The notes below the pieces were generated by a model. It saw nothing but the letters and a program-made list of their open reading frames with translations. It ran no database searches and had not been told where the DNA came from. From an uncultured Gammaproteobacteria bacterium (GTDB taxonomy: Bacteria; Patescibacteriota; Microgenomatia; Levybacterales; UBA12049): a stretch of DNA of 64,000 bases. Where the stretch lies: positions 12,011 to 76,010 of the forward strand of contig CAZWMJ010000003.1 of assembly GCA_964635045.1 (NCBI GenBank). Direction: 5' to 3'. Positions within the stretch are counted from its first letter, which is position 1. Each line of letters opens with the position of its first letter. Shown piece after piece: positions 1 to 64,000 of the stretch. The position numbers and the translations under genes are program-made.

Positions 1-815
1 GCCACAACCACCTGTCAGCTTTACTGCTATTTGCCATCCCCATCGCCTTTTACTTTTTGAAAATCTATTGGCCAACCCCGCGTATTCGTTACTTGTTTCT
101 TGTTACTTGTTTCTTGTTACTTGTTAGTCTGTTTCTTACTTTAGGCCGCGCTTCGATGCTATCCCTGTTTATCGCTTCGATCATCGGTCTGTTGTTGGTG
201 AAACTAACTGTTAAACAGCGGATGGCGATAGCATTGACTATAGGAATTTTATTCACTCTTTTTGCTCTGCCGTTTGGCTTTGGCTTTGTCAAGAATAACT
301 TCCCCGCCAAAGCGAAAGTGGACATCGCAAGACAAGATATAAACAGGCCTTTGTACTGGAGGTGGGCGGTTAAGAATCTCACCTTCCATCCTTATTTTGG
401 CACGGGCCTTGATACTTTCGGCAAAGTCAGCAAAGTGTCCTCTTTTCTGGAGAAATCAACAGCTTTGCGCTCGGATCACGTTCACAACTTTTTCCTGCAA
501 ATGCTCTCCGACGCCGGCATTTTTGGCTTCCTAACCAGCACCATTCTTATCTCCTCCGTTCTATGGCAAGCGCTAAGAAAGTTCAAAGTTCAAAGTTCCC
601 CGGCCTCGCCAAGCGAAGCGGGGCGGGCAAAGTTGAAAGTTGAAGAACGAAGTTTTTATTTAGCTCTCTTTGTTGGCTTATTCGCTTCAACGCTTAACGC
701 TTTGGTTGACTACGACTGGCAGCTTCCCAGCGTATTTTTAATTTTCTGGATGATGGGGGGAATGCTCACTTCTGCCAGCCAAGACGTCTGGCCGCGAAGA
801 GAAGTAGAAGATTGA
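1..815 (+). CDS. O-antigen ligase/Wzy-like polytopic membrane protein, C-terminal part. The frame is open from base 1, so the gene is truncated by the window edge.
   Basis: Frame 3 is open from position 3 through the TTG at 57 to the stop at 815. The product has multiple TM helices. It contains in-frame heptamer repeat tracts at 88-126 and 577-652. Confidence 0.45.
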   Translation, partial: HNHLSALLLFAIPIAFYFLKIYWPTPRIRYLFLVTCFLLLVSLFLTLGRASMLSLFIASIIGLLLVKLTVKQRMAIALTIGILFTLFALPFGFGFVKNNFPAKAKVDIARQDINRPLYWRWAVKNLTFHPYFGTGLDTFGKVSKVSSFLEKSTALRSDHVHNFFLQMLSDAGIFGFLTSTILISSVLWQALRKFKVQSSPASPSEAGRAKLKVEERSFYLALFVGLFASTLNALVDYDWQLPSVFLIFWMMGGMLTSASQDVWPRREVED

Positions 816-1407
816 TTGGCAAGTAAACGAAAAACCCAAGCAGGCCTGTTACAAAAAATATTCGAAGCGAAGCCGGCTCAAATTGGTAAAAGTATGAAAA
901 ATAAAGACTGCAGCTGCCAACTCTTTCTCTTTGAATGCAGTTAATGTTTTCTGTACTGTCTGAAAAAATAAAGGAAAGCATGCCGATTATTAGTACATAA
1001 AAGGTCGCTCCAATCCAACCATGCGGATGAATCATGCGTGTCAAAAGAATTCCGGTAATAAGAGCAGGGATTATAGTAAGATGGTGCATGGTGACAACAA
1101 ATCTAAACGTGGGAAACGAGGGAGCGAAGGCGTAGGCGGCAACTTTGGTTGGGTCGCTTTGGAAAAAAATATTTCCCAAAAAACTCGGTATGTACATACC
1201 TTCCGGTATCAATAGAGCGCAGAACATAGCGGTAAGAAGGAAGCGGTTTCGTGTAAAAAGTCCAATTGTTGTTAAACCCAGTCCTGTTGAGGAAAGCCAG
1301 AAAATTCTTGATGGAGTGCCAAGAACAAATATCTTAAGGATGAAATCGGCAATCCAAAAAGCTCCCGTGACCAAACCAAGATAAAATAACGGGTCTTTCA
1401 GTTTCAT
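766..1407 (-). CDS. Polytopic membrane protein of unknown function
   Basis: A 213-aa ORF, strongly hydrophobic with at least 5 predicted TM helices. No recognisable catalytic motif. Confidence 0.35.
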   Translation of the reverse strand: MKLKDPLFYLGLVTGAFWIADFILKIFVLGTPSRIFWLSSTGLGLTTIGLFTRNRFLLTAMFCALLIPEGMYIPSFLGNIFFQSDPTKVAAYAFAPSFPTFRFVVTMHHLTIIPALITGILLTRMIHPHGWIGATFYVLIIGMLSFIFSDSTENINCIQRERVGSCSLYFSYFYQFEPASLRIFFVTGLLGFFVYLPINLLLLFAARRLGWQK

Positions 1408-1876
1408 TTTTTAATTGTACAACAAAAGTTTTTTCTTATCCATCCCGCGTTTATCGAATGGGCCACGGCCTTGAGTTTACCGAATGGGCTGGATTTTTTA
1501 GAAGCGGTCGAATATAATAGTAAATAGCAATCAATGTTTGAGTCAATAAAACAAATTTCTATACTTATTTCAAAAACTGACAAAATTTGGTTAATCCCAA
1601 TTTTACTTTTGCTTGTAATCATTGTGTTTTTAATTATAAGCGCGCAGATTACTCCCGTTCCAATATTTCTATACCCAATTATATGAGAAATACTATCCGC
1701 TGGATGAATCTGCTCTTTGTGTTAATCCTCTTGATTTTTTTTTACTTTGTTGTTGTCGGAATATCTTCAATAATTTACAGAATAGTAACTAATAGAAAAA
1801 ACAGGGAAAGCACTTCATACTGGAAAAACGCGAAAAAACAGATATTCAATAAAAAATATTTTGAATTTACCTACTG

Positions 1877-3565
1877 ATGTACATTTTAGGAATTTCTGCT
1901 TTTTACCATGATAGCGCTGCAGCGTTAATAAAAGATGGCCAAGTGATCTTTGCAGTAGAAGAAGAACGCTTTACAAGAATAAAACACGACAATGTGTTCC
2001 CTCTTCAGGCAATTAAAGCCTGTCTTTCGTACAAAAACCTATCGATTAATGACATTGCTTATATTGCTTATTATGAAAAACCGCTTCTCAAATTTGAAAG
2101 AATCCTGCAAACGTTTGTAGAAACGTATCCTTTTTCTCTCAAATTGTTCTTAAAATCGATCCCTGAATGGATTGGTGAGAAAATTAAAGTACAGCATATA
2201 CTTAGAAAAAAAGTTGGCTACAAAGGAAAGGTGTTTTTTATACCGCATCATTTATCCCATGCAGCTGCAGCCTTTTACTCCTCGCCTTTCAAGGAATCGG
2301 CAATTATTACAATTGATGCTATAGGTGAATATCAAACTACCGCCTTATGGCAAGCTAAAAATAATGACATCATGCTTCTTAAATCAATGAGCTTTCCCCA
2401 TTCCCTAGGTCTTCTATATTCAACCTTTACGGCGTTTTTGGGTTTTCGAGTTAACGAAGATGAGTATAAAGTAATGGGGCTTTCTGCTTATGGTAAGGCT
2501 ACATACAAAGATAAAATGCATCGAATCATTAATATGAAAAATGATGGAAGTTTTCATCTCGATATGAAGTATTTTTCGTTTCGGGAAAGCTTCCAAATGT
2601 GGAGCAAAAAATTTGAAAAATTATTTGGTAGACCTCGAAAACCCGATGATATAATCAGCCAGCGAGACAAAAATCTTGCAGCAAGCATTCAACAAGCAAT
2701 AGAAGAAGTTTATTTCAAAATTCTCAATTATCTTTATGGTTTAACCAAATCTCAAAATCTATGCATGGGCGGCGGTGTTGCGCTCAACGCATTAGTAAAC
2801 GGCAAAATATACAAAAAGACCCTATTTAAACATGTGTATGTTTTTGGTGCAGCTGGAGACAGTGGAGGAGCAATTGGTGCTGGGCTTTTTACATACCATA
2901 GTATTTTGGGATACACCAAGAGAATACAAATAAACAATTTATATTTTGGTTCTTCATATGGCAATGATGAAATTGAAGCTATTTTCAGAAATTATAACAT
3001 TCGATATCAAAGAATCGATAACGAAGATGAGCTTTTGGATAAGGTGGTTTCGTTACTGAGTCACGGAAATATACTTGGGTGGTTTCAAGGTCGGATGGAA
3101 TTTGGACCGCGAGCTCTCGGTGCTCGATCAATTATAGCCAAACCAAACCCGCGTTTTATGAAAGATAAAGTAAACAAGATAAAAATACGGGAGCTTTTCC
3201 GACCGTTTGCCGGTTCTATTCTGCAAGAGAACGTACATGAATACTTTGATGTCCCTGAAAAATATCATTCCTCGCCTTTTATGACTTTTTGCTTTCCAGT
3301 AAAGAAAGAAAAATCTGTACAATTAGCAGCTCTTGTACATAGAGACAGAACTTGCAGGATTCAGACAGTAACTAATGAAAATGGCCGATATTACAGACTA
3401 ATCAAAAAATTTTATGAACGTACTGGTATTGCCTGCATCCTAAATACCAGCTTTAATCTTAAGGGAGAGCCAATTGTAGAAAATCCAGAACAAGCTATTG
3501 AAGATTTCTTAAAAACTGATATAGATAACCTCGTTATTGGTAATTTAGTTGCTCAAAAACGTTAA
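1877..3565 (+). CDS. Carbamoyltransferase, NodU/CmcH/TobZ family
   Basis: The N-terminus MYILGISAFYHDSAAALIKDGQVIFAVEEERFTRIKHD is the typical Kae1/YgjD-like carbamoyltransferase start. Length 562 aa; HHLSHAAAAFYSSPF motif present. Confidence 0.85.
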   Translation: MYILGISAFYHDSAAALIKDGQVIFAVEEERFTRIKHDNVFPLQAIKACLSYKNLSINDIAYIAYYEKPLLKFERILQTFVETYPFSLKLFLKSIPEWIGEKIKVQHILRKKVGYKGKVFFIPHHLSHAAAAFYSSPFKESAIITIDAIGEYQTTALWQAKNNDIMLLKSMSFPHSLGLLYSTFTAFLGFRVNEDEYKVMGLSAYGKATYKDKMHRIINMKNDGSFHLDMKYFSFRESFQMWSKKFEKLFGRPRKPDDIISQRDKNLAASIQQAIEEVYFKILNYLYGLTKSQNLCMGGGVALNALVNGKIYKKTLFKHVYVFGAAGDSGGAIGAGLFTYHSILGYTKRIQINNLYFGSSYGNDEIEAIFRNYNIRYQRIDNEDELLDKVVSLLSHGNILGWFQGRMEFGPRALGARSIIAKPNPRFMKDKVNKIKIRELFRPFAGSILQENVHEYFDVPEKYHSSPFMTFCFPVKKEKSVQLAALVHRDRTCRIQTVTNENGRYYRLIKKFYERTGIACILNTSFNLKGEPIVENPEQAIEDFLKTDIDNLVIGNLVAQKR

Positions 3566-4560
3566 TTACAAGGAATCAAGTTAGTACTAGTCAAATAGTC
3601 AAAAATTTCATTGGCAAATAGTCTGTATCCTGCTTCGTTTGGATGCCAGTCTGGAAATGCCGTATCGGGTTTTATCAATTTTGGTAGCTGTCCATAAAAA
3701 TACACATTTGTATGTTCTCCAACAAATTTTTCTACGAGTTTTTTTTGGTGTTCATTAAACGCTTGAGGACTACCAGAAGGAGTACCTAGGATAACAAGAA
3801 TATTTTTATACATCCTGCGCAATGATTCCATAGCAGAGTACTGATACTGCAGTATTTTATCTTCTCCATATTGTTCTTCTAAATCACTTGCTGTTTTTGC
3901 GTTATAAGGATAAAAATTATCTCTATTCTGGTATTCTTCTAATTGTCCATTTTGTTCCATCTGTTTTCGGTATATTTTAGATTTTTCTAAATCTTGATCT
4001 AGTATGTGTCTAAAATCATCATTCTTTAATAGCCATAAAATTACATCTGGATTATATTTAAGACCTCGTTTTTTGAATCGTGTTATCGCATATTCAATAT
4101 CATACCCTCCCACTCCTAGATTTATCACTTCAAATTTTTTGATATTTTTGCATTGCAGTCTGCTGTTCAATAAATCTTCAAGTTTTTCTGGATAATTATC
4201 CTTTGTATTGACATATAGACCATATGTGAAAGAATCGCCGAGGGTAAGTATTCTAAACGTGTTTTGTGCTTTTTCAACCGAATATTCGTACCGCTCATTT
4301 AAACCTTCTGCATTTATAGTTATTTCATACTTATAGTCATCCGGTAACCAGGACGGTTTGTTGTTGATATTTCTGTTCGGTTTAAATTCATAAAAATATT
4401 TGAGATCGCCGTCTTCTGAAAAAATGAGATCGGTTTTCATTATTGGATTTATCCTCGTTGTGCTAAGGACATCTTTTGACTTCCTATACATGTTAAATCC
4501 AATCAAGGCAATCATTATCAGTTCAGTTGCAATAAAAAGTAAAATAAATTTCTTTTTCAT
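3562..4560 (-). CDS. SGNH/GDSL-family hydrolase with N-terminal membrane anchor
   Basis: GDSFTYG block (ILTLGDSFTYG) and an N-terminal TM helix. 4-nt overlap with the convergent upstream gene. Confidence 0.6.
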   Translation of the reverse strand: MKKKFILLFIATELIMIALIGFNMYRKSKDVLSTTRINPIMKTDLIFSEDGDLKYFYEFKPNRNINNKPSWLPDDYKYEITINAEGLNERYEYSVEKAQNTFRILTLGDSFTYGLYVNTKDNYPEKLEDLLNSRLQCKNIKKFEVINLGVGGYDIEYAITRFKKRGLKYNPDVILWLLKNDDFRHILDQDLEKSKIYRKQMEQNGQLEEYQNRDNFYPYNAKTASDLEEQYGEDKILQYQYSAMESLRRMYKNILVILGTPSGSPQAFNEHQKKLVEKFVGEHTNVYFYGQLPKLIKPDTAFPDWHPNEAGYRLFANEIFDYLTSTNLIPCN

Positions 4561-4729
4561 ATCTCATTTCTAATTATCCACTCTGAAAAAGGAGGAATAA
4601 GCTAGAAAGATCTTACTGTCTTTATCACTATAAATATGGTTTATGTACGATTCTCGGTTTTAAGACTTATATTTTTTGCATTATTTGAAAATAGGTTGTT
4701 CGCTTTTTGTGGCAAAAAGCAAGTAAATA

Positions 4730-5620
4730 CTAATCTTTTTTGAATCTCTGTATAACTCCTGATATCTCAAAGATAATAATTGCAAGGAGGAGTACGAATG
4801 GCAGTCGTATGAAGTCAATGCATCTCTTCTTTTTAAGAAGATACACGTTTATATTAATATAGGTTTTTGTGTGTTTCAGGAGAGTTGAATGATAAAAATG
4901 AAATCTCAAGTTTGGCCATCGCCGTTTTAGAACAATCGGTACTGCTCCATTACGGTATCTCTGCAGAAGAAAATCTTTTAGGTTTTTCCTTTCCTTATGA
5001 AACACGAGAATATCTTTATCAAACAAAATTACCCCCTTTTTTGTAAAAATTTGAGCGGCGACATCCATATCGTCTCCCGTATACCGTATTGTTTCATGAA
5101 ATGAGATTTCCATGTGCTCCAAGAAAATTTTTTTTATTGAGGCGTTATCTGTTCCTAAGTAAAGAATGCCGCTCGGTGTAACTCTGCTCATAGTTATCCG
5201 AACCTCTCTTTGCTTTTGTAAAATTAAAGAGTAGAGGCTCTCTTTTGGAATACTTATGACACGTCCTTGAATAGCAACTGCATGTGGATGTTTTAGATGA
5301 GAAGCAATAGTATTTTTAATCCAATTACGGGTAGCAACACAATCATCATCGGTTATAAGGAGTACATCGCCTTTTGCAAGTGCAATTCCAGCGTTTCTCG
5401 ATATAGAAATACTCACGATCGGTTGGTACAAATAGCGCAGATTTAATGTTTTAGAAAATTTCTCAACGACTTCTTTTGTTTCATCTACAGAAGCGTTATC
5501 TATGATAATCACTTCTGATGGTAACACAGACTGTTTTTCTATCGAACGCAAGCAGTTAACTAAGCTCTTGGCACGGTTGCGGGTAATTATGATTACTGAC
5601 GTTGTCACAGTTTTTCTCAA
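4730..5620 (-). CDS. Family 2 glycosyltransferase
   Basis: N-terminal VIIITRNRAKSL...IIIDNASVDET...LITDDDC are GT2 DxD-type motifs. Confidence 0.75.
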   Translation of the reverse strand: MRKTVTTSVIIITRNRAKSLVNCLRSIEKQSVLPSEVIIIDNASVDETKEVVEKFSKTLNLRYLYQPIVSISISRNAGIALAKGDVLLITDDDCVATRNWIKNTIASHLKHPHAVAIQGRVISIPKESLYSLILQKQREVRITMSRVTPSGILYLGTDNASIKKIFLEHMEISFHETIRYTGDDMDVAAQIFTKKGVILFDKDILVFHKERKNLKDFLLQRYRNGAVPIVLKRRWPNLRFHFYHSTLLKHTKTYININVYLLKKKRCIDFIRLPFVLLLAIIIFEISGVIQRFKKD

Positions 5621-5652
5621 AGTAGATAGAGTATATCATCATTCCCTAAAAC

Positions 5653-7668
5653 ATGGTAGAATCAGTAAAAATGATTAAGAGAGTTATTTTTATTCTTGCT
5701 GATACTCTGCGGGCAAAACATGTTGGTTTATATGGGAAAAATCCTTCCCCAACCCCAAATATAGATAGACTAGGAAAAAAGGGCGTGGTCTTTACAAATA
5801 CATATTGCTCTAGCACCTGCACAGATCCTTCCATTACGTCGATTATGGCAGGCAAATATCCTCTTTCTGTACAACTCGTAAATCATGGAAGATACGTGAC
5901 GCTTGATGAAGAGGAACAGGTGGCAAAAGTCCCCCTCCTTCCAGAGATTCTCAAATCGCATAGATATAAAACTGCCGCTATTGACTGGTTGGGAAGATGG
6001 CATAAAAGGGGATACGATTATTATAGTGGAAGAATCAACAAAGATTTTGATGAAGAGTATCCCATTTTTGATCGGCTTCCATTCCCTCTTTTTATAAGAG
6101 CTTTTGATAAACTACTAGTCAAAAACTTTAACCGAGTATTCTTAACTCGATGGTATTACTCCTTCTTAGCAAATCCAAAAATTCCTTATGATACTGCAAA
6201 TATTATTATCGATAAAGCAGTAGAAATATTGGAAAAAAGCCGGCAAAAACCATTTTTTCTCTATCTCCATTTCTGGGATATTCATACTCCTCACATAAGA
6301 CCTAGGGGACTCAGATCGTATCTTTTTGATAGTGTCGAACAAACGTATACTGCGGAAATTAAGTTTTTAGATGGGGAAATTGGGAGATTAGTAGCTTATC
6401 TGGATAAAACAAACCAAATAGACGATACGCTTATCGTTTTAACAGCTGACCATGGAGAAAATTTTTTTGAGCATGATATGCCCCTACATCACGAAAACCT
6501 TTATGAGGATGTCGTGCGGGTGCCTCTGTTTTTTTACTACCATCCCCTTGGAAGGAAAAGAGTAGATACATTAGTTCAGCAAGTGGACATTATGCCAACA
6601 GTCCTTGCCATACTCGGTTTTCCTATTCCTGCTAATATTGATGGGAAGAGTCTCTTACCTCTCATACGAAGTACAAAGAAAAAGATACGAGATTTCGCCT
6701 ATTTCGAAGACATTACGTATAGGAGGCTTCGTTTTATGCGTAACACAAGGCGACGAGGTATCCGCATAGGCCAACATAAGTATATAGAAACATTAAGTGG
6801 CGCTAACGGAGAACTTTATCAAATTACTCCACGAGAAGATTTGTTTCATGTTAAGGAAGAGTTGTACAATCTTCAAACAGATTCTTTGGAGAGGAAGAAT
6901 ATTATAAGGGAAAAAACATATATTGCAAAAAAACTTAGAGAAAAATTGCATGGGAAAATTTTGGAATTGAACAGAAAACGCTTGCGAAATAATCCTGACC
7001 TTAATAAAAAGGTTGAAAGGAGCCTTCAAGTAATTAGGAAAGCGGTAAAACGGTTTAAGGGAAAAGAAATCGCTCTTGCCTGGACCGGCGGGAAGGATTC
7101 TACCGCTCTTCTTCATCTTGCGCGCTTAGCTTTTGACGGCAAAATTCCTTTTAAGGTAATTTTTAATGACTCCACCATGGAGTTTGAAGAAATTTATCGG
7201 TTTATTGAAAAAATATCCAGGCTTTGGGGCATCAAAGTAATTACCATTAAACATTCGGACAAAGAACTGGCGGAATTTCACAATACCCGCGACCGTGAGA
7301 AGAAAAAAGAACTGTCAAGAATTATGAAAATTACCGCCATTAACAGCGCCTTAAAAAAATATAAACTAAAAGGATTTATGGCGGGTATCCGCTGGGACGA
7401 ACATGAAAGCAGGTCCAAAGAAAAATATTTCTCTCCAAGATCGGATCATATACGAATTCATCCTCTTCTTCATTTTACCGAAAGTGATATTTGGGAATAC
7501 ATCAAGTTTTTCGGCGTTCCCTTTGTTGATCTTTATTCGAAAGGCTATCGTTCTTTGGGAGAAAAACCCTTTACTCACAAGGCCGCGCCCGGACAAGGGG
7601 AGAGATCGGGCAGAGAACGCGATAAAGAACAGCTGATGCAGAGACTGCGGAAGATGGGCTACTGGTAG
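5653..7668 (+). CDS. Fusion protein: N-terminal sulfatase/alkaline-phosphatase-superfamily domain plus C-terminal PAPS-reductase/PP-loop (CysH/CysD-like) domain
   Basis: N-domain: ILADTLRAKHVGLYG...TPNIDRLGKKGVVFTNTYC..CTDPSITSIMAGKYP and DHGENFFEHD...VRVPLFFY, which are sulfatase-family blocks. C-domain (about 7030-7668): KGKEIALAWTGGKDSTALLHLARLAF, a PP-loop SGGKDS-type motif of the PAPS-reductase family. Confidence 0.7.
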   Translation: MVESVKMIKRVIFILADTLRAKHVGLYGKNPSPTPNIDRLGKKGVVFTNTYCSSTCTDPSITSIMAGKYPLSVQLVNHGRYVTLDEEEQVAKVPLLPEILKSHRYKTAAIDWLGRWHKRGYDYYSGRINKDFDEEYPIFDRLPFPLFIRAFDKLLVKNFNRVFLTRWYYSFLANPKIPYDTANIIIDKAVEILEKSRQKPFFLYLHFWDIHTPHIRPRGLRSYLFDSVEQTYTAEIKFLDGEIGRLVAYLDKTNQIDDTLIVLTADHGENFFEHDMPLHHENLYEDVVRVPLFFYYHPLGRKRVDTLVQQVDIMPTVLAILGFPIPANIDGKSLLPLIRSTKKKIRDFAYFEDITYRRLRFMRNTRRRGIRIGQHKYIETLSGANGELYQITPREDLFHVKEELYNLQTDSLERKNIIREKTYIAKKLREKLHGKILELNRKRLRNNPDLNKKVERSLQVIRKAVKRFKGKEIALAWTGGKDSTALLHLARLAFDGKIPFKVIFNDSTMEFEEIYRFIEKISRLWGIKVITIKHSDKELAEFHNTRDREKKKELSRIMKITAINSALKKYKLKGFMAGIRWDEHESRSKEKYFSPRSDHIRIHPLLHFTESDIWEYIKFFGVPFVDLYSKGYRSLGEKPFTHKAAPGQGERSGRERDKEQLMQRLRKMGYW

Positions 7669-9131
7669 GAAGAGGTTTTTCTATGTTGGGAAAGTATATT
7701 GATGAGAAGCCCTACTAGAAAAAAGAAAAGTAATCCAACACGATCAGTAAATAATCGTGGTTCCCATACGCCTCGAGTTACGAATGTAAGGAAGCAAACG
7801 AATAGTCCAATAGCAAGAAGCTTATGTTCACCTCTTAATGATCGTATTCCTTTCATAAAGTTCCGCATAATTTCAGCTATGATAGCCAATAAGAGTAATA
7901 GACCGAAAAACCCTAGTTCACTTGTGACTAAAAGATAAGTATTATGAACGGATGCTGGAAACCGTTGTGAAAGAAGATCATCTGTAAAATCATATGTAGT
8001 AAAAAAGATTGGGAAATTACCTCCTCCAATACCCAATAAAGGTGCGTATTGAATTGTATATTGGGCCTGTCTAATTAACTCTATTCTTACATTTAAACTC
8101 TCGTCATCCAAGGAAAAATTGACAAATCTATTAATAATAAATGGATTAAACAATGTTAATGTCATAAGAATAAATAACCAGATGATAAATTTTCTAACCG
8201 CCCCTTCCCAAAAGACCTTATGGGGTCTATTAATTCTTATTATGAGTACAAAAGTAATAAGTATGGAAAATATAGCTATTGCTGCCCCCCATCGAGATAA
8301 TGTAGCGATAATTATCATAACGCCAGCTATAGAGCCCATGATTGAGATAAGTCTTAGTGTAATATTCTGGTGAAATATCATTACAATGCTAACAGGTAAG
8401 AGAATACCAATATAAGCACTTAAAAGATTTGGATGTGAAAATGTGCCAATTGTTCTGAAGTATGGGTTGTCATTTATATATATCAAACTTCGTATAGAGA
8501 GTATAGTTTCTGCATTCTCGATTGGAATTCCAATCAAGCCGCCTTTTACGAATTGCATAGCTGTTATGATTGCTTCAAATACTATTGTACCTACAAGTGC
8601 ATAGATAATACCTCGGAGATCTTTTTGCGCCAGTGTTAGACGCGAGAATACGAGATATACCATAAGACCGTAGATTAGTTTTAACAACCATACGAGTGAT
8701 GCTTGAATGTTAAAACTAAAGATCGTGGATAATTCTGCGAGTGCAAGGAACAGGAAAAGTAGAATCTCAAGTCTCACTGCAAGAAAAGTACTTTTACGTT
8801 TGTAGTATTGATAGATAAGTATCATAATTAGTGGTAAGAAAAGTATGATAGATAACGAGATATTGATTCCAAATTGTCTATTGTTTAATACGCTTGCGGA
8901 GTCAAGCCTTGGGGTGGTAACGGTTGTCAGCTGCAAATCAGATTCAGTTGGTCCTATAGGTAATGCTAAAACAAACAAAAATATCAATATTAATTTCCAG
9001 GGGAGTTTTTTTAAGGATAAAATAAGAGAACTGGACTGGAAAAGTCTGAAAAGATGAAATGAGGAAACAGAATTAAGCAGTTTGTTAGACAGCTTGAAAA
9101 ATGAATTGATCAGCAGACTTTGATTATCCAT
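7659..9131 (-). CDS. O-antigen ligase (Wzy_C)-family polytopic membrane protein
   Basis: 490 aa with about 10-12 TM helices and a central periplasmic loop containing ...RWGAAIAIFSIL..., typical of O-antigen ligase/polymerase family. Confidence 0.6.
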   Translation of the reverse strand: MDNQSLLINSFFKLSNKLLNSVSSFHLFRLFQSSSLILSLKKLPWKLILIFLFVLALPIGPTESDLQLTTVTTPRLDSASVLNNRQFGINISLSIILFLPLIMILIYQYYKRKSTFLAVRLEILLFLFLALAELSTIFSFNIQASLVWLLKLIYGLMVYLVFSRLTLAQKDLRGIIYALVGTIVFEAIITAMQFVKGGLIGIPIENAETILSIRSLIYINDNPYFRTIGTFSHPNLLSAYIGILLPVSIVMIFHQNITLRLISIMGSIAGVMIIIATLSRWGAAIAIFSILITFVLIIRINRPHKVFWEGAVRKFIIWLFILMTLTLFNPFIINRFVNFSLDDESLNVRIELIRQAQYTIQYAPLLGIGGGNFPIFFTTYDFTDDLLSQRFPASVHNTYLLVTSELGFFGLLLLLAIIAEIMRNFMKGIRSLRGEHKLLAIGLFVCFLTFVTRGVWEPRLFTDRVGLLFFFLVGLLINILSQHRKTSSYQ

Positions 9132-9141
9132 TCGTAATTGC

Positions 9142-9915
9142 TCATTCTATATTCGCTATGAGAGCGTTTTTTACTTTGGTCTGGCCGATATTGAAAGAGA
9201 CGGTTTCGCCCGCAATCAGTCTTTTGTTTTTCTGGAATATCCACTCATTTTCAAACGCGCGTACTTGCATTTTTACCTTGAGAGTAAGGTCTGTTTTTCT
9301 GGGATCGGTTCTAAGCAGAGTTTCTCCACCGGCGGTGGTGACGGTTATTTCGGCCGGTTTTACTTCTTTTTCCAGCAGCTCAACAATTTTTTCTCCATTT
9401 TGATTCACCTCGCCGTCGCCCGCTTTAAGACTTTCGGCAAACCACGGCCATTGATCGTACAGTTTTGCGGTAATAATTTTGGTCTGAGTTGCCGCCTGAG
9501 AACCAATATTTTTCATTTCCAAGATTTTTCCCTGAATAATTCCCGAGTTAAATCTAAGCTCAATGGGAGAGCCTATTTTGATAATTTTATTTTTGTATTC
9601 CAAATCGCCGCTTCGATTGTTCACTTTGGCCAGAATTTTTGCCCGGATAAACAGGTCTTTGTTGGAGATTGGATTGTCGGGAGTGTCAAAGATGTCAATA
9701 TCTAAAAGTTGGGCAATCTTTTCGCCGGTTGGACTTTTCTCAATATCTCCTTTTTGCAAAGAATTGGCTTGATAAATAGTTACATTTTGGGTCAGTACAG
9801 AAATGTCGGTCCATTGCTCCTGCGGATTGAAAAACTTAAAAAGAATCACGCCCGCCAAGATGACGACGATGATAATGAGGTAGTCAAGCGGCCGCAGTTT
9901 TTTGACGAAGTTCAT
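9142..9915 (-). CDS. Hypothetical N-terminally membrane-anchored protein
   Basis: 257-aa ORF with a single N-terminal TM helix (LIIIVVILAGVILF) and a soluble domain. No identifiable motifs. Confidence 0.4.
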   Translation of the reverse strand: MNFVKKLRPLDYLIIIVVILAGVILFKFFNPQEQWTDISVLTQNVTIYQANSLQKGDIEKSPTGEKIAQLLDIDIFDTPDNPISNKDLFIRAKILAKVNNRSGDLEYKNKIIKIGSPIELRFNSGIIQGKILEMKNIGSQAATQTKIITAKLYDQWPWFAESLKAGDGEVNQNGEKIVELLEKEVKPAEITVTTAGGETLLRTDPRKTDLTLKVKMQVRAFENEWIFQKNKRLIAGETVSFNIGQTKVKNALIANIE

Positions 9916-9956
9916 GCTATTTTTGGTTTACCACGTCTAATCACGTCAGATGTGGT

Positions 9957-10382
9957 TTAACGTGGTTTTAATATCTTGACTGAAAAGACCGTGTCATTCC
10001 AGGCTCTTTTTTTAAGAAGGTAGGGGATGGTGATTTCCACTTTTTGATTAGTCATCAAGGCGGAGTTTGTGGCGACTTTTGTTTTGGAGGAGATTTTTGT
10101 TTTGTCTGTCACGATAAATTTGGGAATATTCGCTCCTTTAATATCGGTGATTAATTCTGTCCCTTTGGGATTTTTCCGTATTTCTTTGATGGTTGCGGAA
10201 AAGGTGTAGAAGGCGCTTACGGACTTGATTGACTTGTTTGACGGGAGAATCGGCAGAAGTTCGCTGATATACTGGACGTTTGATTTTGGTTTGTTCGCGC
10301 CTACTTTCAAAAAAGACCAGCCGGCCACAGATAAAACAATTAGTACAATCAAAACAATAAGCAAATTGTAGGAGTTTTTCAT
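9957..10382 (-). CDS. Hypothetical small membrane-anchored protein
   Basis: 141 aa with an N-terminal TM helix. Compact spacing with neighbours. Confidence 0.35.
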   Translation of the reverse strand: MKNSYNLLIVLIVLIVLSVAGWSFLKVGANKPKSNVQYISELLPILPSNKSIKSVSAFYTFSATIKEIRKNPKGTELITDIKGANIPKFIVTDKTKISSKTKVATNSALMTNQKVEITIPYLLKKRAWNDTVFSVKILKPR

Positions 10383-10431
10383 AAATATCTAAAATTATTA
10401 TGGCACAAAAATCGCCATTGTCAAAGGGTAT

Positions 10432-11022
10432 TTATTGGGCGGAGGGCGAAGCCGCGTTTGACGCGGGCGGGGCGGTAGCCGCGTTTGACGCTGCGGGTAA
10501 TATTAATATCACCCGTTCTACGTCGGTTTTGGCCCCGCCTGACGCTGAAAAAGAAACTACCACCAGCACATTATTTCCTATTTTAATATTATCGACGGTG
10601 GTGGGATTAAGTTTGGCGTTTGGCTCATCCAGTCTTATAAAATAATAGACTTTTTTCCCTCCGTCATTTCTTAGCGTTACGGTCTTGCCGTTTTTCTCCA
10701 GAGTCCAGCTTTGATTCTCCACCATGCTTTTAAGCGCGCCGCTGTAGGTCTGGGTGATTTTGGTTTGGGTAATAAGGCCTTTGGAGTTTTGGATGGCGTT
10801 TTGGGCTTTTTGAAAGCCGTTGGCCGGTTGTTTCAATTGAGTAAGAGAAGCTTTTGTTGTTTCCGCCCCCTTTTTACCAACCGATTGCTGAAGACCTAAA
10901 AAATATCCTCCAATAGCGATAATGAAAGCCATCACCCCCAGCGATAAATAGACCATAAAAACGTGTTTGGCGGAATTTTCAGAATTTGCCCCGCTCAGCG
11001 GGGTTGAGACTGGTTGATCCAT
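10432..11022 (-). CDS. Hypothetical membrane protein with Ala/Pro/Ser-rich C-terminus
   Basis: The internal Met at 11022 is the chosen start, because the longer ORF to 11157 would overlap the next gene. Single TM helix (VFMVYLSLGVMAFIIAIGGYFLG). The 3' end overlaps tandem GCGTTTGACGC hairpins. Confidence 0.3.
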   Translation of the reverse strand: MDQPVSTPLSGANSENSAKHVFMVYLSLGVMAFIIAIGGYFLGLQQSVGKKGAETTKASLTQLKQPANGFQKAQNAIQNSKGLITQTKITQTYSGALKSMVENQSWTLEKNGKTVTLRNDGGKKVYYFIRLDEPNAKLNPTTVDNIKIGNNVLVVVSFSASGGAKTDVERVILILPAASNAATAPPASNAASPSAQ

Positions 11023-11052
11023 GCTGTATTTTATAGTGTCACAGTCATTTTC

Positions 11053-11078
11053 AAATGTCAAGCCCCCGCCAAAGGCGG
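11053..11078 (-). terminator. Rho-independent terminator candidate
   Basis: Perfect 9-bp GC stem gcccccgcc-aaa-ggcgggggc immediately downstream of the stop of the 11117..11767 gene. On the minus strand it is followed by a T-rich tract. Confidence 0.45.
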
Positions 11079-11116
11079 GGGCGCAGACCCTGAGCGAACG
11101 AAGTGAGTCGAAGGGG

Positions 11117-11767
11117 TCAAGTATAAGATTTGAGAAGAGCGAAGGCTTTATTAACATATTCTTCTTTGACTACCAGCGTCAGTTCATTGTGAGTGGAGAT
11201 GATTTCAATAACATTGATGCCCTCCCAGGCCAGCAGTTTTAAGATGGCGTAGTAAACTCCCGGCCTTTCCACAGTGTTTCTTGGCAGAAGAAGGGTGATG
11301 GAGGATAAACCCTCTATCTTTGCCACCAGTTTTTCGTCCGCAAAAATGCCCTCCAATTTTTTGACAATGCCGCGGCTTATAATAAAGGTGGTTTCTCTTA
11401 CTCCCTGAGCCAAATTGCAAAGTATGTCGCGGTCTGTTTTTATAGCGGAAAATAATTCATGTTGTTTTTCGGTCATGGTTGCGGAGTTTATGAAGGTAAA
11501 TCCCACTAGATTGAGGCGAACAGTCAGATCTCCCAGATTTATTTTTTGATTCATCTTTGGGTTTGGATCGTTTTTGAGTTTATCGCTGACTCTTTTTAAG
11601 GCCATCACGATCGCCCCTCTTTTGACATCTTTGAGCAGTTTTTTTTGAATCTGTTCTCTCAGGTCTCTGGCCAGAGCGGAGAAGCTTATGATATCGCGAG
11701 TTAAAGCATACTCCAAAAAGGGAGTAGTTTTGACTATTTCTTCCACAACCTGTGCTGTGCTAATCAT
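11117..11767 (-). CDS. Uncharacterised ~215-aa protein, paralog of the 22043..22687 product
   Basis: 216 aa. Clear similarity to the 22043..22687 product in the N-terminal 45 residues (VVEEIVKTTPFLEYALTRDIISFSALARDLREQIQKK versus VSEIIKTDELGLEAFRAGILNLSAYAEKIQKRVEAI) and in overall length. Divergent from the lysW cluster. Confidence 0.45.
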   Translation of the reverse strand: MISTAQVVEEIVKTTPFLEYALTRDIISFSALARDLREQIQKKLLKDVKRGAIVMALKRVSDKLKNDPNPKMNQKINLGDLTVRLNLVGFTFINSATMTEKQHELFSAIKTDRDILCNLAQGVRETTFIISRGIVKKLEGIFADEKLVAKIEGLSSITLLLPRNTVERPGVYYAILKLLAWEGINVIEIISTHNELTLVVKEEYVNKAFALLKSYT

Positions 11768-11805
11768 ATTTTATTTTTACTCGCGGGTCCTGCCAATAAT
11801 ATCGC

Positions 11806-11907
11806 TCAGGGTCCTGTCGCGGGTTCCTTTCCCGCCAGTGCTCGTTCTAGTGAAGCAAGCTTCAACGAACTGCGCGCTGTCGGGAGCCCTTCCACCCGCG
11901 CCACCCC
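11806..11907 (+). repeat. RPE-like ~100-bp repeat element, copy A
   Basis: Core gggtcctgtc...cagtgctcgttctagtgaagcaagcttcaacgaactgcgcgctgtcgggagccc shared with the 26342, 28307 and 63659 copies. Flanked by direct repeats tttttactcgcg (11775-11786 and 11913-11924). Confidence 0.7.
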
Positions 11908-11980
11908 TCGCTTTTTTACTCGCGTCACCCGCCCTGCTTACCTAACTTCTGTGACAAGTGTAACACTTATTGTCAATTTT

Positions 11981-12030
11981 GTCAAAATTAGGCAAAAAGT
12001 TGACAAATTGTATGATTAGATATATAGTAA
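11981..12030 (+). promoter_or_regulatory. Candidate promoter/operator for lysW
   Basis: TTGACA(11999-12004)-N17-TATAGT sigma70-like pair. Motif gtcaaaattaggcaaaaagttgacaaatt is shared with 27808-27835 upstream of the wecB-like gene. Confidence 0.35.
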
Positions 12031-12038
12031 CCTGCATT

Positions 12039-12239
12039 ATGATAAATGGCAATGGTAATAAATCTTTAACTGGCGCCTGCGCTGTTTGCGACGCGCAGAT
12101 TTCCCACGCCGATTCGCTGGAACAATCGGAAATTATTCTTTGTCCCGAGTGCAAAAGCAGATTAGTGGTGGAAAGCATTAAAGGAAGTCAGTTTGTCTTA
12201 TCACAGGCTCCAGAGGTTGAGGAAGATTGGGGAGAATAG
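12039..12239 (+). CDS. lysW: Amino-group carrier protein LysW (alpha-aminoadipate/glutamate carrier)
   Basis: Four-Cys zinc ribbon CAVC...CPEC and the diagnostic C-terminal EDWGE tail. The ORF track gives 11970..12239. The internal Met at 12039 gives a 66-aa product of typical LysW size. Confidence 0.7.
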   Translation: MINGNGNKSLTGACAVCDAQISHADSLEQSEIILCPECKSRLVVESIKGSQFVLSQAPEVEEDWGE

Positions 12240-12246
12240 GATTTTC

Positions 12247-13089
12247 ATGAAACTTGCTATTCTTCACTCAACAATCAGGGCTGAGGAAAAACTCCTCATG
12301 GAAGCCTCCAAAGAACGCAAAATTGACATTGTTCTCATCGATATTCGAGATCAGATATTTAATCCTGCGACCTACAAAGTTGATTTTGACATCGCTTTGG
12401 AACGCAGTGTTTCCTCGGTTAAGGGCATGTACGCCACCCAATTTTTGGAGTCTTTGGGAGTGCCGGTGGTTAATACTTCCCGCATTGCCGCTATCTGCCA
12501 GGACAAATTTCTGACTTCTCTCTCTCTGAAAAGAGCCGGCGTTCCCACCCCCAAGTTTGCTCTGGTTTTTTCCGAACGGCAGGCGATTGAGGCGGTGGAA
12601 GAGCTGGGAGGATATCCGGTGGTAGTCAAGCCCAATTTAGGTTCGTGGGGCAGGCTGGTGGCCAAAGTGAACGATCAAGACGCGCTGGAGGCGATTATCG
12701 AACAAAAAACCACTCTGGGCGGCCCCCATCATCAGGCCATTTATGTGCAGGAGTATATTGAAAAACCGGGCCGCGATATCCGTATTCATGTGATTGGAGG
12801 GAAAGTAATAGCCGCCATTTATCGGCAAAGCGAGCATTGGATTACCAATACGGCCCGGGGAGCAGAAGCCATTGCCTGTAAAATAGACAATGAGCTCTCC
12901 GTTATTGCCGAAAAAGCGGCCGGCTCGATTGGAGTGGGTGTTTTGGGACTGGATATTCTGGAGACCAAGACCGGATATGTGGCTAATGAAGTTAATCATA
13001 CCATGGAGTTTAAAAACGTTCAGCGCGTGACCAAAATAGACATTGCCGGCACCATTCTTAATTACTGTATGTCTGTTGTCAAAAAATGA
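12247..13089 (+). CDS. lysX: RimK/LysX-type ATP-grasp ligase (LysW gamma-glutamyl ligase)
   Basis: MKLAILHS... start 8 nt after the lysW stop. ATP-grasp blocks: VVVKPNLGSWGRLV, IYVQEYIEKPGRDIRIHVIGGKV, YVANEVN. About 280 aa. Confidence 0.8.
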   Translation: MKLAILHSTIRAEEKLLMEASKERKIDIVLIDIRDQIFNPATYKVDFDIALERSVSSVKGMYATQFLESLGVPVVNTSRIAAICQDKFLTSLSLKRAGVPTPKFALVFSERQAIEAVEELGGYPVVVKPNLGSWGRLVAKVNDQDALEAIIEQKTTLGGPHHQAIYVQEYIEKPGRDIRIHVIGGKVIAAIYRQSEHWITNTARGAEAIACKIDNELSVIAEKAAGSIGVGVLGLDILETKTGYVANEVNHTMEFKNVQRVTKIDIAGTILNYCMSVVKK

Positions 13090-14135
13090 AAAAAATTACC
13101 GTTTCTATTATTGGGGCGTCTGGTTATGCCGGAGGAGAACTGCTTCGGATTTTGCTGTTTCACCCAAGTGTTGTGGTGGCGCAGGCGACGTCGAGAAAGT
13201 TGGCCGGACAGCCGGTCGGAACAGCCCATCCCAATTTAAGAGGAGTTACCGATTTGGTTTTTTGCGATCCCCAAGAGCTAAAAGCTTGCGATGTGCTTTT
13301 TGTGTCATTGCCCAATACCGTTTCCATGGGGCACATGAAAGATTATCAAAAAATTGCCCCCAAAATTATTGATTTGGGAGCGGATTTTCGGCTTAACACC
13401 GAGGAGTCATTTACCAATTTGTACAAAAAAGCGCATCCGCTGCCCGCTCTTTTGCCAAAATTTGTCTATGGACTGAGCGAACTGCATCGAGCGGAAATTA
13501 AAAAAGCCGACTATGTGGCCTGCGGAGGCTGTGAGGCCACCGTTTCCATTTTAACTTTATATCCGCTCATCAAGCATCATTTAATTGAAGAAACATCAAT
13601 TATCATTGACGCCAAAATGAGCAGCTCGCAGGGAGGCAATGAGGTTAATTCTTCTTCGCATCATCCGGAAAGAGCGGGGGTGGTGCGTTCCTACAAGCCG
13701 GTCGATCACAGACACTGGGCGGAAATTGAACAGGAACTTGCGCCTTTTGCCCCCCATATTAAAGTGGCGGTTTCTGCCACCACCATTGAGATGGTGCGAG
13801 GGTTGCTAGTGACTATTCACACTAAGCCGGTGAAAGGAGTTTTGGAAAAAGACATTTGGAGAGCGTACAGAGCAGAGTATGGTCAGGAGCCGTTTATCCG
13901 CATTATCAAAGAGGCCAACGGGAATTATCGCTATCCGGAGCCCAAAATTCTTACAGGAACAAATTATTGCGACATTGGTTTTTCCCTAAGCGAGCGGGAG
14001 GGCAGGCTGGTGGCTATTGGAGCTATTGACAATCTGGGCAAGGGGACGGCCGGGCAGGCGGTGCAGGCGATGAATTTGATGTGTGGCTTCACCGAAACAG
14101 CGGGCCTCACTTTTCCAGGAATTCACCCTATATAA
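13086..14135 (+). CDS. argC: N-acetyl-gamma-glutamyl-phosphate reductase family (ArgC/LysY)
   Basis: VSIIGASGYAGGELLRIL NAD-binding start, catalytic Cys region ACGGCEAT. 349 aa. 4-nt overlap with lysX. Confidence 0.85.
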   Translation: MKKITVSIIGASGYAGGELLRILLFHPSVVVAQATSRKLAGQPVGTAHPNLRGVTDLVFCDPQELKACDVLFVSLPNTVSMGHMKDYQKIAPKIIDLGADFRLNTEESFTNLYKKAHPLPALLPKFVYGLSELHRAEIKKADYVACGGCEATVSILTLYPLIKHHLIEETSIIIDAKMSSSQGGNEVNSSSHHPERAGVVRSYKPVDHRHWAEIEQELAPFAPHIKVAVSATTIEMVRGLLVTIHTKPVKGVLEKDIWRAYRAEYGQEPFIRIIKEANGNYRYPEPKILTGTNYCDIGFSLSEREGRLVAIGAIDNLGKGTAGQAVQAMNLMCGFTETAGLTFPGIHPI

Positions 14136-14138
14136 CTT

Positions 14139-14933
14139 ATGATTATCTTAAAAGTTGGCGGGGGTAAAAACATTAACTGGGATTATATTGCTTCGGATAT
14201 CAAAAATCTTGGCGAAAAAGTGGTTATTGTCCACGGCGCCAACGTGTGGATGAGAGAAATTTCGGAAAAATTGGGTCTGCCGGAGAAAATAATCACCTCC
14301 CCTTCCGGTTTTACCAGCCGCTACACAGATAGTAAAGTGATGGAAGGTTTGACGATGATTTACAGCGGACTGATAAATAAAAAAATTGTAGCCACTTTAC
14401 AAAAACACGGTGTTAATGCGGTAGGCCTGACAGGCGCGGACGGGAAATTATGGCTGGGAAAAAGAAAAGAGATTATTTACGAAAAAGCAGGTGACAAAGT
14501 AAAAATAATTCGCGATTCGCTGACCGGCAATGTGGTTTCGGTAAATGTCTCACTTTTAACGTTACTTATTAAAGAAGGTTATACGCCGGTTATAACTATT
14601 CCCGCTATTACCGACAAGGGCGAACTTATCAATGTAGATAACGATCGGGCGGTGGCGGTAATGGTCAAAGCGCTTTCCGTCGCAAAAGTGGTGATGCTGT
14701 TTGAGGCTTCGGGCCTTTTGGCAGATAATGAAGACGAATCTTCCAAAATATCATCAATTGAAAAGCAAAAGCTGGATAGTTTTTTGGAAAAAGCTCATGG
14801 CAGAATACGTAAAAAATTGTTGGGTGCCAAAGAGGCCATACTTCATGGCGCCAAACATGTTTATTTTGGCGATGGCAGAATTGCGCATCCTGTCAAAGAA
14901 GCGCTTTTGGGAAAGGGAACGGTGATTCAATGA
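14139..14933 (+). CDS. argB: Amino-acid kinase family, acetylglutamate kinase-like (ArgB/LysZ)
   Basis: MIILKVGGG...VIVHGAN start; carbamate/amino-acid kinase fold motifs. 264 aa. Confidence 0.8.
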   Translation: MIILKVGGGKNINWDYIASDIKNLGEKVVIVHGANVWMREISEKLGLPEKIITSPSGFTSRYTDSKVMEGLTMIYSGLINKKIVATLQKHGVNAVGLTGADGKLWLGKRKEIIYEKAGDKVKIIRDSLTGNVVSVNVSLLTLLIKEGYTPVITIPAITDKGELINVDNDRAVAVMVKALSVAKVVMLFEASGLLADNEDESSKISSIEKQKLDSFLEKAHGRIRKKLLGAKEAILHGAKHVYFGDGRIAHPVKEALLGKGTVIQ

Positions 14934-16075
14934 ACGATTATTTGGTGGCTTCTTATCCGAATCGGGGAGTGACATTTGTGTCAGGGGCGGGACCATATTT
15001 TTTGGACCAAAACAAAGTGAAATATCTTGATTTGGGAAGCAATTACGGCGTTAATATTTTCGGTTTCACTCACCCAAGAATAACAAAAGCTTTGGAAATT
15101 CAGCTGGGTAAAATTACCAACATTCACGGTTCGTTTGGCAGTGATGTCAGAAGTCGCGCGGCAGAAGAGCTGGTTAAGCGCTGTGGCGGAGGGCTTGCCC
15201 GGGTTTTTTTCTCCAATTCAGGTTCGGAAGCGATAGAGGCGGCGATTAAATTTGCCCATCTGTTTAGCGGTAAATCTCATTTTGTCGCCATGGAAAATGG
15301 CTATCATGGGAAGACATTGGGAGCGTTATCGGCTACAGGTAGCGGAAAATATCGCGTTCCCTTCCTGCCGCTGTTGTGGAATTTCAGCCATGTTGTTTTT
15401 GGCGATCAAAATTCCTTAAAGAAAAGTATTCGTCCGGACACGGCCGCTATTATTCTGGAACCGATTCAGGGAGAGGGAGGAATTGTTCTTCCTCCAAAAG
15501 GCTATCTTAAATTTGCGCAAAAACTGTGTCAAGAAAAAGGCATACTTTTGATTACCGATGAAATTCAAACAGGGTTGGGCAGGACCGGCACTTTTTTGGC
15601 AGGCGAGCAGGACAATTTAACGCCCGATATTCTGTGTTTGGGAAAAGGACTGGCAGGAGGAATTCCGATTGGAGCAACGCTCACGACAGAAGAAATTGCC
15701 CAAAAAATACCGCTTCATGTTCACACATCGACATTCAGCGGCAATCCACTCTCCTGCGCCGGCGTTTTGGCGGTTTTGAAAGAATTTGAAGACGGAAAAG
15801 TGCTTGCTCATGTCAGAGAAACAGGAGAATATTTTTTATCAGAGCTTAAAAAAATAAAACATCCAAAGATTGTAGCGGTTCGGGGAATTGGTTTGATGTT
15901 GGCAATAGAATTATCGGAGAATGCCACTCCCGTTCTTAAAGCTTTACAGAATGAAAAAATCATCGCCATTCCGGCCGGAGCAAATATCATTCGTTTCCTG
16001 CCCTCATACCTGATTACCAAAAAAGAAATAGACAGGGCAGTTTCAGTTTTACGAACTATTTTTAATAACTTTTGA
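14930..16075 (+). CDS. argD: Class-III PLP aminotransferase (acetylornithine aminotransferase ArgD/LysJ)
   Basis: GSEAIEAAIKFA, LITDEIQTGLGRTG, FSGNPLSCAGVLAVL are class-III aminotransferase blocks. 381 aa. 4-nt overlap with the upstream gene. Confidence 0.85.
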   Translation: MNDYLVASYPNRGVTFVSGAGPYFLDQNKVKYLDLGSNYGVNIFGFTHPRITKALEIQLGKITNIHGSFGSDVRSRAAEELVKRCGGGLARVFFSNSGSEAIEAAIKFAHLFSGKSHFVAMENGYHGKTLGALSATGSGKYRVPFLPLLWNFSHVVFGDQNSLKKSIRPDTAAIILEPIQGEGGIVLPPKGYLKFAQKLCQEKGILLITDEIQTGLGRTGTFLAGEQDNLTPDILCLGKGLAGGIPIGATLTTEEIAQKIPLHVHTSTFSGNPLSCAGVLAVLKEFEDGKVLAHVRETGEYFLSELKKIKHPKIVAVRGIGLMLAIELSENATPVLKALQNEKIIAIPAGANIIRFLPSYLITKKEIDRAVSVLRTIFNNF

Positions 16076-16108
16076 GCTTTAAGCTTTGCGCTTTGAGCTT
16101 TATTTACC

Positions 16109-16789
16109 GTGTGCAGATTTTTACTTGTCAGATCAGAAAAAAAGATAAAGCCGCAAAAATTACTTAGCCAGTTTGCCAGCATGTGTCAAAAAAGCCGGGC
16201 GCCGGACGGGGATTGGCAGGGAGACGGATGGGGAATGGCATACAAAACTCAAAACTCAAAACTCAAAACTCAAAACTGGCAAATACATAAATCACTAAAG
16301 CCGATATGGGAGGAACGAGATAAATTTGGGCAGTTTGAAGAAACCAATGTATTTGTAGCTCATGCCAGAAGCGCCGGCTTCCCGCAACACAAAGGAAATA
16401 TTGCGTTTAATCAGCCTTTTATCGATAATGACCTGTGTTTTGTTTTTAACGGTCTGATTCGTGGTGTCACCGTTCAAAGAAAACTCAAAGGAGAAATCGG
16501 GGCGCAGAAGATTTTTAGTCTTATTCTTGAGGAGTTAGGTAGCAGTAAACCCGATGAGGTTCTTAAAACAGTTGACAAGTTGATTGTTGCCAACTCCAAA
16601 AAAATTACGGGGATGAATATCGGCTTGGCCAGAAATAACAAATTTTACCTTTTGTGCGAGTATGACGGTAACGCTTCTTATTTTGCTGTCAGATATTTTC
16701 AAAACAATGATTTAACGATTGTTTGTTCGGAACCAATCGGCAAATACGAGTGGAAAACAATGCAAAAAGGCGAGATTCTGGTATTGTAA
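16109..16789 (+). CDS. YafJ-type class-II glutamine amidotransferase-like Ntn hydrolase
   Basis: N-terminal Met-Cys nucleophile (MCRFLLV). DGDWQGDGWGMAY and HARSAGFP...NQPF blocks are typical of YafJ/class-II GATase domains. Contains an in-frame (AAAACTC)n tract at 16238-16275. Confidence 0.55.
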   Translation: MCRFLLVRSEKKIKPQKLLSQFASMCQKSRAPDGDWQGDGWGMAYKTQNSKLKTQNWQIHKSLKPIWEERDKFGQFEETNVFVAHARSAGFPQHKGNIAFNQPFIDNDLCFVFNGLIRGVTVQRKLKGEIGAQKIFSLILEELGSSKPDEVLKTVDKLIVANSKKITGMNIGLARNNKFYLLCEYDGNASYFAVRYFQNNDLTIVCSEPIGKYEWKTMQKGEILVL

Positions 16790-16797
16790 CTCATCGT

Positions 16798-18597
16798 ATG
16801 AGAATAAAAGAAGAATTACAACGGGTAATTAAGCAGATTGTAAGCGATCTGGGGGTGGAGGGGATAGAGCCGGTGATGGAGACGCCGGCTGTGCCGTCAC
16901 ATGGAGACTATTCGACAAATATTGCTATGGCAATATTCTCTAATTCAAAATTCAAAATTCAAAATTCAAAACTACAAGTCAAAACTCAAAAATATAAAAG
17001 TCCACTAGAGCTTGCCGAAGCCATTGCCGAATTGCTTAATACTAAATACCAAATACCAAATACTGACCTCATTGAGGCGGTCGCGCCCGGTTTTATCAAT
17101 TTCCATCTCTCCAAAGACTATTTGGTCGGTCGATTAAATGATCCGCTGTCTGAAAAAGAAAAGTTTGGGCAAACCGCTAGATTAAAAGATAAAAGTATCA
17201 TTGTAGAATTTACCGATCCAAATCCATTCAAAGAGTTCCATATTGGACATCTTTACAGCAATGTTGTGGGTGAGTCTTTATGCCGGCTTTTGGAAGCAAA
17301 TGGAGCGCGGGTTATGCGGGCAAACTATCAGGGAGATGTGGGGATGCACGTTGCAAAAGCCCTTTATGGGCTTTTGCAAAACTTAGAACTTAGAACTCCC
17401 CACTTCGCTAAAGCTTCGCGGGGCAAGCAGAACTCAGAACTGGATAAGAAACCACTCGATGAACGGGCAAAACTTTTGGGCGAGGCGTATGCGTTGGGAG
17501 CAAAAGCTTACGAGGGAGATGAGACGGCCAAAAAAGAGATAAACGAGCTCAACAAAAAAATTTACCAGAAAGAGCCGGAGATAATGGATCTTTATGAAAA
17601 GGGGAGGCAGTGGAGTTTGGATTATTTTGAAACTATTTACAAGCGTTTGGGAACTAAGTTTGATTTCTATTATTTTGAGAGTAAGGTGGGAGAGATTGGC
17701 TTAAAACTGGTCAAACAGTATGTCAGTGAAGGAATTTTTGAGGAAAGCGAGGGGGCGGTGGTTTTTCCGGGCAAACAATTTGGTCTTCATACCAGAGTTT
17801 TTATTAACTCCCAGGGATTTCCGACCTATGAGGCAAAAGAGCTTGGGCTTGCTCCCACCAAATATGAGGATTTTCCCTACGATCAATCTATTATCGTCAC
17901 CGGTAATGAGATTATTGAATACTTCAAGGTGCTGATGGCGGCTCTTGCCAAGATTCGGCCCGACTTGGCTTTGAAAACCAAACATATTCCTCATGGCATG
18001 GTGCGGCTTAAGCAGGGGAAGATGAGTAGCAGAACCGGCGATGTGGTGACAGGGCAGTGGCTGTTGGATGAGACTAAAGGAAAAATAAAAGAGCGGTTTT
18101 CGGAAATTAAGGATGAGGTGGCAGAGCAGGTGGCGGTGGGAGCGGTTAAGTACGCTCTGTTAAAAAGCGGTTTGGGCAGAGACATCGTTTTTGATTTTGA
18201 AGAATCAATCAATTTAGAAGGCAACAGCGGGCCGTATTTGCAGTATACGTACGCTCGTACACGTAGTGTACTCGCAAAATCTAGAATTCAGAATTCAGAA
18301 TTCAGAATTAGCCTCGCAAGGTCTCACCTTGCGAGGCTAGAAGTTGAGGAATTAGTTCTTCTTCGTCTGCTTCATAGATTTCCGGAAGTAGTGGGGGAGG
18401 CGGCGGAGAAATTTACTCCCAATTTTTTGTGCAATTATCTTTTTAATTTAGCCCAAGCCTTTAATCTCTTTTACCAAAAACACCAAATTATCGGCAGTCA
18501 ACAAGAGGCTTTTCGTTTATCCCTCACTCGTGCTATCGGCCAAACTCTCAAAGAAGGATTAGATCTTTTGGGGATTGTCGCCCCCCAGAGAATGTGA
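16798..18597 (+). CDS. argS: Arginyl-tRNA synthetase
   Basis: Class-I HIGH motif FHIGHLYSNVVGESL; KMSSRTGD (KMSK-type) motif; DALR anticodon-binding C-terminus. Start moved to the ATG at 16798 just after the upstream stop. Carries several in-frame heptamer tracts and a 13-bp palindrome. Confidence 0.9.
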   Translation: MRIKEELQRVIKQIVSDLGVEGIEPVMETPAVPSHGDYSTNIAMAIFSNSKFKIQNSKLQVKTQKYKSPLELAEAIAELLNTKYQIPNTDLIEAVAPGFINFHLSKDYLVGRLNDPLSEKEKFGQTARLKDKSIIVEFTDPNPFKEFHIGHLYSNVVGESLCRLLEANGARVMRANYQGDVGMHVAKALYGLLQNLELRTPHFAKASRGKQNSELDKKPLDERAKLLGEAYALGAKAYEGDETAKKEINELNKKIYQKEPEIMDLYEKGRQWSLDYFETIYKRLGTKFDFYYFESKVGEIGLKLVKQYVSEGIFEESEGAVVFPGKQFGLHTRVFINSQGFPTYEAKELGLAPTKYEDFPYDQSIIVTGNEIIEYFKVLMAALAKIRPDLALKTKHIPHGMVRLKQGKMSSRTGDVVTGQWLLDETKGKIKERFSEIKDEVAEQVAVGAVKYALLKSGLGRDIVFDFEESINLEGNSGPYLQYTYARTRSVLAKSRIQNSEFRISLARSHLARLEVEELVLLRLLHRFPEVVGEAAEKFTPNFLCNYLFNLAQAFNLFYQKHQIIGSQQEAFRLSLTRAIGQTLKEGLDLLGIVAPQRM

Positions 18598-18620
18598 TAT
18601 GATACGATACCTTTTGATAT

Positions 18621-19895
18621 ATGAATTTTCATAGGACTGTCTTGCCAAATGGTCTTCGTTTAATTCTTATTCCGATGGAGTCGGTGAAAAGCGTCACCGC
18701 GCTGGTGATGGTGGGGGCGGGCAGCCGCTATGAAACCAGAGACAACAACGGAGTCTCTCATTTTCTGGAACACATGGCCTTCAAAGGCACCAAAAAAAGG
18801 CCCTCCGCAATTTTAATTTCCAGTCTGATTGACGGCATCGGCGGAGAATTTAACGCTTTTACTTCCAAAGAAACCACCGGTTACTATATCAAATCATCAT
18901 CAAACCATATCAATTTACTGCTGGATGTGCTTTCCGACATGCTGAGAAATTCGCTTTTTGACGCCAAAGAGATTGACAAAGAGCGGGGAGTAATCCTCGA
19001 AGAAATAAATCTTTACGAGGATACGCCGGTCCGCAAAATCGGCGATGTCTATGAACAGCTTCTGTACGGGGACACGCCGATGGGGTGGGATGTGGCAGGC
19101 CAAAAAGAAATTATCAAAAAAATAGACCGTCAAAATTTCATTTCTTACATGGAAAGTTTGTACAGCCCGCACAATATGACAGTGGTGGTGGCCGGAGGGT
19201 TTAAATCGTCGGCAGTAACAGAACTGGTCCAAAAATATTTTGGGCAGATGGCGCGTTTCAAAACTAAGCCGGCTGAAAAGGTTATTGAAAAGCAAATAAA
19301 ACCCAGCCTTTTCATCAAACAAAAAAATACCGAACAGGCGCATCTGGCTTTGGGCGTTCGCACTTTTCCGGTACACGACAGCCGCCGCTACATACTGTCT
19401 GTTTTGGCCACCATTTTGGGTGGGGGAATGAGCAGTAGGCTCTTTCATGAAGTGCGGGAAAAACGCGGCCTTGCCTATTATGTCCGCTCCAGCAATGAAC
19501 ATTATGATGATTGCGGAAGTTTGGTTTCCACCTCCGGCGTTGATCCAAAGCGCATCGAAGAAGCGATAACCGTGATACTTGATCAGTATCACAGAATTTC
19601 CAATTTCCAATTTCCAATTTCCAATGAGGAGTTAGCAAAGGCCAAAGAATACATGAAAGGGCATCTTATTTTGGAGTTGGAAGACAGCCGGGCGGTGGCC
19701 GGTTTTTACGGCTCGCAGGAGATATTGGAGAGGAAAATAGAGACGCCGGATGAGGCGATTGCCAAAATTAAAGCGGTGACTGTGGAAGAGCTGGAAGCAG
19801 TGGCCAAAGAGATTTTTAGGCCGGAAAGATTAAACCTGGCCGTGATCGGCCAATTTGACTCTGGACAAAGATTTGAAAAACTGCTACAAATGTAA
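18621..19895 (+). CDS. M16-family (insulinase-like) zinc peptidase
   Basis: Inverted zinc motif HFLEHMAFKGT (HxxEH). 424 aa. Contains the (TTCCAAT)n tract at 19596-19626. Confidence 0.8.
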   Translation: MNFHRTVLPNGLRLILIPMESVKSVTALVMVGAGSRYETRDNNGVSHFLEHMAFKGTKKRPSAILISSLIDGIGGEFNAFTSKETTGYYIKSSSNHINLLLDVLSDMLRNSLFDAKEIDKERGVILEEINLYEDTPVRKIGDVYEQLLYGDTPMGWDVAGQKEIIKKIDRQNFISYMESLYSPHNMTVVVAGGFKSSAVTELVQKYFGQMARFKTKPAEKVIEKQIKPSLFIKQKNTEQAHLALGVRTFPVHDSRRYILSVLATILGGGMSSRLFHEVREKRGLAYYVRSSNEHYDDCGSLVSTSGVDPKRIEEAITVILDQYHRISNFQFPISNEELAKAKEYMKGHLILELEDSRAVAGFYGSQEILERKIETPDEAIAKIKAVTVEELEAVAKEIFRPERLNLAVIGQFDSGQRFEKLLQM

Positions 19896-19975
19896 ATAGG
19901 ACTTAAGGAATAAAGGATTAAAGCGATAAGTATTTATTATTTATCACTTAAATCTTTTAATCTTAAATTCTTAAT

Positions 19976-20440
19976 ATGGAGCATTCTGTTGTACTAGTTA
20001 AGCCCGATGGTGTGCAAAGAGGTTTGGTGGGGGAGATTATTCACCGCTTTGAACAAAAAGGATTAAAGCTGGTTGGCTTGAAGATGACTGTCCTTGATGA
20101 TTCGCTGCTTGATAAATGGTACGCTCATCACAAAGACAAGTCCTTTTTTGGAAAGCTTAAAACCTACATGAAGTCGTATCCGGTGGTGGCCATGCTGTGG
20201 GAAGGGGTGGAGGCGGTGGCAGTTATTCGCCAGATGACGGGAGTAACTTTGGGCCGTCAGGCCGCGCCCGACACCATTCGGGGCGATTTGTCCATGAGCC
20301 AGCAATTTAATCTTGTTCATGCCTCGGAAAGTAGGGACACTGCCCAAAAAGAAGAGAACCTGCTGTTTAGTCCAACGGAGATTTTTAAGTGGGAAAAACT
20401 GGACCGCAGTCAAATCTATACCGAAGAAGAACTGGGATAA
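19976..20440 (+). CDS. ndk: Nucleoside diphosphate kinase
   Basis: MEHSVVLVKPDGVQRGLVGEIIHRFEQKGLKLVGLKM; active-site region NLVHASES. Confidence 0.9.
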   Translation: MEHSVVLVKPDGVQRGLVGEIIHRFEQKGLKLVGLKMTVLDDSLLDKWYAHHKDKSFFGKLKTYMKSYPVVAMLWEGVEAVAVIRQMTGVTLGRQAAPDTIRGDLSMSQQFNLVHASESRDTAQKEENLLFSPTEIFKWEKLDRSQIYTEEELG

Positions 20441-20445
20441 GATGT

Positions 20446-21930
20446 TCACGCAGCGGGAAATGGTAAACCGAGCCTTCGACGAGCAATATATTGGGCTGCT
20501 AAATCTAAGGGATCAACAGGAATTTTTCCTCTGTAGTCTTTTAACCCTTTCCATATTTGGGAAATTTCTGTAAGTGCAAAAACAACATAGGTAGATTCAA
20601 GTTTTTCTTCTTTTAGTAATTGACCTTTTTTGTCGTGTTCTCTATGGACGTGGAAAAGGATATCACGAAGATAGGTAAGCGCTCTTTCTGGGGGAGCCCC
20701 TGTTTTAACAGCATGTGCAAGCGCTACTACTTTTTCCAAAGCCCAGGGATTCAACATCTCAACTGCGATGCCCGCTTTACGAAGTTCTTCTAGGTATGGG
20801 CCATGTTCATCTTGTGCGACTTCAGGGATACCAATTAAGGCTACTTGGTTTACTCCCATAGTTTTAAGATATCTTGCAGTTACTTCCGGTAAAGTCACTA
20901 CTTCCGTCTTCGACCCCTCCAACAAGTCTCGAATAGCGGGTGTAAATACAGGCGTTGTATTACACGCAAGAGTTATTACATCAGGATCATGTTTCATCAT
21001 TTCTAAAATCTCTCTTGAAAGGCCTGCCCAAACTAAAGGACTGCGAACACGATTTTCGATAGAATATCCCATTTCGGGGATAGAGATAGTTTCTATGCGA
21101 GGCATATAGATATCTCGTGCTGGAACACCCATTTCTCTAAGTAACTGTCGAGTATGAAAGTTAATAAGTGTTTTGAATAGATCGCCGGATTCAGGTGGAT
21201 TGCCAGTCACAATGTTTATTTTTCCACGTAAGTGCGATCTTTCTAAAGTGTTCTCCGTTTCTTTTGCAATATCTGATATTTGGGTATCGACTATACTAGA
21301 AAATAGTTGCTGAGGATTAAATTCAACCCCCCACGTATATCCTCCTGCATTAGTTGTAACTGTAAAAGGCTCAACAGTTAGGGGTGATAAGACATCTGGG
21401 TCAACAATATGAATAAAAGGAGTTTTTATCATATGTCTTTCACCGTTTCTTCCACGGACAAGTTTAGCATTTGACAAAGGATGTACTAGTCCGCGACCTA
21501 CGCCTAATTGATCTAGGGTTTCGTTACTAGCAAACATTATAGGGTTATTTAGACCTAAAACTTTGTTTAGTTTTTCAAAATCAACTTCTTCATCGCCCCG
21601 AACATGAGTCATGATTAGAATAGGTTTTCCAGCCCGATCAAATGATTGCCATAAACCTGTTTTTAATTCTTGGGCAAGGAGCACACCTCTCTCTCCATAC
21701 TGAAATCTATTATGTGCTGCCTCAGCGCAGCCTTCTGAATGAGGATTTCGGCTTAATAAGAACCAGATGTTAGCCCCAGTCAAAACATTAATTGTATTTC
21801 TGACCTCGTAGGGGACATATCTTTCTCCCTTTGAGCGATCGAGTAAGGTCTTAGCCGCATCCAATTGCCACTCACGGTAAGACCTTGGATCACCAAGACC
21901 TAATGAAAATTCAACCCCACCTCGTTGCAT
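20446..21930 (-). CDS. Asp/Glu/hydantoin-racemase-family domain (C-terminal) fused to an unidentified ~230-aa N-terminal domain
   Basis: C-terminal half carries IVTGNPPESG..., LACNTTPVF (ACNTAH-like) and IGIPEVAQDE blocks. N-terminal half is unassigned. 494 aa is about twice normal racemase length. Confidence 0.35.
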   Translation of the reverse strand: MQRGGVEFSLGLGDPRSYREWQLDAAKTLLDRSKGERYVPYEVRNTINVLTGANIWFLLSRNPHSEGCAEAAHNRFQYGERGVLLAQELKTGLWQSFDRAGKPILIMTHVRGDEEVDFEKLNKVLGLNNPIMFASNETLDQLGVGRGLVHPLSNAKLVRGRNGERHMIKTPFIHIVDPDVLSPLTVEPFTVTTNAGGYTWGVEFNPQQLFSSIVDTQISDIAKETENTLERSHLRGKINIVTGNPPESGDLFKTLINFHTRQLLREMGVPARDIYMPRIETISIPEMGYSIENRVRSPLVWAGLSREILEMMKHDPDVITLACNTTPVFTPAIRDLLEGSKTEVVTLPEVTARYLKTMGVNQVALIGIPEVAQDEHGPYLEELRKAGIAVEMLNPWALEKVVALAHAVKTGAPPERALTYLRDILFHVHREHDKKGQLLKEEKLESTYVVFALTEISQIWKGLKDYRGKIPVDPLDLAAQYIARRRLGLPFPAA

Positions 21931-21984
21931 AGTGCACCCTCCTACTATAGGATAGGAAAGTATTTAACCATACCAGTTGTTTTT

Positions 21985-22030
21985 TGTAAAATTTATGCTA
22001 TAATATTACAAACATTACAATTTGTAATAA
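21985..22030 (+). promoter_or_regulatory. Candidate promoter plus palindromic operator upstream of the 22043 gene
   Basis: TATAAT at 21989-21994, followed by perfect inverted repeat attacaa-t-ttgtaat (22012-22026) flanked by additional TTACA repeats. Confidence 0.35.
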
Positions 22031-22042
22031 ATATTACATATT

Positions 22043-22687
22043 ATGGTTACTGTGGCCAAGGCTGTTTCGGAAATTATTAAGACAGACGAATTGGGTTTAG
22101 AAGCCTTTCGTGCAGGAATATTAAATTTGAGCGCCTACGCAGAGAAGATTCAAAAACGGGTTGAGGCCATTACTTTTAAACAGGTAAAAAAGGGGACAAT
22201 TACCGTGGCGCTATCTAGAACCACTAAAGGTTTACCTACGGTTCCTTTACACTCCCAGCTTATAGTTAGTAATATTGCTGTTAAGTCTTCTTTATCGGCG
22301 CTCACGTTTGATAAAACACCCGAGGTTTATAGAAAAATATCTATTTTAAATCCTTTTATTTTACTTTTGCACGATTTATTCGCTGTGGTGGAGGGCCCGT
22401 CTGAAGTAACAATAGTCTATTCCGAAAGATCAAACGAAACCATTTTAAACCACTTTGCCACCAAACCCAAAGCGGAATATGATAATTTAGCTGCTATTAC
22501 GGTGCAAATACCCAAGAAATTAGCAGATACCCCAAACGTTGTTTATAGCTTCCTAAGCGTTCTTGCGGTAAAAAGAATTCATGTGATCCAGATAGTGACA
22601 ACATTTGCAGAGACTTCCTTCATTATTAAAAAAGAAGATATGGAAGAATCGTTGAAATCTTTAAATACCTTTTATGAAAAATCCTAA
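22043..22687 (+). CDS. Uncharacterised ~215-aa protein, paralog of the 11117..11767 product
   Basis: See the 11117..11767 entry. 14-nt overlap with the downstream asparaginase-like gene indicates co-transcription. Confidence 0.45.
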   Translation: MVTVAKAVSEIIKTDELGLEAFRAGILNLSAYAEKIQKRVEAITFKQVKKGTITVALSRTTKGLPTVPLHSQLIVSNIAVKSSLSALTFDKTPEVYRKISILNPFILLLHDLFAVVEGPSEVTIVYSERSNETILNHFATKPKAEYDNLAAITVQIPKKLADTPNVVYSFLSVLAVKRIHVIQIVTTFAETSFIIKKEDMEESLKSLNTFYEKS

Positions 22688-23198
22688 TTCTATTCATTTT
22701 ATTATGACCGGAGGAACTATTGATTTTATATGGGATAGTAGGCAGGATAGTATGATCGTAAACAAACAATCAAGAGTTCCAGATTTTTTTGCAAAATATT
22801 ATCTGGACAAAAATATGATGTTTACGCAAGTCTGTATGAAAGATTCGCGCGCATTAACAACGGACGACTTAAAAGCAATAAAAAAAACGGTTGAGGAAAG
22901 TCCTTGCACTAAAATAGTAATTACTCATGGAACATATACCATGCCTGACACTGCTCAGTTTTTGACAAAAGGATTAAAAAGGACTGACCAAACGATTGTT
23001 TTAACCGGTTCTTCAACACCGCTGATTGGGTTTGAACTGTCAGAGGCCGTTTTTAACTTGGGTTTTGCAGTGGCAAAGGTGCAAGATTTACCCAACGGAG
23101 TCTATGTATCTATATTAGGTCGGACATTAACTTCACAAGAGATGGATAGAAGCATAAAGGCGGGAAAGTTTTTTGAAATTTTTGGTATTAATGGATAA
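22674..23198 (+). CDS. L-asparaginase-family N-terminal domain protein (short, 174 aa)
   Basis: HFIMTGGTIDF (TGGTIA block) and ITHGTYTMPDTAQFL (HGTDTM block) of asparaginase/GatD N-domain. The C-terminal domain is absent. Confidence 0.5.
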   Translation: MKNPNSIHFIMTGGTIDFIWDSRQDSMIVNKQSRVPDFFAKYYLDKNMMFTQVCMKDSRALTTDDLKAIKKTVEESPCTKIVITHGTYTMPDTAQFLTKGLKRTDQTIVLTGSSTPLIGFELSEAVFNLGFAVAKVQDLPNGVYVSILGRTLTSQEMDRSIKAGKFFEIFGING

Positions 23199-23981
23199 TT
23201 AAACTTGATTTTGAAGTACAAATTTATAGAGAAGAATTGCAAACAAGACCGTTATTAGATAAGAAATTATCACTCCTAAAAAAATTCCATACAAAGGTAC
23301 AAAAAAATAAAAAGCTACTGCAAAAAGAATAGTTCCTATAGTCCCATGAGGGATTGTGCGAGCGGTTGATGCTGTATAGTTAATGCCGTGGGTTTTTGAC
23401 AGTAATATGAGTGAAGAAAAAATACCAGCCGGAAAACTTCCCATTAAACCACCCCAAAGTGGTCCTAACAATTTAGCTAATAAAACAGCAGTTGCTATAA
23501 CTCCTCCTGAAAATAATACTCGAAAAAGGAAATTTTGTAGCGTTGATTTAAAAGCAGTAGGTTTTCTGTGGGGATAGCTATTAAGAAAAAGAATTGTAAT
23601 GAGAGTAATAATAGCGGCAAGAAGCAGTGATATCCAGATATTCTTTAAATTTATTAGAAGTAGTGGGAGGGTAAAAATAAACCAAACAAGCGCCCCGCCC
23701 CCAGATGCTAAAATTCGACCATATTTGTAGAAACGAATGAACGCTATGATGAAAAAAGAGTTTAGCGCCACGGCTACAGGTACAATTGGGATGGCGGCAA
23801 CAGCTTCTTTGGAGCTTTGGGTCCAGGCAAGAAAAATAAGAGTGAGAAGGATGGTAGAGGGAAGACCAATAAAGAGTCCGCCAATTTTTGATCCGTATCT
23901 TTCTGATAGCCAAATTGTTGTCGCAATATAGGTGCCACCAAAAAGAAAAGACAGTAATAATTTAATCGCGAATAGGTCCAT
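23199..23981 (-). CDS. Polytopic membrane protein of unknown function
   Basis: 260 aa with about 8 TM helices and no motifs. Stop abuts the asparaginase-like gene stop. Confidence 0.4.
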   Translation of the reverse strand: MDLFAIKLLLSFLFGGTYIATTIWLSERYGSKIGGLFIGLPSTILLTLIFLAWTQSSKEAVAAIPIVPVAVALNSFFIIAFIRFYKYGRILASGGGALVWFIFTLPLLLINLKNIWISLLLAAIITLITILFLNSYPHRKPTAFKSTLQNFLFRVLFSGGVIATAVLLAKLLGPLWGGLMGSFPAGIFSSLILLSKTHGINYTASTARTIPHGTIGTILFAVAFYFFVPLYGIFLGVIISYLITVLFAILLYKFVLQNQV

Positions 23982-24117
23982 AAATAGTATTATAACACTT
24001 TTTATCTTCCCGCATTCTCACACAAATTCAATAATTAATCGCCACCCCTCTTTTTAGTAGGGAGTTTCAGTCAAAAAATGGATGCCAAACTTGATAGACT
24101 TCAAAATATTCTTGATG

Positions 24118-24165
24118 GATTTGTTGGGCGGGGTAACTGGATTCGAACCAGTGACCTCTCGGTCC
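24118..24165 (-). pseudogene. tRNA 3'-half remnant (anticodon-loop to CCA; Pro-like)
   Basis: Sense strand GGGACCGAGAGGTC-ACTGG-TTCGAAT-CCAGT-TACCCCGCC-CA. The anticodon-stem 3' strand and variable loop are identical to the adjacent tRNA-Pro, but there is no 5' half. Confidence 0.45.
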
Positions 24166-24182
24166 CGCCCGCCTAAATTCTG

Positions 24183-24254
24183 TCGGGGATGACAGATTTG
24201 AACTGTCGACCTCTCGGTCCCGAACCGAGCGCGCTACCGCTGCGCCAATCCCCG
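24183..24254 (-). tRNA. tRNA-Pro (anticodon CGG)
   Basis: Manually folded: acceptor CGGGGAT/ATCCCCG; D-arm GCGC-AGCGGTA-GCGC; anticodon stem CTCGG/CCGAG with loop TTCGGGA; T-arm GACAG-TTCAAAT-CTGTC. Confidence 0.8.
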
Positions 24255-24428
24255 AATTTTTGGCGGGCTACCGACCCGCTTCGCCCAAGCTTCAGCGAGG
24301 CGAGTGAACTAGTCTCCGCAGCTTTTTTCATTGTATTTTATTGTATCTTCAAATGCAAATTATTACATGATGGATAGAGCAGTCCCGTTCTAGTTAACAA
24401 ATGAGGTTTTATATAGTACTTTAGAATA

Positions 24429-25091
24429 ATGAGTAAAATAAGGTTAACACAGATAAAAATTCAGAAAATTAAAAAATTGAGAAGTCAGGGATGCAGTTTG
24501 CCTGAAATTAGCAATGAATTACATATTCCGAAGACAACGGTATTTAGATATGTTCAAGACGTCGAGATTTTGCCGGAGTTTTTAAGAGACTGGTCGATTA
24601 AGCGGGGAGGAAGCAGAAAAAGAAAGTTGCTAAAAGAAACAAAAGCATATGAAGAAGGCAAAAAGCTGGTTGGAAAATTGTCTGATAAGGAGAAAGCACT
24701 ATTTTTATCAGCTCTTTACTGGGCAGAAGGCAGTAAAGGAGATTTTGGATTATCTAATACAGATGGGATGCTTATTAAGATATTTGTAACAGGATTGCGA
24801 GAAGTATTTCATGTTACAGATGAGAGGTTAAGAATAAGCGTGCGTTTATATGAGGATTTAGATAAGGAAAAAAGCTTGTCTTTTTGGTCGCAAATTGTTA
24901 ATATACCAAAGGAAAGGTTCGTGGGAGTTAACATTCTTGCTGGAAAGAAAAAAGGAAAGCTTGAGCATGGAATGTGTAGAGTTAGAGTGTTAAAAGGAGG
25001 AGACCTGCTTAAAAAGGTAAATGGAATCAATAAGGCTGTTATTGAAGCGTTTGTCCCTATAGCTCAATTGGATAGAGCACCCCGGTCCTAA
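24429..25091 (+). CDS. HTH-domain protein with LAGLIDADG-like motif (possible homing-endonuclease-like protein)
   Basis: N-terminal HTH (LRSQGCSLPEISNELHIPKTTVFRYV); central LSALYWAEGSKGDFGL resembles a single LAGLIDADG block. The 3' end overlaps tRNA-Arg by 39 nt. Confidence 0.3.
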   Translation: MSKIRLTQIKIQKIKKLRSQGCSLPEISNELHIPKTTVFRYVQDVEILPEFLRDWSIKRGGSRKRKLLKETKAYEEGKKLVGKLSDKEKALFLSALYWAEGSKGDFGLSNTDGMLIKIFVTGLREVFHVTDERLRISVRLYEDLDKEKSLSFWSQIVNIPKERFVGVNILAGKKKGKLEHGMCRVRVLKGGDLLKKVNGINKAVIEAFVPIAQLDRAPRS

Positions 25092-25126
25092 CGGGGAGAT
25101 TCCCAGTTCGAGTCTGGGTAGGGATA
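25053..25126 (+). tRNA. tRNA-Arg (anticodon CCT)
   Basis: Acceptor GTCCCTA/TAGGGAT (G1-U72); D-arm GCTC-AATTGGATA-GAGC; anticodon stem CCCCG/CGGGG with loop GTCCTAA; T-arm CCCAG-TTCGAGT-CTGGG. Confidence 0.75.
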
Positions 25127-25128
25127 CA

Positions 25129-26325
25129 TTATTTTAGACTCACCGTGTACAGATTGGGGGAAATGGCGGGATTGCCAAGATTAGTCAGTACGACTACCTT
25201 TGATCCATTAGGCCATGGAAATACATAGTTATCCAAAAAGGGTCCGGCATAGATGGTGGTGGCATTGGTGCCGTCATATTCCATCACCTCTATTTTTTTA
25301 TCGTGAACATAAACAAGATGTCTTGAGTCGGGAAACCAAGTTAGAGGAGATGGGGAATTAGCCAGAGAATCAAGCGCTTTGAAGTTTTTATCCTCTTTAA
25401 TGTCATAGACATAAACAGCGTCTTTTTTTATATCTCTCTGCTCCGCTGTCGAATCAGCGCCTATCAGTCTGGGGGAGATGATGATGGGGAGAGTGGCGGA
25501 ACTACTTGCCTGATAAAGAATCTTTGTCTCATCCGGCGACCAGGAGACGATATTGAAATTATCATTAATTTGTTTTTGCAAAGCGGGTTTAAGGCCGCTG
25601 AGGCGGGCTTTTTCTTTTTCGTTTTTTTCCTGCTGCTGAGCTTCTTTGAGGCTGGCAATAGTGGCCGTCACATCTTTGGGATCCTGATTAAAGCCCCCGG
25701 CGCTTAATAAATATATGGTTTGATCGCTGTTGTCCCGGGAAATGGTGGTTAATAATTCTTTACCGTCAGGAGACCAGACAAAGTCGGCTTTGGAAAATAA
25801 GTCTGCCGTGTCGTCAGTTATTTGGCTTGCGGCCGATTGCAGGGTTAAAATGGGTTTTTGGGTCATATCCAGCACATAAATGCCGTTTTTTCTGGCCGAT
25901 TGGGAAGCGACCCGATAGGCAAGTCTCGTTAAAGATGGATCAACCACCGGATTTTCCACACCGCTTGAGGTAATATTTTCCAGTTTGGGGGCGGTGGGGA
26001 AAAGAAGTGCCTGAGCTTTCGCCACCACCTCTTTTTGGACGGTTATTTCTTTTTCCCACGGAAAATATCCTTCCTTAAAGATGCGGACTTTGTATTTTCC
26101 CGGGGATAGATTGATGGTGTTGTCGGTGGCAGTGGTCAGGTGGCCGTCAATAAATACCGAAGCGCCGTCCGGATCGCTGGTGGCCACCAAAAGTCCCGTT
26201 CCCAAAAACTCCGGCCTTCCGCTGATTATGCCGAAACGGTAGCCTCTGCCGTATAAAACAACAATGGTTGTGCCCAAAAGCAAGAATAAGAAAATTAACA
26301 GCGGGATAAGTATTTGTCTTTTCAT
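25129..26325 (-). CDS. Membrane-anchored PEGA-domain plus TolB-like beta-propeller protein
   Basis: N-terminal TM; GASVFIDGHLTTATDNTINLSPGKYKVRIFKEGY is a PEGA-type motif. Repeated WSPDGKELL / WSPDETKILY / WFPDSRHLVYV blades. Confidence 0.5.
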   Translation of the reverse strand: MKRQILIPLLIFLFLLLGTTIVVLYGRGYRFGIISGRPEFLGTGLLVATSDPDGASVFIDGHLTTATDNTINLSPGKYKVRIFKEGYFPWEKEITVQKEVVAKAQALLFPTAPKLENITSSGVENPVVDPSLTRLAYRVASQSARKNGIYVLDMTQKPILTLQSAASQITDDTADLFSKADFVWSPDGKELLTTISRDNSDQTIYLLSAGGFNQDPKDVTATIASLKEAQQQEKNEKEKARLSGLKPALQKQINDNFNIVSWSPDETKILYQASSSATLPIIISPRLIGADSTAEQRDIKKDAVYVYDIKEDKNFKALDSLANSPSPLTWFPDSRHLVYVHDKKIEVMEYDGTNATTIYAGPFLDNYVFPWPNGSKVVVLTNLGNPAISPNLYTVSLK

Positions 26326-26341
26326 TAAATGGTGGGCTTAC

Positions 26342-26437
26342 GGGGTCCTGTCAGAAGTTTTTCCCGTCAGTGCTCGTTCTAGTGAAGCAAGCTTCAACGA
26401 ACTGCGCGCTGTCGGGAGCCCTAACTTCTGCCACCCC
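26342..26437 (+). repeat. RPE-like repeat element, copy B
   Basis: Near-identical to the 63659-63756 copy, with terminal inverted segments cagaagtt...aacttctg. Generates the spurious ORF 26264..26452. Confidence 0.75.
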
Positions 26438-26569
26438 CTATATTATACTTAATCAAAATGCTTATTGCAAGATAAAAGATGTGAGGATATAATCAAGATA
26501 GTATAAGGCTAACAAGCATTTTTGATAGAGAAGATAGATATTTTGATATAGATATTGATTTAATCGCGT

Positions 26570-27595
26570 ATGTTATTTAAGCGCATCGGCATAGATTTGG
26601 GTACGGCTAATACTTTAGTTTATCTGGTAGGCGAAGGCATTGTGCTTAACGAGCCCACGGTAGTGGCTGTCACCGCAGAAGAAGATAGAGTAGTGGCGGT
26701 GGGACGCGAGGCTAAAGAAATGCTGGGCAGAACTCCCGGCAACATTGTGGCTTTAAGACCTCTTCGTGACGGTGTGATTGCCAACTACACTATAACTGAG
26801 GCCATGCTTTCTTATTTTATTGACAAGGCTGCAGGTAAGTCGCGTTTCTTTAAGCCGGAGGTAATGGTCTGTATTCCCAGCGGAGTGACACAGGTGGAGA
26901 GACGGGCGGTTTTGGACGCCACCATGTCGGCCGGAGCCAAAATTGCTTATTTGATTGAAGAGCCTCTGGCCGCCGCCATCGGAGCTAAAATTCCCATTGC
27001 TCAAGCGGCCGGACACATGGTGGTTGATATAGGTGGCGGATCAACGGAAGCGGCAGTTATTTCACTGGGTGGTGTGGTGGTGCACAGCTCGGTTAGGGTA
27101 GCGGGCAACAAAATCGATGAAGCGATAGCCAACCACACAAAAAAGAAATTCAATTTGCTAATAGGCGAGAGAACGGCCGAGGAAATAAAGATTACCATCG
27201 GAAATGCCCTGCCGGAGGGAGGAGCGTCTAAATCAATTGCCGGGCAGGATAAAATGGAAATAAGAGGCAGAGACAGTGTGTCCGGCCTTCCGCGAACGAT
27301 AGAGTTGAGCTCGGTTCAAATCAGCGAGGCCATAAAGCCGGTCCTGTTGGATATTATCCAATCGGTCAAGGCCGTTTTGGAGCAGACACCGCCTGAGTTG
27401 GCATCGGACATTATTGATAAAGGTATTGTGATGACCGGCGGAACCTCGCTTGTCAAAAATTTTGATAAATTGATGACCCAAATAACCGGTGTTCCTTGTC
27501 ATGTGGCCGAAGATCCGCTTTTATGCGTGGTAAGGGGAACGGGAGTAGCGCTTGAGAACATAGAACTTTACAAAAGAAGTATTAGCAAAAAATAA
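26570..27595 (+). CDS. mreB: Rod-shape-determining actin homolog MreB
   Basis: IGIDLGTANTLVY phosphate-1 motif, VVDIGGGSTE, MTGGTSL. 341 aa. Confidence 0.85.
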   Translation: MLFKRIGIDLGTANTLVYLVGEGIVLNEPTVVAVTAEEDRVVAVGREAKEMLGRTPGNIVALRPLRDGVIANYTITEAMLSYFIDKAAGKSRFFKPEVMVCIPSGVTQVERRAVLDATMSAGAKIAYLIEEPLAAAIGAKIPIAQAAGHMVVDIGGGSTEAAVISLGGVVVHSSVRVAGNKIDEAIANHTKKKFNLLIGERTAEEIKITIGNALPEGGASKSIAGQDKMEIRGRDSVSGLPRTIELSSVQISEAIKPVLLDIIQSVKAVLEQTPPELASDIIDKGIVMTGGTSLVKNFDKLMTQITGVPCHVAEDPLLCVVRGTGVALENIELYKRSISKK

Positions 27596-27607
27596 ATAGA
27601 TGGTGAA

Positions 27608-27632
27608 GGGTCCTGTCAGAAGTTTTTCAGAG
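27608..27632 (+). repeat. RPE-like repeat element, 5' fragment (copy C)
   Basis: gggtcctgtcagaagtttttc matches the first 21 nt of copies B and E, then diverges. Confidence 0.5.
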
Positions 27633-27807
27633 TTTTATCCTATAACATTTTTATGATATTTGCAGGATATGATAAAAAGGGGAGAGATTAAAAAACTTTC
27701 ACAAAAGAGATGACGTATAGTAATTATATTGAAGCGACAAAAAGAATTGATGATTTTATAGGTTGGCAGGCGTGAGTGTTAGGATAGAAATTTGAGTACT
27801 GAAATTG

Positions 27808-27835
27808 TTCAAAATTAGGCAAAATGACAATTATT
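27808..27835 (+). promoter_or_regulatory. Candidate promoter/operator motif shared with the lysW upstream region
   Basis: ttcaaaattaggcaaaatgacaattatt versus 11981-12010 gtcaaaattaggcaaaaagttgacaaatt. Confidence 0.3.
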
Positions 27836-27842
27836 AACTAAG

Positions 27843-28682
27843 TTGGTTAGAACTTATAGTAAAAATGATATGCTGGACAAAAAAAAATTGCTTGGAGTTG
27901 GTGTCACCGACGCCACCGGAGAACAAATCCTAGAGTATATCTTACAAAGTCTAAAAAAATCCGCCGAAAAGTACTACATTGTGACCCCCAACCCGGAGTT
28001 TTTAGTGTTTGCCGCCACCTCCCCGACCTTCAAACAAATTTTAAACGATGCACGATTAGCCCTCTGTGACGGGATAGGTGTATTTTGGGCCGGCAAGGTT
28101 TTGGGGAAAAACTTTAAAGAACGCACAACAGGAGTTGATTTGATGGAAAAGCTATGTTTGGCGGTTGCGGAAAAGCCTATAACGGTAGGATTTTTGGGAG
28201 GAGGGTCAAAAATAGCAGAGAGGACTGCCGAGTGCTTAAAACAGAAATATCCGGGTTTAAAGGTAGTTTTCGCAGGTGAAGAGTGGTCGAAAGACAAATT
28301 TGCTCAGGGTCCTGTCCCGCCTTTTCTTCCCGTCAGTGCTCGTTCTAGTGAAGCAAGCTTCAACGAACTGCGCGCTGTCGGGAGCCCTTCTAGGCGTGCC
28401 ACCCTTCGTTCTATCGATCTCCTCTTTGTCGCTTTCGGCTTTCCCAAGCAAGAGGAGTGGATTGTTGAAAATTTACCTCATTTACCGGTCAGAATAGCCA
28501 TGGGGGTGGGAGGAGCGTTTGATTATTTAAGCGGCGCCGTGCCCCGAGCCCCATTATTTATTCGCAAAATCGGCTTGGAGTGGCTGTTTCGTTTAATTAT
28601 CCAACCCTGTCGGCTCAAACGTCAACTGGCTCTTTTGCGGTTTGTTTTGCTGGTTTTGAAAGAGAAATTATCGAATAATTGA
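27843..28682 (+). CDS. WecB/TagA/CpsF-family glycosyltransferase carrying an in-frame repeat-element insertion
   Basis: Family blocks DGIGVFWAG, VGFLGGG, LLFVAFGFPKQEEW, AMGVGGAFDYLSG. Residues ~PVPPFLPVSARSSEASFNELRAVGSPSRRATL are encoded by repeat copy D (28307-28404). Confidence 0.7.
   Translation: MVRTYSKNDMLDKKKLLGVGVTDATGEQILEYILQSLKKSAEKYYIVTPNPEFLVFAATSPTFKQILNDARLALCDGIGVFWAGKVLGKNFKERTTGVDLMEKLCLAVAEKPITVGFLGGGSKIAERTAECLKQKYPGLKVVFAGEEWSKDKFAQGPVPPFLPVSARSSEASFNELRAVGSPSRRATLRSIDLLFVAFGFPKQEEWIVENLPHLPVRIAMGVGGAFDYLSGAVPRAPLFIRKIGLEWLFRLIIQPCRLKRQLALLRFVLLVLKEKLSNN
28307..28404 (+). repeat. RPE-like repeat element, copy D (inside a CDS, in frame)
   Basis: gggtcctgtcccgcc...cagtgctcgttctagtgaagcaagcttcaacgaactgcgcgctgtcgggagccc...gccaccc. 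The ORF stays open across it. Confidence 0.75.
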
Positions 28683-28698
28683 TGTTATAATATTATAT

Positions 28699-29874
28699 AT
28701 GAGAATTCTTTATCTTCAGACTTTTCCTTTGTACGGATCCGGTTCCGGCACTTACGCTCGGGAATTAGCATGCGAAGTTGCCAAAAAACATCAGGTGGCA
28801 ATGGTGGCTCCGGAAAACAGACAAATCCCCGGAGTTAAGATGTATAAAGTTGATTTACCTGTAAAAATAGCTTTTACCGGTCATCCCGAATGGCCGGATT
28901 GCAAGCTTTATACAAAAGTAGGCGGAAAAGAGCTGTCAGCGAATTATCTGTCTTACTTTCAAAGAACAATAGAGGCTGTTAATGACTTCCAGCCAAATAT
29001 TATCCATGTTCATCATCTGATGCCGCTAACTTGGATTGCCCGTTTTATAAAAATAGCCTATGGTCTTAATTTTATGGTAACGGTTCATGGATCTGAGCTA
29101 CCAACTCTGGAAAATGACAAACGATATCCTTATTTAACAGCAGAAGCATTGCACAAAGCCGTTCGTATTATTCCAAACAGTTTTTGGACACGCGATTGGA
29201 TGAAAAGGGTGCTGGGGGAAGGCTTTGAAAATCAAATAAGAGTCATTCCGGGAGGGGTGGATCTTTCACAATTTCCGGAAAAAATGGATACAACGGAAAT
29301 TGATAAAAAATACGGTTTGAAGGGAAAGAAAGTAATAATGTTCTCCGGTAAGTTAACAAAATATAAGGGTGTCCGCTATCTTATTCAAGCCGCCAAAAAT
29401 ATTGACGGCACGATTATTATTGTTGGCGATGGTCCGCAACGCCCGGAATTGGAAACTATCAAAAAAAATCTTAAAATATCAAACGTTCTTTTCTTAGGTT
29501 ACATTAATAACCACGCGTTGATCAAGCTTTATTATAGAGCGGATGTCTGCGTGGTGCCCAGTATTTGGGATGAACCGCTGGGATTAGTAGTTTTGGAAGC
29601 AATGGCAACCAAAACGGCGGTGGTGGTTACCAGAAAAGGGGGAATTCCTCTTATGGTAAAGGATGGGGTAAATGGTTTTTTTGTGAGGCCTAAAAATGCC
29701 AAAGAAATTGCTCTAAAAGTAAATACTTTGTTACAAAACGATACATTAAGACATAGGATAGGAGAGAAAGCTAGACAGACGATTTTGGAGCGGTTTACGT
29801 GGGAAAAGATTGCCTTGCGATTTACGAGAATGTATGAAGAATTTAGAAAAAAAGAAAAAATAGTTAGCACATAA
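28699..29874 (+). CDS. GT4-family (GT-B) glycosyltransferase
   Basis: EPLGLVVLEAMATKTAVVVTRKGGIPLMVKDGVNGFFV is the E-x7-E GT4 signature region. Confidence 0.8.
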   Translation: MRILYLQTFPLYGSGSGTYARELACEVAKKHQVAMVAPENRQIPGVKMYKVDLPVKIAFTGHPEWPDCKLYTKVGGKELSANYLSYFQRTIEAVNDFQPNIIHVHHLMPLTWIARFIKIAYGLNFMVTVHGSELPTLENDKRYPYLTAEALHKAVRIIPNSFWTRDWMKRVLGEGFENQIRVIPGGVDLSQFPEKMDTTEIDKKYGLKGKKVIMFSGKLTKYKGVRYLIQAAKNIDGTIIIVGDGPQRPELETIKKNLKISNVLFLGYINNHALIKLYYRADVCVVPSIWDEPLGLVVLEAMATKTAVVVTRKGGIPLMVKDGVNGFFVRPKNAKEIALKVNTLLQNDTLRHRIGEKARQTILERFTWEKIALRFTRMYEEFRKKEKIVST

Positions 29875-31028
29875 TGAGAATTGGATTACTGCTTCCATCA
29901 ATTTACATGTACGATAGGTTTGGGAAAAATCGTATTTTTGCACCGGGGGAGCTTGGAAGATCACTTGCGGACGGTTTAGTTAAAAAGGGGCATGAGGTTT
30001 ATTTCTACACAGCGCCAGGAGTGGAAACAGAAGCAAAGTTAATTGCCGGAGACGAAGAACTTTTATCGAAAGACCCTTTTTATTATCTTTTTCGAAATCG
30101 ATCAAAAGAAGAACAAGACTTTACAACAGCAGAAATTAGAAAAAGGGATTATGAATATACATTAACACTTAAGGCCTATCAAGATGCAACAAGAGGAAAA
30201 CTGGATATAGTTCACTCATATCACGATTTTGGGGCGCATTACTTTAATGAACTAACAGGTTTTCCAACCGTGTATACGCTGCACGATCCGCTTCCGCAGA
30301 CAACAGATACAATTGAATATCATCGTTTTTCCCAATTTAAAAATCATAATTATGTTTCAATTAGCAATTCGCAAAGAAGAGGATTAGTAGACCTCAATTT
30401 TGTCGAAACAGCATATCATGGATTAGAAATTAATAATTATATTTTTGGCGAGGGGAAAGGAGGATATCTTATTCACTTCGGCAGGATTTTGGAAGATAAG
30501 GGCGCCCATATTGCAATAGAAGTAGCAAAGCGAACAGGATTTCCTTTAAAAATCGCATCGAGTTCTATTAAGGCGAATATATCGGAATTATATTATAATC
30601 AAAAAATAAAACCGCAAGTTGATGGAAAAGTAATTTCCGAAGTAGGATTTCTCGAAGGGAAAGAAAAGTCGGATTACATTAATAATTCAAAAGCTTTTCT
30701 TTTCCCGATCAACTGGGAAGAGCCGTTTGGTTTGGTAATGATTGAGGCGATGGCTTGCGGCACACCGGTTGTTGCCTTTAACAGGGGCAGCGTTTCTGAA
30801 ATAGTGCGAGATGGTTTTACAGGGTTTGTTATAGACCCCGATAACGAAGACAGGCCGGGTATTGGTTCATGGGTTATTAAGAAGAGGGGAATAGAAGGTT
30901 TAATAGAAGCAGTTCAAAGAATTGGAGAAATAGATAGATCTGCTTGCCGCAAACACGTTTTGGAAAATTTTACCATCGAAAAGATGGTGGAAGGATACGA
31001 AAAAGTGTATCAGAAAGTTATAGATTAG
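29874..31028 (+). CDS. GT4-family (GT-B) glycosyltransferase
   Basis: EPFGLVMIEAMACGTPVVAFNRGSVSEIVRDGFTGFV. Start overlaps the upstream stop. Confidence 0.8.
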   Translation: MRIGLLLPSIYMYDRFGKNRIFAPGELGRSLADGLVKKGHEVYFYTAPGVETEAKLIAGDEELLSKDPFYYLFRNRSKEEQDFTTAEIRKRDYEYTLTLKAYQDATRGKLDIVHSYHDFGAHYFNELTGFPTVYTLHDPLPQTTDTIEYHRFSQFKNHNYVSISNSQRRGLVDLNFVETAYHGLEINNYIFGEGKGGYLIHFGRILEDKGAHIAIEVAKRTGFPLKIASSSIKANISELYYNQKIKPQVDGKVISEVGFLEGKEKSDYINNSKAFLFPINWEEPFGLVMIEAMACGTPVVAFNRGSVSEIVRDGFTGFVIDPDNEDRPGIGSWVIKKRGIEGLIEAVQRIGEIDRSACRKHVLENFTIEKMVEGYEKVYQKVID

Positions 31029-31078
31029 CCGCAGTTGCCGCTTGACAAAAGATGTATTAAGGTGTATATTCAAAATAT

Positions 31079-31327
31079 ATGTTAAGAACACAAGTAAATT
31101 TACGCGAAGATCAATATCAAATTTTGAGAATCCAAGCCAAAAAAGAAAATGAGTCTTTATCTGAAATCGTGAGGAAACTGATTGATTTGGGGGTTAAATC
31201 GCACAGGCAGGAAAACAACGCCTACATTCTTTTAGAAATGGTCAAAGAGGCCGGAAAAAGCGGGGAAAAACACCTAGCAACTACTTACAAAAGATTATTG
31301 TATGGTCAAACAAGTAGTAAAAAATGA
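31079..31327 (+). CDS. Ribbon-helix-helix antitoxin (VapB/CopG-like)
   Basis: 82 aa; N-terminal NLREDQYQILRIQAKKENESLSEIVRKLI is an RHH-type pattern. 4-nt overlap with the PIN gene. Confidence 0.5.
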   Translation: MLRTQVNLREDQYQILRIQAKKENESLSEIVRKLIDLGVKSHRQENNAYILLEMVKEAGKSGEKHLATTYKRLLYGQTSSKK

Positions 31328-31713
31328 CTATTTTTATAGATTCCAGCGCCTTTATTTCCATTTGGGACAAAGATGATTCCAATCATCGGGCTGCCATTAA
31401 AATTTCCCAAGAACTGCAAGCAAAAAAAGCCACTATTTTAACTTCCAATATCGTAGTGGGAGAAGTGTTGACTGTTTTAAGCATGAAGCTTGGTATAACA
31501 ATAGCCAATGAATGCGGAGAATATTTGCAGCGATTAAATACCATTTTTGTGAATGAAAATCTTCACCAAAAAGCTTGGGAAGCCTTTCAAAAAAGAACCA
31601 GCAAGAATTTAAGTTTTTTTGACTATACCAGTTTTGTTATTATTAAAGAATTCAAAATTGATAAGGCGTTTAGTTTTGACAAAGATTTTAAAAAATTAGG
31701 AATTAGGCAATAA
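31324..31713 (+). CDS. vapC: PIN-domain toxin (VapC-like)
   Basis: IFIDSSAFISIWDKDD (Asp1), TSNIVVGEVLT (Glu), SFFDYTSFVI...FSFDKDF (Asp3/4) are PIN acidic residues. Confidence 0.65.
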   Translation: MTIFIDSSAFISIWDKDDSNHRAAIKISQELQAKKATILTSNIVVGEVLTVLSMKLGITIANECGEYLQRLNTIFVNENLHQKAWEAFQKRTSKNLSFFDYTSFVIIKEFKIDKAFSFDKDFKKLGIRQ

Positions 31714-31740
31714 ATTTTCGATAAGAGCATCAATTTTTTT

Positions 31741-33180
31741 ATGGCAAACTTGCGGGTACTGATGACCGGTTATGAATCTGCGCCATACTATAAACGCGGG
31801 GGGTTGGGGGATGTGATGGAGTCTCTCCCAAAAGCGCTTGCGGGTATTGGTATTGACGCGAGAGTTGTTATTCCTTATTACGATGAGATAAGAAAGAAAT
31901 ATCATTTTGAGAAAGAGGGGGAATTTGTAGTTCGATTCTATAAAGAAACAGAACACATAGGGGTATATTCTTCGGTACTTCCCGCCACTAAGATCCCTTT
32001 TTATTTTTTACAAAACAGCAATTATTTGTCTTTAAGCAGAGCGAAAGATAAGACTAAACGGATGGGTCAGTTTGCATTTTTTGATCTGGCGATTGTTAAT
32101 TTTATCCACTATCTTTCAAAACATCACAAATGGACTCCATCTATAATTCATTGCAATGATTGGCATACGGCTTTAATTCCTCTTATCTTAAAGAAAATGA
32201 AGCTTGCGATTCCAACTCTTCTCACCATCCATAATCTTCTTTATCAGGGAATTGGATCTTTAAAAGTTTTGGATTTACTTGACATTAAGGATGAAGAGGC
32301 AAAAGAGCTGAAAAGAGGAGTTCCCGCAAATGAAATGAATGTTTTGGGAGAAGGAATTGTTCATGCGACTTACGTTTCAACTGTTTCTCCAACTTACGCC
32401 AAAGAAATTGCGCAGACAGAACACGACCATAATCCAATCTCACCATTTCTTCTTAAGAGAGAGCACGAAAGATTAGGAGGAGATGGAAAGATCATAGGAA
32501 TTCTTAACGGCATAGATTATGATATTTGGGATGCGGCCAAAGACGAGTTTATTTTTCATAAATTCGATGTTTCTAATTGGCAAGTTGGCAAGAAAGACAA
32601 CAAAGAAGATTTATTGAAAAGTTTGGGTTTACCGGATAAGCCGACTTTTTGTTTTGTGGGCAGAATGGCTATTCAGAAGGGTTTGGACGTTTTGATAAAA
32701 GCCATAGGAAGAATTTCACACCTTGATGCTAATCTGATAATTTTAGGCTCGGGTGATTCGAGAATTCAAGCCGGTATTTTACAAACAGCAGAAAAATTTC
32801 CCTGGGTCAAGCCGGAGTTTGTTTACAGCGAAGAACTGGCTCACAAGATTTACGCCGGATCGGATTTTATTCTTATTCCTTCTCACTACGAGCCTTGCGG
32901 ACTGATTCAGATGATTGCCATGCGTTATGGGACTCTGCCGATTGCTTCCAAAACCGGGGGACTGGCAGATACGATTGATGATGGGGAAAATGGTTTTCTT
33001 TTTAAGAACGGTTCATCACTCTCTTTAGTCAACACTATTCATAGGGCGATAAAAGTATATAATAGTTTAGAGAGACGTCAAAAGATGGCGGAGAGGGCTA
33101 TACGGACTGATTTTTCCTGGGACAAAAGCGCGCTCTTGTATAAAAAGCTGTATTTAGATATGTTAAAGAGTAGTCGATAG
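31741..33180 (+). CDS. glgA: Glycogen/starch synthase (GT5)
   Basis: MANLRVLMTGYESAPYYKRGGLGDVMESLPKALAGIGIDARVVIP is the KxGGL motif region. 479 aa. Confidence 0.8.
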   Translation: MANLRVLMTGYESAPYYKRGGLGDVMESLPKALAGIGIDARVVIPYYDEIRKKYHFEKEGEFVVRFYKETEHIGVYSSVLPATKIPFYFLQNSNYLSLSRAKDKTKRMGQFAFFDLAIVNFIHYLSKHHKWTPSIIHCNDWHTALIPLILKKMKLAIPTLLTIHNLLYQGIGSLKVLDLLDIKDEEAKELKRGVPANEMNVLGEGIVHATYVSTVSPTYAKEIAQTEHDHNPISPFLLKREHERLGGDGKIIGILNGIDYDIWDAAKDEFIFHKFDVSNWQVGKKDNKEDLLKSLGLPDKPTFCFVGRMAIQKGLDVLIKAIGRISHLDANLIILGSGDSRIQAGILQTAEKFPWVKPEFVYSEELAHKIYAGSDFILIPSHYEPCGLIQMIAMRYGTLPIASKTGGLADTIDDGENGFLFKNGSSLSLVNTIHRAIKVYNSLERRQKMAERAIRTDFSWDKSALLYKKLYLDMLKSSR

Positions 33181-33183
33181 TTT

Positions 33184-34086
33184 ATGGCTGATTGGCAATT
33201 TTTACAAAATCCGCTTTCCAAAAAATGGGTGATTTTGGCGCCCCGACGTTCCAAGCGCCCCGACGTGGCCAAGGGAACTGAACCGGTTTGTCCGTTTTGT
33301 TTGGGCCGGGAAAAAAACGAGCAGGAGGTGTATCGTATTGGCGGAACAGTGGGTGAAGCAGACTGGCAAGTTCGCGTTTTGCCCAACAAATTTCCTTTTG
33401 CCCCGATTCATGAAATTGTTGTCCATTCCCCCGACCATCACAAAAACTTTGATGAGTTGCCGCTTGATCAAATTGAGCTTATTTTGCAAGCTTTCAGACA
33501 GCGCTATATCACTCATAAAGACAAAGGTCAGGTGTATATCTTTCATAATCGGGGAGAGGGAGGGGGAGAAAGTCTGCCTCATCCCCATACTCAGATTACA
33601 GTTATACCGCCTGAGGTCAGATTGGATATTCCCCGTTTAGATCCGTCATCATCAATTGGAGTGGGGCCGGGAAGCGAGGAGCAGATGCAGGTTGAAACAG
33701 CACATTTTTATCTTTTCTGTCCCAAAACCAGTCAATGGCCCGATGAAGTGTGGGTGGCCCCAAAGCTTCGGGGAAGAACATTTGATGAGATTACCGATCC
33801 GGAAATAGCGGATCTGGCTTTTGTACTTGCTCGTCTTGTGCAAATTATGGATCTTCGTCACGGCAGGGAATTTCCATTTAATTTTTATATTTATCCGGGA
33901 GGAGACTGGTACTTGAGACTGATTCCGCGAAGTAAATCTCTGGGCGGATTTGAGATTGGAACCGGTGTTTTTGTTAACACACAGGATCCAAAAGAAACAA
34001 TACTATTCATAAAAGAACATTTTGCGATTCCCAATGAGGAAAAAATAAGAAGCGAACATCAGGCGGAGTACGGGAAGGGGGTATAA
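33184..34086 (+). CDS. galT: Galactose-1-phosphate uridylyltransferase (HIT superfamily)
   Basis: CPFC zinc site; LPHPHTQI HxHxQ catalytic motif. 300 aa. Confidence 0.7.
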   Translation: MADWQFLQNPLSKKWVILAPRRSKRPDVAKGTEPVCPFCLGREKNEQEVYRIGGTVGEADWQVRVLPNKFPFAPIHEIVVHSPDHHKNFDELPLDQIELILQAFRQRYITHKDKGQVYIFHNRGEGGGESLPHPHTQITVIPPEVRLDIPRLDPSSSIGVGPGSEEQMQVETAHFYLFCPKTSQWPDEVWVAPKLRGRTFDEITDPEIADLAFVLARLVQIMDLRHGREFPFNFYIYPGGDWYLRLIPRSKSLGGFEIGTGVFVNTQDPKETILFIKEHFAIPNEEKIRSEHQAEYGKGV

Positions 34087-34095
34087 GGACTTTTT

Positions 34096-34305
34096 TTATT
34101 CTTGCTTTTGCGGAATTCCCAACAACCAAAGGACGGCTTCTTTTTTGTAGCGGCGATCGCCGCGGGAGTTTATTCTTATCGCCGGAAGTTTGCCTCTTTT
34201 GCCCCAGCGTTTGATAGTCAGAGGCGAAACCCGCAGAACCTGAGCCACTTCTCGCACCGTTAGCAGATCTGGAAGATTAGAGATTGATATTGTTTGTTCG
34301 CTCAT
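34096..34305 (-). CDS. Excisionase/MerR-type HTH DNA-binding protein
   Basis: 69 aa; LLTVREVAQVLRVSPLTIKRWGKRGKLPAIRI is an Xis-family HTH. Confidence 0.5.
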   Translation of the reverse strand: MSEQTISISNLPDLLTVREVAQVLRVSPLTIKRWGKRGKLPAIRINSRGDRRYKKEAVLWLLGIPQKQE

Positions 34306-34403
34306 AGCCTTGGGACTATAACTTTTATAATCGTTGTAATTGTTTTATGATTATAAAGTAACAGAGTATATCAGTATTTGTCAATACCCCAAAATGAGTA
34401 ATT

Positions 34404-35465
34404 TTAGGTTTTTCCGTATTGATAGACAGAAGCCGAGGCGTACATGCCTGCTCCAAAACCGACAAATAAGATGGTATCGCCGTTTCTTATTCTTCCTTCT
34501 TTAACAGCTCGTATCAAGGCCTTGGGAATAGAAGCGGAGGATAAATTACCTTGCTCAAGATCATAATATAGTTTTTCCGCAAGATTAGGCGGGAGATGGT
34601 GAGTTAAGGACTCAAGCATTGGTCCGCTGGCCTGATGGGGGATAATAATATCAATGCCGTCTGGCGGCAGTTTTGCCGCTTCTATGGTTTTTTCCATAAG
34701 CCGGGCAATTTCTGCCGCGCTTTTGATAACAGCTCTGCCGTTCATTCTGAATTTTCCTGTTAGAGATGGGGGAACCGGTACCACCATTGCCGGCTCAACA
34801 ACCTGGTCATCATCAAAGGGCATTTCTATAGCTTGTGATTGTGGCTCGGGAAAATGATAATTGAGTGAAGCCAAAGGTAAAAGACCGTCTTTGCCGACGA
34901 TAAAACTTACAGCCACCGCCCCATCGCCAAAAATTGCCTGGGAAAGGGAGGGATCTTGTTGTGCGCCCTGCGGATTTTTTAGATCAACCAGGGTGGGAGA
35001 GTATTTTTCCGAGGAAACTATCAGAACCCGCGCGCCGGCAAAAGCTTCCCGGTATTGATGCAAATGCGAAAGGACTTGAGTAAATCCGGAACAGGCGGCG
35101 TACACATCCAGGGCAATATCGGGATCAAGACCATAGACATGTTCAACTAAATAAGAAGCGTTGTGTTCTTCGGTGGGGTAGCTGGTAGTGAAAAAGACCG
35201 CATCTATTTTGCCACCCGTTCTTCTAACCAGCGGCTCTGCCGCAGCCACACCCATGGAAAGAACTGTTTCGTCGGCATCGGCTTGCGGCCGTTCTATGAC
35301 GCCCAGTTTATCAAAAAAATCTTGCGCTGTTAAAACTCTACCCCCGTTTGTGGCGATATTCCAAGAAGCCAATATATCATTTGTTAAGCGTCCTGTGGGC
35401 AGATATAAACCGCAAGACAAAAGAGGAGTTTCGCTATAAGGCGCGCGCTCAACTCTAATTGTCAT
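34404..35465 (-). CDS. Beta-ketoacyl-ACP synthase III (FabH)-like condensing enzyme
   Basis: Active-site Cys in AACSGF; His in IIPHQASGPM; Asn in FGAGMYASA. GC content visibly higher than surroundings. Confidence 0.6.
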   Translation of the reverse strand: MTIRVERAPYSETPLLSCGLYLPTGRLTNDILASWNIATNGGRVLTAQDFFDKLGVIERPQADADETVLSMGVAAAEPLVRRTGGKIDAVFFTTSYPTEEHNASYLVEHVYGLDPDIALDVYAACSGFTQVLSHLHQYREAFAGARVLIVSSEKYSPTLVDLKNPQGAQQDPSLSQAIFGDGAVAVSFIVGKDGLLPLASLNYHFPEPQSQAIEMPFDDDQVVEPAMVVPVPPSLTGKFRMNGRAVIKSAAEIARLMEKTIEAAKLPPDGIDIIIPHQASGPMLESLTHHLPPNLAEKLYYDLEQGNLSSASIPKALIRAVKEGRIRNGDTILFVGFGAGMYASASVYQYGKT

Positions 35466-35470
35466 ATTGT

Positions 35471-35869
35471 TTACTTCAATTCTACAGTCGCGCCTGCGGC
35501 CGTAAGTTTAGCTTTGGCCTCTTCCGCTGTTTTTTTGTTGACCGCGGTCATCACTTCTTTGGGCGCGGCGTCAACTAAATCCTTGGCCTCTTTAAGACCC
35601 AATGTTGGGACTAATTCTCGCAGAGCTTTAATAACGGCAATTTTGTTGGCTCCCGAACTTGCCACCACCACATTAAAGACCGTCTGTTCTTCTTTAGGTT
35701 CGTCCGCGTCAGACGCGGTTGCATTTCCAGCGTTTGCCGGCGCTGCGGCTGCCATTGCTTGGGCCGAAACTCCAAACTTTTCCTCCAAAGCTTTCACCAA
35801 CTCGGAAAGCTCCAAAACGGACATCTCCTCAACTGTTTTGATTAAATCATTTTTGCTAAGTTTAGACAT
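35471..35869 (-). CDS. rplL: Ribosomal protein L7/L12
   Basis: [34 protein letters not shown]...[12 protein letters not shown]. Confidence 0.9.
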
Positions 35870-35927
35870 TTATAATCACCTCCATTCGTTATCAGCAACT
35901 AGCCATTAGCAACTAGCCCTCAGTTAT

Positions 35928-36473
35928 TTAACTGATGGCTGAAGGCTGATTACTAGATGCTTTCTTATTTTCAATTATCTTTAGCGTCATCACAAATTTC
36001 TGTAGATTCCAACTCAATGCTCTGTGCAAGCTATAAATGGGCGCTTTCAATCCGCCCACCAACTGAGCAAGCAAGACCTCGCGGGCGGGGAGAGCGGATA
36101 ATTTTAGCAGTTGATCAGCCGTTAGCGCTTGACCCTCCACAATGCCAAATTTAATAACAGGCAGTTTGAGAGTTTTTATTGTCTTGGCAAGCGCTTTTAG
36201 GGGAGCGATAATGTCATTGTAGGCGAACAATGTTGCCGTCGGCCCGTCTAGCGAACTTCCAATTTCCAATTTCCAATTTCCAATTTCCAATGCGCGTTTA
36301 AGTAGAGTATTCTTCGTTACAACGATCTCGGCATCAACAGCCTTGACCATCTTTTTAAGCTCCTCGAGCTGTTTATGAGTCAGGCCCTGATAATCGGCAA
36401 AAACCAAACTTTTGGCGCGGCCGACCTTATCTTTAAGTTTAGCAACAATATCAATTTTCTTCTGACTAGCCAT
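35928..36473 (-). CDS. rplJ: Ribosomal protein L10
   Basis: L10 fold residues upstream of rplL. Contains the in-frame (TTCCAAT)n insertion encoding EIGNWKLEIG (36256-36292). Confidence 0.85.
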   Translation of the reverse strand: MASQKKIDIVAKLKDKVGRAKSLVFADYQGLTHKQLEELKKMVKAVDAEIVVTKNTLLKRALEIGNWKLEIGSSLDGPTATLFAYNDIIAPLKALAKTIKTLKLPVIKFGIVEGQALTADQLLKLSALPAREVLLAQLVGGLKAPIYSLHRALSWNLQKFVMTLKIIENKKASSNQPSAIS

Positions 36474-36479
36474 AATAGT

Positions 36480-36640
36480 AAATTAAAAGTTAAAAGTTCA
36501 AAGTTAAAAATTAAAAAAAACACTCCGAAGAGTGCGCAAAACTTGCTTCTCCTCGGTAGGCTTTATTCCTTTTGGGATCCTACTGTCTCAGGTTTGTCAC
36601 GTTTGACGTGATTTATTAAAGTTTACCACAGAGGGGAGAG
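36480..36640 (-). promoter_or_regulatory. rplJ upstream leader region with heptamer repeats and a CACGTTTGACGTG hairpin
   Basis: aattaaaagttaaaagttcaaagttaaaaattaaaaaaaa tract, then gtcacgtttgacgtgat (36597-36611). Location corresponds to the L10 autoregulatory leader in other bacteria; its structure is not verified here. Confidence 0.3.
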
Positions 36641-36645
36641 AGCTG

Positions 36646-37008
36646 TCAAGAAGAATTTTTCAGAGAAAGCATATTGCCCATGTTAAGCTGACCTCGTATT
36701 TCATTTTGTCTTCTAAGAGCATCTCCGGGCTGTTCGCCCGTTGGAGGGCAAAGCGCCGCCAAAAGCGCATCAAGAGTTCCAATTGAAAGTCCTACTGTTA
36801 TTCTTCCTACAGAAAGAGCGGCTTTGTGTTGATTTGGACAATCTTCATCCGGTCCACGAAGACTGGCGCTTTTTCCGGGGACTAAAAATAATTCTAGAAA
36901 ATCAGTTAAACCAGTTTGGTCAATTTGTTTTAGTGCAGCGAGATGATGAGGCGTAACATATAGCATCCCTGGATTTTGTGATCTTGGGGCCTCTATTGCA
37001 GCCGACAT
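36646..37008 (-). CDS. Hypothetical protein (GC-rich insert between rplA and rplJ)
   Basis: 120-aa ORF with no motifs. Composition differs from neighbours. Confidence 0.3.
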   Translation of the reverse strand: MSAAIEAPRSQNPGMLYVTPHHLAALKQIDQTGLTDFLELFLVPGKSASLRGPDEDCPNQHKAALSVGRITVGLSIGTLDALLAALCPPTGEQPGDALRRQNEIRGQLNMGNMLSLKNSS

Positions 37009-37034
37009 AAATTATATTAAGTATATTATGGTAT

Positions 37035-37559
37035 TTATATTAAATCAAGATGTCGTTTTGGCCTCTGTCTAGCTTGAGGCTTGATTTTAACAGAGTAACC
37101 GTCTGTTAATAAATTTGTTGCAGTTTGTATATGGTTTGATGGATTCTTTTGTTGACTGTCTTCGGGGAAGCAAATCGCCAGAAAGACAGTGATCGCTCCT
37201 AAATCATACAAGGTGGATACAGCTTCTCCGCGGCCATCCGTTGCGACTATACAAGTAGGTTTATGCTTGGGATTTTTCAAGCCGGCGGGATAGACAATAG
37301 GGATAAATCTAACCTCTCTTGTATTAGTTACTGCGGAAGCAAAAGCTACTAATAGCCATTTATGAGTTGAAGCTTGTCGAGCTAATTCCGAATCGGGATT
37401 AAGACCTAATCTTTCTGCGACAGAATCTTTTTTTTCTAAGGTTGTTAGACCGGTTAGTCCTTTAAGAGTAATTTCAGACACAGTAAGAGATGCCGGTCTT
37501 GGCGAATCCGTATGAAACGGAGAACGTCTTATTTCATCAATTTCTCCTAAAGCAGTCAT
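37035..37559 (-). CDS. Hypothetical protein (GC-rich insert between rplA and rplJ)
   Basis: 174-aa ORF with no motifs. Confidence 0.3.
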   Translation of the reverse strand: MTALGEIDEIRRSPFHTDSPRPASLTVSEITLKGLTGLTTLEKKDSVAERLGLNPDSELARQASTHKWLLVAFASAVTNTREVRFIPIVYPAGLKNPKHKPTCIVATDGRGEAVSTLYDLGAITVFLAICFPEDSQQKNPSNHIQTATNLLTDGYSVKIKPQARQRPKRHLDLI

Positions 37560-37760
37560 AGTGACGGGAATAATACCACATATTGTGTCTGATTACAAAT
37601 AGAGTAAGGCTAGCTTAGAGAGGAAATGTCCAGCTTTATTCCCGGGGACCCCACACAATGCTTCCTTGCTCCCATGGTCCTACGTCCATGCGGGACGTCA
37701 AACGTCCCAGCCACGTTTGACTGTGGCGTCGCAAGAGCGCATATGCGGGGGCAAGCATGG

Positions 37761-38657
37761 TTAGGATAATGTTGAAAAATCTATTCTTATTCCAGGAGAC
37801 ATAGTACTTTTTAGTGTTACGCTTTTGATTTTCCCGTTGCCGATGGCTGATAGAACAGCTTGAATGTTGTCTGTCAACTGGTTATCCGTCATGGATAGTT
37901 TGCCCACCGATAGATGGATGATAGGAGCTGTTTCTGTTTTGAAGCGAAGCTGATTGCCTTTCGATAAGCTCAGGGCAAGTTTCCCCGGATCATTGGTGAT
38001 GGTGCCGTTTTTGGGATTGGGCATGAGCCCTCTGGGGCCCAAGATTTTGGCCACTTTGGCTAATTTCGCCATCATGTCCGGCGCGGCAAGGAGCACATCA
38101 AAATCAATCTTGTTTTTTTCAATTTTACCGATTAACTCATCCGTAGCAATCGCCACTCTAATTTGTTTGCCGGTGCCATGGGGAAGATTTACATTGCCGG
38201 AAAGACCTTTTTCTGTGGTATTAACATGCAGTTCAACCGTGCCGTCAATCCGCCAGCTGGCGGATACCTTCCTTAAAAGCTCAAGTGCTTCGGCGAGAGG
38301 ATAGCGTTTAGTTCGGTCAACTGCCACCAATGCCTGTTTGTAGCGGCGGCCTCGCTCACGGGGATGGGTATCACGAGGGGTACGGGTATCACGAGTATCA
38401 CGGGGAATTTCTCCCTGTGGTACCTGTGGTACTTTTTCACCCTGTGATACCTCTATTTTGGCCTGCCCGCCAGTTGCTTCGCCGTCAGGCGATGGCAGGC
38501 GGGCCAGCTCTTCCTCGCTTGGTCCGACAGCCACCACTCTCTCTCCGCCATGAGCGCCTTTGACCAATTTTTTAGCCTCTTTTCTTTTTTTATCCTCTTT
38601 TTTTTGTTCTTTCTCGGCTTCTTCAATGCCGAGAGTCTTAACACGAATTTTTCCCAT
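37761..38657 (-). CDS. rplA: Ribosomal protein L1 with ~100-aa Lys/Pro/Arg-rich N-terminal extension
   Basis: Conserved L1 core (YPLAEALELL...GNVNLPHGTGK...LGPRGLMPNPK). The extension (38340-38657) contains the PRDTRDTRTPRDTHP repeat and is GC-rich. Confidence 0.8.
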   Translation of the reverse strand: MGKIRVKTLGIEEAEKEQKKEDKKRKEAKKLVKGAHGGERVVAVGPSEEELARLPSPDGEATGGQAKIEVSQGEKVPQVPQGEIPRDTRDTRTPRDTHPRERGRRYKQALVAVDRTKRYPLAEALELLRKVSASWRIDGTVELHVNTTEKGLSGNVNLPHGTGKQIRVAIATDELIGKIEKNKIDFDVLLAAPDMMAKLAKVAKILGPRGLMPNPKNGTITNDPGKLALSLSKGNQLRFKTETAPIIHLSVGKLSMTDNQLTDNIQAVLSAIGNGKIKSVTLKSTMSPGIRIDFSTLS

Positions 38658-39079
38658 TACGCTACCTCCACTCCCATCGATCTGGCTACTCCGCCAACTA
38701 TTTTTGATGCAGCGTTAAGGTCATCGGTATTCAAATCTTCCATTTTGGCTTTGGCGATTTCCTCAACTTGAGCTTTGGTTAAACTTCCGACTGTTTCCTT
38801 GCCCGGCTTTTGGGCGCCCTTTTCTTTCATTAGCGCTTTTTTGATCATCTCGGCAACCGGAGGTTTTTTGGTGATGAAAGAAAAAGTGCGATCCACGTAA
38901 ACAGTGATGATTACCGGAATAATGGTGCCTTTGGCCTCCGCTGTTTTTTCGTTGAAAGCCTTGACAAATTCCATGATGGGCAATCCATGCTGTCCCAGAG
39001 CCGGACCAACCGGCGGCGCGGGAGTAGCCTCTCCAGCGGGGATGTTTAGTTTAATTAAAGTTTTAATTTTCTTAGCCAT
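38657..39079 (-). CDS. rplK: Ribosomal protein L11
   Basis: [43 protein letters not shown]. Confidence 0.9.
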
Positions 39080-39089
39080 AATACTTCTA

Positions 39090-39205
39090 GACGATAGAAG
39101 ATAGAAAATAGAGGGTAGTTTTTTGATGCTGGAAGGTTGAAGGTAGATTTCTTGTTATCTAACTTCCATCCTCTATATTCAAAATACTATCTTCTACCAT
39201 CTATC
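39090..39205. repeat. Imperfect long inverted repeat at the boundary of the dnaA-like insertion
   Basis: atagaagatag...atagagggtag on the left, against ctctat...ctatcttctacc on the right, plus ggaagg/ccttcc sub-palindromes. Confidence 0.4.
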
Positions 39206-39268
39206 ATCTACCGTCAAAGTTATCTATTGATTTTAGCATAAAAGGGGAAAGTTATGCAATGAGGATAG

Positions 39269-40390
39269 ATGTTAAGAGAAAAATTTATATTGCAGGAGTA
39301 TAATTGCGATATGAGAGAGCGTGAACATAGAAGGAGACGGGAGATAATTGGACTACCTCTTTCTTCCCGATACACATTTGGAAATTTTGTGGTAGGAGAC
39401 GGTAATCGTGAAGCATCCAGCGCAGCGTTGGAGGTGGCCAGACAGCCAGTCTTTGGCTATAATCCACTCGTTTTTTATGGTGGCGTAGGCATGGGTAAAA
39501 CTCATTTACTTGAGGCTATTGGTAATTACGTTTGCGATCAAGGCGGACAGGTCTTTTACGTAAATGCTGCACAGCCGGAAGCACTGATGGATTTAATTCA
39601 TCAAAGAAGGTCTGCTCATAAATCAATTCGTCAAGCGCGAGTGGTGCTTATTGATGAAGCGCAATTATTTCCAAAAGACAGAGTGATTCGACAAGGTTTG
39701 AGAACCCTAGTCAATAATTTGAATGAGCGACTTGTTCAGTTGGTTTTTGCGGCTGATCGGGGCTCGCAGTTTACAGTATCTTTAGAAAATCCTTCCGGAG
39801 ATCGTTTAAGAGAGAGCGGGGGATTAGTTGTCCGGATTAGACCGCCCGATTTATCAACGCGCATTACTATTTTAGAAAAGAAGGCAGATGAGAAACAGAT
39901 GAAGATCGCTCCGTCGCTTCCAGAAGTTTTTGATTATCTTGCCCGTCGATTTACCGGTAGTATTCGTGAGTTGGAAAGGGGATTAGAGCAAGTTGTAGTT
40001 TATGCGGCAACTCATAATGAGCTTCTTACTCTTGAGACGGCTGTAGCTGCCGTTGAGGAGTTTTTTCAACGATCAAGGCTCACGGCTGAAAGTATTTTGG
40101 CGGCAGTTGCAGAAAAGTATGGCATATCAAGAGAAGCTATGACCACTCATGGACGTGGTGATCCGCAAATTCTTCAAGCGCGTCATGTAGCAATGTATCT
40201 ATTAAGCATAGATACAGAACTCTCACTTGCGGAAATTGGTGAATTACTAGGCGGATTCGAATATTCCACAGTTATCAACGCTTGCGCAAGAATTAGGGAC
40301 GAGCTTGATGCCAATTCAACCTTGAGCAGATGGATTGGCGATATTCGTGGAACCCATGGAGTAAAACTAGATAAAAGTTTATCAGCGTAG
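39269..40390 (+). CDS. DnaA-like AAA+ protein (domains III-IV only)
   Basis: YNPLVFYGGVGMGKTHLL Walker A, VVLIDEAQLF Walker B, C-terminal DnaA domain-IV-like HTH region (ILQARHVAMYLLSI...YSTVINACARI). Lacks DnaA domains I-II. GC-rich. Confidence 0.55.
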   Translation: MLREKFILQEYNCDMREREHRRRREIIGLPLSSRYTFGNFVVGDGNREASSAALEVARQPVFGYNPLVFYGGVGMGKTHLLEAIGNYVCDQGGQVFYVNAAQPEALMDLIHQRRSAHKSIRQARVVLIDEAQLFPKDRVIRQGLRTLVNNLNERLVQLVFAADRGSQFTVSLENPSGDRLRESGGLVVRIRPPDLSTRITILEKKADEKQMKIAPSLPEVFDYLARRFTGSIRELERGLEQVVVYAATHNELLTLETAVAAVEEFFQRSRLTAESILAAVAEKYGISREAMTTHGRGDPQILQARHVAMYLLSIDTELSLAEIGELLGGFEYSTVINACARIRDELDANSTLSRWIGDIRGTHGVKLDKSLSA

Positions 40391-40394
40391 AAAA

Positions 40395-40673
40395 TTATGG
40401 CTTTGGTTTTATTTCTTGTTCAGATTTCAAAAGCATATGAGTGACGACACAAACTGTCCCTGCTGTCATAAAGATTCCATAAGCCGCATAGAAGTCTCCT
40501 GTAGGTCCATTCAACATTCTTTCCTGCATTTTCACTAAGGAAGCAATAGCTGTACCATCTACGGCAGCTCTTGTTACGGTTTCCTTCCAAGAAGAGTTTT
40601 TGGGGACTACTAAATCCCAGCCTTTTAAAATCGCAGCACTAGTTCTAGTAAATGCTGGTTTTAATCTTTCCAT
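40395..40673 (-). CDS. Hypothetical small protein
   Basis: 92-aa ORF inside the same island. Confidence 0.25.
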   Translation of the reverse strand: MERLKPAFTRTSAAILKGWDLVVPKNSSWKETVTRAAVDGTAIASLVKMQERMLNGPTGDFYAAYGIFMTAGTVCVVTHMLLKSEQEIKPKP

Positions 40674-40688
40674 AAGTTTTCTAAGTTT

Positions 40689-41279
40689 CTACAGTTTGCT
40701 GACTTGGAGGAAGTCGAGCTCAACCGGGGTTTCGCGGCCGAAGATGGAAACCAGCACTTTGAGTTTGCCTTTTTTGTCATCGATTTCACTGATGGTTCCC
40801 AAAAAATCGGCAAAGGGGCCGTCCACAATTTTTACCGCTTCATTGACGGAGAAAGCGGTTTTGTAGAGCGGCTCTTCCACTTTCATAAATTTTTGGATTG
40901 CCTCCACTTCTTTATCGGAGATGGGAGTTGGTTTGTTGCCTACACCCACGAAAGCGGTTACTCCCTGGGTGGTTCGAACCAACAGCCATGTTTCATCATC
41001 CAAAATCATTTTTACCAACACGTAGCCGGGGAAAATTTTTTCTTTGACCGTGTCTTTTTTTCCCTGCGAAACTTTAATAGTATTTCTGGTGGGAACGATG
41101 ATGTCAAAGATTCTCTCGGTAAAGCCCAAGGTTTGTATTCTCTGCCATAGCTGTTTGGCAACTTTATCTTCGTGTCCCGAATAGGTATGCACGATATACC
41201 ATCGGCCGTCATTGGGTTTGGCATCTGCTTTCGCTGTTTCTTCTTTTGTTTGTTCAACCGGTATTATTTGTTTGTCCAT
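40689..41279 (-). CDS. nusG: Transcription antitermination factor NusG
   Basis: [21 protein letters not shown] domain and C-terminal KOW region ([19 protein letters not shown]). Confidence 0.85.
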
Positions 41280-41284
41280 ATTAT

Positions 41285-41470
41285 TTATTTTACTATTAAT
41301 TCCATTAATTTGGTAAAGATAAAATCAGCTCCCCCTAAAAAAAGACCAACTATCAAACTTGTCAAAATAACTACAATAGTCAGCCGTGTCACCTCGGCCC
41401 GTGTCGGCCAGGAAACCTTTTTCAGTTCATCCTGAGTTTCTTTTAAAAAAACAATTGGATTTTTTACCAC
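41285..41470 (-). CDS. secE: Preprotein translocase subunit SecE
   Basis: 61 aa. ...[36 protein letters not shown] is typical SecE. Immediately upstream of nusG. Confidence 0.7.
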
Positions 41471-41562
41471 TGCGGGTTATTGTATCAAAGATGCAACGAG
41501 TTGTAAATACTTGCAATAACATGTTACAATAAAACTAACCACGTCAAACGTGGCAAGCTCTT

Positions 41563-42435
41563 ATGAAGATAAGAAAAGCTGTAATTCCCGCCGCTGGATT
41601 TGGAACGAGGTTTCTTCCCCAAACCAAGGCTATGCCCAAAGAGATGCTGCCGATTGTGGACAAGCCTGTTATTCAATATGTGGTGGAGGAGGTAGTTGAT
41701 GCCGGCGTGGAGGATGTAATTATAGTTACAGGGGCGAACAAACGGGCGATTGAAGATCATTTTGACACTCCGGCCGCCGAGCTTTCTTCGTGGTTGGAAG
41801 TGGGAGGCAAAGAAAAGGCGCTTTCGGAAATAAAAAGAATTTCCGAGATGGCCAATTTTATCTATATTCGTCAAAAAGGTCCTTACGGCAATGCCACCCC
41901 CATTAGAAGCGTTAAGCATCTGGTTAACGGAGAGCCCTTTTTAGCTTTTTGGGGAGATGAGTTTACCAAAGCAGATCCTTCCCGGGCAAAACAAATGATT
42001 AAAGCTTATGAAAAATATAATGGAGCGGTTTTGGGCGGAATGAAGCTGTCGCGGCCGGAAGATTTCAAGCGTTATGGATATGTCAAGGGAAAAGAAATTG
42101 AGCCGGGAGTGTGGATTGTAGATGGTCTGGTGGAAAAACCCGGCAAGAACAGCGCCCCCTCGGATCTGGCAATTGTGGCCAATTATCTGCTGACGCCCGA
42201 TATTTTCCCGGTACTTGAGGATCAAAAGCCGGGGACGGGAGGAGAATATTATTTGCCGGAGGCGATAGATACGCTGGCCCGGGAAAAACCGGTTTATGCT
42301 CTGGAGATAAAAAACGCCAAATATTTTGATACGGGAAATAAGCTGGAATATATGCGAACAGTGGTGGAGTTTGCTCTGGAACATCCGGAAGTCAACGGAG
42401 AATTCCGTCAGTTCCTCAAGGGGTTGAAGTTGTAA
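41563..42435 (+). CDS. galU: UTP-glucose-1-phosphate uridylyltransferase
   Basis: KAVIPAAGFGTRFLPQTKAMPKEMLPIVDKPVIQYVVEE. Confidence 0.85.
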   Translation: MKIRKAVIPAAGFGTRFLPQTKAMPKEMLPIVDKPVIQYVVEEVVDAGVEDVIIVTGANKRAIEDHFDTPAAELSSWLEVGGKEKALSEIKRISEMANFIYIRQKGPYGNATPIRSVKHLVNGEPFLAFWGDEFTKADPSRAKQMIKAYEKYNGAVLGGMKLSRPEDFKRYGYVKGKEIEPGVWIVDGLVEKPGKNSAPSDLAIVANYLLTPDIFPVLEDQKPGTGGEYYLPEAIDTLAREKPVYALEIKNAKYFDTGNKLEYMRTVVEFALEHPEVNGEFRQFLKGLKL

Positions 42436-42467
42436 ATAGATTCTTTTTTTGATAAAATAGGGTACTT

Positions 42468-42842
42468 ATGGATAGGAGAGAAAGAGATTATGGTGGAAGA
42501 CCTCGTTCAATACTCCCAGTAAGTAGAATAGTTGATAAAGCTATACCGACAGTAGATCGCGTGATAGGTTTTTTTGACCGGATTCGTCACCCAAACGGAG
42601 CAGTCAACCCCCATGCATCTGCAATAGAAGAGGTGATGAGAGCGGCAAAAAGAGATAATATGGATGTGCTTTTAAGACCGACCGGTCAGCATCTGGAAGT
42701 TGTTGTTGGCAGATTTGTCAGTGAACATGAGCGGATTGTTAAAGTTGGAGCTGGCGTTGTTTTGACTGCCGGTTTAGTGGCAGGAGCGGCAGGATTTTGG
42801 CTTCGCAGACATCGTCGTGAGCCCCCAAAACCAAAAAAATAA
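42468..42842 (+). CDS. Hypothetical protein with C-terminal TM helix
   Basis: 124-aa ORF with no motifs. Confidence 0.3.
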   Translation: MDRRERDYGGRPRSILPVSRIVDKAIPTVDRVIGFFDRIRHPNGAVNPHASAIEEVMRAAKRDNMDVLLRPTGQHLEVVVGRFVSEHERIVKVGAGVVLTAGLVAGAAGFWLRRHRREPPKPKK

Positions 42843-42871
42843 TAGTAAAATTTGCTATACTATAATTTATC

Positions 42872-43507
42872 ATGACAAAACGATTATCGATTTTCTTTCT
42901 GGGAGTTTTTCTTTTTGCTTCTTTTGTCGCTTTTTCCTATTTTGTTCATAAAGACCTTTTCACCCAATTTGATTTTGATACTACGGTCAAAATTCAGGAT
43001 CACGTTTCGGATAGACTCAGTAGTTTTTTTTCCTACTTTAGTTTAATGGGAAGCGCTGAAGTGATAACAGCCGTTTTGATTGTTGTGGTTTTTTTCCCCC
43101 GTCAGATCCTGCGGAAATTATTTATGCTGCCGGCCTATGTTTTAGTTTTCTTTTTCGGTATTTATGGCAAGACTTTTGTTGAACACAAAGGCCCGCCGTT
43201 TTTGTTTTATCATTACAAGCTAAACTTTCTTTTCCCCACCAGCTATGTGCAGACAGCCAATTCTTATCCTTCCGGACATTCGGCCAGAACCATATTTTTA
43301 AGCGTAATTCTCATCGCGCTTTTGCTAAAAGATGGGAAGTTCACGCCGCTGAAGATATTTTTAGTACTGTTTATTTTATCTTTTGATTTGATCATGCTGG
43401 TTTCCCGAGTGTATCTGGGCGAGCATTGGACAACGGATGTCGTTGGGGGAGCGCTTCTGGGAGCCAGTCTGGGGCTTTTAGCAACTTATGTTATTATAGA
43501 TGGGTGA
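42872..43507 (+). CDS. PAP2-family membrane phosphatase
   Basis: PSGHS and SRVYLGEHWTTDV (SRx5Hx3D) are PAP2 motifs 2 and 3. Confidence 0.7.
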   Translation: MTKRLSIFFLGVFLFASFVAFSYFVHKDLFTQFDFDTTVKIQDHVSDRLSSFFSYFSLMGSAEVITAVLIVVVFFPRQILRKLFMLPAYVLVFFFGIYGKTFVEHKGPPFLFYHYKLNFLFPTSYVQTANSYPSGHSARTIFLSVILIALLLKDGKFTPLKIFLVLFILSFDLIMLVSRVYLGEHWTTDVVGGALLGASLGLLATYVIIDG

Positions 43508-44868
43508 AGTGGTTGGTTTTTATCCTATTTTTATTATTTACCATATCTTCAACGCTTGTTTCTCTCAACCGCTTTTGGCAGTACGAGGTGTTTTATTATG
43601 ATTTTGGTATTTTTGACAGAGCCATTTGGCAGGCGGCGCACTTTCAGGCTCCCATTATCGATCATTTGGTGGTGGGAGGAAAATGGATTTTTGCCGATCA
43701 TTTCAATCCCAGCATCTTTATTTTTTCTCCTCTTTACTGGTTGACCAACAGAAGCGAGATTTTGTTGATTGCTCAGGCGGTGGTGGTGGGACTGTCCGGA
43801 CTGGTGATTTATCAAATAGGAAAAATCGTTACCAAACACTCATTTTTTTCTTTGGGCGTGGTAGTTTGTTACTATCTTTTTATCGGTCTGCAAAACGCGG
43901 TGATTTCCGATTTCCACGAAACTACGCTGACCACTCTTTTTATAACTCTTGCTTATTATTTTTTTCTGAAAAACAGAAAGATTTGGTTTCTGATGTTTTT
44001 TATTTTGATACTTGGTTTTAAGGAAAGCAATTTTTTGCTGGGGATGGGGATGGCGGTAAGTATAGCTCTATTAAATAAAACTTGGCGCAAGTTTTCGTTT
44101 CACTTAATAATTCTCTCAATTATTTGGGGGATAGTGGCGATTAAACTGTTGATTCCTTATTTTTCCGGAGGGATATTTCAGTATGAGGTGGTGTTTTCCT
44201 GGGATAAGTTAAATATTATAGCCGATCTATTTGATAGTGAGATGAAAAGGTCGGTCGTTTTTGACAGCCTATTTGCTTTTGGCTTGTTACCGATTGTCAA
44301 TCCGGCATTTTGGTTTGTGATAATTCAGGATTTTCTGGTGAGATTTCTTTCAGGCAGAGTCAGTCTTGGTCTTCACTACAGCGCCATGTTGGGCTCTATT
44401 ATGGCGATTGCCTCCATTTATAGTTTTTCTCTCATCATAAAAGTTAGAGATATCAGAAGACATTTTTATTTGGTACCTATTATTTTGATTCTAACTTCTT
44501 TTTTTCTTTATCGCTTCGTCATGCACGGACCGCTGGCTCTTTCTTATCATCCTCAGTTTTACAGCCACACCGGCGATTTTAAATTTTTGGATAGTCTTCT
44601 TTCCAAAATTCCCAAAAATGCCACAGTGATGACTCAAAACAATCTGGCCTCTCACCTGACTCATCAAAAAAAGATATGGGTGTTAAAAGATAATTATGAA
44701 GTTTATAAAGCAGATTATATTATTATGGATTTGCGAAGTGGTCAGAGCGCCAATAATTTTTTCCCCACCAAAAATCCGAAGGAAATCTTAAAAAAACTGA
44801 TAGCCGATCCCGATTATTCTTCGATGTTTAACAACAAAAATCAATACATCTTCCAAAGAAAACCATAA
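43504..44868 (+). CDS. Large polytopic membrane protein (DUF2079/GT-C-like)
   Basis: About 12 TM helices. YDFGIFDRAIWQ block. Probable GTG start at 43504 overlapping the PAP2 stop by 4 nt; the ORF track starts at 43426. Confidence 0.45.
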   Translation: MKWLVFILFLLFTISSTLVSLNRFWQYEVFYYDFGIFDRAIWQAAHFQAPIIDHLVVGGKWIFADHFNPSIFIFSPLYWLTNRSEILLIAQAVVVGLSGLVIYQIGKIVTKHSFFSLGVVVCYYLFIGLQNAVISDFHETTLTTLFITLAYYFFLKNRKIWFLMFFILILGFKESNFLLGMGMAVSIALLNKTWRKFSFHLIILSIIWGIVAIKLLIPYFSGGIFQYEVVFSWDKLNIIADLFDSEMKRSVVFDSLFAFGLLPIVNPAFWFVIIQDFLVRFLSGRVSLGLHYSAMLGSIMAIASIYSFSLIIKVRDIRRHFYLVPIILILTSFFLYRFVMHGPLALSYHPQFYSHTGDFKFLDSLLSKIPKNATVMTQNNLASHLTHQKKIWVLKDNYEVYKADYIIMDLRSGQSANNFFPTKNPKEILKKLIADPDYSSMFNNKNQYIFQRKP

Positions 44869-44906
44869 TTTTTTCCCCAAGTTTTGATAGAATAGGGGAA
44901 AATCTT

Positions 44907-47474
44907 ATGGCTAATTGGGAAAGAGGCCCGTTTGGTCTTAGAACAACACAAGAGGGGTTGCCTATTGCGCAGCAGAGAGTAGAGATAAGAGAGGCGATTC
45001 TGCGCAGTCATACTATTATTGTGGTTGGTGAGACTGGTTCAGGCAAAACAACACAAATTCCTCTCATGTTTCTTGATGCACTTTCTCCCAGAGCAAAAAT
45101 CGCCATTACAGAGCCAAGACGTCTTGCAGCAACTTCGGTGGCACGGTTTGTAGCTGGACAAAGAGGTTCAAGATTAGGTGGGGAGGTGGGTTATCAGGTT
45201 CGTTTTGACGATCAGACTGGTCTTGGTACCAGACTTAATTTTTATACAGATGGTTTATTACTAAGAAAAATACAAGCCGATCCACAACTTTTAGAATTCG
45301 ACGCTGTGATGGTAGATGAAGCACACGAGAGAAATTTGGATACTGATTTCTTGTTAGGACTTTTGAAAAGCATTCAGCGCAGACGAAAGGAAGGAGCAAG
45401 AGAGTTAAAAATCGCGGTGGCCTCCGCCACCATGGAAGAAAGTAAGTTCGCCGCCTTTTTGGATGATGCTCCCATTATCCGTATTCCGGGAAGACAATAT
45501 CCGGTTGCCATTCATTATGAAGCGCCAGGATTTGATTACGTCTCCACAGCCACCCAAAGAGCAATAGCCATTGTTCAGAGTGGAGATGATGGAAATATTC
45601 TCATTTTTATGCCCGGTGTGGAGGAAATAAATAGGACTATAAGAGTATTACGGCAACATGGAGTATATGGATCAATTATTTTGCCGCTCCATGGACAGCT
45701 AACGGCTGAAGAGCAAGATAGGGTTTTTGAAGATGGATCCCAGCGAAAAATTATTGTGACCACCAATATTGCTGAAACTTCGGTCACTATCCCTAATGTC
45801 CGATTTGTGATTGATGCTGGATTTATTCGACAGATTGAGTTTAATCCAGAGACAGGCATAGAAGCTTTAGTCACGGTACCACATGCTCAAAGCGGAGCTA
45901 TTCAGCGAGCAGGCAGGGCAGGAAGAACGGCCCCGGGGGAATGTTATCGTCTTTATTCGGAGCAAAATTATCAGCAAAGACCACCCTTCCAACGGCCGGA
46001 AATACAACGGGTGAATTTGGGACGGGTAGTGCTTTTGATGAAAAAATTAGGCATCAACGATATTGAGAAGTTTGAATTTGTCGATCAACCACCAAAAGAA
46101 TTATTAACACAAGCTATTGAAACATTACAATTCCTCGGTGCTTTGGATGATGAGGGTAATTTAACGCAGGTAGGCAGTCTTATGGCTGAGTTTCCGCTGG
46201 AACCGCATGCTTCACGAACTGTGGTGGAAGCCATCAAAAAATCCTGTATAGATGAGGTTTGTACAATCATGGCCTTTAATGGTTTGCGATCGGTTTTTGC
46301 AGTTCCTTTTGGCCAAAAGGAGCAAGCGGAGCAAGCGCATCGCCGGTTTAGAGTAGATGGTTCCGACTTTTTAACACTTCTTCGTGTTTGGAAATTGTTT
46401 GTTGAGCAAAAGATGGATGAAGGGTGGGCGCATGATAATTTTCTTAATTATTCCACTTTAAGAGAAGCAGGAAATATTCGCTTACAGCTTCTGGCCATTC
46501 TGGGGAGATTTGGTATAAAACCGAACAGAGAGGCTGCTCCCGAGGCAATTGCCAAGTCGATTATTGCCGGTCATGCCGATAATTTATTGGTTGCCACCAA
46601 AAGCCGTTCTTATAAAGATAGCTATAAACTGATTCGAGGGGGCAGTACTGTTTTTATCCATCCATCATCGGTTTTATTTGGTAGCAATGCTACCTTTGCT
46701 GTGGCCTCGCAAATTGTTAGAATTGATAATGGTGTTCGGGCTCATCTTTGTCAAGTTGTTGAACCTGGCTGGATTTCTGAGGTGGCTTCGCAACTTCTCA
46801 TCAAAGAACAAAAACCTCAACTTCATTATTCTAAAACAGGAGAAGTGGTGGAGAGAGTTCCTGTTTGTCTAAAAGGTGACCCTGATCACCCCATTTCTTT
46901 TTTTGAAAAACCAGCTGTTAGTCCTTTAGCAGCCAGAGTATTTGCCAATGCGCTGGCTCAAGGGATTGTTTCTTTACCAGAGGAGATAATAAGACATAAT
47001 AAAGGCGTAATGGAACGAGCGAGGGATTTTTGGATACGTTCAGCCGGCAGGATACCAAGAGATTTTGATCCAGCCAAAGTCTTTACAGCCAAAGAGTTGA
47101 CAGCAGTATTTGTTGGAAGAATTGGAAATATCACTTCCAGACTGGCTCTTCTTAAGGCAATGAAAGAGGGGAGAGTGGATATCCGACTTCAGATGGAAGA
47201 TTATATCCCTTCCGATTTACAGGAAGAAATAGTTTCAGGTAATCCTGATACAATTACTATTGGAGGTAGAACATATTCAATTGGATACACACGTAAGGGA
47301 AGATTTTCCGCTCATATCGTCGTTGGACTTGAAGATTTACCTTTATTGCCGGATGACCTTGCTCTTCCTAATGGCCGTCAAGTATATGTTAGCGTGCGGA
47401 TTGAGAATGAACAATCAGGAAGACCTCTTTCCGTAAGCCAAGCAAAAGAAAAACACACCCCCAATTTGCTATAG
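44907..47474 (+). CDS. DEAH-box ATP-dependent RNA helicase, HrpA/HrpB-like
   Basis: VVGETGSGKTTQIP (motif I), DEAHER (motif II), TNIAETSVTI, QRAGRAGR (motif VI). 855 aa with HA2/OB-like C-terminal region. Confidence 0.8.
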   Translation: MANWERGPFGLRTTQEGLPIAQQRVEIREAILRSHTIIVVGETGSGKTTQIPLMFLDALSPRAKIAITEPRRLAATSVARFVAGQRGSRLGGEVGYQVRFDDQTGLGTRLNFYTDGLLLRKIQADPQLLEFDAVMVDEAHERNLDTDFLLGLLKSIQRRRKEGARELKIAVASATMEESKFAAFLDDAPIIRIPGRQYPVAIHYEAPGFDYVSTATQRAIAIVQSGDDGNILIFMPGVEEINRTIRVLRQHGVYGSIILPLHGQLTAEEQDRVFEDGSQRKIIVTTNIAETSVTIPNVRFVIDAGFIRQIEFNPETGIEALVTVPHAQSGAIQRAGRAGRTAPGECYRLYSEQNYQQRPPFQRPEIQRVNLGRVVLLMKKLGINDIEKFEFVDQPPKELLTQAIETLQFLGALDDEGNLTQVGSLMAEFPLEPHASRTVVEAIKKSCIDEVCTIMAFNGLRSVFAVPFGQKEQAEQAHRRFRVDGSDFLTLLRVWKLFVEQKMDEGWAHDNFLNYSTLREAGNIRLQLLAILGRFGIKPNREAAPEAIAKSIIAGHADNLLVATKSRSYKDSYKLIRGGSTVFIHPSSVLFGSNATFAVASQIVRIDNGVRAHLCQVVEPGWISEVASQLLIKEQKPQLHYSKTGEVVERVPVCLKGDPDHPISFFEKPAVSPLAARVFANALAQGIVSLPEEIIRHNKGVMERARDFWIRSAGRIPRDFDPAKVFTAKELTAVFVGRIGNITSRLALLKAMKEGRVDIRLQMEDYIPSDLQEEIVSGNPDTITIGGRTYSIGYTRKGRFSAHIVVGLEDLPLLPDDLALPNGRQVYVSVRIENEQSGRPLSVSQAKEKHTPNLL

Positions 47475-47503
47475 GCCTTAATTTTTGATATACTTAACGC
47501 CTC

Positions 47504-48565
47504 ATGACAGCAGAAAGACCATCTGGTCCAGATCAAGGCACCCGACTTGCCGAAAGTCTACTAGGCAGTGAAAAGGTTTTGTCTGGGCTTTTAGCTGGAG
47601 ATAAAAGAAAAAGGCCAATTTTGCAAGTAATGGTTTCCAAACTCATGGATGATCCTCTAGGACAACGTGGTTTCATAGAAACAATTTTTAGTGAGTTAGC
47701 CGGAGAAGGTGATTTTAGGGATATAAGAAGACGCAATGCGGCACTGGCAATTCTGGTGGATGATGAAGGTGATAATATCAGTTTACCAAAGGATATAAGA
47801 CCGATTGTAGAGGCTAATCCAACAGTGGTATGTGTTGCATATCAAAGGGCAGTTGCCCGACAGACAAAATTGAATAATCCTTTTTCTGGTTCTATTTATA
47901 GGCTTCTTAAAGTCGGACAAGCTATAGCTTCTTACCTTGGCAAAGATGCACAAAAAGGGCAAGAAATTGTAGATGGGTGGGAACAACTGGCAGGACAGTT
48001 TCCTGGAATTGATGTTCGAAATTATATACGCGCAGAAGTTCAAAAAATTAAAGACGGAATGTTTCCTCACGCTCAACTTGATTTTAGGGTGGAACAATTA
48101 AGGAAAGAGGGATTAACAAATCTTCAAATAGCAGAGAGGTTAGCAAGGACACTGCCGGTCATTGCGGCTTCAGCCAGCCGTTTGATTGCCCAGGGAAGAA
48201 TAGAACGAAGGGACAATGTTTCAGCGGCTAAACTCCTGCAGATTTTACAAGAATTTAAAGCTGCTTATCCGGTCGGGGCACTCTCTTTAAAAGAGATGGG
48301 AAAAAAACTGGGAGAAGCACTTGGTAAAGGGCCAAGAACCCGGGAACGGGCAAGACAGATTTATGATAAGTTAAAAGCGGCGCATGATGATCTTCCTCCG
48401 ACAAGGGGAGTCGGTGTGGAAAAACTTCCTTCAGAATACCGAGAGCGTTTAAGTCGGGAAGTTTCAGCAAGGATTAATCAAGGCATGGACAAAAAACAAA
48501 TAGCGGATGAACTGCATGTTCCAGCCACTTGGGTTGAGAAATTATCACCTCCCAAAATGATCTGA
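47504..48565 (+). CDS. Hypothetical protein co-transcribed with the helicase
   Basis: 353-aa ORF 30 nt after the helicase stop. No confident motifs. Confidence 0.35.
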   Translation: MTAERPSGPDQGTRLAESLLGSEKVLSGLLAGDKRKRPILQVMVSKLMDDPLGQRGFIETIFSELAGEGDFRDIRRRNAALAILVDDEGDNISLPKDIRPIVEANPTVVCVAYQRAVARQTKLNNPFSGSIYRLLKVGQAIASYLGKDAQKGQEIVDGWEQLAGQFPGIDVRNYIRAEVQKIKDGMFPHAQLDFRVEQLRKEGLTNLQIAERLARTLPVIAASASRLIAQGRIERRDNVSAAKLLQILQEFKAAYPVGALSLKEMGKKLGEALGKGPRTRERARQIYDKLKAAHDDLPPTRGVGVEKLPSEYRERLSREVSARINQGMDKKQIADELHVPATWVEKLSPPKMI

Positions 48566-48628
48566 TTTCACATCTTGCCGCTTTTATACCTTTGTTTACA
48601 CACCTTGGGGGTGTGCTAGGTTCATATT

Positions 48629-49320
48629 TTACAACTTAGCTTCTGGCGGAAGATCTGTATCAACTATCTTGTTAATTATTTCCAAAGCAGTTTTCATAAG
48701 GACAAAATCTCTTGCTAACATAGGAGCCTGCACAGATATCGTTCCGCCAATGGGGTGCCCTTCAATTTGCAAATCTGCCCTACCATCAGCAAGTTCTTCA
48801 GGAAGGCGAATTACTTTTGCAAAGTTACCAGTTTCGTCTACCAGATAATAAGTATGATATCTATCCGAAAAAGCAATGCCCGGGAAGGTCATATCGTTAA
48901 CCTCTTCTTCTGTAAAGACGCCTGCGACACGTTCTTTCACTTCATCAAGTGTTAATCCAAATCGTTCTTCCCAATCATAGGCATGATGCCGTCTGACTGC
49001 TTCCCAGGTTTCTCTGTCGGTATGTAAACCGAGACTTACCATTGTGGGAGTATTGACTCCAACCTTCGAAAGTGCTCTGGCGCTCCGTTGAAGGAATGAA
49101 TGACACCAATACTGACTTCATCAATACCCTGAAATGTACAATCAGTATAAAACCAGAGCATTTCACTATCACGATATCCACCCATGTCTTCAAATCTTTC
49201 AGGGGATTTATCAGCAAATCTAATTAGTTTTTCAACAACTTTTTGTTGTAAACGCGCTAGATCCCTTGCAAGCTCTTTATTTCTCGCTTGTTCGATAAAA
49301 ACTTCTTTTGCGGGAAACAT
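48629..49320 (-). pseudogene. Frameshifted gene (two overlapping ORFs 49036..49320 and 48629..49042)
   Basis: Adjacent minus-strand ORFs in different frames overlapping by 7 nt. A third frame is also open across the junction. Confidence 0.3.
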
Positions 49321-49356
49321 TGTTTTGTCAAGAAAGCGGGCAGGCCAGATTCGATG

Positions 49357-49429
49357 TGGCAGGGATGCCAGGATTCGAACCTGGAAAAGCAGTTTTGGAG
49401 ACTGCCGTGATACCGTTTCACCACATCCC
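49357..49429 (-). tRNA. tRNA-Trp (anticodon CCA), CCA encoded
   Basis: Acceptor AGGGATG/CATCCCT; anticodon stem GCAGT/ACTGC with loop CTCCAAA; T-arm CCAGG-TTCGAAT-CCTGG; 3' GCCA. Confidence 0.85.
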
Positions 49430-49484
49430 TACGTTGCTAGTTTCTCAGGGTAAAACCTATTCATATTAAAAAGCTAGGAAATAT

Positions 49485-49660
49485 TATTTCAGTTTTTCTG
49501 TTTCTTTGTGATCGGTGCGTTTGCGGCAGTGTCGGCAATACTTTTTCAACACCAGCTTTTCCGGCGTGTTTAATTTATTGCGGCTGGTAATATAATTTCT
49601 GTTTTTACAAACAGCACAAGTGAGTCCCAAAGTAACTCTGTGTTCGCCTTTTTTCGCCAC
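49485..49660 (-). CDS. rpmG: Ribosomal protein L33
   Basis: Translation (GTG start) MAKKGEHRVTLGLTCAVCKNRNYITSRNKLNTPEKLVLKKYCRHCRKRTDHKETEKLK, with two CxxC pairs. Not in the supplied ORF track because it is under 60 aa. Confidence 0.7.
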
Positions 49661-49820
49661 TTCGTCGCTTTGCCAAGTCAGACTTGGCTTTGCTTCTCAG
49701 CGCAAGCATTTAATCGCTTGAACTAAAAAGCTACCTCCTTCTTTAGAGTTTACACCGATGTTGCTTAAAAAGCAACAGAATGTGAGCCGGCGATGGGAAT
49801 CGCCCGCCTTGCCATTTTTG

Positions 49821-49892
49821 AGCCGACAGTGGGAATCGAACCCACGCTCAATTCATTACCAATGAATCGTTTTGCCACTAAACTATGTCGGC
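49821..49892 (-). tRNA. tRNA-Thr (anticodon GGT)
   Basis: Acceptor GCCGACA/TGTCGGC; anticodon stem ATTCA/TGAAT with loop TTGGTAA; T-arm GTGGG-TTCGATT-CCCAC. Confidence 0.8.
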
Positions 49893-49937
49893 TAAGTTAA
49901 TATATTTTACTTGAAGATTTAAAAAAAACAAGTACGG

Positions 49938-50021
49938 TGCTAAGGGAGGGAATTGCACCCCCGAAGCCCTTTCGGACGTCTGGTCTACAGCCAGATGCGA
50001 TTGCTACTCCGCCACCTTAGC
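49938..50021 (-). tRNA. tRNA-Tyr (anticodon GTA) with long variable arm
   Basis: Acceptor GCTAAGG/CCTTAGC; D-arm GCGG-AGTAGCAA-TCGC; anticodon stem TCTGG/CCAGA with loop CTGTAGA; long variable stem CCGAA-AGGGC-TTCGG. T-loop TGCAATT is atypical. Confidence 0.7.
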
Positions 50022-50069
50022 CTAATTAGCCACTAGCAACTAGCCGCTAGCGTTTAGTTTGAGCCTCCT

Positions 50070-50140
50070 GACAGAATCCCCGCCTGCCAAAGCTTCCGCC
50101 GCTAACTGCGTAAGCTGTAGGCGGATGCGGGCAGGGAACT
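50070..50140. other. Structured GC-rich spacer between tRNA-Tyr and tRNA-Thr
   Basis: Nested hairpins ccccgcctgcc...ttccgcc-[loop]-ggcgga...gcgggcagg. The same CCCGCCTGC / GCGGGCAGG pair recurs at 50325-50373. Confidence 0.25.
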
Positions 50141-50177
50141 GTCGTCATATGTTTATCCCAGAAAATTCAGCCGACTC

Positions 50178-50251
50178 TGGAGCCGACTGTCAGACTTGAA
50201 CTGACGACCTGCTGTTTACAAAACAGCTGCTCTACCACTGAGCTAAGTCGG
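50178..50251 (-). tRNA. tRNA-Thr (anticodon TGT), CCA encoded
   Basis: Acceptor GCCGACT/AGTCGGC; D-arm TAGCTCAGTGGTAGAGC; anticodon stem GCTGT/ACAGC with loop TTTGTAA; T-arm GTCAG-TTCAAGT-CTGAC; 3' TCCA. Confidence 0.85.
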
Positions 50252-50680
50252 CTAGAATTTACGGGATCCCGTAAATCTAAGCCAATTTTATCAAAATTGG
50301 CAAGATTTTACTGGGGCAAAACAGCTGCCCCGCCTGCAATTGCCTTCGGCAAAAAGCCGATGGCGGGCAGGCTGGAACATTTTCATTTTACCAAACAATA
50401 TACTGGGGGACAAGTCCTTGCTCAGGAAGTAAAAAAAGAAGAATAAGTTCATCTTTGGTACAGAGTGCGACTTGGATTTTCCCCAAAACAGACAATTAGG
50501 AAGACTCATCTGCTGACCAAGGCCAACAAATATGCGTCTTGTCATCCGCCATCACTTTTAAGATGTTGGCGGACTACCTCATTAGCGCTGAATTTGTGGA
50601 GGAAAATACTCCAAACTTACTCTTATACCAAAGAACAATAATAGCATATAAGAAATAAAGGCGGATGTCAAGATTTTGGT

Positions 50681-51307
50681 TTAAAATCCCAGCAGTTTCA
50701 TGGCAAAACTGACTATGTCGAAAATAACTCCGCCTAAGCTCACCCCGCCGATTGGAAATAGCAGTAGAAAGAATAGTATAAACATGCCCATTGAACCAAA
50801 CGATAGATAAACTGCCGCTTCGCGCTCCGGCAGGAGAAAGGCGAATATTTTGGAGCCGTCAAGAGGAGGAATGGGAGTAAGATTGAGAACGGCCAGAAGT
50901 AAGTTGTATTTGACAGTCAAAAAAAGAAACCAACCAATAAATGAGGGAAAGACCATGGGGATAGTAGAGAGGGTCTTAAAAATAATTGCCGCGATAGTAG
51001 CAATGAGTATGTTAGTTAGAGGTCCGGCAAGAGCGACAAGGGCTACATCTTTTTTCCCCTCTTTCAGATTAAATGGATCAACCGGAACCGGCTTGGCGGC
51101 GCCAAAAATAATGGGGGAGCCGGAAAGAAGGAGAAGGAGGGGAAGAGCGATACTCATCATAGGGTCAATATGGGATTTGGGATTAAGCGTTAATCTTCCC
51201 ATCAGTCTGGCAGTTGGATCGCCTAGGCGGTCTGCCACAAATCCATGAGCTACTTCATGGAGAATGGCGGAGAAGATTAAAATTACTAAACCCAAAATAA
51301 GCTCCAT
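50681..51307 (-). CDS. Site-2-protease-family (M50) intramembrane metalloprotease
   Basis: HEVAHG (HExxH) in TM1, multiple TM helices, second zinc-ligand region. Confidence 0.7.
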   Translation of the reverse strand: MELILGLVILIFSAILHEVAHGFVADRLGDPTARLMGRLTLNPKSHIDPMMSIALPLLLLLSGSPIIFGAAKPVPVDPFNLKEGKKDVALVALAGPLTNILIATIAAIIFKTLSTIPMVFPSFIGWFLFLTVKYNLLLAVLNLTPIPPLDGSKIFAFLLPEREAAVYLSFGSMGMFILFFLLLFPIGGVSLGGVIFDIVSFAMKLLGF

Positions 51308-51478
51308 ATTGTTTACTCTATAGTTCTATGATATCATATATAATACAGAATTTTTGAAGTGAGATATGAGATTTTTTTGATTCAGAATTCTTGAAATTTT
51401 GATTTTTTGGATTCAAGATTTAAAATATTCAAACTCAAGGATATCAAAAAGATCCCACGTCAAGAAATCCAAACGAAT

Positions 51479-51736
51479 ATGGCAATGAAGTGTTTTAATT
51501 GCGGCAAGGGGGTCATGTTTGGTCGTCAGCATACGCATCATCCTGGGGTGGCGGGAGGACGATGGAAAAAAAGAGCTCCTAAAACACCGAAAATTTTCAA
51601 GCCTAATTTACATTATGCTCGTATTAAAGTTGAAGGAGGGATGAAAAGAGTCAGACTTTGCACAAAGTGCCTTAGGAGAGAGAAGAATAAACAAATTACC
51701 AATAAACCAATAAACAAATCAATGCAAAATATCTAA
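51479..51736 (+). CDS. rpmB: Ribosomal protein L28
   Basis: MAMKCFNCGK...KIFKPNLHYARIKVEGGMKRVRLCTKCLR matches the L28 pattern (C-x2-C ... PNL ... RV-x-C-x2-C). Start moved to the internal ATG at 51479. Confidence 0.6.
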   Translation: MAMKCFNCGKGVMFGRQHTHHPGVAGGRWKKRAPKTPKIFKPNLHYARIKVEGGMKRVRLCTKCLRREKNKQITNKPINKSMQNI

Positions 51737-52470
51737 ACGATTGGTAGTATTACCTTTTCAAGGTCGGGGTATCCGTTTATAAAATCTTTAACGCTCATCG
51801 GTTTTCCGCCTTCCACCTGAAGTTTTTGATGAGGCAGAAACTTAATAATCCGATTGTTGATTGTTGATTGTTGATTGTTTGAAGTTGTGATTTGGACTTT
51901 GGTCCAAACGCTGGGCCAGGGGTAATAAGCCCTGATCATTCGATCAAGAATTTCTGGCGGTGGGGGATTATTAATGTCGAAATACCCATCTTGACGGGTC
52001 AAACTTTTAGTAAAGGTGGTCCGGGAATGGTTTTGAGGCGTTAGTTTAATTTTTCCAGCAGCAAAATCCTGAATAATTTTAGGCAGAATTTCACCAGCTC
52101 GCTGAAACATTTTTTTACTCAAAGTATCAAAATTATCACTGTCAGAAAGTACTATTTCTTCTTGCCATATTATTGGTCCATGATCTACTTCCTCGTCCAT
52201 TTTAATAATGGTGATGCCGGATCTTTTGTCGCCGTTTAAGATGGCAGTTTGAATGGGCGAGGCGCCGCGGTATTTAGGTAAAAGCGATGGGTGGACATTG
52301 ATAAATCCATATTTTGGGGCATTAAGTTCTTGTTTTGTTAAAATCCTGCCATATGAAGCAACAACTCCCAGATCGGCTTCGTTTAATGAGTCAACTAGTA
52401 CAAAATGTTTTACCAGCTGGTTTTTGATGGGTTGGACAAATAATGGAGTTCCCAAAAAAACTATTTTCAT
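51733..52470 (-). CDS. fmt: Methionyl-tRNA formyltransferase
   Basis: MKIVFLGTP...FINVHPSLLPKYRGASPIQTAILNGD. Contains the in-frame (GATTGTT)4 tract at 51849-51885. Confidence 0.8.
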   Translation of the reverse strand: MKIVFLGTPLFVQPIKNQLVKHFVLVDSLNEADLGVVASYGRILTKQELNAPKYGFINVHPSLLPKYRGASPIQTAILNGDKRSGITIIKMDEEVDHGPIIWQEEIVLSDSDNFDTLSKKMFQRAGEILPKIIQDFAAGKIKLTPQNHSRTTFTKSLTRQDGYFDINNPPPPEILDRMIRAYYPWPSVWTKVQITTSNNQQSTINNRIIKFLPHQKLQVEGGKPMSVKDFINGYPDLEKVILPIV

Positions 52471-53024
52471 AACTCAATTTCTTCGAACACGTCATTGCCT
52501 TTTTTGTCTTTTTTGCTTTTGAACAGCTTTTCTTTTTGTTCCAGCACTCGTTGGGTAAAGAGAATGCCGTTGAGATGGTCTGTTTCATGCTGGATAATGG
52601 TGGCCAGAAAACCCGTGAACACACGGGTTTTAGTTGAAAGTTGAGAGTTGAAAGTTGAGAGTTGCTGATAGCGAACCTTAATTTCTTTTGCCCGATGGAC
52701 CATGCCCCAGACATTGTGGATAGAAAGACATCCTTCCAGTTTTTTCGAGCGTCTGGGAACGCCTTTTGTTTTTTCCAAAGAAACCTCAAGTATTTGCGGG
52801 TTTAGAAAAACAGAAATGGGGGATTTCAGATATGGTTTGGCAAGGAAAATTCGAAACGGACTGCCAACCTGTGGCGCCGCCAGGCCGACTCCGATTGGGT
52901 CTTTGGTTGCCAGCAAGGTTTTTTTCATTCCCTCAATTAATTCCAGAGTTTTTTTATCAATAGCTTGAACCGTCTTTGCCGGAGTAGTTAAAACCGGATT
53001 AGGCACCTTAACAATCTGCAACAT
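52467..53024 (-). CDS. def: Peptide deformylase
   Basis: GVGLAAPQVG, EGCLS, HETDHLNGILF motifs. In-frame (GTTGARA)4 tract at 52621-52660. Confidence 0.85.
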   Translation of the reverse strand: MLQIVKVPNPVLTTPAKTVQAIDKKTLELIEGMKKTLLATKDPIGVGLAAPQVGSPFRIFLAKPYLKSPISVFLNPQILEVSLEKTKGVPRRSKKLEGCLSIHNVWGMVHRAKEIKVRYQQLSTFNSQLSTKTRVFTGFLATIIQHETDHLNGILFTQRVLEQKEKLFKSKKDKKGNDVFEEIEL

Positions 53025-53210
53025 TGCCTTACATTATATCATAGAATAATTTTTATTAAAGGTCGTCATGATGTTATTATGGACGTTATTAAGGCTAGAT
53101 TTAACACCAAAAAAAGCTGCAGCTTGATTTTGTGTTAATTTTATTGTAGTGTGCATATTGTATAGTGCAATAGCGTATTTGACATTTATTAATATAATAT
53201 AGGATGTACG

Positions 53211-53834
53211 ATGGAAACAGTAGAATGGAATAAAGCATACAAAATTTTTTATAGCGATAAAGAAGCAATTCTTGCCGACCTTAAGAGAGAAGTTAACAGA
53301 TATCCTTATCTTAAGGAAATTCTTGTTATCTTAGCCGCGGGGACGCTTATTTCTGCAGCGCTTGTTATGCCGGATATTGCAAAACTTATTAACCCCAGAA
53401 TTTGGCGGGGAGAAGGTTATCGGAAAGATAGGTTGCGACAGACGCTGAAACGATTACAAAAGAAAAAACTGATAGAGGTGGTGGAGACGAAAGATGGACA
53501 GGTAGTTAAGATTACGGAAAATGGTCTAACTCGCGCCATGAAATATAAACTTGATGAGATGAAGATTAAAGAACAAAAATCATGGGATAGGAAGTGGAGG
53601 ATTGTAATTTTTGATATACCGGATGATAAAAAGAGAGTTCGTGACGAGTTTAGGGAGCGGTTAAAACAATTGGGATTTTTTCGATTGCAGGAGAGCGTTT
53701 TTGTGCATGCCTTTCCCTGTTTTGACGAGGTAGAGTTCTTGCGGCAGATTTATGAGGTTAATATCAACGTTACTTACATTCTTGCAATAACAATAGAAGG
53801 GCAAGAGGGTCTTCAAGATTTTTTCAAACTTTAA
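53211..53834 (+). CDS. PaaX-like protein: membrane/wHTH N-terminal part plus Cas2-fold C-terminal domain
   Basis: C-terminal WRIVIFDIPDDKKRVRDEFRERLKQLGFFRLQESVFV follows the Cas2/PaaX_C pattern (vvvYDv..kRR.kv.k.L..yG.rvQ.SVF). N-terminus has a hydrophobic helix and a winged-helix-like segment. No cas1 or CRISPR array nearby. Confidence 0.45.
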   Translation: METVEWNKAYKIFYSDKEAILADLKREVNRYPYLKEILVILAAGTLISAALVMPDIAKLINPRIWRGEGYRKDRLRQTLKRLQKKKLIEVVETKDGQVVKITENGLTRAMKYKLDEMKIKEQKSWDRKWRIVIFDIPDDKKRVRDEFRERLKQLGFFRLQESVFVHAFPCFDEVEFLRQIYEVNINVTYILAITIEGQEGLQDFFKL

Positions 53835-53870
53835 AGAGTTTGATTTAAAGATTTTAATTTGTCTTAAATT

Positions 53871-53982
53871 TTAGCTTCAGGTTCAACACCAATTTCAGCT
53901 GCAGCATAAATTGGTGTTGGTTTGATATTCAAATTCCGCGTAAAATCCACACCTAAAATCCAGCGGTTGGGGAAAATGGGTT
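53871..53982 (+). repeat. 112-bp direct repeat, copy 1
   Basis: 109/112 identical to 54476-54587. Contains perfect 11-bp inverted repeat aacaccaattt-cagctgcagcat-aaattggtgtt. Confidence 0.8.
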
Positions 53983-54039
53983 GGTTTTTGTTCAATTGAC
54001 TCTGCAGTAATAATTTGCTTAAATAGAATTTAGCTTAAT

Positions 54040-54450
54040 ATGGAAAGCCAGTCTGAAGCAAGGCCGAGAATTCCAGTTTCTCCTTCGGAACAAAGGCTTT
54101 TGGATCGTTTCATTCACGTTGGAGTTGCAATATTTATGGCAGGAATAGTTACAGCTAAATCTGGATTTGAAGATGAAGCCAAGTATGAAAAGCTTAACGG
54201 CGCTATCGTGGTCATGCAAACAGAACGTTCATTAGGAGAGGGAAGTCATCATGAAACAGAAGGGCCTGGGCTAGAGAAGTTGATAGAGAGACGCGATCAG
54301 TTGAGTAAGTTTGCGGATAAAAAAGCACTTTTTAGCAGTGCACTTTTTGTCTTAGGTTCTATGTTTGCTGGACTTGGAGATCGTCAGAGGAGAGGGCTTT
54401 CGATGGTGCACCCTGGAGTAGAAGAGGAATTAACGAAGAAGAGAGATTAA
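54040..54450 (+). CDS. Hypothetical protein with 2 TM helices, flanked by the 112-bp direct repeats
   Basis: 136-aa ORF. No motifs. Confidence 0.35.
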   Translation: MESQSEARPRIPVSPSEQRLLDRFIHVGVAIFMAGIVTAKSGFEDEAKYEKLNGAIVVMQTERSLGEGSHHETEGPGLEKLIERRDQLSKFADKKALFSSALFVLGSMFAGLGDRQRRGLSMVHPGVEEELTKKRD

Positions 54451-54475
54451 AAGAATTTTTTAAAGTTGAGTATAT

Positions 54476-54587
54476 TTAGCTTCAGATTCAACACCAATTT
54501 CAGCTGCAGCATAAATTGGTGTTGGTTTAATATCCAAATTCCGCGTAAAATCCACACCTAAAATCCAGCGGTTGGGGAAAATGGGTT
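54476..54587 (+). repeat. 112-bp direct repeat, copy 2
   Basis: See copy 1. Confidence 0.8.
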
Positions 54588-54594
54588 AAAATTA

Positions 54595-55071
54595 TTAGAG
54601 AGGATTTTGGAGGGGTTTGGGGAGATTTTTGAAATATTTTTTGACCACGGATTTTAGGCTCCAGAATTTTTCAGCGTCGAAAATTATCAGAGTAAGAAAA
54701 ACCAGACTAAAAATCACGTGCTGGTCAACCAGAAAAGAAGCCGTTCCTTTGCCAACATAAGGGAAATGCAGAATAGGGAGGTAATAAAGAACCATCATTA
54801 TTATGCCGCCAACCGCGGCGGGACGAATAAAAACCCCCAAAATCAGAGCCGCCCCAATTAATGTTTGTCCCCAGGAATTAGACAGATTAATCCAACCGAT
54901 GTTATTTGCATTGGCAAACCAGTCATAAAGAAAGGGTAATGTTTGAGAGCTTTTAAGATACCCGGCGGCGCTCCAGTTGGGATCTAAAATTTTGGTCACG
55001 CCGGAATACAAGAAAATCCATCCCAGAGAGAGCCGGAGAGCCAGCAAAATTATTTTTTGCCCTTTATTCAT
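54595..55071 (-). CDS. DoxX-family membrane protein
   Basis: LRLSLGWIFLYSGVTKILDP is the DoxX signature. 4 TM helices. Confidence 0.6.
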   Translation of the reverse strand: MNKGQKIILLALRLSLGWIFLYSGVTKILDPNWSAAGYLKSSQTLPFLYDWFANANNIGWINLSNSWGQTLIGAALILGVFIRPAAVGGIIMMVLYYLPILHFPYVGKGTASFLVDQHVIFSLVFLTLIIFDAEKFWSLKSVVKKYFKNLPKPLQNPL

Positions 55072-55148
55072 ATTCCGTCCTTCATCATTTATACTTCATC
55101 CCCCGCCTGCATCGCTTTGCGAAGCATTGCGGGCAGGTTAATCCTTAG

Positions 55149-57482
55149 TCAATATCCTCTCCAGTCAAGTAATTTCTGTTTGGCTTGGGCGTCATCGGTG
55201 GCGATGTTGGTTAATATATATTGCAAAGACTCGATCGCTTTTTGCTCAAGCTCAGGCTTGACGACATTTTTTGCTTTATCCAAAGACAAATCATGGTAGA
55301 AAAGCCCAAGGGCATAGTAGGCGTCGCGGTAGTCAGGTTTGAGTTTGACTGTTTTTTCAAGAGCAGATATGGCGTCCCTGCCTTTGCCGTTTTGACCATA
55401 CAGCAATCCCAGATTGTAGAAAATTTTGGCATCGGTGGGAGCCAGCAGGCTGGCTTTTTTTACCGCCTCAAGATCCTCGGCCAGATATTTCGGGTCGGTT
55501 TGAGATAGAGCATAAAACATACGGACGCGGGTTTTCCAAAAGACAACATTGTTGGGGTGTTTCAATACAATATCGTCGCTTAAAGCAATTGCCTGCTCTT
55601 TTAATAATAATGCTTGTTGTCCGGCTTGGCTGGCAATAGTGGGATCTGTTTGATTGGCAAGCGCCGCTGCCAAAATGGCGCTATTTATAGAAAACTCATC
55701 GGCAAAGGTCGGTTCATCGCCTCGTACTTGCACGGCCTCCTGCAGTTTGGGATAGGCCTCCTGATACTGCCCAGATCGATCCAGATTGTAGCCCAAAGCG
55801 AAGGCTTTATCGGCCAGCCAGAAACGAAGCAAAGTAAATTGTAAATAAAAAATAACAAATAAAAGTATGACGATTGCCAGCCATTGATAACTTTTTATCT
55901 CTTCTTTTGGAGATACAGGAGGGTTTTGGGGTTTGATTTGCTCGTTCAGGACAAAGGCGAAGGCGGGGATGAGGAAGAAATAGAGATTGATGATGACCAC
56001 CGAGAAGCCGAAGAAGTTGGAAACTAAAATGGAGAGGTAAGCGCTCAAAAGCGCAATTTCCAATTTCCAATTTCCAATTTCCAATGATTTAGATTTGAGA
56101 TTTTTAAAGATTAGCCAAAGGAATGACCCAATCATTATAAGGTAACTTCCCAAACCAAAAATTCCAGTAGTTGCCAGATAATTTAGGTATTCGTTGTGGG
56201 CTTTGTTGTAGAGAAAATCCCATTCGCTGGTTAGATTATGATTGGTCGGGCGATACTGATAATAGGCAAAGGCGAATGTTTCAACTCCCGATCCAAAAAG
56301 GGGGTTATGGCGGGCGATATCAAGCGCTCCCTGCCAGACAAATCTGCGAATATCTCCCGACTCCGTCCCGCCGGTTTCAAGGGCAGGACCCTGTGGTTTA
56401 ACTTCTAACTGCTTACTACTAACAGCTGACTTTTTGAGACCGGAAAGAGTCCATTTATTCAATTGTTCAAAAGGAGAACCGACCACAAAAGTAATACTAC
56501 CAATAAATATAAATAAAAGTATTAAGTATTTAGTATTTAGTATTTTGTATTTGTTAATCAAACGCGTTTGCCAAATGTAGATTGCAATAAAGAAGGCTAG
56601 TCCTACCCAAAGACCCAAGAAGCCTGAGCGGGAGTTGGTGAAGAGAAAAGCGAGGTAGAATAATATAACAAGTAACACGTAACAAGTAACACGTAACAAT
56701 TTTTTTCGCGTCACGTTTTTCGTGTCACTCGCCACATTGATAACAAAAGCTATGGCAATAGGTATTAAAATAGACAAATACGCTGCCAGCCAGTTGGGCT
56801 GGCCAAGGGTGGAGAAGATGCGCACGCGCGGCTGAAAAGCCTCGGTCCAGCAGGAAACATCCAAATTTCCCCGCAGCATCAAACAAGTTGGATCATAGCC
56901 AAAATGAGAAGGCAGTCCCCAGAGAGTCACGATGAGACCGGAGATAAGACTAACAAAGAGTAATCGTTTAACCATTACTATCGCTCGGGGTTCTGCCGCT
57001 CGCTCGTCCAAAGGTGCTCCTTCTAGTGAGCCACTACTCAACGAAGATGCGCCCCTTTGGACGCCTCCGCTCGCGTCACCCCTAGCTCGATGCCATCCCT
57101 CATTAACCACAAAATTACTTAAAAAAGCGTAGTATAAAAATATATAGGAGATGATGGAAAGCAAGCCTCCGTTAAATCTTGAATAAAATCCCCAAATGGA
57201 AGTATGGGTGTCCAGAGAATGAAAAGTTGCGATAATTTGAGAAATCAGGAAAAGAATAATTGGGATATCAAGCGGTGTTCTTTGAATTGAGATTCTTCTC
57301 TGAGTAATCATTTTTACCAGCCAAGCTCCCGCAATCACCAAAGTCAGAGCAAAGGTCAGCCACATCTTGTTAAATTCAAAAAGCTCATAGGTATCCCCGG
57401 CCATGGTCAAAGGGATAAGTAAAAAGATCAGATAGAAGCAGTATTCGATGGCGCGGTTTACGATTTTGGTCAAAGTTTCCAT
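55149..57482 (-). CDS. O-antigen-ligase-like polytopic membrane protein with C-terminal TPR repeats and two in-frame repeat insertions
   Basis: Wzy_C-like loop (NSRSGFLGLWVGLAFF). C-terminal TPR (YNLGLLYGQNGKGRDAISALEKTVKLKPDYRDAYYALGLFY). Contains the (TTCCAAT)n tract at 56051-56092 and a diverged inverted RPE-like copy at ~56985-57110 encoding ...GASSLSSGSLEGAPLDERAAEP... Confidence 0.55.
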   Translation of the reverse strand: METLTKIVNRAIEYCFYLIFLLIPLTMAGDTYELFEFNKMWLTFALTLVIAGAWLVKMITQRRISIQRTPLDIPIILFLISQIIATFHSLDTHTSIWGFYSRFNGGLLSIISYIFLYYAFLSNFVVNEGWHRARGDASGGVQRGASSLSSGSLEGAPLDERAAEPRAIVMVKRLLFVSLISGLIVTLWGLPSHFGYDPTCLMLRGNLDVSCWTEAFQPRVRIFSTLGQPNWLAAYLSILIPIAIAFVINVASDTKNVTRKKLLRVTCYVLLVILFYLAFLFTNSRSGFLGLWVGLAFFIAIYIWQTRLINKYKILNTKYLILLFIFIGSITFVVGSPFEQLNKWTLSGLKKSAVSSKQLEVKPQGPALETGGTESGDIRRFVWQGALDIARHNPLFGSGVETFAFAYYQYRPTNHNLTSEWDFLYNKAHNEYLNYLATTGIFGLGSYLIMIGSFLWLIFKNLKSKSLEIGNWKLEIALLSAYLSILVSNFFGFSVVIINLYFFLIPAFAFVLNEQIKPQNPPVSPKEEIKSYQWLAIVILLFVIFYLQFTLLRFWLADKAFALGYNLDRSGQYQEAYPKLQEAVQVRGDEPTFADEFSINSAILAAALANQTDPTIASQAGQQALLLKEQAIALSDDIVLKHPNNVVFWKTRVRMFYALSQTDPKYLAEDLEAVKKASLLAPTDAKIFYNLGLLYGQNGKGRDAISALEKTVKLKPDYRDAYYALGLFYHDLSLDKAKNVVKPELEQKAIESLQYILTNIATDDAQAKQKLLDWRGY
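56985..57110 (-). repeat. Diverged RPE-like repeat element (copy F) inside a CDS
   Basis: The reverse complement gcgcatcttcgttgagtagtggctcactagaaggagcac aligns to the element core gcgcagttcgttgaagcttgcttcactagaacgagcac. It is a GC-rich island in an otherwise AT-rich gene. Confidence 0.5.
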
Positions 57483-57538
57483 GAATGATTTATTCTAACA
57501 CATTGGTAAAACAGTGGGCAAGATAGTATAATCCAAAC

Positions 57539-58504
57539 ATGGATAAAAGGGCGCGGGTTATTAAATATTTTCAAAATGCCGATCAATTGACGCTGAAAAA
57601 CATCCGCTATCGGCAGTCTTTACACGCTTTATTTAAATGGCTTCTGCAAAATGATGCGGTGGAAAGGGACATTACCACCAAGTTATTCTTTTCCGATTAC
57701 TCCCAAAAGTCAATCGCCCGCATTTTGGCCAGATCGGACACGGTTGTTGCTGGAGCCTTGGAAATAAGTTTTTTTTTGAAAACTTTTACTCGTCTTGATT
57801 ATAAAATTTTAGCAAAAGACGGCGCTTTTATTAAAACGGGAGAAGGTGTTTTAGAACTTACCGGTGAAGCTTACGAAATACTATCTTTTGAACGGGTGAT
57901 GCTGAATATCCTACAGAGGCTTATGGGTATTGCCACCCAAACGCAAAGGGTTGTGGCAAGATTAGACGGGCTCAAACTGACTGAAAAACCTTTGATTGCG
58001 GCCACCCGAAAAACCGCGTGGGCGGCCTTAGATAAAAAGGCGGTGGCGGTGGGAGGGGGAGTGACGCATCGGCTAACACTCTCTGATTGGGCGCTGGTGA
58101 AAGACAATCATCTGGTTCTCATGGAAAAAATGTTTAATTTATCAGGCGAGAAAGAGACGGCGGTAAAAGCGCTTTCGATATTTTTGAAAAAATCCCGCAA
58201 GTCTTTTATGGAAATTGAGGTGGAGAAAAAAGATACCATCGAGGCATTAATTAAAACTTTTCTTTCGCATAAAACGGATAATGTTCTTGGCATCATGCTG
58301 GATAATTTTTCAGCCGCTCTGGCCAAAAATGCGCTTACGGAGTTGAAAAAAAAATACGATCTAAGCCGCATTATCTTTGAGGCCTCGGGAGGCATAACTG
58401 CTGAAAATCTTATGGAGTGGGCCCAAAGCGGAGTGGATGTTATTTCTCTGGGGGCGCTGACTCACTCGGTTAAATCAGCCGATTTATCTTTAGGTGTAAG
58501 ATAG
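57539..58504 (+). CDS. nadC: Quinolinate/nicotinate-nucleotide phosphoribosyltransferase family (NadC/ModD-like)
   Basis: GIMLDNFS block and C-terminal TIM-barrel motifs (EASGGIT). 321 aa. Confidence 0.6.
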   Translation: MDKRARVIKYFQNADQLTLKNIRYRQSLHALFKWLLQNDAVERDITTKLFFSDYSQKSIARILARSDTVVAGALEISFFLKTFTRLDYKILAKDGAFIKTGEGVLELTGEAYEILSFERVMLNILQRLMGIATQTQRVVARLDGLKLTEKPLIAATRKTAWAALDKKAVAVGGGVTHRLTLSDWALVKDNHLVLMEKMFNLSGEKETAVKALSIFLKKSRKSFMEIEVEKKDTIEALIKTFLSHKTDNVLGIMLDNFSAALAKNALTELKKKYDLSRIIFEASGGITAENLMEWAQSGVDVISLGALTHSVKSADLSLGVR

Positions 58505-58544
58505 TACCTGTAGCCTCCCAGGCCAGGCCTGGGAACGTAATAAT

Positions 58545-59435
58545 TTATTCTTTAACGCACTTCCCCCCGGCGTCGGGGTGGGAGCTATCCAATTCGCAGG
58601 TGTATTCTGTCGGACACTTTGCATCGGTAATCCTCCCGCAAGATTGACCTGATTCTATTTTTAATATGCATATGCCATCGGCACATTCCTTATCGTTTTG
58701 AATGATTTCATCTTTCGGGATTATTGCTGATTTTTGATTAGAATCTATAAATTTAAAGGTGGAGAGAATTTGATCCAATAATTTTATGTTATTTACCGGA
58801 TCTTCATAAAAGACAAACTGAATTATTTTGTCGCTTATAGAAAAAGATACTTCTTGATGGTAGGTGCCTGCAAGATATTGATTTTCCGGGATTATTCCGC
58901 TGACTTTGACAGCATTAACACCGTCAATAATTATGTTTTCGCTCTTTAGATATTTATCTTGCTGTGGATAGCCAGCTTTTTGAAATTCGTTTTTATTCCA
59001 AATTGCAACAGTTACAAGCGCAAATGGTCCTTCGTTGACCTCGTTGATATCAATATCGTTTTCTGTTAAAAAAATCTGGTCGCCAAATTTTGGTGATTGT
59101 TTTAAGTATACCGTTGGCGGATATCTAAATTGGAATTTATATTTCTCGTCCTTATACGTTTTCCAGTTGGCAGTTGGGTCTGTGGTGGGGGTTGGAGTTA
59201 GTGGAGAGGAAGGCTTGATTGAAGTTTGCGGAGAAGGTTTCGGGGTTTGTTTATTTGCTTGATTTTTAACAGCGGACATGATTACTGTGGAAAAGATGAC
59301 AACAATAATTAATATTATTAAAATCAAGTTTAACGGAAATATTTTGGGAGAGGGCGGTTGAGTGGAGAGAACCGGAGATGGAGCAACAGGAACCGGATTG
59401 ACAGGAACCTGGGGCTGCGGCAAATTTTCTTCCAT
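58545..59435 (-). CDS. Type-II membrane surface protein with Pro-rich N-terminus and Cys-rich C-terminal module (paralog 1)
   Basis: The N-terminal 58 aa and C-terminal ~75 aa are near-identical to the 59863..60789 product. The central ~160 aa are unrelated. Confidence 0.5.
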   Translation of the reverse strand: MEENLPQPQVPVNPVPVAPSPVLSTQPPSPKIFPLNLILIILIIVVIFSTVIMSAVKNQANKQTPKPSPQTSIKPSSPLTPTPTTDPTANWKTYKDEKYKFQFRYPPTVYLKQSPKFGDQIFLTENDIDINEVNEGPFALVTVAIWNKNEFQKAGYPQQDKYLKSENIIIDGVNAVKVSGIIPENQYLAGTYHQEVSFSISDKIIQFVFYEDPVNNIKLLDQILSTFKFIDSNQKSAIIPKDEIIQNDKECADGICILKIESGQSCGRITDAKCPTEYTCELDSSHPDAGGKCVKE

Positions 59436-59588
59436 AACTTTACTTTACCATATTGGGAAAATGAGAGCAAGGAAAGATATTATCGGCGATGAGATTTAGA
59501 AGATAGTTTGTAGGCGATATAAAGAAGAAGTCCTGTGATTAGAACTAGAGATACGGCGATTTGTGCAATAGCATTACTAACCCAAAAA

Positions 59589-59807
59589 TTATTCATTTTC
59601 TAACTTTTTCTCAAACAACACTGTTAATAGTAAGAATATTGTACCCAAGGCAATGTCTGCTGTCAATATGAAGATGTCATATATGCTTTGGGGAAGCGAA
59701 ATTGCTGATCCGACAAACGGGACTACAAAGAAAGCGGCAGATATGTTAATTGATAAACCAGAAAGAGCTTTAAGCCAAGGATTGGTTAAAACTATTCTCA
59801 TAAACAA
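59589..59807 (-). CDS. Small 2-TM membrane protein between the paralogs
   Basis: 72-aa hydrophobic ORF. Weak. Confidence 0.2.
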   Translation of the reverse strand: MFMRIVLTNPWLKALSGLSINISAAFFVVPFVGSAISLPQSIYDIFILTADIALGTIFLLLTVLFEKKLENE

Positions 59808-59862
59808 TTTTATCAGGTATTAACCTTACTTTAACATATTGGCAAAAGGGGAGCAAGATTTT

Positions 59863-60789
59863 CTAATAAATTCTAACGCATTTCCCTCCGGCGTCGGGGT
59901 GGGATCCATCTAATTCGCAGGTGTATTCTGTCGGACACTTTGCATCGGTAGTCCTCCCGCAAGATTGACCTGATTCTATTTTTAATATGCATATACCATC
60001 GGCACATTCCTTATCGTTTTGAATAACTTTATCTTTCGGGGTTATTGCTGATTTTTGATTAGAATCTATAAATTTAAAGGTGGAAAGGATTTGATCCAAT
60101 ATTGACAACAGCTCTTTATCGTAGTTAATAGGAGTTTCATACCATGTTTTTCCAAATCCGGCTGCCGTTGAGAACATTTCTAAATTAGGTTCTTTTTTAC
60201 ATATAGTCCATATTAGATTATTGGTTGAAGCTGATTCGGTGGTTTTGGGTCTTCTAAAGGTAAATTCAGCAGCTTTTATTTCGACAAAATCTTTGAATTT
60301 GTCAGACGGAATTTCGGATGGTGGACTATCCGGGAATCGGCAAACATCTGGTCCCCAAGCCATTGGGTTATAGCTCCTAAAAACGTGACCATTCTTGGAG
60401 ATTGAAATATCTTGACTAAGTTGAATGTTTCCATCTTTATAGAGATCTACTTCTTTTGACTTGTCTTCTAAAACCCAACTTTCCGGATACTTGATTGAGG
60501 ATTTGCCGTCTTTAATGATGTAAGTTTTCCAATTTGCTGTTGAATCTGGCGTGAGAGTTGGTGTGGATGTGGGGGATGGTTGGATAGATGGCGATGGGGT
60601 TTGTTTATTTGGTTGATTTTTAACAGCGGACATGATTACTGTGGAAAAGATGACAACAATAATTAATATTATTAAAATCAAGTTTAACGGAAATATTTTG
60701 GGAGAGGGCGGTTGAGTGGAGAGAACCGGAGATGGAGCAACAGGAACCGGATTGACAGGAACCTGGGGCTGCGGCAAATTTTCTTCCAT
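59863..60789 (-). CDS. Type-II membrane surface protein with Pro-rich N-terminus and Cys-rich C-terminal module (paralog 2)
   Basis: See paralog 1. The 5' ~200 nt (60590-60789 versus 59236-59435) are identical at the nucleotide level. Confidence 0.5.
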   Translation of the reverse strand: MEENLPQPQVPVNPVPVAPSPVLSTQPPSPKIFPLNLILIILIIVVIFSTVIMSAVKNQPNKQTPSPSIQPSPTSTPTLTPDSTANWKTYIIKDGKSSIKYPESWVLEDKSKEVDLYKDGNIQLSQDISISKNGHVFRSYNPMAWGPDVCRFPDSPPSEIPSDKFKDFVEIKAAEFTFRRPKTTESASTNNLIWTICKKEPNLEMFSTAAGFGKTWYETPINYDKELLSILDQILSTFKFIDSNQKSAITPKDKVIQNDKECADGICILKIESGQSCGRTTDAKCPTEYTCELDGSHPDAGGKCVRIY

Positions 60790-60884
60790 AACTTTACTTT
60801 ACCATATTGGCAAAAGACTAACAAGCTGTTAGAATACTACCAAATCCAAATAAACAAATAAACCAATCAATAAGTTAATGTTTA

Positions 60885-61262
60885 ATGAAAAATATAGAGA
60901 AAATAAAGGATATCCATGAAAGAATTTACCAGTTTGTAGTGCGTGTTCTAAAAGTTACTAAAGAGCTTCCAAAAACACCTCAAAACATCATTCTTATAGA
61001 ACAGCTTACAAAATCAGCGACATCAATGGGAGCTAATGATCAAGAAGCTGATGGGACGGATAGTAGGAAAGATTTTATTGCCAAATATGCCATTGTTCGA
61101 AAAGAAAGTAAAGAGACTAATTTCTGGTTATTATTAATTTCTGACACTAACCTGCCTTTGATAAGAGCAAAAGCATTAGAAATACTTCAGGAAGGACAAG
61201 AAATAGTTGCTATTGTTAGTAGCATTTTAAATAAAACTCGAAATTACAAAAAAAATTCATGA
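60885..61262 (+). CDS. Four-helix-bundle protein (23S rRNA intervening-sequence protein family)
   Basis: 125 aa. IYQFVVRVLKVTKELPKT...LTKSATSMGANDQEADGTDSRKDFIAKYAIVRKESKETNFWLLL fits the four-helix-bundle family pattern. Confidence 0.55.
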   Translation: MKNIEKIKDIHERIYQFVVRVLKVTKELPKTPQNIILIEQLTKSATSMGANDQEADGTDSRKDFIAKYAIVRKESKETNFWLLLISDTNLPLIRAKALEILQEGQEIVAIVSSILNKTRNYKKNS

Positions 61263-61281
61263 TGGTAACTTTACTGTTTTA

Positions 61282-62472
61282 TTGGTAGTATTGGTATGTA
61301 TTGGTAGTATTTTTATGTTAAATCGTTTTTTCTCTCTTTTTTCTCACGACATCGGGATCGATTTGGGGACTTCCAATACTCTGGTTTATGTTACCGGCCG
61401 CGGCATTGCCATTCGCGAACCCTCAGTGGTGGCTCTGCACAAAAAGACCAAAAAAATTATTGCCATTGGCACGGAAGCGAAAAAAATGGTTGGTAAAACG
61501 CCGGCCACCATCACAATAGTCAAACCGCTTCGAAGCGGAGTGATTTCCGATTTTGACGTGACGACGGCCATGATTTCCCATTACATCAAAAAAGTTCACG
61601 AGACCGGCGCCCTCATGCCGTCTTTTGCCAGACCAAAGGTGGTTATTGGTATTCCCTCATCAGTTACCGAAGTAGAAAGAAGAGCTGTGTGGGAGGCGGC
61701 GCTGGTGGCAGGGGCGCGCGAGGCCTTTCTTATCGAAGAACCGATGGCGGCGGCCATTGGCGAAGGCGTGTCTGTTTTTGCTCCGACAGGGGTGATGGTG
61801 GTTGACATAGGAGGAGGGACGACTGAAATTGCTATTATTTCTCTGGGAGGGATTGTGGTGGGAAAGTCGTTTCGGATGGCCGGAAACGAGATGGATCAGG
61901 CGATTTTGCATTATGTCAGACTCCGTCATGGATTGCTGCTGGGGGAGCCGACGGCGGAGGAGTTAAAGATAAAGATTGGCAGTGTATATAAAAGTAACTC
62001 AAAAGTCAAAACTCAAAAGTCAAAACTCAATCAGGTAGAGTTAGATGGAGCAAACTTAAAACAGGAAGAGGGGGAGGGGGGGGAGAAAGTTGTAACGGAG
62101 GTGGAAAGGGGAGAGAAAATGGCAATTGTTCGGGGACGAGACATAGAAACGGGACTACCCAAAAGCATCCGTCTCAACGAGACAGAGGTGAGAGAGGCTT
62201 TGGCGCCGGTTATTAGCAGAATCATTGAAGAAATCGCCGATGTTTTAGAAGAGGCGCCGCCCGAGCTGGTGGGCGATATTTTGGAACACGGCATTTTGTT
62301 AACAGGAGGAGGGGCAATGCTGAGCGGATTTGATCACTTAATTATGGAGAGGACTCATATGCCGGTAATTATTGCAGCGGATCCTCTCACCGCTGTGGTT
62401 CGGGGGGCGGGAAAGGTGCTGGAAGATTCTGCTTTTTTACAGCGGGTAAAAGTAACAGGCGGTTTAAAGTAA
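61282..62472 (+). CDS. mreB: MreB paralog with large in-frame insertions, first gene of mreBCD
   Basis: IGIDLGTSNTLVY, VVDIGGGTTE, LTGGGAML. Possible true start at MLNRFF (61315). About 45-aa insertion including the (AAAAGTC/AAAACTC)n tract 61983-62030. Confidence 0.8.
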   Translation: MVVLVCIGSIFMLNRFFSLFSHDIGIDLGTSNTLVYVTGRGIAIREPSVVALHKKTKKIIAIGTEAKKMVGKTPATITIVKPLRSGVISDFDVTTAMISHYIKKVHETGALMPSFARPKVVIGIPSSVTEVERRAVWEAALVAGAREAFLIEEPMAAAIGEGVSVFAPTGVMVVDIGGGTTEIAIISLGGIVVGKSFRMAGNEMDQAILHYVRLRHGLLLGEPTAEELKIKIGSVYKSNSKVKTQKSKLNQVELDGANLKQEEGEGGEKVVTEVERGEKMAIVRGRDIETGLPKSIRLNETEVREALAPVISRIIEEIADVLEEAPPELVGDILEHGILLTGGGAMLSGFDHLIMERTHMPVIIAADPLTAVVRGAGKVLEDSAFLQRVKVTGGLK

Positions 62473-62479
62473 TAGTTTT

Positions 62480-63274
62480 ATGCGGGAGCGAGAAAAATTT
62501 TTGGGCGTTTTTTTTATCTTCTTTTTTTTGTCAGTAACTCTTTTAGTCTTAGCAAAGAGCCAAAGAGCAGGCGGCGTGCAGACATTTTTGGAAAAAATAT
62601 TCCAACCATTTCAAAGCAGTGTTTTAAATTTAACTCGCGCAGTAACATCTCTCACTAAAGATTCAAATTCTGATTTGCGGGAAGAAAATCTTAAATTAAG
62701 ACAGCAATTGGTAGATCAAAAAGCGCTTATTGAAGATAATAAGGCGCTTCGGGATCAATTCCAAACTTCAATTCCTCGATCTCAAAGTGTTCTGCCGGCG
62801 AAAATAGTTGGAGCTCCCAGTCTTGTGCCGGGTATTTCCGAGCCTGAAACTTTTGTAATTGACAAGGGGGCAAATGATGGGATTACAGTTGGGCAGGCGG
62901 TTGTTTTCAAAAATTATCTGGTGGGGAAAATTACCAAAGTGACAGCTCTTTATTCTTTGGTAATACTCTCTATTAATCCGGATTTTTCTATCACCGCCAA
63001 AGACGTGGAGACGCAAGCTCCGGGTGTGGTAAAAGGAAGAGGTAGCGGCACGATGATTTTTGACAATGTAATACTATCCGATCGGCTTACCTTATCCGAT
63101 CTTGTGGTGAGCAAAGGTGAAATGGATATAAATGGGGGGGGAATTCCCAAAGATATTATAGTTGGAAAAATTACATCGATTGATAAAAAACCAAGCGCTC
63201 TTTTTCAAACAGCTTCTGTGAAAAGCTTACTTGATTTTTCCAGAATGGAGACGGTTTTCGTATATCTTCGATGA
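62480..63274 (+). CDS. mreC: Rod-shape-determining protein MreC
   Basis: N-terminal TM, coiled-coil (LREENLKLRQQLVDQKALIEDNKALRDQ), beta-rich C-terminal domain. Position after mreB. Confidence 0.7.
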   Translation: MREREKFLGVFFIFFFLSVTLLVLAKSQRAGGVQTFLEKIFQPFQSSVLNLTRAVTSLTKDSNSDLREENLKLRQQLVDQKALIEDNKALRDQFQTSIPRSQSVLPAKIVGAPSLVPGISEPETFVIDKGANDGITVGQAVVFKNYLVGKITKVTALYSLVILSINPDFSITAKDVETQAPGVVKGRGSGTMIFDNVILSDRLTLSDLVVSKGEMDINGGGIPKDIIVGKITSIDKKPSALFQTASVKSLLDFSRMETVFVYLR

Positions 63275-63657
63275 AAAATTGGTTTCTGCTGTTAATCGCA
63301 ATTTTACTGGCTATTTTTGAAGGCACAACTTTGATACTGCCGATAGTTTTTATTTATCTAAACATTTTATTTATCAAGAAAAGAAATCTTTTTATGTTCG
63401 TTATTGCTTTTGTCTGCGGGCTGATTTTGGATGTAATAATGCTTAAACCAATTGGGCAAAGCAGTCTTTTTTTTGTCGTTTCGCTTTTTGTGATTGAACT
63501 TTATGAGAGAAAATTTGAAACAAGGACTAATTGGTTTATCCTGCTGTCGTCATTCTTAGGCAGTTTTGCCTATCTGCTTTTGGCGGGAAACCACGATATA
63601 ACAAAACTGTCGTTGATAAGCAGTATCGTTGGGTTTTTATTGTTTAAACTATTATAG
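63271..63657 (+). CDS. mreD: Rod-shape-determining protein MreD
   Basis: 128-aa polytopic membrane protein overlapping the mreC stop by 4 nt. Position-based call. Confidence 0.55.
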   Translation: MKNWFLLLIAILLAIFEGTTLILPIVFIYLNILFIKKRNLFMFVIAFVCGLILDVIMLKPIGQSSLFFVVSLFVIELYERKFETRTNWFILLSSFLGSFAYLLLAGNHDITKLSLISSIVGFLLFKLL

Positions 63658-63658
63658 A

Positions 63659-63756
63659 GAGGGGTCCTGTCAGAAGTTTTTCCCGCCAGTGCTCGTTCTA
63701 GTGAAGCAAGCTTCAACGAACTGCGCGCTGTCGGGAGCCCTAACTTCTGCCACCCC
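63659..63756 (+). repeat. RPE-like repeat element, copy E
   Basis: ggggtcctgtcagaagtttttcccgccagtgctcgttctagtgaagcaagcttcaacgaactgcgcgctgtcgggagccctaacttctgccacccc. Confidence 0.75.
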
Positions 63757-63763
63757 TGATTTT

Positions 63764-64000
63764 ATGAAAACAGGAGTAGCTTTTGGGGATTTTATAAGAA
63801 CTGAGAAATTGTCGCGAAGACACGATGATGATTTTTCCATGCGAAGAGCCAGAATGCGCGATTCTCTGATGCTGCTGTCTTTTATTTTGGTTTTTACCCT
63901 TCTTTTTATCAGACTTTTTTATATTCAAATTTTTCAAGGAGTCTACTATCGCAATCTTTCCGACAATAATCGTTTGCGAACAACCGTTATTCACGCTCCC
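63764..64000 (+). CDS. mrdA: Penicillin-binding protein 2 (MrdA), N-terminal fragment running off the window
   Basis: MKTGVAFGDFIRTEKLSRRHDDD...LLSFILVFTLLFIRLFYIQIFQGVYYRNLSDNNRLRTTVIHAP has the typical PBP2 N-terminal TM and R-x-x-x-x-NR-x-R motif. No stop before the end of the window. Confidence 0.65.
   Translation, partial: MKTGVAFGDFIRTEKLSRRHDDDFSMRRARMRDSLMLLSFILVFTLLFIRLFYIQIFQGVYYRNLSDNNRLRTTVIHAP

Follow-up and report, generated by a model that had tools for sequence, protein, structure and literature searches.

An excess of heptanucleotide repeats in bacteria, with slippage suggested as its cause, is already published. In the survey of Mrazek, Guo and Shah (2007), as summarised in two later papers (PMC4679880, PMC4692102), heptanucleotides are over-represented among the long simple sequence repeats of prokaryotes, and slippage of a polymerase with a footprint of ca 7 nt is proposed. 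According to the same summaries, repeats within genes have unit lengths in multiples of three, and CPR genomes were not included in the survey. One such paper notes that heptamers are in excess between the genes of Xanthomonas and Nostoc (PMC4679880, PMC4692102). The arrays described here, from a 64,000-nucleotide stretch of Levybacteria DNA (the window), resemble these repeats in that period 7 dominates the longer tandem repeats. Unlike them, nearly all our arrays lie in housekeeping coding sequence, and they show a sharp length mode of 31-34 nt and an adjoining hairpin.

TAACTGA repeats are found in sets of 2-6 copies in Beggiatoaceae, cyanobacteria and Bacteroidetes; horizontal spread was suspected and its mechanism was not found (MacGregor 2015, PMC4679880). 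As in our case, a single heptamer unit recurs in distant phyla (PMC4679880). However, the TAACTGA repeats lie mostly just 5' of start codons, with rare in-ORF cases at protein edges (PMC4679880), and every frame of the forward unit contains stop codons. The GGGAATC and GGGGAYT repeats of Xanthomonas and Nostoc stay at the same intergenic positions when related species are compared (Rehm 2015, PMC4692102). They share with our arrays variable length and sequence at kept sites, as well as inverted pairs (PMC4692102). They are G-rich, quadruplex-forming and intergenic, whereas the arrays here are AT-rich, unstructured and coding.

The STRR heptanucleotide repeats of cyanobacteria, reportedly described by Mazel in 1990, and the small dispersed repeats of Nostoc, reportedly described by Elhai in 2008, are said to be tandem heptamers scattered genome-wide, with small hairpin-forming elements embedded among them. 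A likeness is found here in a 30-nt element within an array. STRR units reportedly differ (e.g. CCCCAGT), and STRRs are said to be mainly intergenic. To our knowledge, there are no reports of STRRs overwriting loops in essential proteins. Rickettsia palindromic elements are selfish-looking repeats tolerated in frame in genes, in surface loops. They are dispersed copies of 100-150 bp with one consensus and are true insertions, unlike our arrays, which have no consensus past the unit and often are not insertions.

Rad27 is a flap endonuclease of yeast, and mutants without it accumulate ABA-to-ABABA insertions as well as corrections of near-palindromes; these signatures were ascribed to template switching in Okazaki-fragment processing (PMC5677150). 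Mutagenesis in flap-endonuclease mutants resembles our case in combining short direct-repeat expansions with perfected inverted repeats (PMC5677150; PMC6357072). These are laboratory yeast and E. coli spectra without a 7-nt preference (PMC5677150; PMC6357072), whereas the arrays here are a fixed, clade-wide trait of natural genomes.

Three identical tracts in the window

A first-pass annotation of this DNA had noticed the same TTCCAAT tract in three unrelated genes. This observation is borne out. ATTTCCAATTTCCAATTTCCAATTTCCAATG is present as an exact 31-mer at 19596, 36262 and 56056, each time on the + strand, and TTCCAATTTCCAAT gives 10 overlapping matches in the window against 0.02 expected from shuffled controls. 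The gene calls made at that time (M16 peptidase, rplJ, Wzy-TPR) are also correct, as the host genes carry Peptidase_M16/M16_C, Ribosomal_L10 and Wzy_C+TPR domains. The peptides encoded by the tracts of the M16, rplJ and Wzy set are RISNFQFPISNEE, LEIGNWKLEIGSS and SLEIGNWKLEIALL. Five copies of the unit had been given for every site, which is true of rplJ only, because the copy numbers are 4.4 (19595-19625), 5.0 (36257-36291) and 4.6 (56054-56085).

The window contains 16 arrays of period 7 and none of period 5, 6, 8 or 9 at the same score (Table 1). Nearly all are located within coding sequence, with ArgRS, MreB, Def, Fmt and L10 among the hosts; the (TTAAAAG)n array is the sole clearly intergenic one. 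With respect to transcription, both orientations occur in the window (4 sense, 3 antisense), and the preservation of arrays ranges from perfect to decayed. The tract in the Wzy_C-TPR gene encodes a loop of highly variable length. That the three tracts are 3 of these 16 arrays had been missed.

Table 1 Period-7 arrays and neighbouring hairpins, in window coordinates
Feature	Position	Strand	Context
(AATTTCC)4AAT array	19595..19625	+	sense strand of M16 peptidase gene (18621-19895 +); encodes ISNFQFPISN
perfect 8-bp hairpin GTGATACT-tgatc-AGTATCAC	19572..19592	.	ends 2 nt before M16 array; z = -2.2
(TTCCAAT)5 array	36257..36291	+	antisense to rplJ (35928-36473, -); encodes LEIGNWKLEIG
C(AATTTCC)4AAT array	56054..56085	+	antisense to Wzy_C-TPR gene (55149-57482, -); encodes LEIGNWKLEIA
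weak 5-bp hairpin GCGCT-caaa-AGCGC	56041..56054	.	abuts Wzy array; z = -1.0, alone not significant
(AATTCAA)n array, degenerate tail	16942..16991	+	ArgRS site A; 8-bp hairpin 16918-16937
(AAATACC/AAATACT)n array	17038..17063	+	ArgRS site B; encodes LNTKYQIPNT
12-bp perfect hairpin (17351-17379) then (AACTTAG)n array (17380-17397)	17351..17397	+	ArgRS site C; z = -5.1
(AGAATTC)n array (18283-18309) abutting 14-bp perfect hairpin (18309-18339)	18283..18339	-	ArgRS site D; z = -7.9
10-bp hairpin (52608-52631) then (AGTTGAA/AGTTGAG)n array (52632-52664)	52608..52664	+	in def (52467-53024, -); z = -4.4
(GATTGTT)4 array	51852..51879	+	in fmt (51733-52470, -); 7-bp hairpin begins 11 nt downstream
(TCAAAAG/TCAAAAC)n array	61999..62030	+	in mreB (61282-62472 +)
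(CAAAACT)5 array	16243..16277	+	in GATase-like ORF (16109-16789 +)
(AGTATTT)n array	56517-56552	+	Wzy_C-TPR gene
(TAACAAG/TAACACG)n array	56666-56698	+	Wzy_C-TPR gene
(CTTGTTT/CTTGTTA)n array	92-126	+	second Wzy_C ORF (57-815 +)
(AAAGTTC)3 array	578-598	+	second Wzy_C ORF (57-815 +)
imperfect (TTAAAAG)n array	36483..36517	+	non-coding, just 5' of rplJ

A class of arrays of about 31 nt

The tracts are members of a genome-wide class of arrays, ca 31 bases long and with a seven-base period, in housekeeping genes of this Levybacteria (CPR) bacterium, often beside small hairpins. Search for further copies revealed (TTCCAAT)x4 at 119 or more loci in other genomes, most of them CPR; many phyla are represented, and (AATTTCC)4AAT is the canonical form. 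Period 7 is the only one in excess, with 262 arrays in 119 unrelated loci against 1-13 for other periods. Among 123 TTCCAAT arrays, 70% begin at AAT, 44% finish exactly at AAT, and the length mode is 31 nt. For arrays of other units the peak is likewise at 31-34 nt, and it is sharper within coding sequence (27 of 84) than in non-coding DNA (17 of 83). The A-B-A ends and the 31-34 nt mode are consistent with one seed unit plus three in-frame units. A 31-32 nt mode is visible outside coding sequence too.

The first-pass annotation had argued from the identity of the tracts for copy-paste rather than independent slippage. Its case against independent expansion of native seeds stands. The seed AATTTCCAAT was not found outside the arrays anywhere in the window, orthologues bear full arrays instead of single TTCCAAT seeds, and a null of base composition and stop-codon avoidance gives 0.0007-0.02 same-unit triples among 15 arrays. 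The AATTTCC class, for which an AT-rich, stop-free null predicts 0.9%, represents ca 6% of arrays in a clade census, and at this frequency three of 15 arrays would share the unit with P ~0.06 (0.057). AAT-N4-AAT seeds should also be common in AT-rich DNA. An assembly artefact is at odds with arrays that occur in assemblies from many projects and samples, in frame and kept at orthologous sites. Taken together, we regard independent seed expansion, chance or artefact as highly improbable. The same AT-rich units also turn up between the genes of genomes with 55-66% G+C, often as inverted pairs, and therefore the unit vocabulary is not explicable by protein-level filtering.

Arrays at orthologous sites

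Arrays are present at orthologous sites. In 5 other Levybacteria, an array of 31 nt occupies the M16 site, with either the same unit or a different one (AATTTCC, AATTCGA, AGTTAGA, AATTCAN and AATTTCW, 31 nt each). The length of the site is equal in nearly all of 120 orthologues, none of which has a contracted form, 7 residues shorter. Because this contracted state is not seen, turnover at constant length would need a putative conversion-like step. In L123, the array has spread further by one unit, over the EEL codons, and no indel accompanies this change. Hairpin plus array are 53/54 identical between the window and L125, at 71% amino-acid identity of the protein; closer relatives (89% and 83%) have other units. 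At the rplJ site, the units are ATTGGAA, AATGGAA and AAATTTC. The rplJ array, among the best conserved nucleotides of the gene, is 35/35 nt identical between the window and L121, with whole genes at 68% nucleotide identity. Both the 53/54 and the 35/35 values exceed what simple drift alone would lead us to expect.

The main proposal of the earlier annotation was insertion of a repeat-bearing mini-element. We take this as a tiny mobile element resembling a MITE or a Rickettsia palindromic element, which would insert a 31-nt cassette in frame. This is very unlikely in view of the sites themselves. At rplJ and M16, two of the three sites, net insertion is absent: native residues are replaced, and the length difference from Bacillus is 1 residue for L10 (gap in the alignment with B. 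subtilis uL10) and 2 residues for M16 (gap in the alignment with 3hdi). Different units occupy identical coordinates in orthologues. When the flanks of the three sites were aligned for shared boundaries or target motifs, a single G was all that they had in common apart from the tract. Terminal repeats, target duplication and an associated transposase are all absent. Moreover, a 31-nt insert would break the frame. On the other hand, the cassette is discrete, has a sharp 5' end and recurs widely across phyla, and arrays at ArgRS sites A, C and D and in MreB belong to true insertions compared with orthologues (in MreB, one of 34 residues vs the Levybacteria MreB of L126). A different 30-nt element was also truly inserted within an array.

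Copy-paste without a classical element would have arrays overwritten from others, the unit being copied gene to gene by ectopic gene conversion or templated repair in one genome, or by homologous recombination after DNA uptake from relatives. The identical 31-mer in three arrays, far above composition-based nulls, and a distribution of M16-site units that departs from the gene tree both argue for it. The array length of 31 nt is also close to the minimum usually quoted for RecA-dependent exchange, and ComEC-type competence genes lie close to array loci in relatives. At ArgRS site C, hairpin and array are contained in a block with 93-100% identity, against 76% for the gene as a whole, but this block also codes for a highly conserved catalytic motif. 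Flank homology is absent between the three sites, loci selected for one TTCCAAT array are not enriched in more (ca 7% vs 6% clade background), and no unit sharing was found among arrays within two other Levybacteria loci, L124 and L126. We consider this route possible but rather unlikely.

Hairpins beside the arrays

Hairpins and arrays are associated. Perfect hairpins of 8-14 bp adjoin several window arrays, and 5 of the 18 window hairpins of at least 8 bp, the three longest included, are within 5 nt of an array. On the 5' side, 23% of AATTTCC arrays directly adjoin a perfect stem of 6 bp or longer vs 2.7% of control positions (13% vs 0.9% for at least 7 bp); no excess is observed at the 3' side of these arrays (0.8% for 7 bp and longer). 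The 5' boundary of the array falls in fixed phase directly 3' of the stem. The hairpins are specific to their locus and composed of local codons, and no common sequence was found among those of the window. No hairpin was found adjacent to the rplJ array. Orthologues retain the M16 hairpin, in which one base pair shows a compensatory change from GC to CG, a covariation of one pair in six sequences.

Hairpin and periodic tract of ca 31 nt could form a functional cis-element, a DNA or RNA signal selected independently of the protein and read by a trans-acting factor such as a hairpin-binding HUH/Y1 nuclease, a nucleoid protein or an RNA-binding protein. Position, length and hairpin of the M16 array, kept across six lineages with the compensatory pair, are in line with such a signal, as are the conservation of the rplJ array, the fixed phase past the stem and the intergenic AT-rich units of GC-rich genomes. 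It would also fit that L124 has a Y1_Tnp (PF01797) gene between argS and the gene for the M16 peptidase, and that L064 and L007 contain homologues of it; however, none was found in the 64-kb window. The variable unit among orthologues, the decay of some arrays, their mixed orientation, the dissimilar hairpins and the bare rplJ site do not fit a common signal, and hairpin and array match no Rfam family. We therefore view a cis-element as unlikely.

Discussion

The reading that we favour, with about an even chance of being right, is that the TTCCAAT tracts are self-renewing heptanucleotide microsatellites, which slippage and template switching would produce in the vicinity of hairpins under a reading-frame filter. 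An array would have ca 4.4 units (31-34 nt) in the form A-B-A-B...-A, here with A = AAT and B = TTCC. It would be born in place and time and again made uniform there, through replication slippage and template switching over short distances in a 7-nt register, presumably the origin of period 7. This would take place preferentially beside hairpin-capable sequences, which would have a causal role and would themselves be sharpened, near-palindromes being corrected to perfect ones. Selection would be a filter only. A coding array would have to be free of stop codons in all three sense frames, to keep the frame, so that changes occur in 3-unit steps only, and to encode a peptide that the loop tolerates. 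Renewal by slippage together with this filter would explain why arrays endure for long at one site (at M16, with one length too) while the unit drifts in concert. The unit shared by three genes would reflect a strongly skewed vocabulary (AT-rich, with AATTTCC stop-free on both strands), to which inter-array conversion may occasionally add. Several observations run against this microsatellite reading: the identity of the rplJ and M16 arrays beyond simple drift, the share of AATTTCC in the clade relative to its null, the AT-rich intergenic units of GC-rich genomes, the 31-32 nt mode in non-coding DNA, the lack of a contracted M16 orthologue, the hairpin covariation of one pair in six sequences, and the rplJ array without hairpin.

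Length polymorphism in whole-unit steps is observed in argS. Two assemblies of one related species, L127 and L126, agree at every position of 1,921 nt apart from one 14-nt gap, which corresponds to 2 units of (CAAAATT)n. In the 3-unit allele a frameshift splits the gene, and the 5-unit allele is in frame. Such a two-unit difference between otherwise identical assemblies argues for slippage. It could also stem from assembly.

A related behaviour is known from neuO, an O-acetyltransferase gene of E. coli K1 with an in-gene 7-nt tandem repeat, whose protein is made only at a frame-keeping copy number. NeuO is mentioned as phase-variable in PMC13001214. The 3- and 5-unit alleles of argS behave alike, with the frame lost or kept. 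However, neuO is one contingency locus in a surface-modification gene, whereas here dozens of arrays are found in essential genes, for which the off state should be lethal.

Three copies of one heptamer tract

The 31-mer ATTTCCAATTTCCAATTTCCAATTTCCAATG is present in exactly three copies in the window, starting at 19596, 36262 and 56056, all on the plus strand. The copies lie in the genes for an M16 peptidase, ribosomal protein L10 (rplJ) and a Wzy_C-TPR protein. These gene assignments, made in the first-pass annotation, are borne out by Pfam. By its L10, ArgRS and M16 proteins, the window belongs to Candidatus Levybacteria (CPR/Microgenomates). The annotation also described an identical (TTCCAAT)x5 tract in the three genes. 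The same 31-mer is indeed shared, but x5 fits rplJ only. The 14-mer TTCCAATTTCCAAT gave 10 overlapping matches in the window, against 0.02 expected from shuffles. The encoded peptides are ISNFQFPISN (M16), LEIGNWKLEIG (rplJ) and LEIGNWKLEIA (Wzy).

Arrays, host genes and other elements of the window
Feature	Positions	Strand	Copies	Source
M16 array	19595-19625	+	4.4	Tandem Repeats Finder, self-shift scan
rplJ array	36257-36291	+ (strand read)	5.0	Tandem Repeats Finder, self-shift scan
Wzy array	56054-56085	+ (strand read)	4.6	Tandem Repeats Finder, self-shift scan
M16 host gene, Peptidase_M16/M16_C	18621-19895	+		Pfam
rplJ host gene, Ribosomal_L10	35928-36473	-		Pfam
Third host gene, Wzy_C plus TPR	55149-57482	-		Pfam
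Intergenic (TTAAAAG)n array	36483-36517
Array, Wzy-type membrane protein	92-126
Array, Wzy-type membrane protein	56517-56552
Array, Wzy-type membrane protein	56666-56698
GC-rich stretch, Wzy_C-TPR gene	56985-57095	-
Block around argS site C	17300-17560
GC-rich element in argS site C array	17398-17427

The three tracts belong to a larger population. Tandem Repeats Finder and a self-shift scan detected 16 period-7 arrays in the window (41% G+C); periods 5, 6, 8 and 9 gave no array of equal score. Of the 16, 15 are within ORFs. argS carries four, the Wzy_C-TPR gene holds two besides its TTCCAAT tract, and arrays are also found in mreB, def, fmt, a GATase-like ORF and a second Wzy_C ORF. Further units recur, AAATACT and TAACAAG twice each and CAAAACT/CAAAAGT three times. 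The sole clearly intergenic array directly precedes rplJ. One would expect a ribosomal-protein leader at this place; Rfam shows none. The arrays at 92-126, 56517-56552 and 56666-56698, in Wzy-type membrane proteins, have a T-rich sense strand and encode hydrophobic peptides (VTCYVLLVILF, KYLILLFIF). Those in soluble proteins are A-rich and encode K/N/Q/S loops. Array orientation appears to be matched to the local protein context.

Many arrays adjoin perfect hairpins. Perfect stems of at least 8 bp number 18 in the window versus 8.7 in shuffles. Five of them, including the three longest (10, 12 and 14 bp), are no more than 5 nt from an array. The three longest have folding z-scores of -4 to -8. 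The hairpins that abut arrays are locus-specific and have no common sequence. At the TTCCAAT sites, an 8-bp hairpin is found in the M16 gene (folding z = -2.2) and a weak 5-bp one in the Wzy gene, and the hairpin and folding scan of the window found none adjoining the rplJ tract. The Wzy_C-TPR gene also contains a GC-rich stretch of about 110 nt encoding RARGDASGGVQRGASSLSSGSLEGAPLDERAAEPRA, with nested inverted repeats (CGTCCAAAGG...CCTTTGGACG, and TAGTG..CACTA). As the rest of the gene is AT-rich, this stretch resembles a palindromic insert.

Insertion or overwriting

Copy-paste of the tract, by mini-element insertion or templated repair, had been proposed from the sequence of the window. 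The flanks of the three sites align only in the tract and the following G, without target duplication, which argues against insertion of a mini-element. Comparison with orthologues examined as DNA points the same way: arrays are present at the M16 and rplJ sites and no empty site was seen.

Relative to PDB homologues, neither of these two sites has gained length on balance. Aligned to solved structures, the L10 tract leaves a 1-residue gap against B. subtilis uL10 (RAVEQAELN-GLNDFLTGPNA) and the M16 tract a 2-residue gap against 3hdi. The length of the M16 site is equal in nearly all of 120 Levybacteria orthologues. Its peptide is 7-residue periodic and built from many units (ISNFKFPISN, IRNSKSEIRN, VQSSKFKVQS, VKSQKSKVKS, ISNLKSQISN), and in other orthologues it is non-periodic (FREEKADIAK). 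At the Wzy site, conserved hydrophobic segments enclose a loop whose length varies by about 70 residues among homologues. In several of them the loop holds other heptamer-type peptides. Real insertions are found elsewhere: the arrays are inserted at three of the four ArgRS array sites (A, C and D), which are hot spots for insertions, MreB has a 34-residue insert that includes an array, and Def is 5 residues longer where its array lies.

Only the tract is common to the three loci; no shared full-length consensus, defined termini or terminal inverted repeats were found. Neither the flank alignment nor the 127 listed array flanks revealed a target-site duplication or target motif. A MITE-, REP-, REPIN- or RPE-type element was rejected, because consensus termini, target duplications and empty sites are lacking. 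A true mini-element, to which an identical 31-mer in three genes could point, is highly unlikely. Integration of a CRISPR-spacer-like segment beside a palindrome, suggested by the length of 31-33 nt, was rejected in view of the periodic content and of the two sites with no net insertion. An intrinsic terminator or ribosomal frameshift signal was also rejected, since the tract is neither U-rich nor slippery and lies in mixed orientation relative to genes. Diversity-generating retroelements have variable repeats of about 100 nt and need a template repeat, a reverse transcriptase and adenine-specific differences. The arrays are periodic and 31 nt long, and such a target was set aside on anatomy alone. 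A longer element to the right of the arrays was considered as well. The motif CAATGAYMAA follows some 8-10 arrays but is found in unrelated contexts too, and looks like another CAAT-NNN unit variant.

A Y1_Tnp gene (IS200-like or RAYT-like HUH) is located between argS and the M16 gene in one Levybacteria relative (L124:8832-9494), and homologues are present in two more array-bearing loci (L064:558-1181 and L007:2046-2513). None is found within the 64-kb window, so a Y1 transposase is unsupported as the source of the arrays there.

Orthologous sites and unit turnover

DNA of the M16 site was compared in six lineages, the window and its relatives L120 and L123 to L126. In all of them a hairpin is followed, after 2 nt, by a 31-nt array. 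The unit is AATTTCC in the window and, with one change, in L125, where hairpin and loop are identical to those of the window and the proteins are 71% identical. It is AATTTCW in L126, AATTCGA in L120, AGTTAGA in L124 and AATTCAN in L123, the closest relative of the window (89% amino-acid identity). In L123 the array has extended by one unit into the EEL codons, which became SEL, without an indel. The distribution of units departs from the gene tree.

The stem of the M16 hairpin is 92% paired and contains one GC-to-CG double change. This covariation is suggestive of conserved pairing, six sequences leaving a formal test underpowered. That a trans-acting factor reads the module as a functional element in DNA or RNA, with which such a stem would be consistent, is quite improbable; the Rfam search of the window returned five tRNAs only and no family at arrays or hairpins.

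At the rplJ site, CGCGC(ATTGGAA)5 is identical in the window and in L121, in genes that are 68% identical. Other lineages have (AATGGAA)3-4, a decayed AAATGGA/AGATGAA mix, (ATGGAAA)3 or a perfect (AAATTTC)4.6. Because orthologues carry arrays with differing units at the same place, the M16 and rplJ sites are, as judged from these alignments, old array sites whose unit changes in concert, the length also being fixed in M16.

ArgRS site C has the same 12-bp hairpin and (AACTTAG)n array in the window and L120. The block around them is 93-100% identical (alignment A6, columns 561-800), versus 76% for the gene overall. It could be a recombination tract or reflect strong constraint on a catalytic motif. 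Relative to L120, the window array contains an extra 30-nt GC-rich element, CCCCACTTCGCTAAAGCTTCGCGGGGCAAG, encoding PHFAKASRGK. A longer relative, PHFAPLSGASRGKQ, is found at a different argS site in L120 (site D) and in the orthologue P0122. The two look like members of a distinct family of tiny dispersed elements that target arrays. GC-type inserts in the middle of the heptamer peptide (SPLAGQ, SASSGQ, PFGLAQGG, RQLADE, PKARLAKGG) are also observed at the M16 site, in orthologues P0267, P0268, P0292, P0293, P0347 and P0315. They suggest that small elements land inside arrays. In ArgRS, the same hot spot for insertions holds peptides such as HAELVSASKILENKILKQVQDD in orthologues P0145, P0150 and P0133 (alignment A2, columns 230-260). 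By eye, they look like a translated hairpin repeat common in hypothetical proteins of many bacteria.

Distribution in other genomes

An exact scan for (TTCCAAT)x4, with one genome per GTDB species, gave at least 119 loci. Among the matches listed, all loci come from MAGs, most are CPR of many classes, and 23 have at least 50% G+C (Nitrospirae, Verrucomicrobia, Planctomycetes, Acidobacteria, Chloroflexi). Period-7 arrays number 262 in the 119 listed loci (831 kb), and the remaining periods between 4 and 11 have 1-13 each. In its canonical form the tract reads (AATTTCC)4AAT: of 123 listed arrays, 70% begin at AAT and 44% end exactly at AAT. The length mode of these TTCCAAT arrays is 31 nt (41 of the 123 listed), followed by 32, 33 and 34 nt. 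Arrays with other units also peak at 31-34 nt, and the peak is sharper in coding sequence (27/84 coding versus 17/83 non-coding). Frame constraint therefore fails as the sole cause of the 31-nt mode, which is visible outside coding sequence too.

The hairpins are polar. In the listed loci, 23% of cases have a perfect stem of 6 bp or more that ends 0-2 nt 5' of the AATTTCC strand, versus 2.7% of control positions, and a stem of at least 7 bp lies on this side in 13% versus 0.9%. No stem excess was found on the 3' side in these loci (0.8% at 7 bp or more). In GC-rich genomes, TTCCAAT-type tracts form intergenic AT-rich islands, often as inverted pairs. Such pairs surround spacers of about 6-100 nt in the GC-rich loci L114, L055, L067 and L063 and, from their sequence, would form long AT-rich hairpins. 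In another locus, L020, a degenerate array of more than 100 nt adjoins an apparent start codon on the opposite strand.

Recurrence of one unit

With base composition and absence of sense-frame stops as the null, the AATTTCC class has a probability of 0.002 and 0.0007 same-unit triples are expected among 15 arrays. Limiting the null to units with at least five A/T raises these values to 0.009 and 0.02. Array vocabulary is in fact strongly skewed. A census of about 500 proteins from four families yielded 100 perfect array-encoded peptides, the units including AAATCTC (14), AAAAGTC (9), AAAATTC (8), AAATTTC (7), AATTTCC (6) and AAAGTTC (6). With AATTTCC at 6%, the probability that three of 15 arrays carry it is P = 0.057. 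Chance, native seeds or an artefact as the origin of the coincidence is very improbable indeed.

Consistent with the census, stop avoidance alone would explain the TCAAA signature of coding-strand units, because on the sense strand T regains an A-run solely via C. It fails as the cause of the frequency of AATTTCC (0.2-0.9% expected versus about 6% observed). Of the AT-rich classes, 39 contain no stop on either strand; AATTTCC, found in both orientations, is one of them. The AT-rich units of coding arrays recur in intergenic DNA of GC-rich genomes. Together with the M16 units that depart from the gene tree, this indicates that protein filtering and vertical drift are not the whole story. Conversion between arrays, or their lateral replacement, could spread a unit in this way but is rather unlikely. 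Listed loci picked for one TTCCAAT array show no excess of further ones (about 7% versus about 6% background), which argues against strong copying within genomes.

Unit-step copy-number change

In L126, an ENA contig of the Levybacteria species that bears P0251, a (CAAAATT)3 array splits argS into two ORFs of 92 and 515 residues (6344-6434). The split could reflect a naturally frameshifted allele of this essential gene, or else a difference in assembly. Frame restoration was predicted for a change of -1 or +2 units, and JGI metagenomes were scanned with a flank-gap-flank pattern. The single match, L127 (355-473), has five CAAAATT units and argS in frame. L126 and L127 are identical over 1,921 nt except for a 14-nt gap, that is, two units. 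Arrays thus change by whole units, an assembly difference being possible, and out-of-frame alleles have been assembled from nature. This evidence comes from argS of a related species and not from the TTCCAAT sites; an exact look-up with the L10 of the window matched no recorded contig.

Possible mechanisms

We favour, with about an even chance of being right, a model in which heptamer arrays are made by templated mutagenesis in place. A-B-A seeds with 7-nt spacing would expand to A-B-A-B...-A by slippage. Near-perfect inverted repeats in adjoining codons would be corrected to perfect palindromes by same-strand template switching. The resulting hairpin would stall synthesis and promote misalignment in the adjacent tract. 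Selection would then purge variants that contain stops, are out of frame or are structurally harmful, so that in coding sequence one seed and three units would remain, about 31 nt in all. We infer how slippage and template switching proceed chemically, that the hairpin is causal and why the number is seven. Hairpin arms are composed of local codons, as with the conserved NIA then AIF at ArgRS site A. The right arm at this site corresponds, in array-free orthologues, to positions with other residues.

This pair of signatures has been published: in yeast lacking flap endonuclease, the mutation spectrum consists of ABA-to-ABABA insertions and near-palindrome correction (PMC5677150). In E. coli, too, near-palindromes are established sites of template switching (PMC6357072). 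A bacterial heptamer excess, and the idea that 7 nt is a polymerase footprint, go back to Mrazek 2007, as relayed in PMC4679880 and PMC4692102.

Mutagenesis in place leaves unexplained the identity of units across deep divergences, the non-genic 31-nt mode and the cross-phylum vocabulary. The hairpin plus 31-nt module might instead be the footprint of a dedicated DNA-rewriting activity in CPR and several other phyla, which we regard as distinctly unlikely. The enzyme would be a hairpin-recognising nuclease, a primase-polymerase or of reverse-transcriptase type. It would start at the 3' edge of the hairpin and lay down about 4.4 AAT-initiated heptamer copies, overwriting native sequence that would include loops of ribosomal proteins and tRNA synthetases. 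If true, this would be a new templated micro-editing system or ultra-small mobile DNA, and not passive slippage.

Relation to known repeats and implications

The window arrays are a case of the heptanucleotide simple-sequence-repeat phenomenon described in LSSR surveys, cyanobacterial STRRs, Beggiatoaceae (TAACTGA) and Xanthomonas (GGGAATC). Like LSSR and STRR repeats, they consist of head-to-tail 7-nt units longer than chance, period 7 exceeds neighbouring periods, and whole-unit copy number varies between close relatives (L126 and L127). Heptamers of Xanthomonas, Nostoc and Beggiatoaceae are mainly intergenic, whereas the window arrays lie almost entirely in ORFs. In GC-rich genomes the TTCCAAT unit is intergenic.

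As in phase-variation loci, the unit within the coding sequence is not a multiple of 3 and a change in copy number switches the frame; the frameshifted 3-unit and in-frame 5-unit argS alleles behave in this manner. Phase variation, however, concerns dispensable surface or host-interaction genes, while the arrays here are in rplJ, argS, def, fmt and mreB in addition to Wzy genes. They are mechanically like phase-variable repeats and biologically unlike them, because the host genes are essential.

The literature searched contained nothing relevant on heptanucleotide repeats in CPR/Patescibacteria. Nor did it report heptamers placed almost exclusively in housekeeping genes of a CPR bacterium, overwriting of protein loops at unchanged length, arrays sharply defined at 31 nt with a constant 5' phase, perfect locus-specific hairpins adjoining arrays in a polar manner, or one unit recurring across phyla.

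For annotation, recurrent CPR peptides such as ISNFQFPISN and EIGNWKLEIG are repeat products and not conserved motifs, and split genes such as argS of L126 may be microsatellite alleles rather than pseudogenes. Heptamer arrays could serve as strain markers in metagenomes. Short TTCCAAT-type tracts recur across phyla, and the preference of bacteria for 7-nt slippage, a puzzle since 2007, gains a natural system with a structural correlate, the hairpin directly 5'. If our reading is right, about one hypermutable microsatellite that breaks the frame is tolerated per 4 kb within the most essential genes of a CPR bacterium, and in reduced genomes protein loops can be rewritten by mutation bias while their length remains unchanged.

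Follow-up and report, generated by a model that had tools for sequence, protein, structure and literature searches.

The window, that is, the whole stretch of 64,000 nt of contig CAZWMJ010000003.1 that was analysed, contains, between positions 24125 and 25127, two complete tRNA genes, an ORF that overlaps one of them and several pieces of older tRNA genes, the coordinates of which were listed in Table 1. The tRNA-Pro(CGG) and tRNA-Arg(CCT) genes were both found to be uninterrupted by ARAGORN, and a search for group I introns with Rfam in E-value mode over positions 23500-25700 returned just the two tRNAs. The tRNA-Pro(CGG) gene, already reported in a preliminary description of this DNA, was recovered by both programs on the minus strand.

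Table 1. Positions, strands and supporting evidence of the features identified at the locus
Feature	Position in the window	Strand	Basis
3' half displaced from an older tRNA-Pro(CGG), spanning anticodon CGG through acceptor and CCA; the "scar" of the preliminary description	24125..24167	-	nhmmer, 15-nt identity, position in relatives
Right flank of inner tRNA-Pro, AGAATTTAGGCGGG	24168..24181	-	Counterpart ..TAGGCGTTAGCAGGCG in L081, L082, L013
Inner, working tRNA-Pro(CGG)	24182..24254	-	ARAGORN; Rfam tRNA 66.4 bits, E 1e-13
Left flank of inner tRNA-Pro: palindrome arm GCCCGCC (24262-24268) and small GC-rich hairpin	24255..24303	-	Motif in relatives and fold
15-nt 5' remnant CGGAGACTAGTTCAC of another tRNA-Pro(CGG) allele	24304..24318	-	Read from sequence; aligned in A3 with the L081 outer 5' half
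Promoter-like site preceding the tRNA-Pro nest, TTTGCA-N18-TACAAT	24330..24359	-	Consensus scan, 9/12 matches; consensus match only
5'-half remnant (D loop to position 37, ATGGATAGAGCAGTCCCGTTCTA) of an older tRNA-Arg(CCT)	24370..24392	+	Match to family consensus
Putative ORF promoter: -35 TTAACA, 17-nt spacer, -10 TACTTT, end 6 nt before ATG	24394..24422	+	Conserved pattern in aligned loci
220-aa ORF: HTH, helical linker, LAGLIDADG-like C-terminal domain	24429..25091	+	Homologues, AF2, I-DmoI profile match, dN/dS
Inner, working tRNA-Arg(CCT)	25053..25127	+	ARAGORN; Rfam 60.6 bits

Downstream of the tRNA-Pro(CGG) gene, after a gap of 14 nt, lies a tRNA 3' half of 43 nt (48 nt with the preceding GGCGG included), which reads CGGGACCGAGAGGTC-ACTGGTTCGAATCCAGT-TACCCCG-C-CCA on the minus strand, TACCCCG being the acceptor strand of an older tRNA-Pro(CGG). 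It was not called by Rfam at E<=10 and was matched at E=2.6e-4 in 0.68 Mb, over model positions 33-71, by an nhmmer profile built from 40 tRNA-Pro(CGG) genes. A run of 15 nt from the anticodon to the variable loop is identical to the intact tRNA-Pro, and the T arm and acceptor strand are unlike those of the intact gene. Clearer outer 3' halves were found at the equivalent place in L081, L082, L013, L003, L055 and L033. With this position and the nhmmer match, the fragment noticed in the preliminary description proved to be real, as the right-hand shell left by an older tRNA-Pro. The GGCGGG of the right flank represents the degenerate right arm of a GC-rich palindrome and was paired by RNAfold with the arm in the left flank, whose motif CCTGCCCGCCAA.. 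recurs at the equivalent place in L081, L082, L084, L013 and L026. The 15-nt remnant beyond the left flank, too short for nhmmer, has the same sequence as the beginning of the L081/L085 inner tRNA-Pro, and the promoter-like site before the nest is conserved in L081. Neither this remnant nor the tRNA-Arg 5' remnant had been recorded in the preliminary description.

Comparison with relatives revealed the same organization in more complete form. In L081/L085, L082, L084, L013 and L006, a complete tRNA-Pro flanked by GC-rich palindrome arms of the type CCTGCCCGC..GCAGGCGGGG sits within the anticodon of an older tRNA-Pro, as a cassette of about 110 nt, and in L006 the nest is two levels deep. Because these relatives have matching 5' halves upstream, the intact tRNA-Pro of the window is, by this comparison, an inner gene inside a split older gene, so that a disrupted resident tRNA-Pro(CGG) and a spare of the same anticodon occur together in all of these loci and in the window. 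The outer halves pair perfectly with each other in L081, L082 and both shells of L006; in the window and L013 the outer 5' and 3' pieces belong to different alleles and are unable to pair. The inner gene is enclosed by the same flanks inside different outer alleles. At least 12 loci, drawn from many studies, have nests with consistent junctions; the nests of L081 and L085, which come from two independent assemblies (ENA and JGI, respectively), are identical. The L081 nest folds as a cloverleaf with the inner tRNA on the anticodon arm (-85 kcal/mol, z -4.0). Four full copies of the GC-rich imperfect palindrome are dispersed in the window, where zero were expected, and form stable hairpins with z-scores of -2.0 to -4.7; related palindromes were found in L021, L024, L029, L042, L065 and L086.

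Several candidate sources of the tRNA-Pro cassettes were considered and set aside. A tyrosine-integrase crossover does not fit the junctions, which have GG in common and not an overlap region of 6-8 bp. In L083 and L012, a convergent gene for a large serine recombinase of 524 aa overlaps the 3' end of tRNA-Pro(CGG); the tRNA-Pro there is un-nested and no such gene is present in the window, and the recombinase is probably a separate element. Neither an attP nor a parent tRNA was found in the viral contigs when the 3' portions of the fragment and the intact tRNA-Pro were used in exact searches. The cassette flank motif CCTGCCCGCCAATNGCAACGC had three matches in viral contigs, taken as chance matches in coding DNA of 64-67% GC, and the more than 120 matches to the predicted joined-ends cassette pattern were assumed to be of a similar kind.

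On the plus strand, an analogous arrangement surrounds tRNA-Arg(CCT). Its 5' remnant differs from the half-tRNA family consensus by 1 mismatch in 21, and none of 1564 control windows came within 5 mismatches; with up to 8 of 21 mismatches allowed, the consensus was found in 47 of 88 loci versus 22 of the 1564 control windows. At the distance seen in the window, 683-700 nt ahead of the intact gene, more than 15 loci carry tRNA-Arg 5' halves (model positions 1-37; nhmmer E 3e-8 to 1), clear ones being those of L071, L084, L017, L065, L082 and L041 among others. L040 and L086 retain outer 3' halves, which are compatible with the acceptor strand of the L069 5' half; covariation between the upstream halves and 3' halves was not seen. 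The old half carries 0 to 13 mismatches across loci, and its part from D loop to anticodon has been kept beside the promoter in many lineages. It runs straight into TTGACA-N17-TAnnAT-N6-ATG, a pattern conserved as GTCCTAG-TTGACA..TAnnAT..(6 nt)..ATG across 83 aligned loci; in the window the hexamers are weak and were missed by the consensus scan. The spacing of 6 nt from the -10 box to ATG implies that this predicted promoter is placed for a leaderless mRNA. Since the old 5' half ends at position 37 upstream of the ORF with the promoter directly after it, the ORF and its tRNA-Arg are, as judged from these boundaries, nested inside a split older tRNA-Arg. A disrupted resident tRNA-Arg(CCT) with a spare of the same anticodon was found across CPR.

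The first 39 nt of tRNA-Arg(CCT) double as the last 12 codons and the stop codon of the ORF, in agreement with the overlap given in the preliminary description; the stop TAA consists of the third anticodon base and the next two bases. A total of 495 homologues of the ORF were collected, and the family occupies the same site in about 300 species of Patescibacteria (CPR). In 79 of 80 loci, tRNA-Arg(CCT) adjoins the ORF or overlaps with it, at a spacing of -102 to +35 nt and with ORF identity down to 37%, and the ORF ends within the tRNA in 57 of the 80; the stops fall in all three reading phases, and therefore the juxtaposition is conserved rather than a C-terminal peptide. The ranking of ORF identity roughly tracks taxonomy, from Microgenomates to Parcubacteria and Saccharibacteria. 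The ORF of the window is intact with all conserved residues kept, and its dN/dS of about 0.2 indicates that it is under purifying selection, so the term "remnant" used in the preliminary description does not apply. Dependence of the ORF on its own tRNA-Arg(CCU) through AGG codons was also considered; AGG makes up 21.8% of the Arg codons of the family versus 14.5% in background open frames, which was too weak, and 9 of 83 ORFs are without any AGG.

The encoded protein has the two elements noted in the preliminary description, an HTH and a single LAGLIDADG-like block. The HTH occupies residues about 8-45 and is followed by a linker with a conserved KRGGS. In the window protein alone it is weak (HTH_38, E 2.8e-4, below the Pfam cut-off); over 100 family members it is consistent, with HTH_23, HTH_7 and HTH_38 matched in 38-55 members. 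The C-terminal domain opens with the helix LSALYWAEGSK (residues 93-103, nt 24705-24737), the most conserved part of the family. Residue E100 is invariant in alignments A1 and A4 and conserved to at least 90% in the broad alignment A2; G101, N110 and W153 are invariant in family alignments, and Y97, W98, K103 and D112 are conserved to at least 90%.

A relationship to LAGLIDADG homing endonucleases such as I-DmoI is supported by profile comparison. With the domain profile A4, the top match among PDB sequences was the PDB copy of I-DmoI at E 9e-5, at I-DmoI residues 102-149, i.e. the second motif, a stretch which we take to carry the catalytic E117. An hhalign comparison of the family with a hand-entered I-DmoI sequence gave a probability of 89.7%; with I-CreI the motif was in register and the match was not significant. 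The motif LSALYWAEG has the form of a LAGLIDADG helix ending in a conserved acid and then Gly, LYWAEGSK corresponds to LYVAEGDK in domain 2 of I-DmoI with the next strand and helix also aligned, and the acid and lysine are conserved across the ORF family, which also resembles LAGLIDADG genes in lying at an insertion inside a conserved RNA gene. The family differs from these enzymes in having an N-terminal HTH and only one motif, which would require a homodimer, and in carrying a duplicate of the interrupted gene instead of residing in an intron or intein. The alignment spans only about 48 residues, and the predicted topology departs after the first 50 residues: the AF2 model (pLDDT 85.5) has the order alpha-beta-alpha-beta-alpha-beta-beta-alpha versus alpha-beta-beta-alpha-beta-beta-alpha in the LAGLIDADG core. 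The window protein had no match to the curated Pfam LAGLIDADG profiles (LAGLIDADG_1, _2, _3 and WhiA type) at E<=10, no LAGLIDADG profile was among the top families of the 100 members, and searches of Pfam, NCBIfam and PHROGs yielded no nuclease family for CPR members; one viral member reached E 0.16 and 12.6 bits with LAGLIDADG_3 (cut-off 22.5). Among the best 50 Foldseek matches in PDB and BFVD there was no LAGLIDADG protein, the best being IspF-type sandwiches at E about 1e-2. The covariance-model and nuclease-profile searches suggested in the preliminary description thus recovered neither the tRNA-Pro fragment (Rfam) nor a nuclease family (Pfam), while more sensitive profiles found both.

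Distant relatives of the ORF were identified on 34 viral contigs of 11-527 kb, most of them over 70 kb, where they sit in the tRNA gene arrays of very large viral contigs. A tRNA gene was found near the relative (-30 to +200 nt upstream or -60 to +130 nt downstream) in 28 of the 31 analysed, and several of the viral ORF ends abut a tRNA 5' end. No 5' half remnants were found upstream of the viral ORFs, which are simply intergenic between tRNAs. A tblastn search of GenBank phages with the window ORF and one viral relative gave no match.

Signs of mobility at the locus are supported by the nested tRNA genes and by a block common to the window and L085, one of five loci obtained in a metagenome scan with the ORF. 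This block of about 1 kb extends from 24120 to 25134, from the end of tRNA-Pro to the end of tRNA-Arg. The ORFs of the two loci are 96.8% identical in nucleotides and 96% in amino acids (dS 0.09, dN/dS 0.2), and the MreB and PEGA proteins of the two genomes are 76% and 52% identical in amino acids, respectively. A block with the ORF and the tRNA genes thus appears to have been transferred; this signal is drawn mainly from one genome pair and could reflect an assembly path switch at conserved tRNA sequences.

We lean, with somewhat better than even confidence, towards a homing-endonuclease-like element with a spare tRNA in place of an intron, two tRNA genes at this locus each having been replaced from inside. 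The unit of promoter, ORF and complete tRNA-Arg(CCU), about 735 nt, resides inside an older tRNA-Arg(CCU) split after position 37, with the old 5' half just upstream of the -35 box, and its own tRNA-Arg is now the working gene and also supplies the stop codon of the ORF. For the nuclease activity, target site, homing and addiction logic, we infer the following. In tRNA-Arg(CCU) genes without the unit, or with variant alleles, a homodimer may act on the palindromic DNA of the anticodon stem-loop; the gene would be cut, and repair would copy the unit and flanking DNA into it. No intron or intein would be required because the unit carries a spare tRNA. Since the working tRNA would be transcribed from the promoter of the unit, the unit would be hard for the host to lose, which would explain its fixation across CPR. 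The tRNA-Pro nest is a structure of this kind that lacks an ORF.

The strongest competitor to this model, which we regard as somewhat unlikely, is that the ORF encodes a domesticated DNA- or RNA-binding protein, a descendant of a homing endonuclease now vertically inherited as a CPR housekeeping factor comparable to WhiA, with the nesting as an ancient frozen accident and no present mobility; such a protein might bind the tRNA-like DNA next to the -35 box of its gene and so regulate tRNA-Arg(CCU). Presence at the same site in about 300 species, strong purifying selection, the D-loop-to-anticodon part of the old half kept by the promoter in many lineages, and an identity ranking roughly in line with taxonomy would all be expected of it, and near-universal presence at one site in a superphylum, as also expected of a vertically inherited host gene, counts against homing. 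The homing model is further weakened by the short alignment of only about 48 residues with departing AF2 topology and no LAGLIDADG match in Pfam or Foldseek, and the tRNA-Pro cassettes with their palindromic flanks are left unexplained by an endonuclease. However, E100, which is aligned with the catalytic acid of I-DmoI, K103, N110 and D112 are invariant or nearly so, which is unexpected once cleavage is lost; the viral relatives in tRNA arrays look like free-standing mobile genes; the dS of 0.09 was obtained against a genome whose MreB is 76% identical; and the range of 0 to 13 mismatches in the old halves is easier to reconcile with scars that differ in age than with a single ancient event.

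The remaining alternatives concern mainly the tRNA fragments. The preliminary description had read the 3' half as the footprint of tRNA-targeting integrases or of a homing event. In the case of a classical integrase footprint, an element bounded by tRNA-Pro and the 3' half (attL..attR) would since have been lost by deletion, and the ORF would be unrelated cargo. The start of the fragment in the anticodon loop agrees with this, as work ascribed to Williams (in 2002) is said to list this loop as a known integrase crossover sublocation, and so does the recombinase gene overlapping tRNA-Pro(CGG) in L083 and L012, although the tRNA-Pro beside the L083 gene is un-nested. Islands that mark their ends with a displaced tRNA fragment are described in the Islander work (PMC4383910), and this too speaks for a footprint. 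We nevertheless consider such an origin improbable. Only 14 nt separate gene and fragment; the window has no integrase, a recombinase tblastn found nothing there, and the neighbouring genes are housekeeping genes with no phage genes among them; the intact gene is not a chimera of host 5' and element 3' parts, because its acceptor stem pairs perfectly; its identity with the fragment is limited to 15 nt that stop short of the 3' end, with a different T arm and acceptor; the junction shares GG and not 6-8 bp; and the matching 5' halves of relatives are never produced by 3'-regenerating integration. What was supported of that description was the LAGLIDADG relationship of the ORF, the residence of its family at tRNA loci and the signs of mobility. 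Very little probability was assigned to an RNA-level design, in which the nested genes are intron-like or split tRNAs. Once RNase P and RNase Z had freed the inner tRNA, the outer halves, joined by a helix of the GC-rich flanks, would be spliced or would work in trans, as in the split tRNAs of Nanoarchaeum. Flanks of split tRNAs are GC-rich and complementary, as are those of the nest, and the cloverleaf fold of L081 and the perfect pairing of outer halves in L081, L082 and L006 would suit it; against it, the outer pieces of the window and L013 cannot pair, one half only survives in many loci, the upstream tRNA-Arg halves do not covary with 3' halves, and a BHB splicing endonuclease is not known from bacteria. 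Equally slight is the chance that fragments and common block are artefacts of metagenome mis-assembly at conserved tRNA sequences: the L085 block does have its boundaries at tRNA genes, which are places where an assembler may change path, but the same nest was assembled independently in ENA and JGI data, consistent junctions recur in at least 12 loci with many studies represented, and the ORF-tRNA-Arg arrangement recurs in 80 genomes.

Beyond the spare-tRNA homing model, we tentatively put forward, at appreciably less than even weight, a broader idea in which selfish DNA invades the tRNA anticodon loop and brings a complete spare tRNA rather than splicing out, existing in autonomous and ORF-less forms and held by a throttle. 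The autonomous form would comprise the promoter, the HTH-LAGLIDADG gene and tRNA-Arg(CCU), and would owe its fixation across Patescibacteria to driving transcription of the only working tRNA-Arg(CCU). In the ORF-less forms, palindrome arms around tRNA-Pro(CGG) would still be turning over and stacking like Russian dolls. Because the ORF stop is usually inside the tRNA, an endonuclease mRNA could be either processed by RNase P or translated productively, but not both, which may provide a built-in throttle on the nuclease.

Similarities to several known systems were examined. The GIY-YIG enzyme SegB of T4 is encoded in an intergenic position between tRNA genes, recognises a tRNA-gene motif and drives the inheritance of itself and the surrounding tRNA genes (PMC2330249). 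The present locus is similar in that an endonuclease-like gene lies among tRNA genes, its viral relatives sit in tRNA arrays and a block of ORF and tRNA genes was seemingly transferred; in contrast to SegB, the family is LAGLIDADG-like with an HTH, is fixed in the cellular genomes of a whole superphylum, and is embedded in a split tRNA gene with its stop codon usually inside a tRNA. In tRNA-dependent lysogeny, a prophage disrupts a host tRNA without rebuilding it and supplies an isotype-matched tRNA of its own, and the host becomes dependent on the prophage; the elements are complete prophages that have tyrosine integrases, and the common core measures about 10 bp (PMC10865867). Disruption of a resident tRNA by an element that brings the same isotype is shared, whereas the elements here are about 110 nt and about 735 nt, have no integrase or phage genes, and place the spare tRNA inside the disrupted gene. 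Islander islands (PMC4383910) share the presence, downstream of an intact gene, of a tRNA fragment beginning in the anticodon loop, and differ in that here there is no island or integrase, the gap is 14 nt, 5' fragments occur too and the intact gene is non-chimeric. The short GC-rich imperfect palindromes, dispersed in the window and forming stable hairpins, resemble REP/REPIN-type palindromic repeats, reportedly treated by Bertels and Rainey in 2011, except that here an entire tRNA gene can be bracketed by the two arms, within a further tRNA gene.

Homing endonuclease genes survive in essential genes by means of introns or inteins, or beside their target. The present arrangement appears to be a mode, not described before, in which selfish DNA occupies an essential gene, and if this holds, a tRNA-interrupting endonuclease-like gene with a replacement copy would be a further solution for survival, fixed superphylum-wide and with relatives in viral tRNA arrays. 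The nested tRNA-Pro genes show that tRNA genes can be overwritten from inside, which bears on the origin of split and fragmented tRNA genes, and the overlap of stop codon and tRNA raises the question of coupling between tRNA maturation and translation. A compact HTH-LAGLIDADG enzyme recognising tRNA-gene DNA would be a possible tool if active. For annotation, tRNA halves such as these are easily mistaken for integrase scars. The model would also give a function to a widespread unannotated CPR protein family, the members of which are currently labelled "hypothetical" or "HTH domain-containing".

The locus contains two gene-in-gene tRNA replacements, one of which carries an intact HTH-LAGLIDADG-like gene (hereafter the ORF) that is fixed across the Patescibacteria (CPR); no description of such a gene-in-gene tRNA arrangement was found in the searchable literature. 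The tRNA-Pro gene, the tRNA 3' half beside it, the ORF and its 39-nt overlap with tRNA-Arg, as pointed out in the preliminary description, were all confirmed. Both intact tRNA genes were recovered by standard tRNA calling, which missed the 3' half: this piece received no Rfam call at E<=10 and was matched at E 2.6e-4 by a profile built from 40 tRNA-Pro(CGG) genes. It is separated from tRNA-Pro by the 14-nt spacer AGAATTTAGGCGGG (minus strand reading) and is identical to the intact gene over 15 nt, and its T arm and acceptor strand are unlike those of that gene.

Features of the window that bear on the tRNA replacements
Feature	Position	Strand	Remarks
tRNA 3' half from anticodon on	24167..24125	-	CGGGACCGAGAGGTC ACTGG TTCGAAT CCAGT TACCCCG C CCA
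tRNA-Pro(CGG)	24254..24182	-	ARAGORN and Rfam
15-nt 5' remnant of different tRNA-Pro allele	24318..24304	-	
tRNA-Arg 5'-half remnant	24372..24393	+	one mismatch to GGATAGAGCAGNCCCGTCCTAG
ORF, 220 aa	24429..25091	+	stop TAA formed by last anticodon base and next two bases of tRNA-Arg
tRNA-Arg(CCT)	25053..25127	+	ARAGORN and Rfam
GC-rich palindrome	38462-38502	+	inside 298-aa open frame 37761..38657 (-)
Half copy of palindrome	49336-49344	-	
GC-rich palindrome	50080-50135	-	
GC-rich palindrome	50330-50371	-	
GC-rich palindrome	55103-55137	-	

A total of 495 homologues of the ORF were found at E<=1e-3, and 93 clusters were obtained at E<=1e-30 in a search without word index; the nearest homologues (60-96% identity) belong to Levy-, Davies- and Gottesmanbacteria and are named 'hypothetical' or 'HTH domain-containing'. 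A scan with one genome per species revealed relatives in 300 stretches, from which 80 loci, nearly all from Patescibacteria or mislabelled uncultured MAGs, were kept. With a confident AlphaFold model (pLDDT 85.5) and a dN/dS of about 0.2 against the nearest relative as well, the ORF does not fit the remnant element first proposed for this locus. At the N terminus its product carries an HTH of the resolvase/transposase type, with matches to HTH_23, HTH_7 and HTH_38 in 38-55 of 100 members. Contigs with this CPR-specific gene are often labelled 'uncultured Gammaproteobacteria' (L002, L004, L005, L008 and others), or 'Bathyarchaeia archaeon' in the case of L077, and are probably mislabelled or misbinned MAGs.

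tRNA-Arg(CCT) follows the ORF on the same strand in 79 of the 80 species loci, down to 37% protein identity. The gap from stop codon to tRNA start ranges from -102 to +35 nt, and the stop lies within the tRNA in 57 loci, with overlaps in all three reading phases. It is TAA at the anticodon in 21 loci, TAG at tRNA positions 8-10 in 15, and TA plus the first tRNA base G1 in 10. The conserved feature is thus the juxtaposition of ORF and tRNA-Arg, not the C-terminal peptide. The sole exception, L053 (3780-4700), carries an intact tRNA-Arg(CCT) at 3819-3891, ahead of the ORF, and a decayed pseudo-tRNA-Arg after it; this may reflect a second replacement of the tRNA, on the opposite side of the ORF. 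The ORF-linked tRNA of L059 (2853-2926) was called 'Pyl (cta)' by ARAGORN, probably out of register; alignment identifies it as tRNA-Arg(CCT), position 33 being C instead of U. AGG codon use gave a weak signal only. An arginyl-tRNA synthetase gene at 16723-18597 (+), 6.5 kb from the ORF/tRNA-Arg(CCU) module, is probably a coincidence.

In many lineages a tRNA-Arg(CCT) profile detected a tRNA-Arg 5' half at 683-700 nt before the intact gene (best E 3e-8); these halves cover positions 1-37 and end in ..GTCCTA. Of 88 loci compared at the expected place, 47 had at most 8 mismatches in 21 to GGATAGAGCAGNCCCGTCCTAG vs 22 of 1564 control windows, and 24 had at most 5 vs none of the controls. G-TTGACA directly adjoins the 5' half, TAnnAT comes 17 nt after it, and a further 6 nt or so lead to the start codon; the two boxes form a sigma-70-like promoter, positioned for a leaderless mRNA. 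Outer 3' halves directly follow the intact tRNA-Arg in L040 and L086, and their TGGGAGC end pairs with the GCTCCCA start of the L069 5' half. The upstream halves, the promoter and the surviving outer 3' halves together indicate that promoter, ORF and complete tRNA-Arg form a unit placed at position 37/38 of an older, split tRNA-Arg. The upstream halves, which have decayed by 0 to 13 mismatches and show no covariation with the working 3' halves, are not exons.

The tRNA-Pro side is built in a similar way: profile searches turned up tRNA-Pro 5' halves that precede intact genes. L081 reads, in order, outer 5' half (..TTCGG), CCTGCCCGCCAATAGCAACGC, complete inner tRNA-Pro, AGATAGGCGTTGGCAGGCG and outer 3' half (GGGA..); the outer halves pair perfectly with each other, and the whole region folds as a cloverleaf with the inner tRNA on the anticodon arm. 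An identical nest is present in L085, which was assembled independently. In L082, L084 and L013, similar inner genes with these same flanks lie within different outer alleles, which argues for one compact cassette inserted repeatedly; the family-1 nests have the two G's of the anticodon at both junctions. Viral matches to the flank motifs were dismissed as chance matches. L006 (1-487, minus strand) has tRNA-Pro(CGG) three genes deep, A[B[C]], in two nested levels; both outer genes have perfectly matching halves, and the flanks are of a second, AT-rich family (CCCCGTAAAAAATTT .. TGAAATTTTTACGGGG). At least one tRNA-Pro half occurs in about 12 of the 44 loci with an adjacent tRNA-Pro(CGG). The window holds a worn example of such a nest, in which the 3' half with its TACCCCG acceptor strand is the right shell and the degenerate arms GGCGGG and GCCCGCC still pair. 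Since its outer halves mismatch, at least two events must have taken place, separated by deletions. In L082 (about 440-520, minus strand) and the window (24270-24303), dead tRNA-Pro 5' halves carry extra GC-rich hairpin inserts of 35-46 nt within the D loop region, and the two are alike (CTCGCT..GGG.GAAGCG).

The 3' half had been taken for the footprint of an integrase or of a homing event; it is instead the outer shell of a nested tRNA-Pro, and no integrase or phage gene was found within +/-9 kb. A 524-aa large serine recombinase gene (L083 3228-4799 and L012 2302-3855) converges on tRNA-Pro(CGG) and overlaps its last 17-20 nt. It adjoins the 3' end of an un-nested tRNA-Pro, was set aside as an explanation of the locus, and probably belongs to a separate integrative element using the 3' end of the same tRNA. 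It is followed in L083 by LexA-like, DUF2188 and DUF8370/8371 genes, and L015 retains a 51-aa remnant. A group I intron was also considered, and none was found by Rfam.

The LAGLIDADG-like block of the ORF was borne out as a motif, with no match above threshold to a curated family profile. The C-terminal domain matched nothing in Pfam, NCBIfam or PHROGs, the full-length family profile retrieved only HTH proteins among PDB sequences, and Foldseek returned weak IspF-type sandwiches only. With the domain-only profile A4, which includes viral relatives, the best PDB sequence was the archaeal intron endonuclease I-DmoI (E 9e-5, residues 102-149; hhalign probability 89.7%). The matched segment spans I-DmoI's second motif, LYVAEGDK, with its catalytic E117, and also the strand and helix that come next. 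Against I-CreI, hhalign placed the motif in register with a non-significant score, and Pfam LAGLIDADG_3 was touched by one viral member (E 0.16). E100 (the aligned acid), G101, K103, N110 and D112 show no or almost no variation. From these alignments we conclude that a genuine LAGLIDADG-type motif stands at the start of the domain; the domain itself is at most a candidate for the LAGLIDADG fold, since its predicted topology departs from that fold after the first 50 residues.

A pattern scan found ORF relatives of 22-32% identity in 34 IMG/VR contigs (11-527 kb, most >70 kb), all with LYW[AG]EGxK. In 28 of the 31 analysed a tRNA gene lies near the ORF (-30..+200 nt upstream or -60..+130 nt downstream), and several ORF ends abut or overlap the tRNA 5' end. 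Free-standing homing endonucleases, T4 SegB among them, occupy this niche. SegB recognises a tRNA motif and drives the inheritance of itself and the surrounding tRNA genes (PMC2330249). In the viral contigs L219, L233 and L235 the flanking tRNAs are on the opposite strand, so that the ORFs, which have no 3' spacer of their own, read through the tRNA complement; those of L219 and L233 end in ..AGFEPAS / ..GIEPTTV type peptides from the complement of the T arm.

The inferred mechanism is homing, in which the palindromic anticodon stem-loop DNA would be cut; the spare tRNA, standing in for an intron, would bind the host to the element. As the main rival, the ORF would encode a binding protein that has been domesticated and is inherited vertically. 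L001, the nearest genome on MreB (94%), shares just 74% identity in the ORF. Between the window and L085 there is a shared block, 24120..25134, from tRNA-Pro end to tRNA-Arg end, at 90% nt identity (ORF 96.8% nt, dS 0.09); beyond it only MreB aligns (74% nt), and MreB and PEGA are 76% and 52% identical in amino acids. These identities are consistent with homing in which the flanks are co-converted; a switch of assembly path at conserved tRNA sequences is another possible origin.

Four copies of the pattern CCTGCCCGN(10-40)GCAGGCGG are present in the window, against an expectation of none. This repeat, written CCTGCCCGC..GCAGGCGG(GG), is a GC-rich imperfect palindrome with a stable hairpin in each copy, and its arms are the same as the flanks of nested tRNA-Pro in relatives. 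Related palindromes occur in other CPR loci, once within a tRNA-Pro fragment (L042), and may either be mobile or act as RNA-processing stems. Two of the window's copies fall between the genes of a tRNA cluster (49.3-50.3 kb), in which Thr(TGT), Tyr, Thr(GGT) and Trp (49357-50252, -) are interspersed with the palindromic repeats.

Follow-up and report, generated by a model that had tools for sequence, protein, structure and literature searches.

Conserved units and variable slots in the rpmG-secE-nusG-rplKAJL gene string of a Candidatus Levybacteria genome

The rpmG-tRNA-Trp-secE-nusG-rplKAJL string is split at several points in the window (the whole 64,000-nt stretch analyzed here), which derives from a metagenome-assembled genome of Candidatus Levybacteria (Microgenomates, CPR). 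The split is real but ordinary for Levybacteria, because the breaks fall only between operons, relatives are mostly split in the same manner, and novelty is confined to the gap-filling genes. We consider it quite probable that this is the normal organization of the string throughout Levybacteria and other Microgenomates, and not the outcome of three recent insertions into an unbroken string.

Gene content of the split string

Analysis with Pfam and ARAGORN confirms the gene order and identities proposed originally for 35471-49660, with matching coordinates, including the dnaA-like gene between nusG and rplK and the separation of rpmG and tRNA-Trp from secE by about 8 kb (41471-49356). The earlier reading overlooked the 92-aa ORF after nusG, the 124-aa ORF between galU and PAP2, and a FabH/KAS III-like gene. 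The features of the region are as follows:

49357-50252, reverse strand: conserved unit 1 (ARAGORN, Rfam tRNA, Pfam), beginning with tRNA-Thr(tgt) (50178-50252), tRNA-Tyr (49936-50021) and tRNA-Thr(ggt) (49820-49892)
49484-49660, reverse: rpmG, in unit 1 (Pfam Ribosomal_L33, 3.2e-18)
49357-49430, reverse: tRNA-Trp, in unit 1 (ARAGORN, Rfam)
49036-49320 and 48629-49042, reverse: small ORFs of 94 and 137 aa, read earlier as a frameshifted gene
47504-48565, forward: 353-aa HTH-repeat protein of a small uncharacterized family
44907-47474, forward: DEAH-box (HrpA/HrpB-type) helicase, 855 aa (Pfam DEAD, Helicase_C, HA2_N, HA2_C, OB_NTP_bind)
43426-44868, forward: DUF2079 membrane protein (Pfam DUF2079, 2e-40)
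42872-43507, forward: PAP2 phosphatase (Pfam PAP2), member of a conserved galU-PAP2 pair
42468-42842, forward: 124-aa ORF between galU and PAP2, its C-terminal stretch hydrophobic
41563-42435, forward: galU-like UTP-glucose-1-phosphate uridylyltransferase (Pfam NTP_transferase), divergent from secE
41285-41470 and 40689-41279, reverse: secE and nusG, conserved unit 2 (Pfam SecE; NusG and KOW)
40395-40673, reverse: 92-aa ORF, 15 bp downstream of nusG
39269-40390, forward: truncated DnaA paralogue (Pfam Bac_DnaA, 3.4e-29; Bac_DnaA_C, 6.8e-17)
38657-39079 and 37761-38657, reverse: rplK and rplA, conserved unit 3, overlapping by 1 nt (Pfam L11_N, L11, L1)
37035-37559 and 36646-37008, reverse: orphan ORFs of 174 and 120 aa in the rplA/rplJ slot
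36504-36610, reverse: L10 leader-like element (RF00557, 40.9 bits against a gathering threshold of 44, E=0.0011)
35928-36473 and 35471-35869, reverse: rplJ and rplL, conserved unit 4 (Pfam L10, L12_N, L12)
34404-35465, reverse: FabH/KAS III-like condensing enzyme (Pfam ACP_syn_III_C, Chal_sti_synt_N), 5 bp downstream of rplL

Breaks fall between units

Every break in the window lies between transcription units, while secE-nusG, rplKA and rplJL are unbroken, with internal gaps of 5, -1 and 58 bp, respectively. The same holds for a reference set of 66 Microgenomates loci, 36 of them Levybacteria-like: with gap lengths taken from tblastn hit edges and hence approximate, the within-unit gaps are below 500 bp for secE/nusG in 62/62 loci, for rplK/rplA in 55/56 and for rplJ/rplL in 25/25, whereas the gaps between units reach 7 kb. 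In the outgroup loci L067-L080, used as a control, the string is contiguous in its canonical order. The unit boundaries themselves are putative, being drawn from knowledge of E. coli and B. subtilis, from consensus promoter scans and from one sub-threshold leader match. The promoter scan places a promoter-like site upstream of secE (41507-41479), and promoter-like sites flank the divergent secE/galU region. The contents of the slots in relatives are heterogeneous: 131 gap ORFs have no BLASTP match to any other, and the fillers include acyltransferase, NUDIX, ABC transporter, glycosyltransferase, lectin, GlmS and IS200-like transposase genes. Relatives share the architecture seen here, but not its cargo.

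The block between secE and tRNA-Trp

According to the original prediction, rpmG and tRNA-Trp normally lie directly upstream of secE; in relatives we never found them adjacent, the rpmG-secE distance being 2.2-9.4 kb in all 18 of the 18 Levybacteria-like loci, in which both orientations occur. The tRNA-rpmG array of relatives lies, in either orientation, between an M50 peptidase gene and PAP2. A divergent galU gene is located at most 500 bp from secE in 25/32 Levybacteria-like loci, and PAP2 adjoins galU in about 25 Levybacteria loci. Since the galU-PAP2 pair stands divergently beside secE in most Levybacteria and rpmG/tRNA-Trp is never adjacent to secE, the rpmG-to-secE split is ancestral. The galU-like protein scores 283 bits against TIGR01099, under the cutoff of 327. 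The 124-aa ORF has no match in Pfam; its orthologue occupies the same position in the congener L082 (59-60% identity, dN/dS 0.23), and in other relatives the galU-PAP2 spacing is usually below 200 bp. The start codon listed for the DUF2079 gene, a TTG, overlaps PAP2 by 82 nt, and the true start is probably located downstream; among relatives this gene has a single match, at 22% identity, in L030.

The helicase scores 517 bits against TIGR01967 (cutoff 722), and homologues at 40-54% identity occur in CPR, Levybacteria among them, but in unrelated genomic settings. The HTH-repeat family comprises 81 representatives among 1.84 billion proteins; alignment and matches to HTH-repeat structures in the PDB reveal a conserved N-terminal domain of ~190 aa followed by tandem HTH repeats, and its members match HTH_24, HTH_38, Sigma70_r4_2 and GerE. 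Its genomic neighborhood was judged in three of five places: it adjoins galU in Levybacterium L099 and lies 7.6 kb from secE in L098. The 94- and 137-aa ORFs overlap stop-to-start as ATGGTAA, and their sequence is identical in Logan contigs from five runs. Neither has a match in Pfam, PHROG or PADLOC, or a homologue among the related loci fetched; in the protein collection used for the cluster look-up, the 137-aa protein clusters with no other, and no entry matches the 94-aa sequence exactly. Their GC3 is 0.28-0.32.

The nusG/rplK slot

The gap between nusG and rplK is closed in 31/32 Levybacteria-like loci. In the window it holds the 92-aa ORF and the DnaA-like gene. The former has no match in family searches and is absent from L082, and it is present in the independent Logan contigs L081 and L083. 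The DnaA-like protein retains the AAA+ domain III and the DNA-binding domain IV, lacks domains I and II, and carries motif changes in the alignment; it scores 247 bits against TIGR00362 (cutoff 343.9), covering profile positions 100-433. It has one close relative, at 80% identity, with the next at no more than 39%. This relative occupies the same position in L082, whose NusG is 95% identical and which keeps the order DnaA-like/nusG/secE/galU/ORF/PAP2; beyond the DnaA-like gene, L082 has a different gene from that in the window. Comparison of the two loci gives a dN/dS of 0.41 for the DnaA-like gene and 0.04-0.07 for nusG and galU. Because the gene is common to both congeners, its gain predates their split; it is lineage-specific, at roughly the genus level, and not a recent strain-level event. 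If slots were filled wholly at random, a truncated DnaA-like gene (in L044) and the HTH-repeat family (in L098 and L099) would not be expected to recur near secE in other lineages, as they do; this weighs against the reading favored here.

The rplA/rplJ slot and the region downstream of rplL

L1 has an N-terminal extension of ~100 aa, whose alignment with many relatives starts at residue 1. The gap between rplA and rplJ is 1,287 bp in the window, compared with a median of 1,266 bp in relatives; the spacing is at least 1 kb in 12/20 Levybacteria-like loci, and in 14 loci of more distant Microgenomates there is no rplJL for at least 5 kb around rplA. The two ORFs predicted here do exist, but they are not GC-rich (GC3 0.26; segment GC 0.422). 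Both have no match in family searches and form singleton clusters, and a search of 5.8 billion proteins gave no homologue of the 174-aa product. The leader-like element and a promoter-like site (36649-36620) are located directly upstream of rplJ, between the inserted ORFs and rplJ. In L007 and L005, RF00557 matches above the gathering threshold are likewise found directly upstream of rplJ, past 2.6-3.8 kb of inserted genes.

The FabH/KAS III-like gene, which lies beyond the interval described originally, is a fourth window-specific cargo gene, sitting where rpoB would be expected. Its product scores under the cutoff of the FabH NCBIfam models, and a homologue was found in 0/80 related loci. 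In 11 relatives rplL is followed by galT, not by rpoB.

Composition and assembly support

The inserts had been described as GC-richer than the ribosomal genes; our analysis reverses the sign. Segment GC is 0.422 in the rplA/rplJ insert, 0.413 in nusG/rplK and 0.419 in 41471-49356, against 0.452 in rplJL and 0.477 in rplKA. GC3 is 0.26-0.33 in 9/10 inserted genes versus 0.41-0.51 in 8/9 conserved genes (Mann-Whitney p=0.0013), secE (0.31) being the exception among the latter; galU, PAP2 and DUF2079 (0.42) have host-like GC3. Low GC3 is also common to many other accessory genes in the window. In the cargo, it may reflect weak codon selection instead of foreign origin.

Logan contigs from several runs cover, at 98.5-100% identity, 38913-41657 (rplK start, DnaA-like gene, 92-aa ORF, nusG, secE and galU start), 36265-37719 (including contig L095; the 174-aa ORF with upstream sequence, the 120-aa ORF and part of rplJ) and 45652-49405 (from the helicase to tRNA-Trp); the junction of rplA with the 174-aa ORF and the 41.7-45.6 kb stretch lie outside these contigs. 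Mis-assembly is ruled out at the junctions spanned by these independent assemblies.

Origin of the arrangement

Recent acquisition, as suggested originally, therefore applies only in part: the rpmG-to-secE split and the rplA/rplJ break are ancestral, while the nusG/rplK gain is lineage-specific and several fillers are unique to this genome. Among the compared loci, the latter are the 174-, 120- and 92-aa ORFs, the helicase, the HTH-repeat protein and the two small ORFs beside tRNA-Trp, and of ten window-specific proteins looked up, nine cluster with no other protein at 90% identity. Most of the comparison loci come from metagenome bins with 55-85% NusG identity, the single closer relative being a 4.6-kb contig, so they bracket the age of only a minority of the cargo genes here.

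A different history, to which we give a small but real chance, is that the DnaA-like and HTH-repeat genes are old, fast-evolving residents of the secE-nusG region in Microgenomates, possibly regulatory and lost from most lineages, so that the "insertions" represent differential retention. It would account for the second truncated DnaA-like gene, located immediately upstream of secE in L044, a distant Microgenomate, for the HTH-repeat genes near galU and secE in L099 and L098, and for the positions shared with L082 of the DnaA-like gene and the 124-aa ORF, the former under weak and the latter under clearer purifying selection. However, the DnaA-like proteins of the window and L044, at 36% identity, are no nearer to one another than to canonical DnaAs (33-43%), and they occupy different slots; in L098, which resembles L044, the slot is empty; neither family occurs in about 60 other loci, and the sample of HTH-repeat neighborhoods is tiny.

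Less probable still is a single recent island of ~8 kb between secE and tRNA-Trp, with the tRNA as attachment site and the other two inserts being pieces of this mobile DNA or of a similar one. The block lies directly against the tRNA-Trp 3' end, it contains nucleic-acid-handling genes (DEAH helicase, HTH-repeat protein) with the DnaA-like gene close by, most window-specific genes share a compositional signature, and Logan unitigs break within tRNA-Trp; such breaks, however, are expected in a tRNA, whose sequence is shared with co-occurring organisms. Neither an integrase nor a recombinase or transposase is present, nor is the tRNA 3' end repeated directly (att); galU and PAP2 hold this position throughout Levybacteria, and, like DUF2079, do not share the low GC3. 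Phage-specific PHROG families and defence systems gave no match, the PHROG matches being only to generic helicase, AAA+ and HTH families; tblastn of the DnaA-like gene alone against phage and plasmid records gave nothing above the generic 32-36% DnaA similarity, and in IMG/VR neither the DnaA-like gene nor the HTH-repeat family has a relative. A chimera of ribosomal-gene fragments and unrelated DNA, conceivable for a metagenome-assembled source of heterogeneous composition (1-kb GC 0.32-0.49), is highly improbable given the independent assemblies across the junctions they cover and the order from the DnaA-like gene to PAP2 shared with L082.

We therefore favor the lineage-wide organization, in which the string would consist of separate transcription units: the tRNA-rpmG-tRNA-Trp array, secE-nusG, rplK-rplA, and rplJ-rplL, equipped with a promoter and an L10 leader of its own, the regulatory elements moving along with their units. 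The slots would turn over on differing time scales: the galU-PAP2 pair beside secE would be old, at the phylum level, the filling of the rplA/rplJ slot would differ from clade to clade, and the nusG/rplK slot would have opened in this genus-level lineage only, by a truncated, degenerating DnaA paralogue. The other fillers, the genes named above as unique to this genome, are either orphans or sporadic in distribution, evolve fast and have AT-rich third codon positions; they fit a relatively recent gain under weak selection, presumably by transfer or local rearrangement. Insertions and rearrangements would be tolerated between units and not within them, so that unit boundaries act as variable slots, and selection on co-transcription would restrict breaks to these boundaries.

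Gene order and assembly of the window

The source lineage of the window is Candidatus Levybacteria (Microgenomates, Candidate Phyla Radiation, CPR); in a search of 185,579 species genomes the top NusG matches were Levybacteria bins at 75-85% identity, and the window's exact proteins were found only on one 79-kb NCBI contig and in Logan assemblies of a few sequencing runs. According to the original prediction, the string rpmG-tRNA-Trp-secE-nusG-rplKAJL has here been hit by three recent, GC-richer insertions. All of the genes it named were recovered in place by ORF listing, ARAGORN and Pfam, and from right to left they are arranged as follows:

Minus strand: tRNA-Thr, tRNA-Tyr, tRNA-Thr, rpmG, tRNA-Trp (49357-49430), then ORFs of 94 and 137 aa
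Plus strand: 353-aa hypothetical (47504-48565), DEAH/HrpA-like helicase (44907-47474), DUF2079, PAP2, 124-aa ORF, galU
After galU: secE, nusG, 92-aa ORF (minus strand), then DnaA-like gene (plus strand, 39269-40390)
After the DnaA-like gene: rplK, rplA, hypotheticals of 174 and 120 aa, rplJ, rplL (minus strand)

The 92-aa ORF, the 124-aa ORF and a FabH-like gene 5 bp downstream of rplL had been overlooked. Neither rpmG nor tRNA-Trp lies directly upstream of secE (7.9 kb part them from it), nusG is separated from rplK by a 1.6-kb gap with the 92-aa ORF and the DnaA-like gene, and the 1,287-bp gap between rplA and rplJ holds two ORFs, not a leader and promoter alone. The sub-operons are contiguous, with gaps of 5 bp in secE-nusG, -1 bp in rplK-rplA and 58 bp in rplJ-rplL. 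Over three stretches the window is matched at 98.5-100% identity by Logan contigs that were assembled independently from several runs:

38913-41657: rplK start, DnaA-like gene, 92-aa ORF, nusG, secE, galU start
36265-37719: from just upstream of the 174-aa ORF, via the 120-aa ORF, into rplJ
45652-49405: helicase to tRNA-Trp

Because these contigs span the junctions at such identity, mis-assembly is excluded wherever they reach; the junction between rplA and the 174-aa ORF and the stretch at 41.7-45.6 kb are outside their coverage.

Gene order in related loci

We collected 80 loci around relatives of NusG with 10-kb flanks, mapped the window proteins onto them, and divided them into 36 Levybacteria-like loci, 30 loci from more distant Microgenomates, and 14 outgroup loci, mostly from Proteobacteria. 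All 14 outgroup loci show the canonical order, with nusG, rplK, rplA, rplJ and rplL contiguous and every gap below 500 bp; in the sole outgroup locus that shows rpmG, it lies 316 bp from secE. In Levybacteria-like loci galU is divergent from secE at less than 500 bp in 25 of 32 cases and is followed by PAP2 in about 25, while rpmG never adjoins secE, the two being 2.2-9.4 kb apart in 18/18 loci, in either orientation. Between rplA and rplJ the median distance is 1,266 bp (range 173-6,222), with 1 kb or more in 12/20 loci, and rplL is followed by galT rather than rpoB in 11 loci. The gap between nusG and rplK is below 500 bp in 31/32. Among the more distant Microgenomates, 14 loci show no rplJL over at least 5 kb from rplA and the other 7 show it at a distance of 1.4 kb or more; in 17 loci there is no rpmG over at least 5 kb from secE. 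Gaps inside the units stay below 500 bp throughout the related loci (secE|nusG 62/62, rplK|rplA 55/56, rplJ|rplL 25/25).

The genes occupying these slots, i.e. the boundaries between units, are mostly unrelated to each other in different relatives, and 131 of the slot ORFs have no BLASTP match to any other. Downstream of rplA, one subclade of Levybacteria carries genes for an acyltransferase and a NUDIX protein, ABC transporter genes occur between rpmG and PAP2, and further fillers include a glycosyltransferase, a ricin-type lectin, an SDR, a peptidase, GlmS, an Ig-domain protein and one IS200-like transposase. None of the relatives' fillers is homologous to those of the window. The two orphan ORFs before rplJ were considered as remnants of the usual slot genes and this was rejected, as acyltransferase and NUDIX profile searches matched nothing in the window. 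A literature search on synteny of CPR ribosomal operons returned nothing relevant. The comparison shows that the interrupted architecture is ancestral and typical of the lineage; recent acquisition, as proposed, applies to the cargo and the nusG|rplK slot only, not to the architecture itself.

A closer relative is represented by a 4.6-kb Logan contig of a congener (L082), whose proteins are 95% (NusG), 93% (GalU), 90% (SecE) and 82% (PAP2) identical to those of the window. On this contig, too, the DnaA-like gene adjoins nusG, with 80% identity and an unchanged position, and the galU/PAP2 interval holds a 122-aa orthologue (59-60%) of the 124-aa ORF, so that both insertions are older than the split of the two species. 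The 92-aa ORF is missing from the contig, and where the window has rplK it carries, beside the DnaA-like gene, a gene of the 23S-rRNA-IVS family (34-417; precomputed Pfam PF05635). Between window and congener, dN/dS is higher in the DnaA-like gene (0.41) and the 124-aa ORF (0.23) than in nusG and galU (0.04-0.07). The two inserted genes are fast-evolving and the slot is still changing between congeners. The dS of the DnaA-like gene (0.27; 39311-40390 vs 510-1565 of the congener's contig) is about half that of nusG and galU (0.52-0.65) and its dN is higher; different codon constraints or a more recent exchange are possible reasons for the low dS. Genes of the 23S-rRNA-intervening-sequence protein family, a four-helix bundle, sit in variable slots of the relatives. 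A gene beside rpmG in a Levybacterium contig (L099, 76-408) was assigned to it by eye only, and a 125-aa ORF of the window (60885-61262, GC3 0.22) resembles it, likewise by eye only.

Base composition of the inserted genes

Contrary to the claim, the inserts are not GC-richer: the GC content of the three inserted stretches is 0.41-0.42, equal to or below that of the ribosomal blocks (0.45 in rplJL and 0.48 in rplKA). The actual contrast lies in third codon positions. GC3 is 0.26-0.33 in the ORFs of 120, 174, 92, 124, 137 and 94 aa, the DnaA-like gene, the helicase and the 353-aa protein, and 0.41-0.51 in 8/9 conserved genes, the exception being secE with 0.31 (Mann-Whitney p=0.0013, inserted vs conserved genes). 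Gly, Ala, Arg and Pro are abundant in the products of most inserted genes, a bias that is found together with low GC3 at only two other places of the 64-kb window, 20446-21930 and 54040-54450. The first (minus strand) encodes a protein of 494 aa that weakly matches Asp/Glu racemase and tRNA_edit, and the second (plus strand) a 136-aa orphan, each standing alone among differently composed neighbors.

The amino-acid bias, together with the actinobacterial origin of the named DnaA matches, could suggest a high-GC (e.g. actinobacterial) donor. Such a donor is not supported, since the helicase homologues of other CPR genomes share the bias, low GC3 is common among the other accessory genes of the window, and no group among the DnaAs aligned stands clearly nearer to the DnaA-like gene than the rest. 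The composition fits accessory genes under weak codon selection, or gain from lower-GC relatives. With a GC3 of 0.41, the FabH/KAS III-like (type III PKS-like) gene downstream of rplL (34404-35465, minus strand), which takes the usual place of rpoB, resembles the conserved genes and is unlike the other cargo; none of the 80 related loci contains a homologue of it.

The DnaA-like gene

Analysis of the domain composition reveals that the DnaA-like protein shares with DnaA (TIGR00362; PDB 8btg, 2z4r) the AAA+ domain III (Pfam Bac_DnaA), including Walker A (GGVGMGKTH) and Walker B (VVLIDEAQ) motifs that align with the canonical ones, and the DNA-binding domain (Bac_DnaA_C). It differs in that it begins about 30 residues before domain III, and neither domain I (DnaA_N, PF11638, carried by the canonical matches) nor the linker domain II was found in it. 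It scores 247.2 bits against the DnaA equivalog model TIGR00362, below the cutoff of 343.9, and matches profile positions 100-433 of 437. Box VII reads RLRESGGL (RLGESGGL in the orthologue) instead of RLRSRFEWGL, the TSDR region reads AADR, and the domain IV signature DHTTV is changed to EYSTV (DHSTV in the orthologue); the functional meaning of the Box VII arginines and the DHTTV residues is background knowledge. Unlike Hda, a truncated relative of DnaA, it retains domain IV, and its score against TIGR03420 (72.3 bits) is far below the cutoff of 194.8.

Identity to canonical DnaAs is only 33-39%, with all those aligned at about the same distance from the protein, and the genomic context of its nearest canonical match does not look like CPR. 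No close relatives were found in a metagenome scan, tblastn against phage and plasmid records gave only generic DnaA matches (32-36%), and a scan of the viral contigs of IMG/VR was empty. A replication origin at this gene was rejected: its neighbors are nusG and rplK, not dnaN, there is no DnaA-box cluster and no GC-skew switch (cumulative skew rises monotonically), and TTATCCACA with up to one mismatch gave 21 matches vs 16.4 expected, none clustered near the gene. Judging from its sequence, we read the gene as a putative DnaA paralogue that may be degenerating or may have shifted in function.

Other inserted genes

Based on its DEAD, Helicase_C, HA2 and OB domain set, the helicase can be assigned to the DEAH/RHA helicases, in a CPR-typical subfamily. 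It is below the cutoffs for both HrpA (TIGR01967, 517 vs 722.75 bits) and HrpB (TIGR01970, 377 vs 546 bits), and its homologues (40-54%) occur across CPR, including Levybacteria, always in different contexts. The 353-aa protein belongs to a family with 81 representatives among 1.84 billion proteins, which combines a conserved, functionally uncharacterised N-terminal domain with HTH repeats that vary in number; the "CAP repeat" PDB match to these repeats is a designed protein. For the 174-aa ORF no homologue was found among 5.8 billion proteins, the exact 94-aa sequence was not in the protein collection searched, and of ten window-specific proteins looked up, nine are alone in their clusters at 90% identity.

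Elsewhere in the window, two adjacent paralogous ORFs on the minus strand (58545-59435 and 59863-60789; 296 and 308 aa) have identical first 25 residues, MEENLPQPQVPVNPVPVAPSPVLST, and look like a tandem duplication of a proline-rich protein. A 207-aa protein (53211-53834, plus strand) has a PaaX central/Cas2-like domain (PF20803 2e-20; CRISPR_Cas2 3.4e-6).

A mobile element as the source of the cargo

An island integrated at tRNA-Trp was considered for the block between secE and tRNA-Trp. As in tRNA-associated islands and integrative elements, lineage-specific variable genes abut the 3' end of the tRNA, and their composition is unlike that of the neighboring conserved genes. What sets the window apart from such elements is the lack of an integrase, of an att duplication and of phage, plasmid or defence genes; part of its block (galU-PAP2) is, moreover, ancestral. 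No integrase or recombinase match (Pfam, PHROG, NCBIfam) was found in 41.5-49.4 kb, including the tRNA-proximal end, and no copy of the tRNA 3' end marks the distal boundary, as no repeat turned up that involves the tRNA-Trp gene itself (49357-49430). The two copies of one nearby repeat (I8), inverted relative to each other, lie just downstream of tRNA-Trp and within the rplA coding region. Nor is the block from secE to tRNA-Trp wholly absent from the relatives, which keep galU-PAP2 at this position; only the part from DUF2079 to tRNA-Trp is variable. We therefore rejected a tRNA-Trp island, there being neither att repeat nor integrase. A phage, plasmid or defence origin is likewise backed by nothing specific in PHROG and PADLOC searches, in tblastn with the DnaA-like gene or in the IMG/VR scans: PHROG gave only generic AAA+, helicase and HTH matches for the cargo, none of ten proteins scanned with PADLOC matches a known defence system, and the IMG/VR scan with the HTH-repeat family was empty.

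A probable row of transcription units

In E. coli, B. subtilis, Thermotoga and Streptomyces the canonical cluster is (tRNA-Thr-Tyr-Thr)-(tuf)-rpmG-tRNA-Trp-secE-nusG-rplKAJL-rpoBC; in E. coli and B. subtilis a separate promoter drives each of secE-nusG, rplKA and rplJL, and the rplJ leader is bound by L10-L12. The window agrees with it in gene content, relative order and strand, with intact sub-operons and a candidate L10 leader before rplJ. It differs from the canonical cluster in that galU-PAP2 and variable genes part tRNA-Trp from secE, the DnaA-like gene parts nusG from rplK, and the orphan ORFs part rplA from rplJ; the neighborhood lacks tuf and rpoBC, and the FabH-like gene and galT follow rplL. 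Every break falls at a unit boundary and every unit is intact. Between the inserted ORFs and rplJ we found a promoter-like site and, directly upstream of rplJ at 36504-36610, a match over the full length of the L10 leader model RF00557, which at 40.9 bits (E=0.0011) is below the gathering threshold of 44. In two related loci the model is above this threshold directly upstream of rplJ (L007, 52.3 bits; L005, 47.0 bits), and the leader has stayed with rplJ beyond inserted genes of 2.6 kb and 3.8 kb, respectively.

The conserved "string" is thus most likely a row of separate transcription units, with variable slots between units that would be selectively indivisible. The slots are old at rpmG|secE, rplA|rplJ and rplL|rpoB; the one at nusG|rplK is a new opening in the present genus-level lineage. 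Selection on co-transcription would account for the position of the breaks. Hot spots of accessory-gene turnover between conserved core blocks are a general concept in bacterial genomes, and the slots resemble them in that the same few intergenic positions hold mostly unrelated genes across relatives while the flanking core genes are fixed. They differ in being located inside what is usually the most syntenic bacterial region, in very small CPR genomes, and with recognisable mobility genes almost absent.

Several sequence features near the units are recorded here as observations. The near-palindrome CACGTTTGACGTG occurs exactly twice (36598-36610 and 41540-41552), just downstream of the promoter-like sites of rplJ and galU, with a variant downstream of rplA (37694-37706); with up to two mismatches it has 6 matches in the window vs 0.71 expected, and it is absent from the homologous spacer of the congener and from all other loci. 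The 22-nt motif AACTAGCCATTAGCAACTAGCC and its close variants are found in tandem in the rplJ-rplL spacer (35883-35918) and immediately upstream of tRNA-Tyr (50024-50045). Ribosomal protein L1 (37761-38657, minus strand; 298 aa) has a Lys/Glu/Arg/Pro-rich N-terminal extension of about 100 aa, its best-scoring Pfam L1 stretch being residues 170-288; the extension is a lineage trait, because in many Levybacteria and other Microgenomates the protein aligns by tblastn from residue 1 onward.

DNA-binding genes near secE in other Microgenomates

In a distant Microgenomate locus (L044, 7891-9720) a DnaA-like gene, also lacking domain I, and two small orphan ORFs are located directly upstream of secE; the gene scores 326 bits with TIGR00362, below the cutoff of 343.9, and is apparently frameshifted near its 3' end. 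In a similar locus (L098) this slot is empty and secE directly adjoins an ASCH-like gene, and a member of the HTH-repeat family lies 7.6 kb from secE (8001-8942). Another member is found beside galU, in divergent orientation, in the Levybacterium contig L099 (2806-3786). The two DnaA-like proteins are 36% identical and not specifically related, and the sample is very small; the recurrence is therefore a lead, not a finding. It seems improbable, albeit conceivable, that the secE-nusG/rplKA boundaries of Microgenomates repeatedly attract or retain a particular group of fast-evolving DNA-binding genes, namely DnaA paralogues without domain I and the family that joins a novel N-terminal domain to tandem HTH repeats, as a mobile element or a regulatory module. 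If they did, this would be either a previously unrecognised element that targets such boundaries without an integrase, or a lineage-specific module coupling DnaA-like ATP sensing to expression of the transcription/translation core.

Significance

The observation behind the original prediction is real except for the GC claim, and its interpretation is valid only for the cargo and the nusG|rplK slot. We see no evidence here for a new mechanism or system. The one element worth following up is the truncated, motif-degenerate DnaA paralogue between nusG and rplK, which is conserved in two congeners and has an independent counterpart beside secE in another Microgenomate; it might be a DnaA-derived regulator. 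More generally, Levybacteria and other Microgenomates routinely interrupt even the stretch that is most syntenic across bacterial genomes, though only at the borders of transcription units. Such splits call for caution in synteny-based annotation and in checks of CPR bins for chimeric contigs, and the analysis provides a catalogue of slots at which CPR accessory genes turn over.
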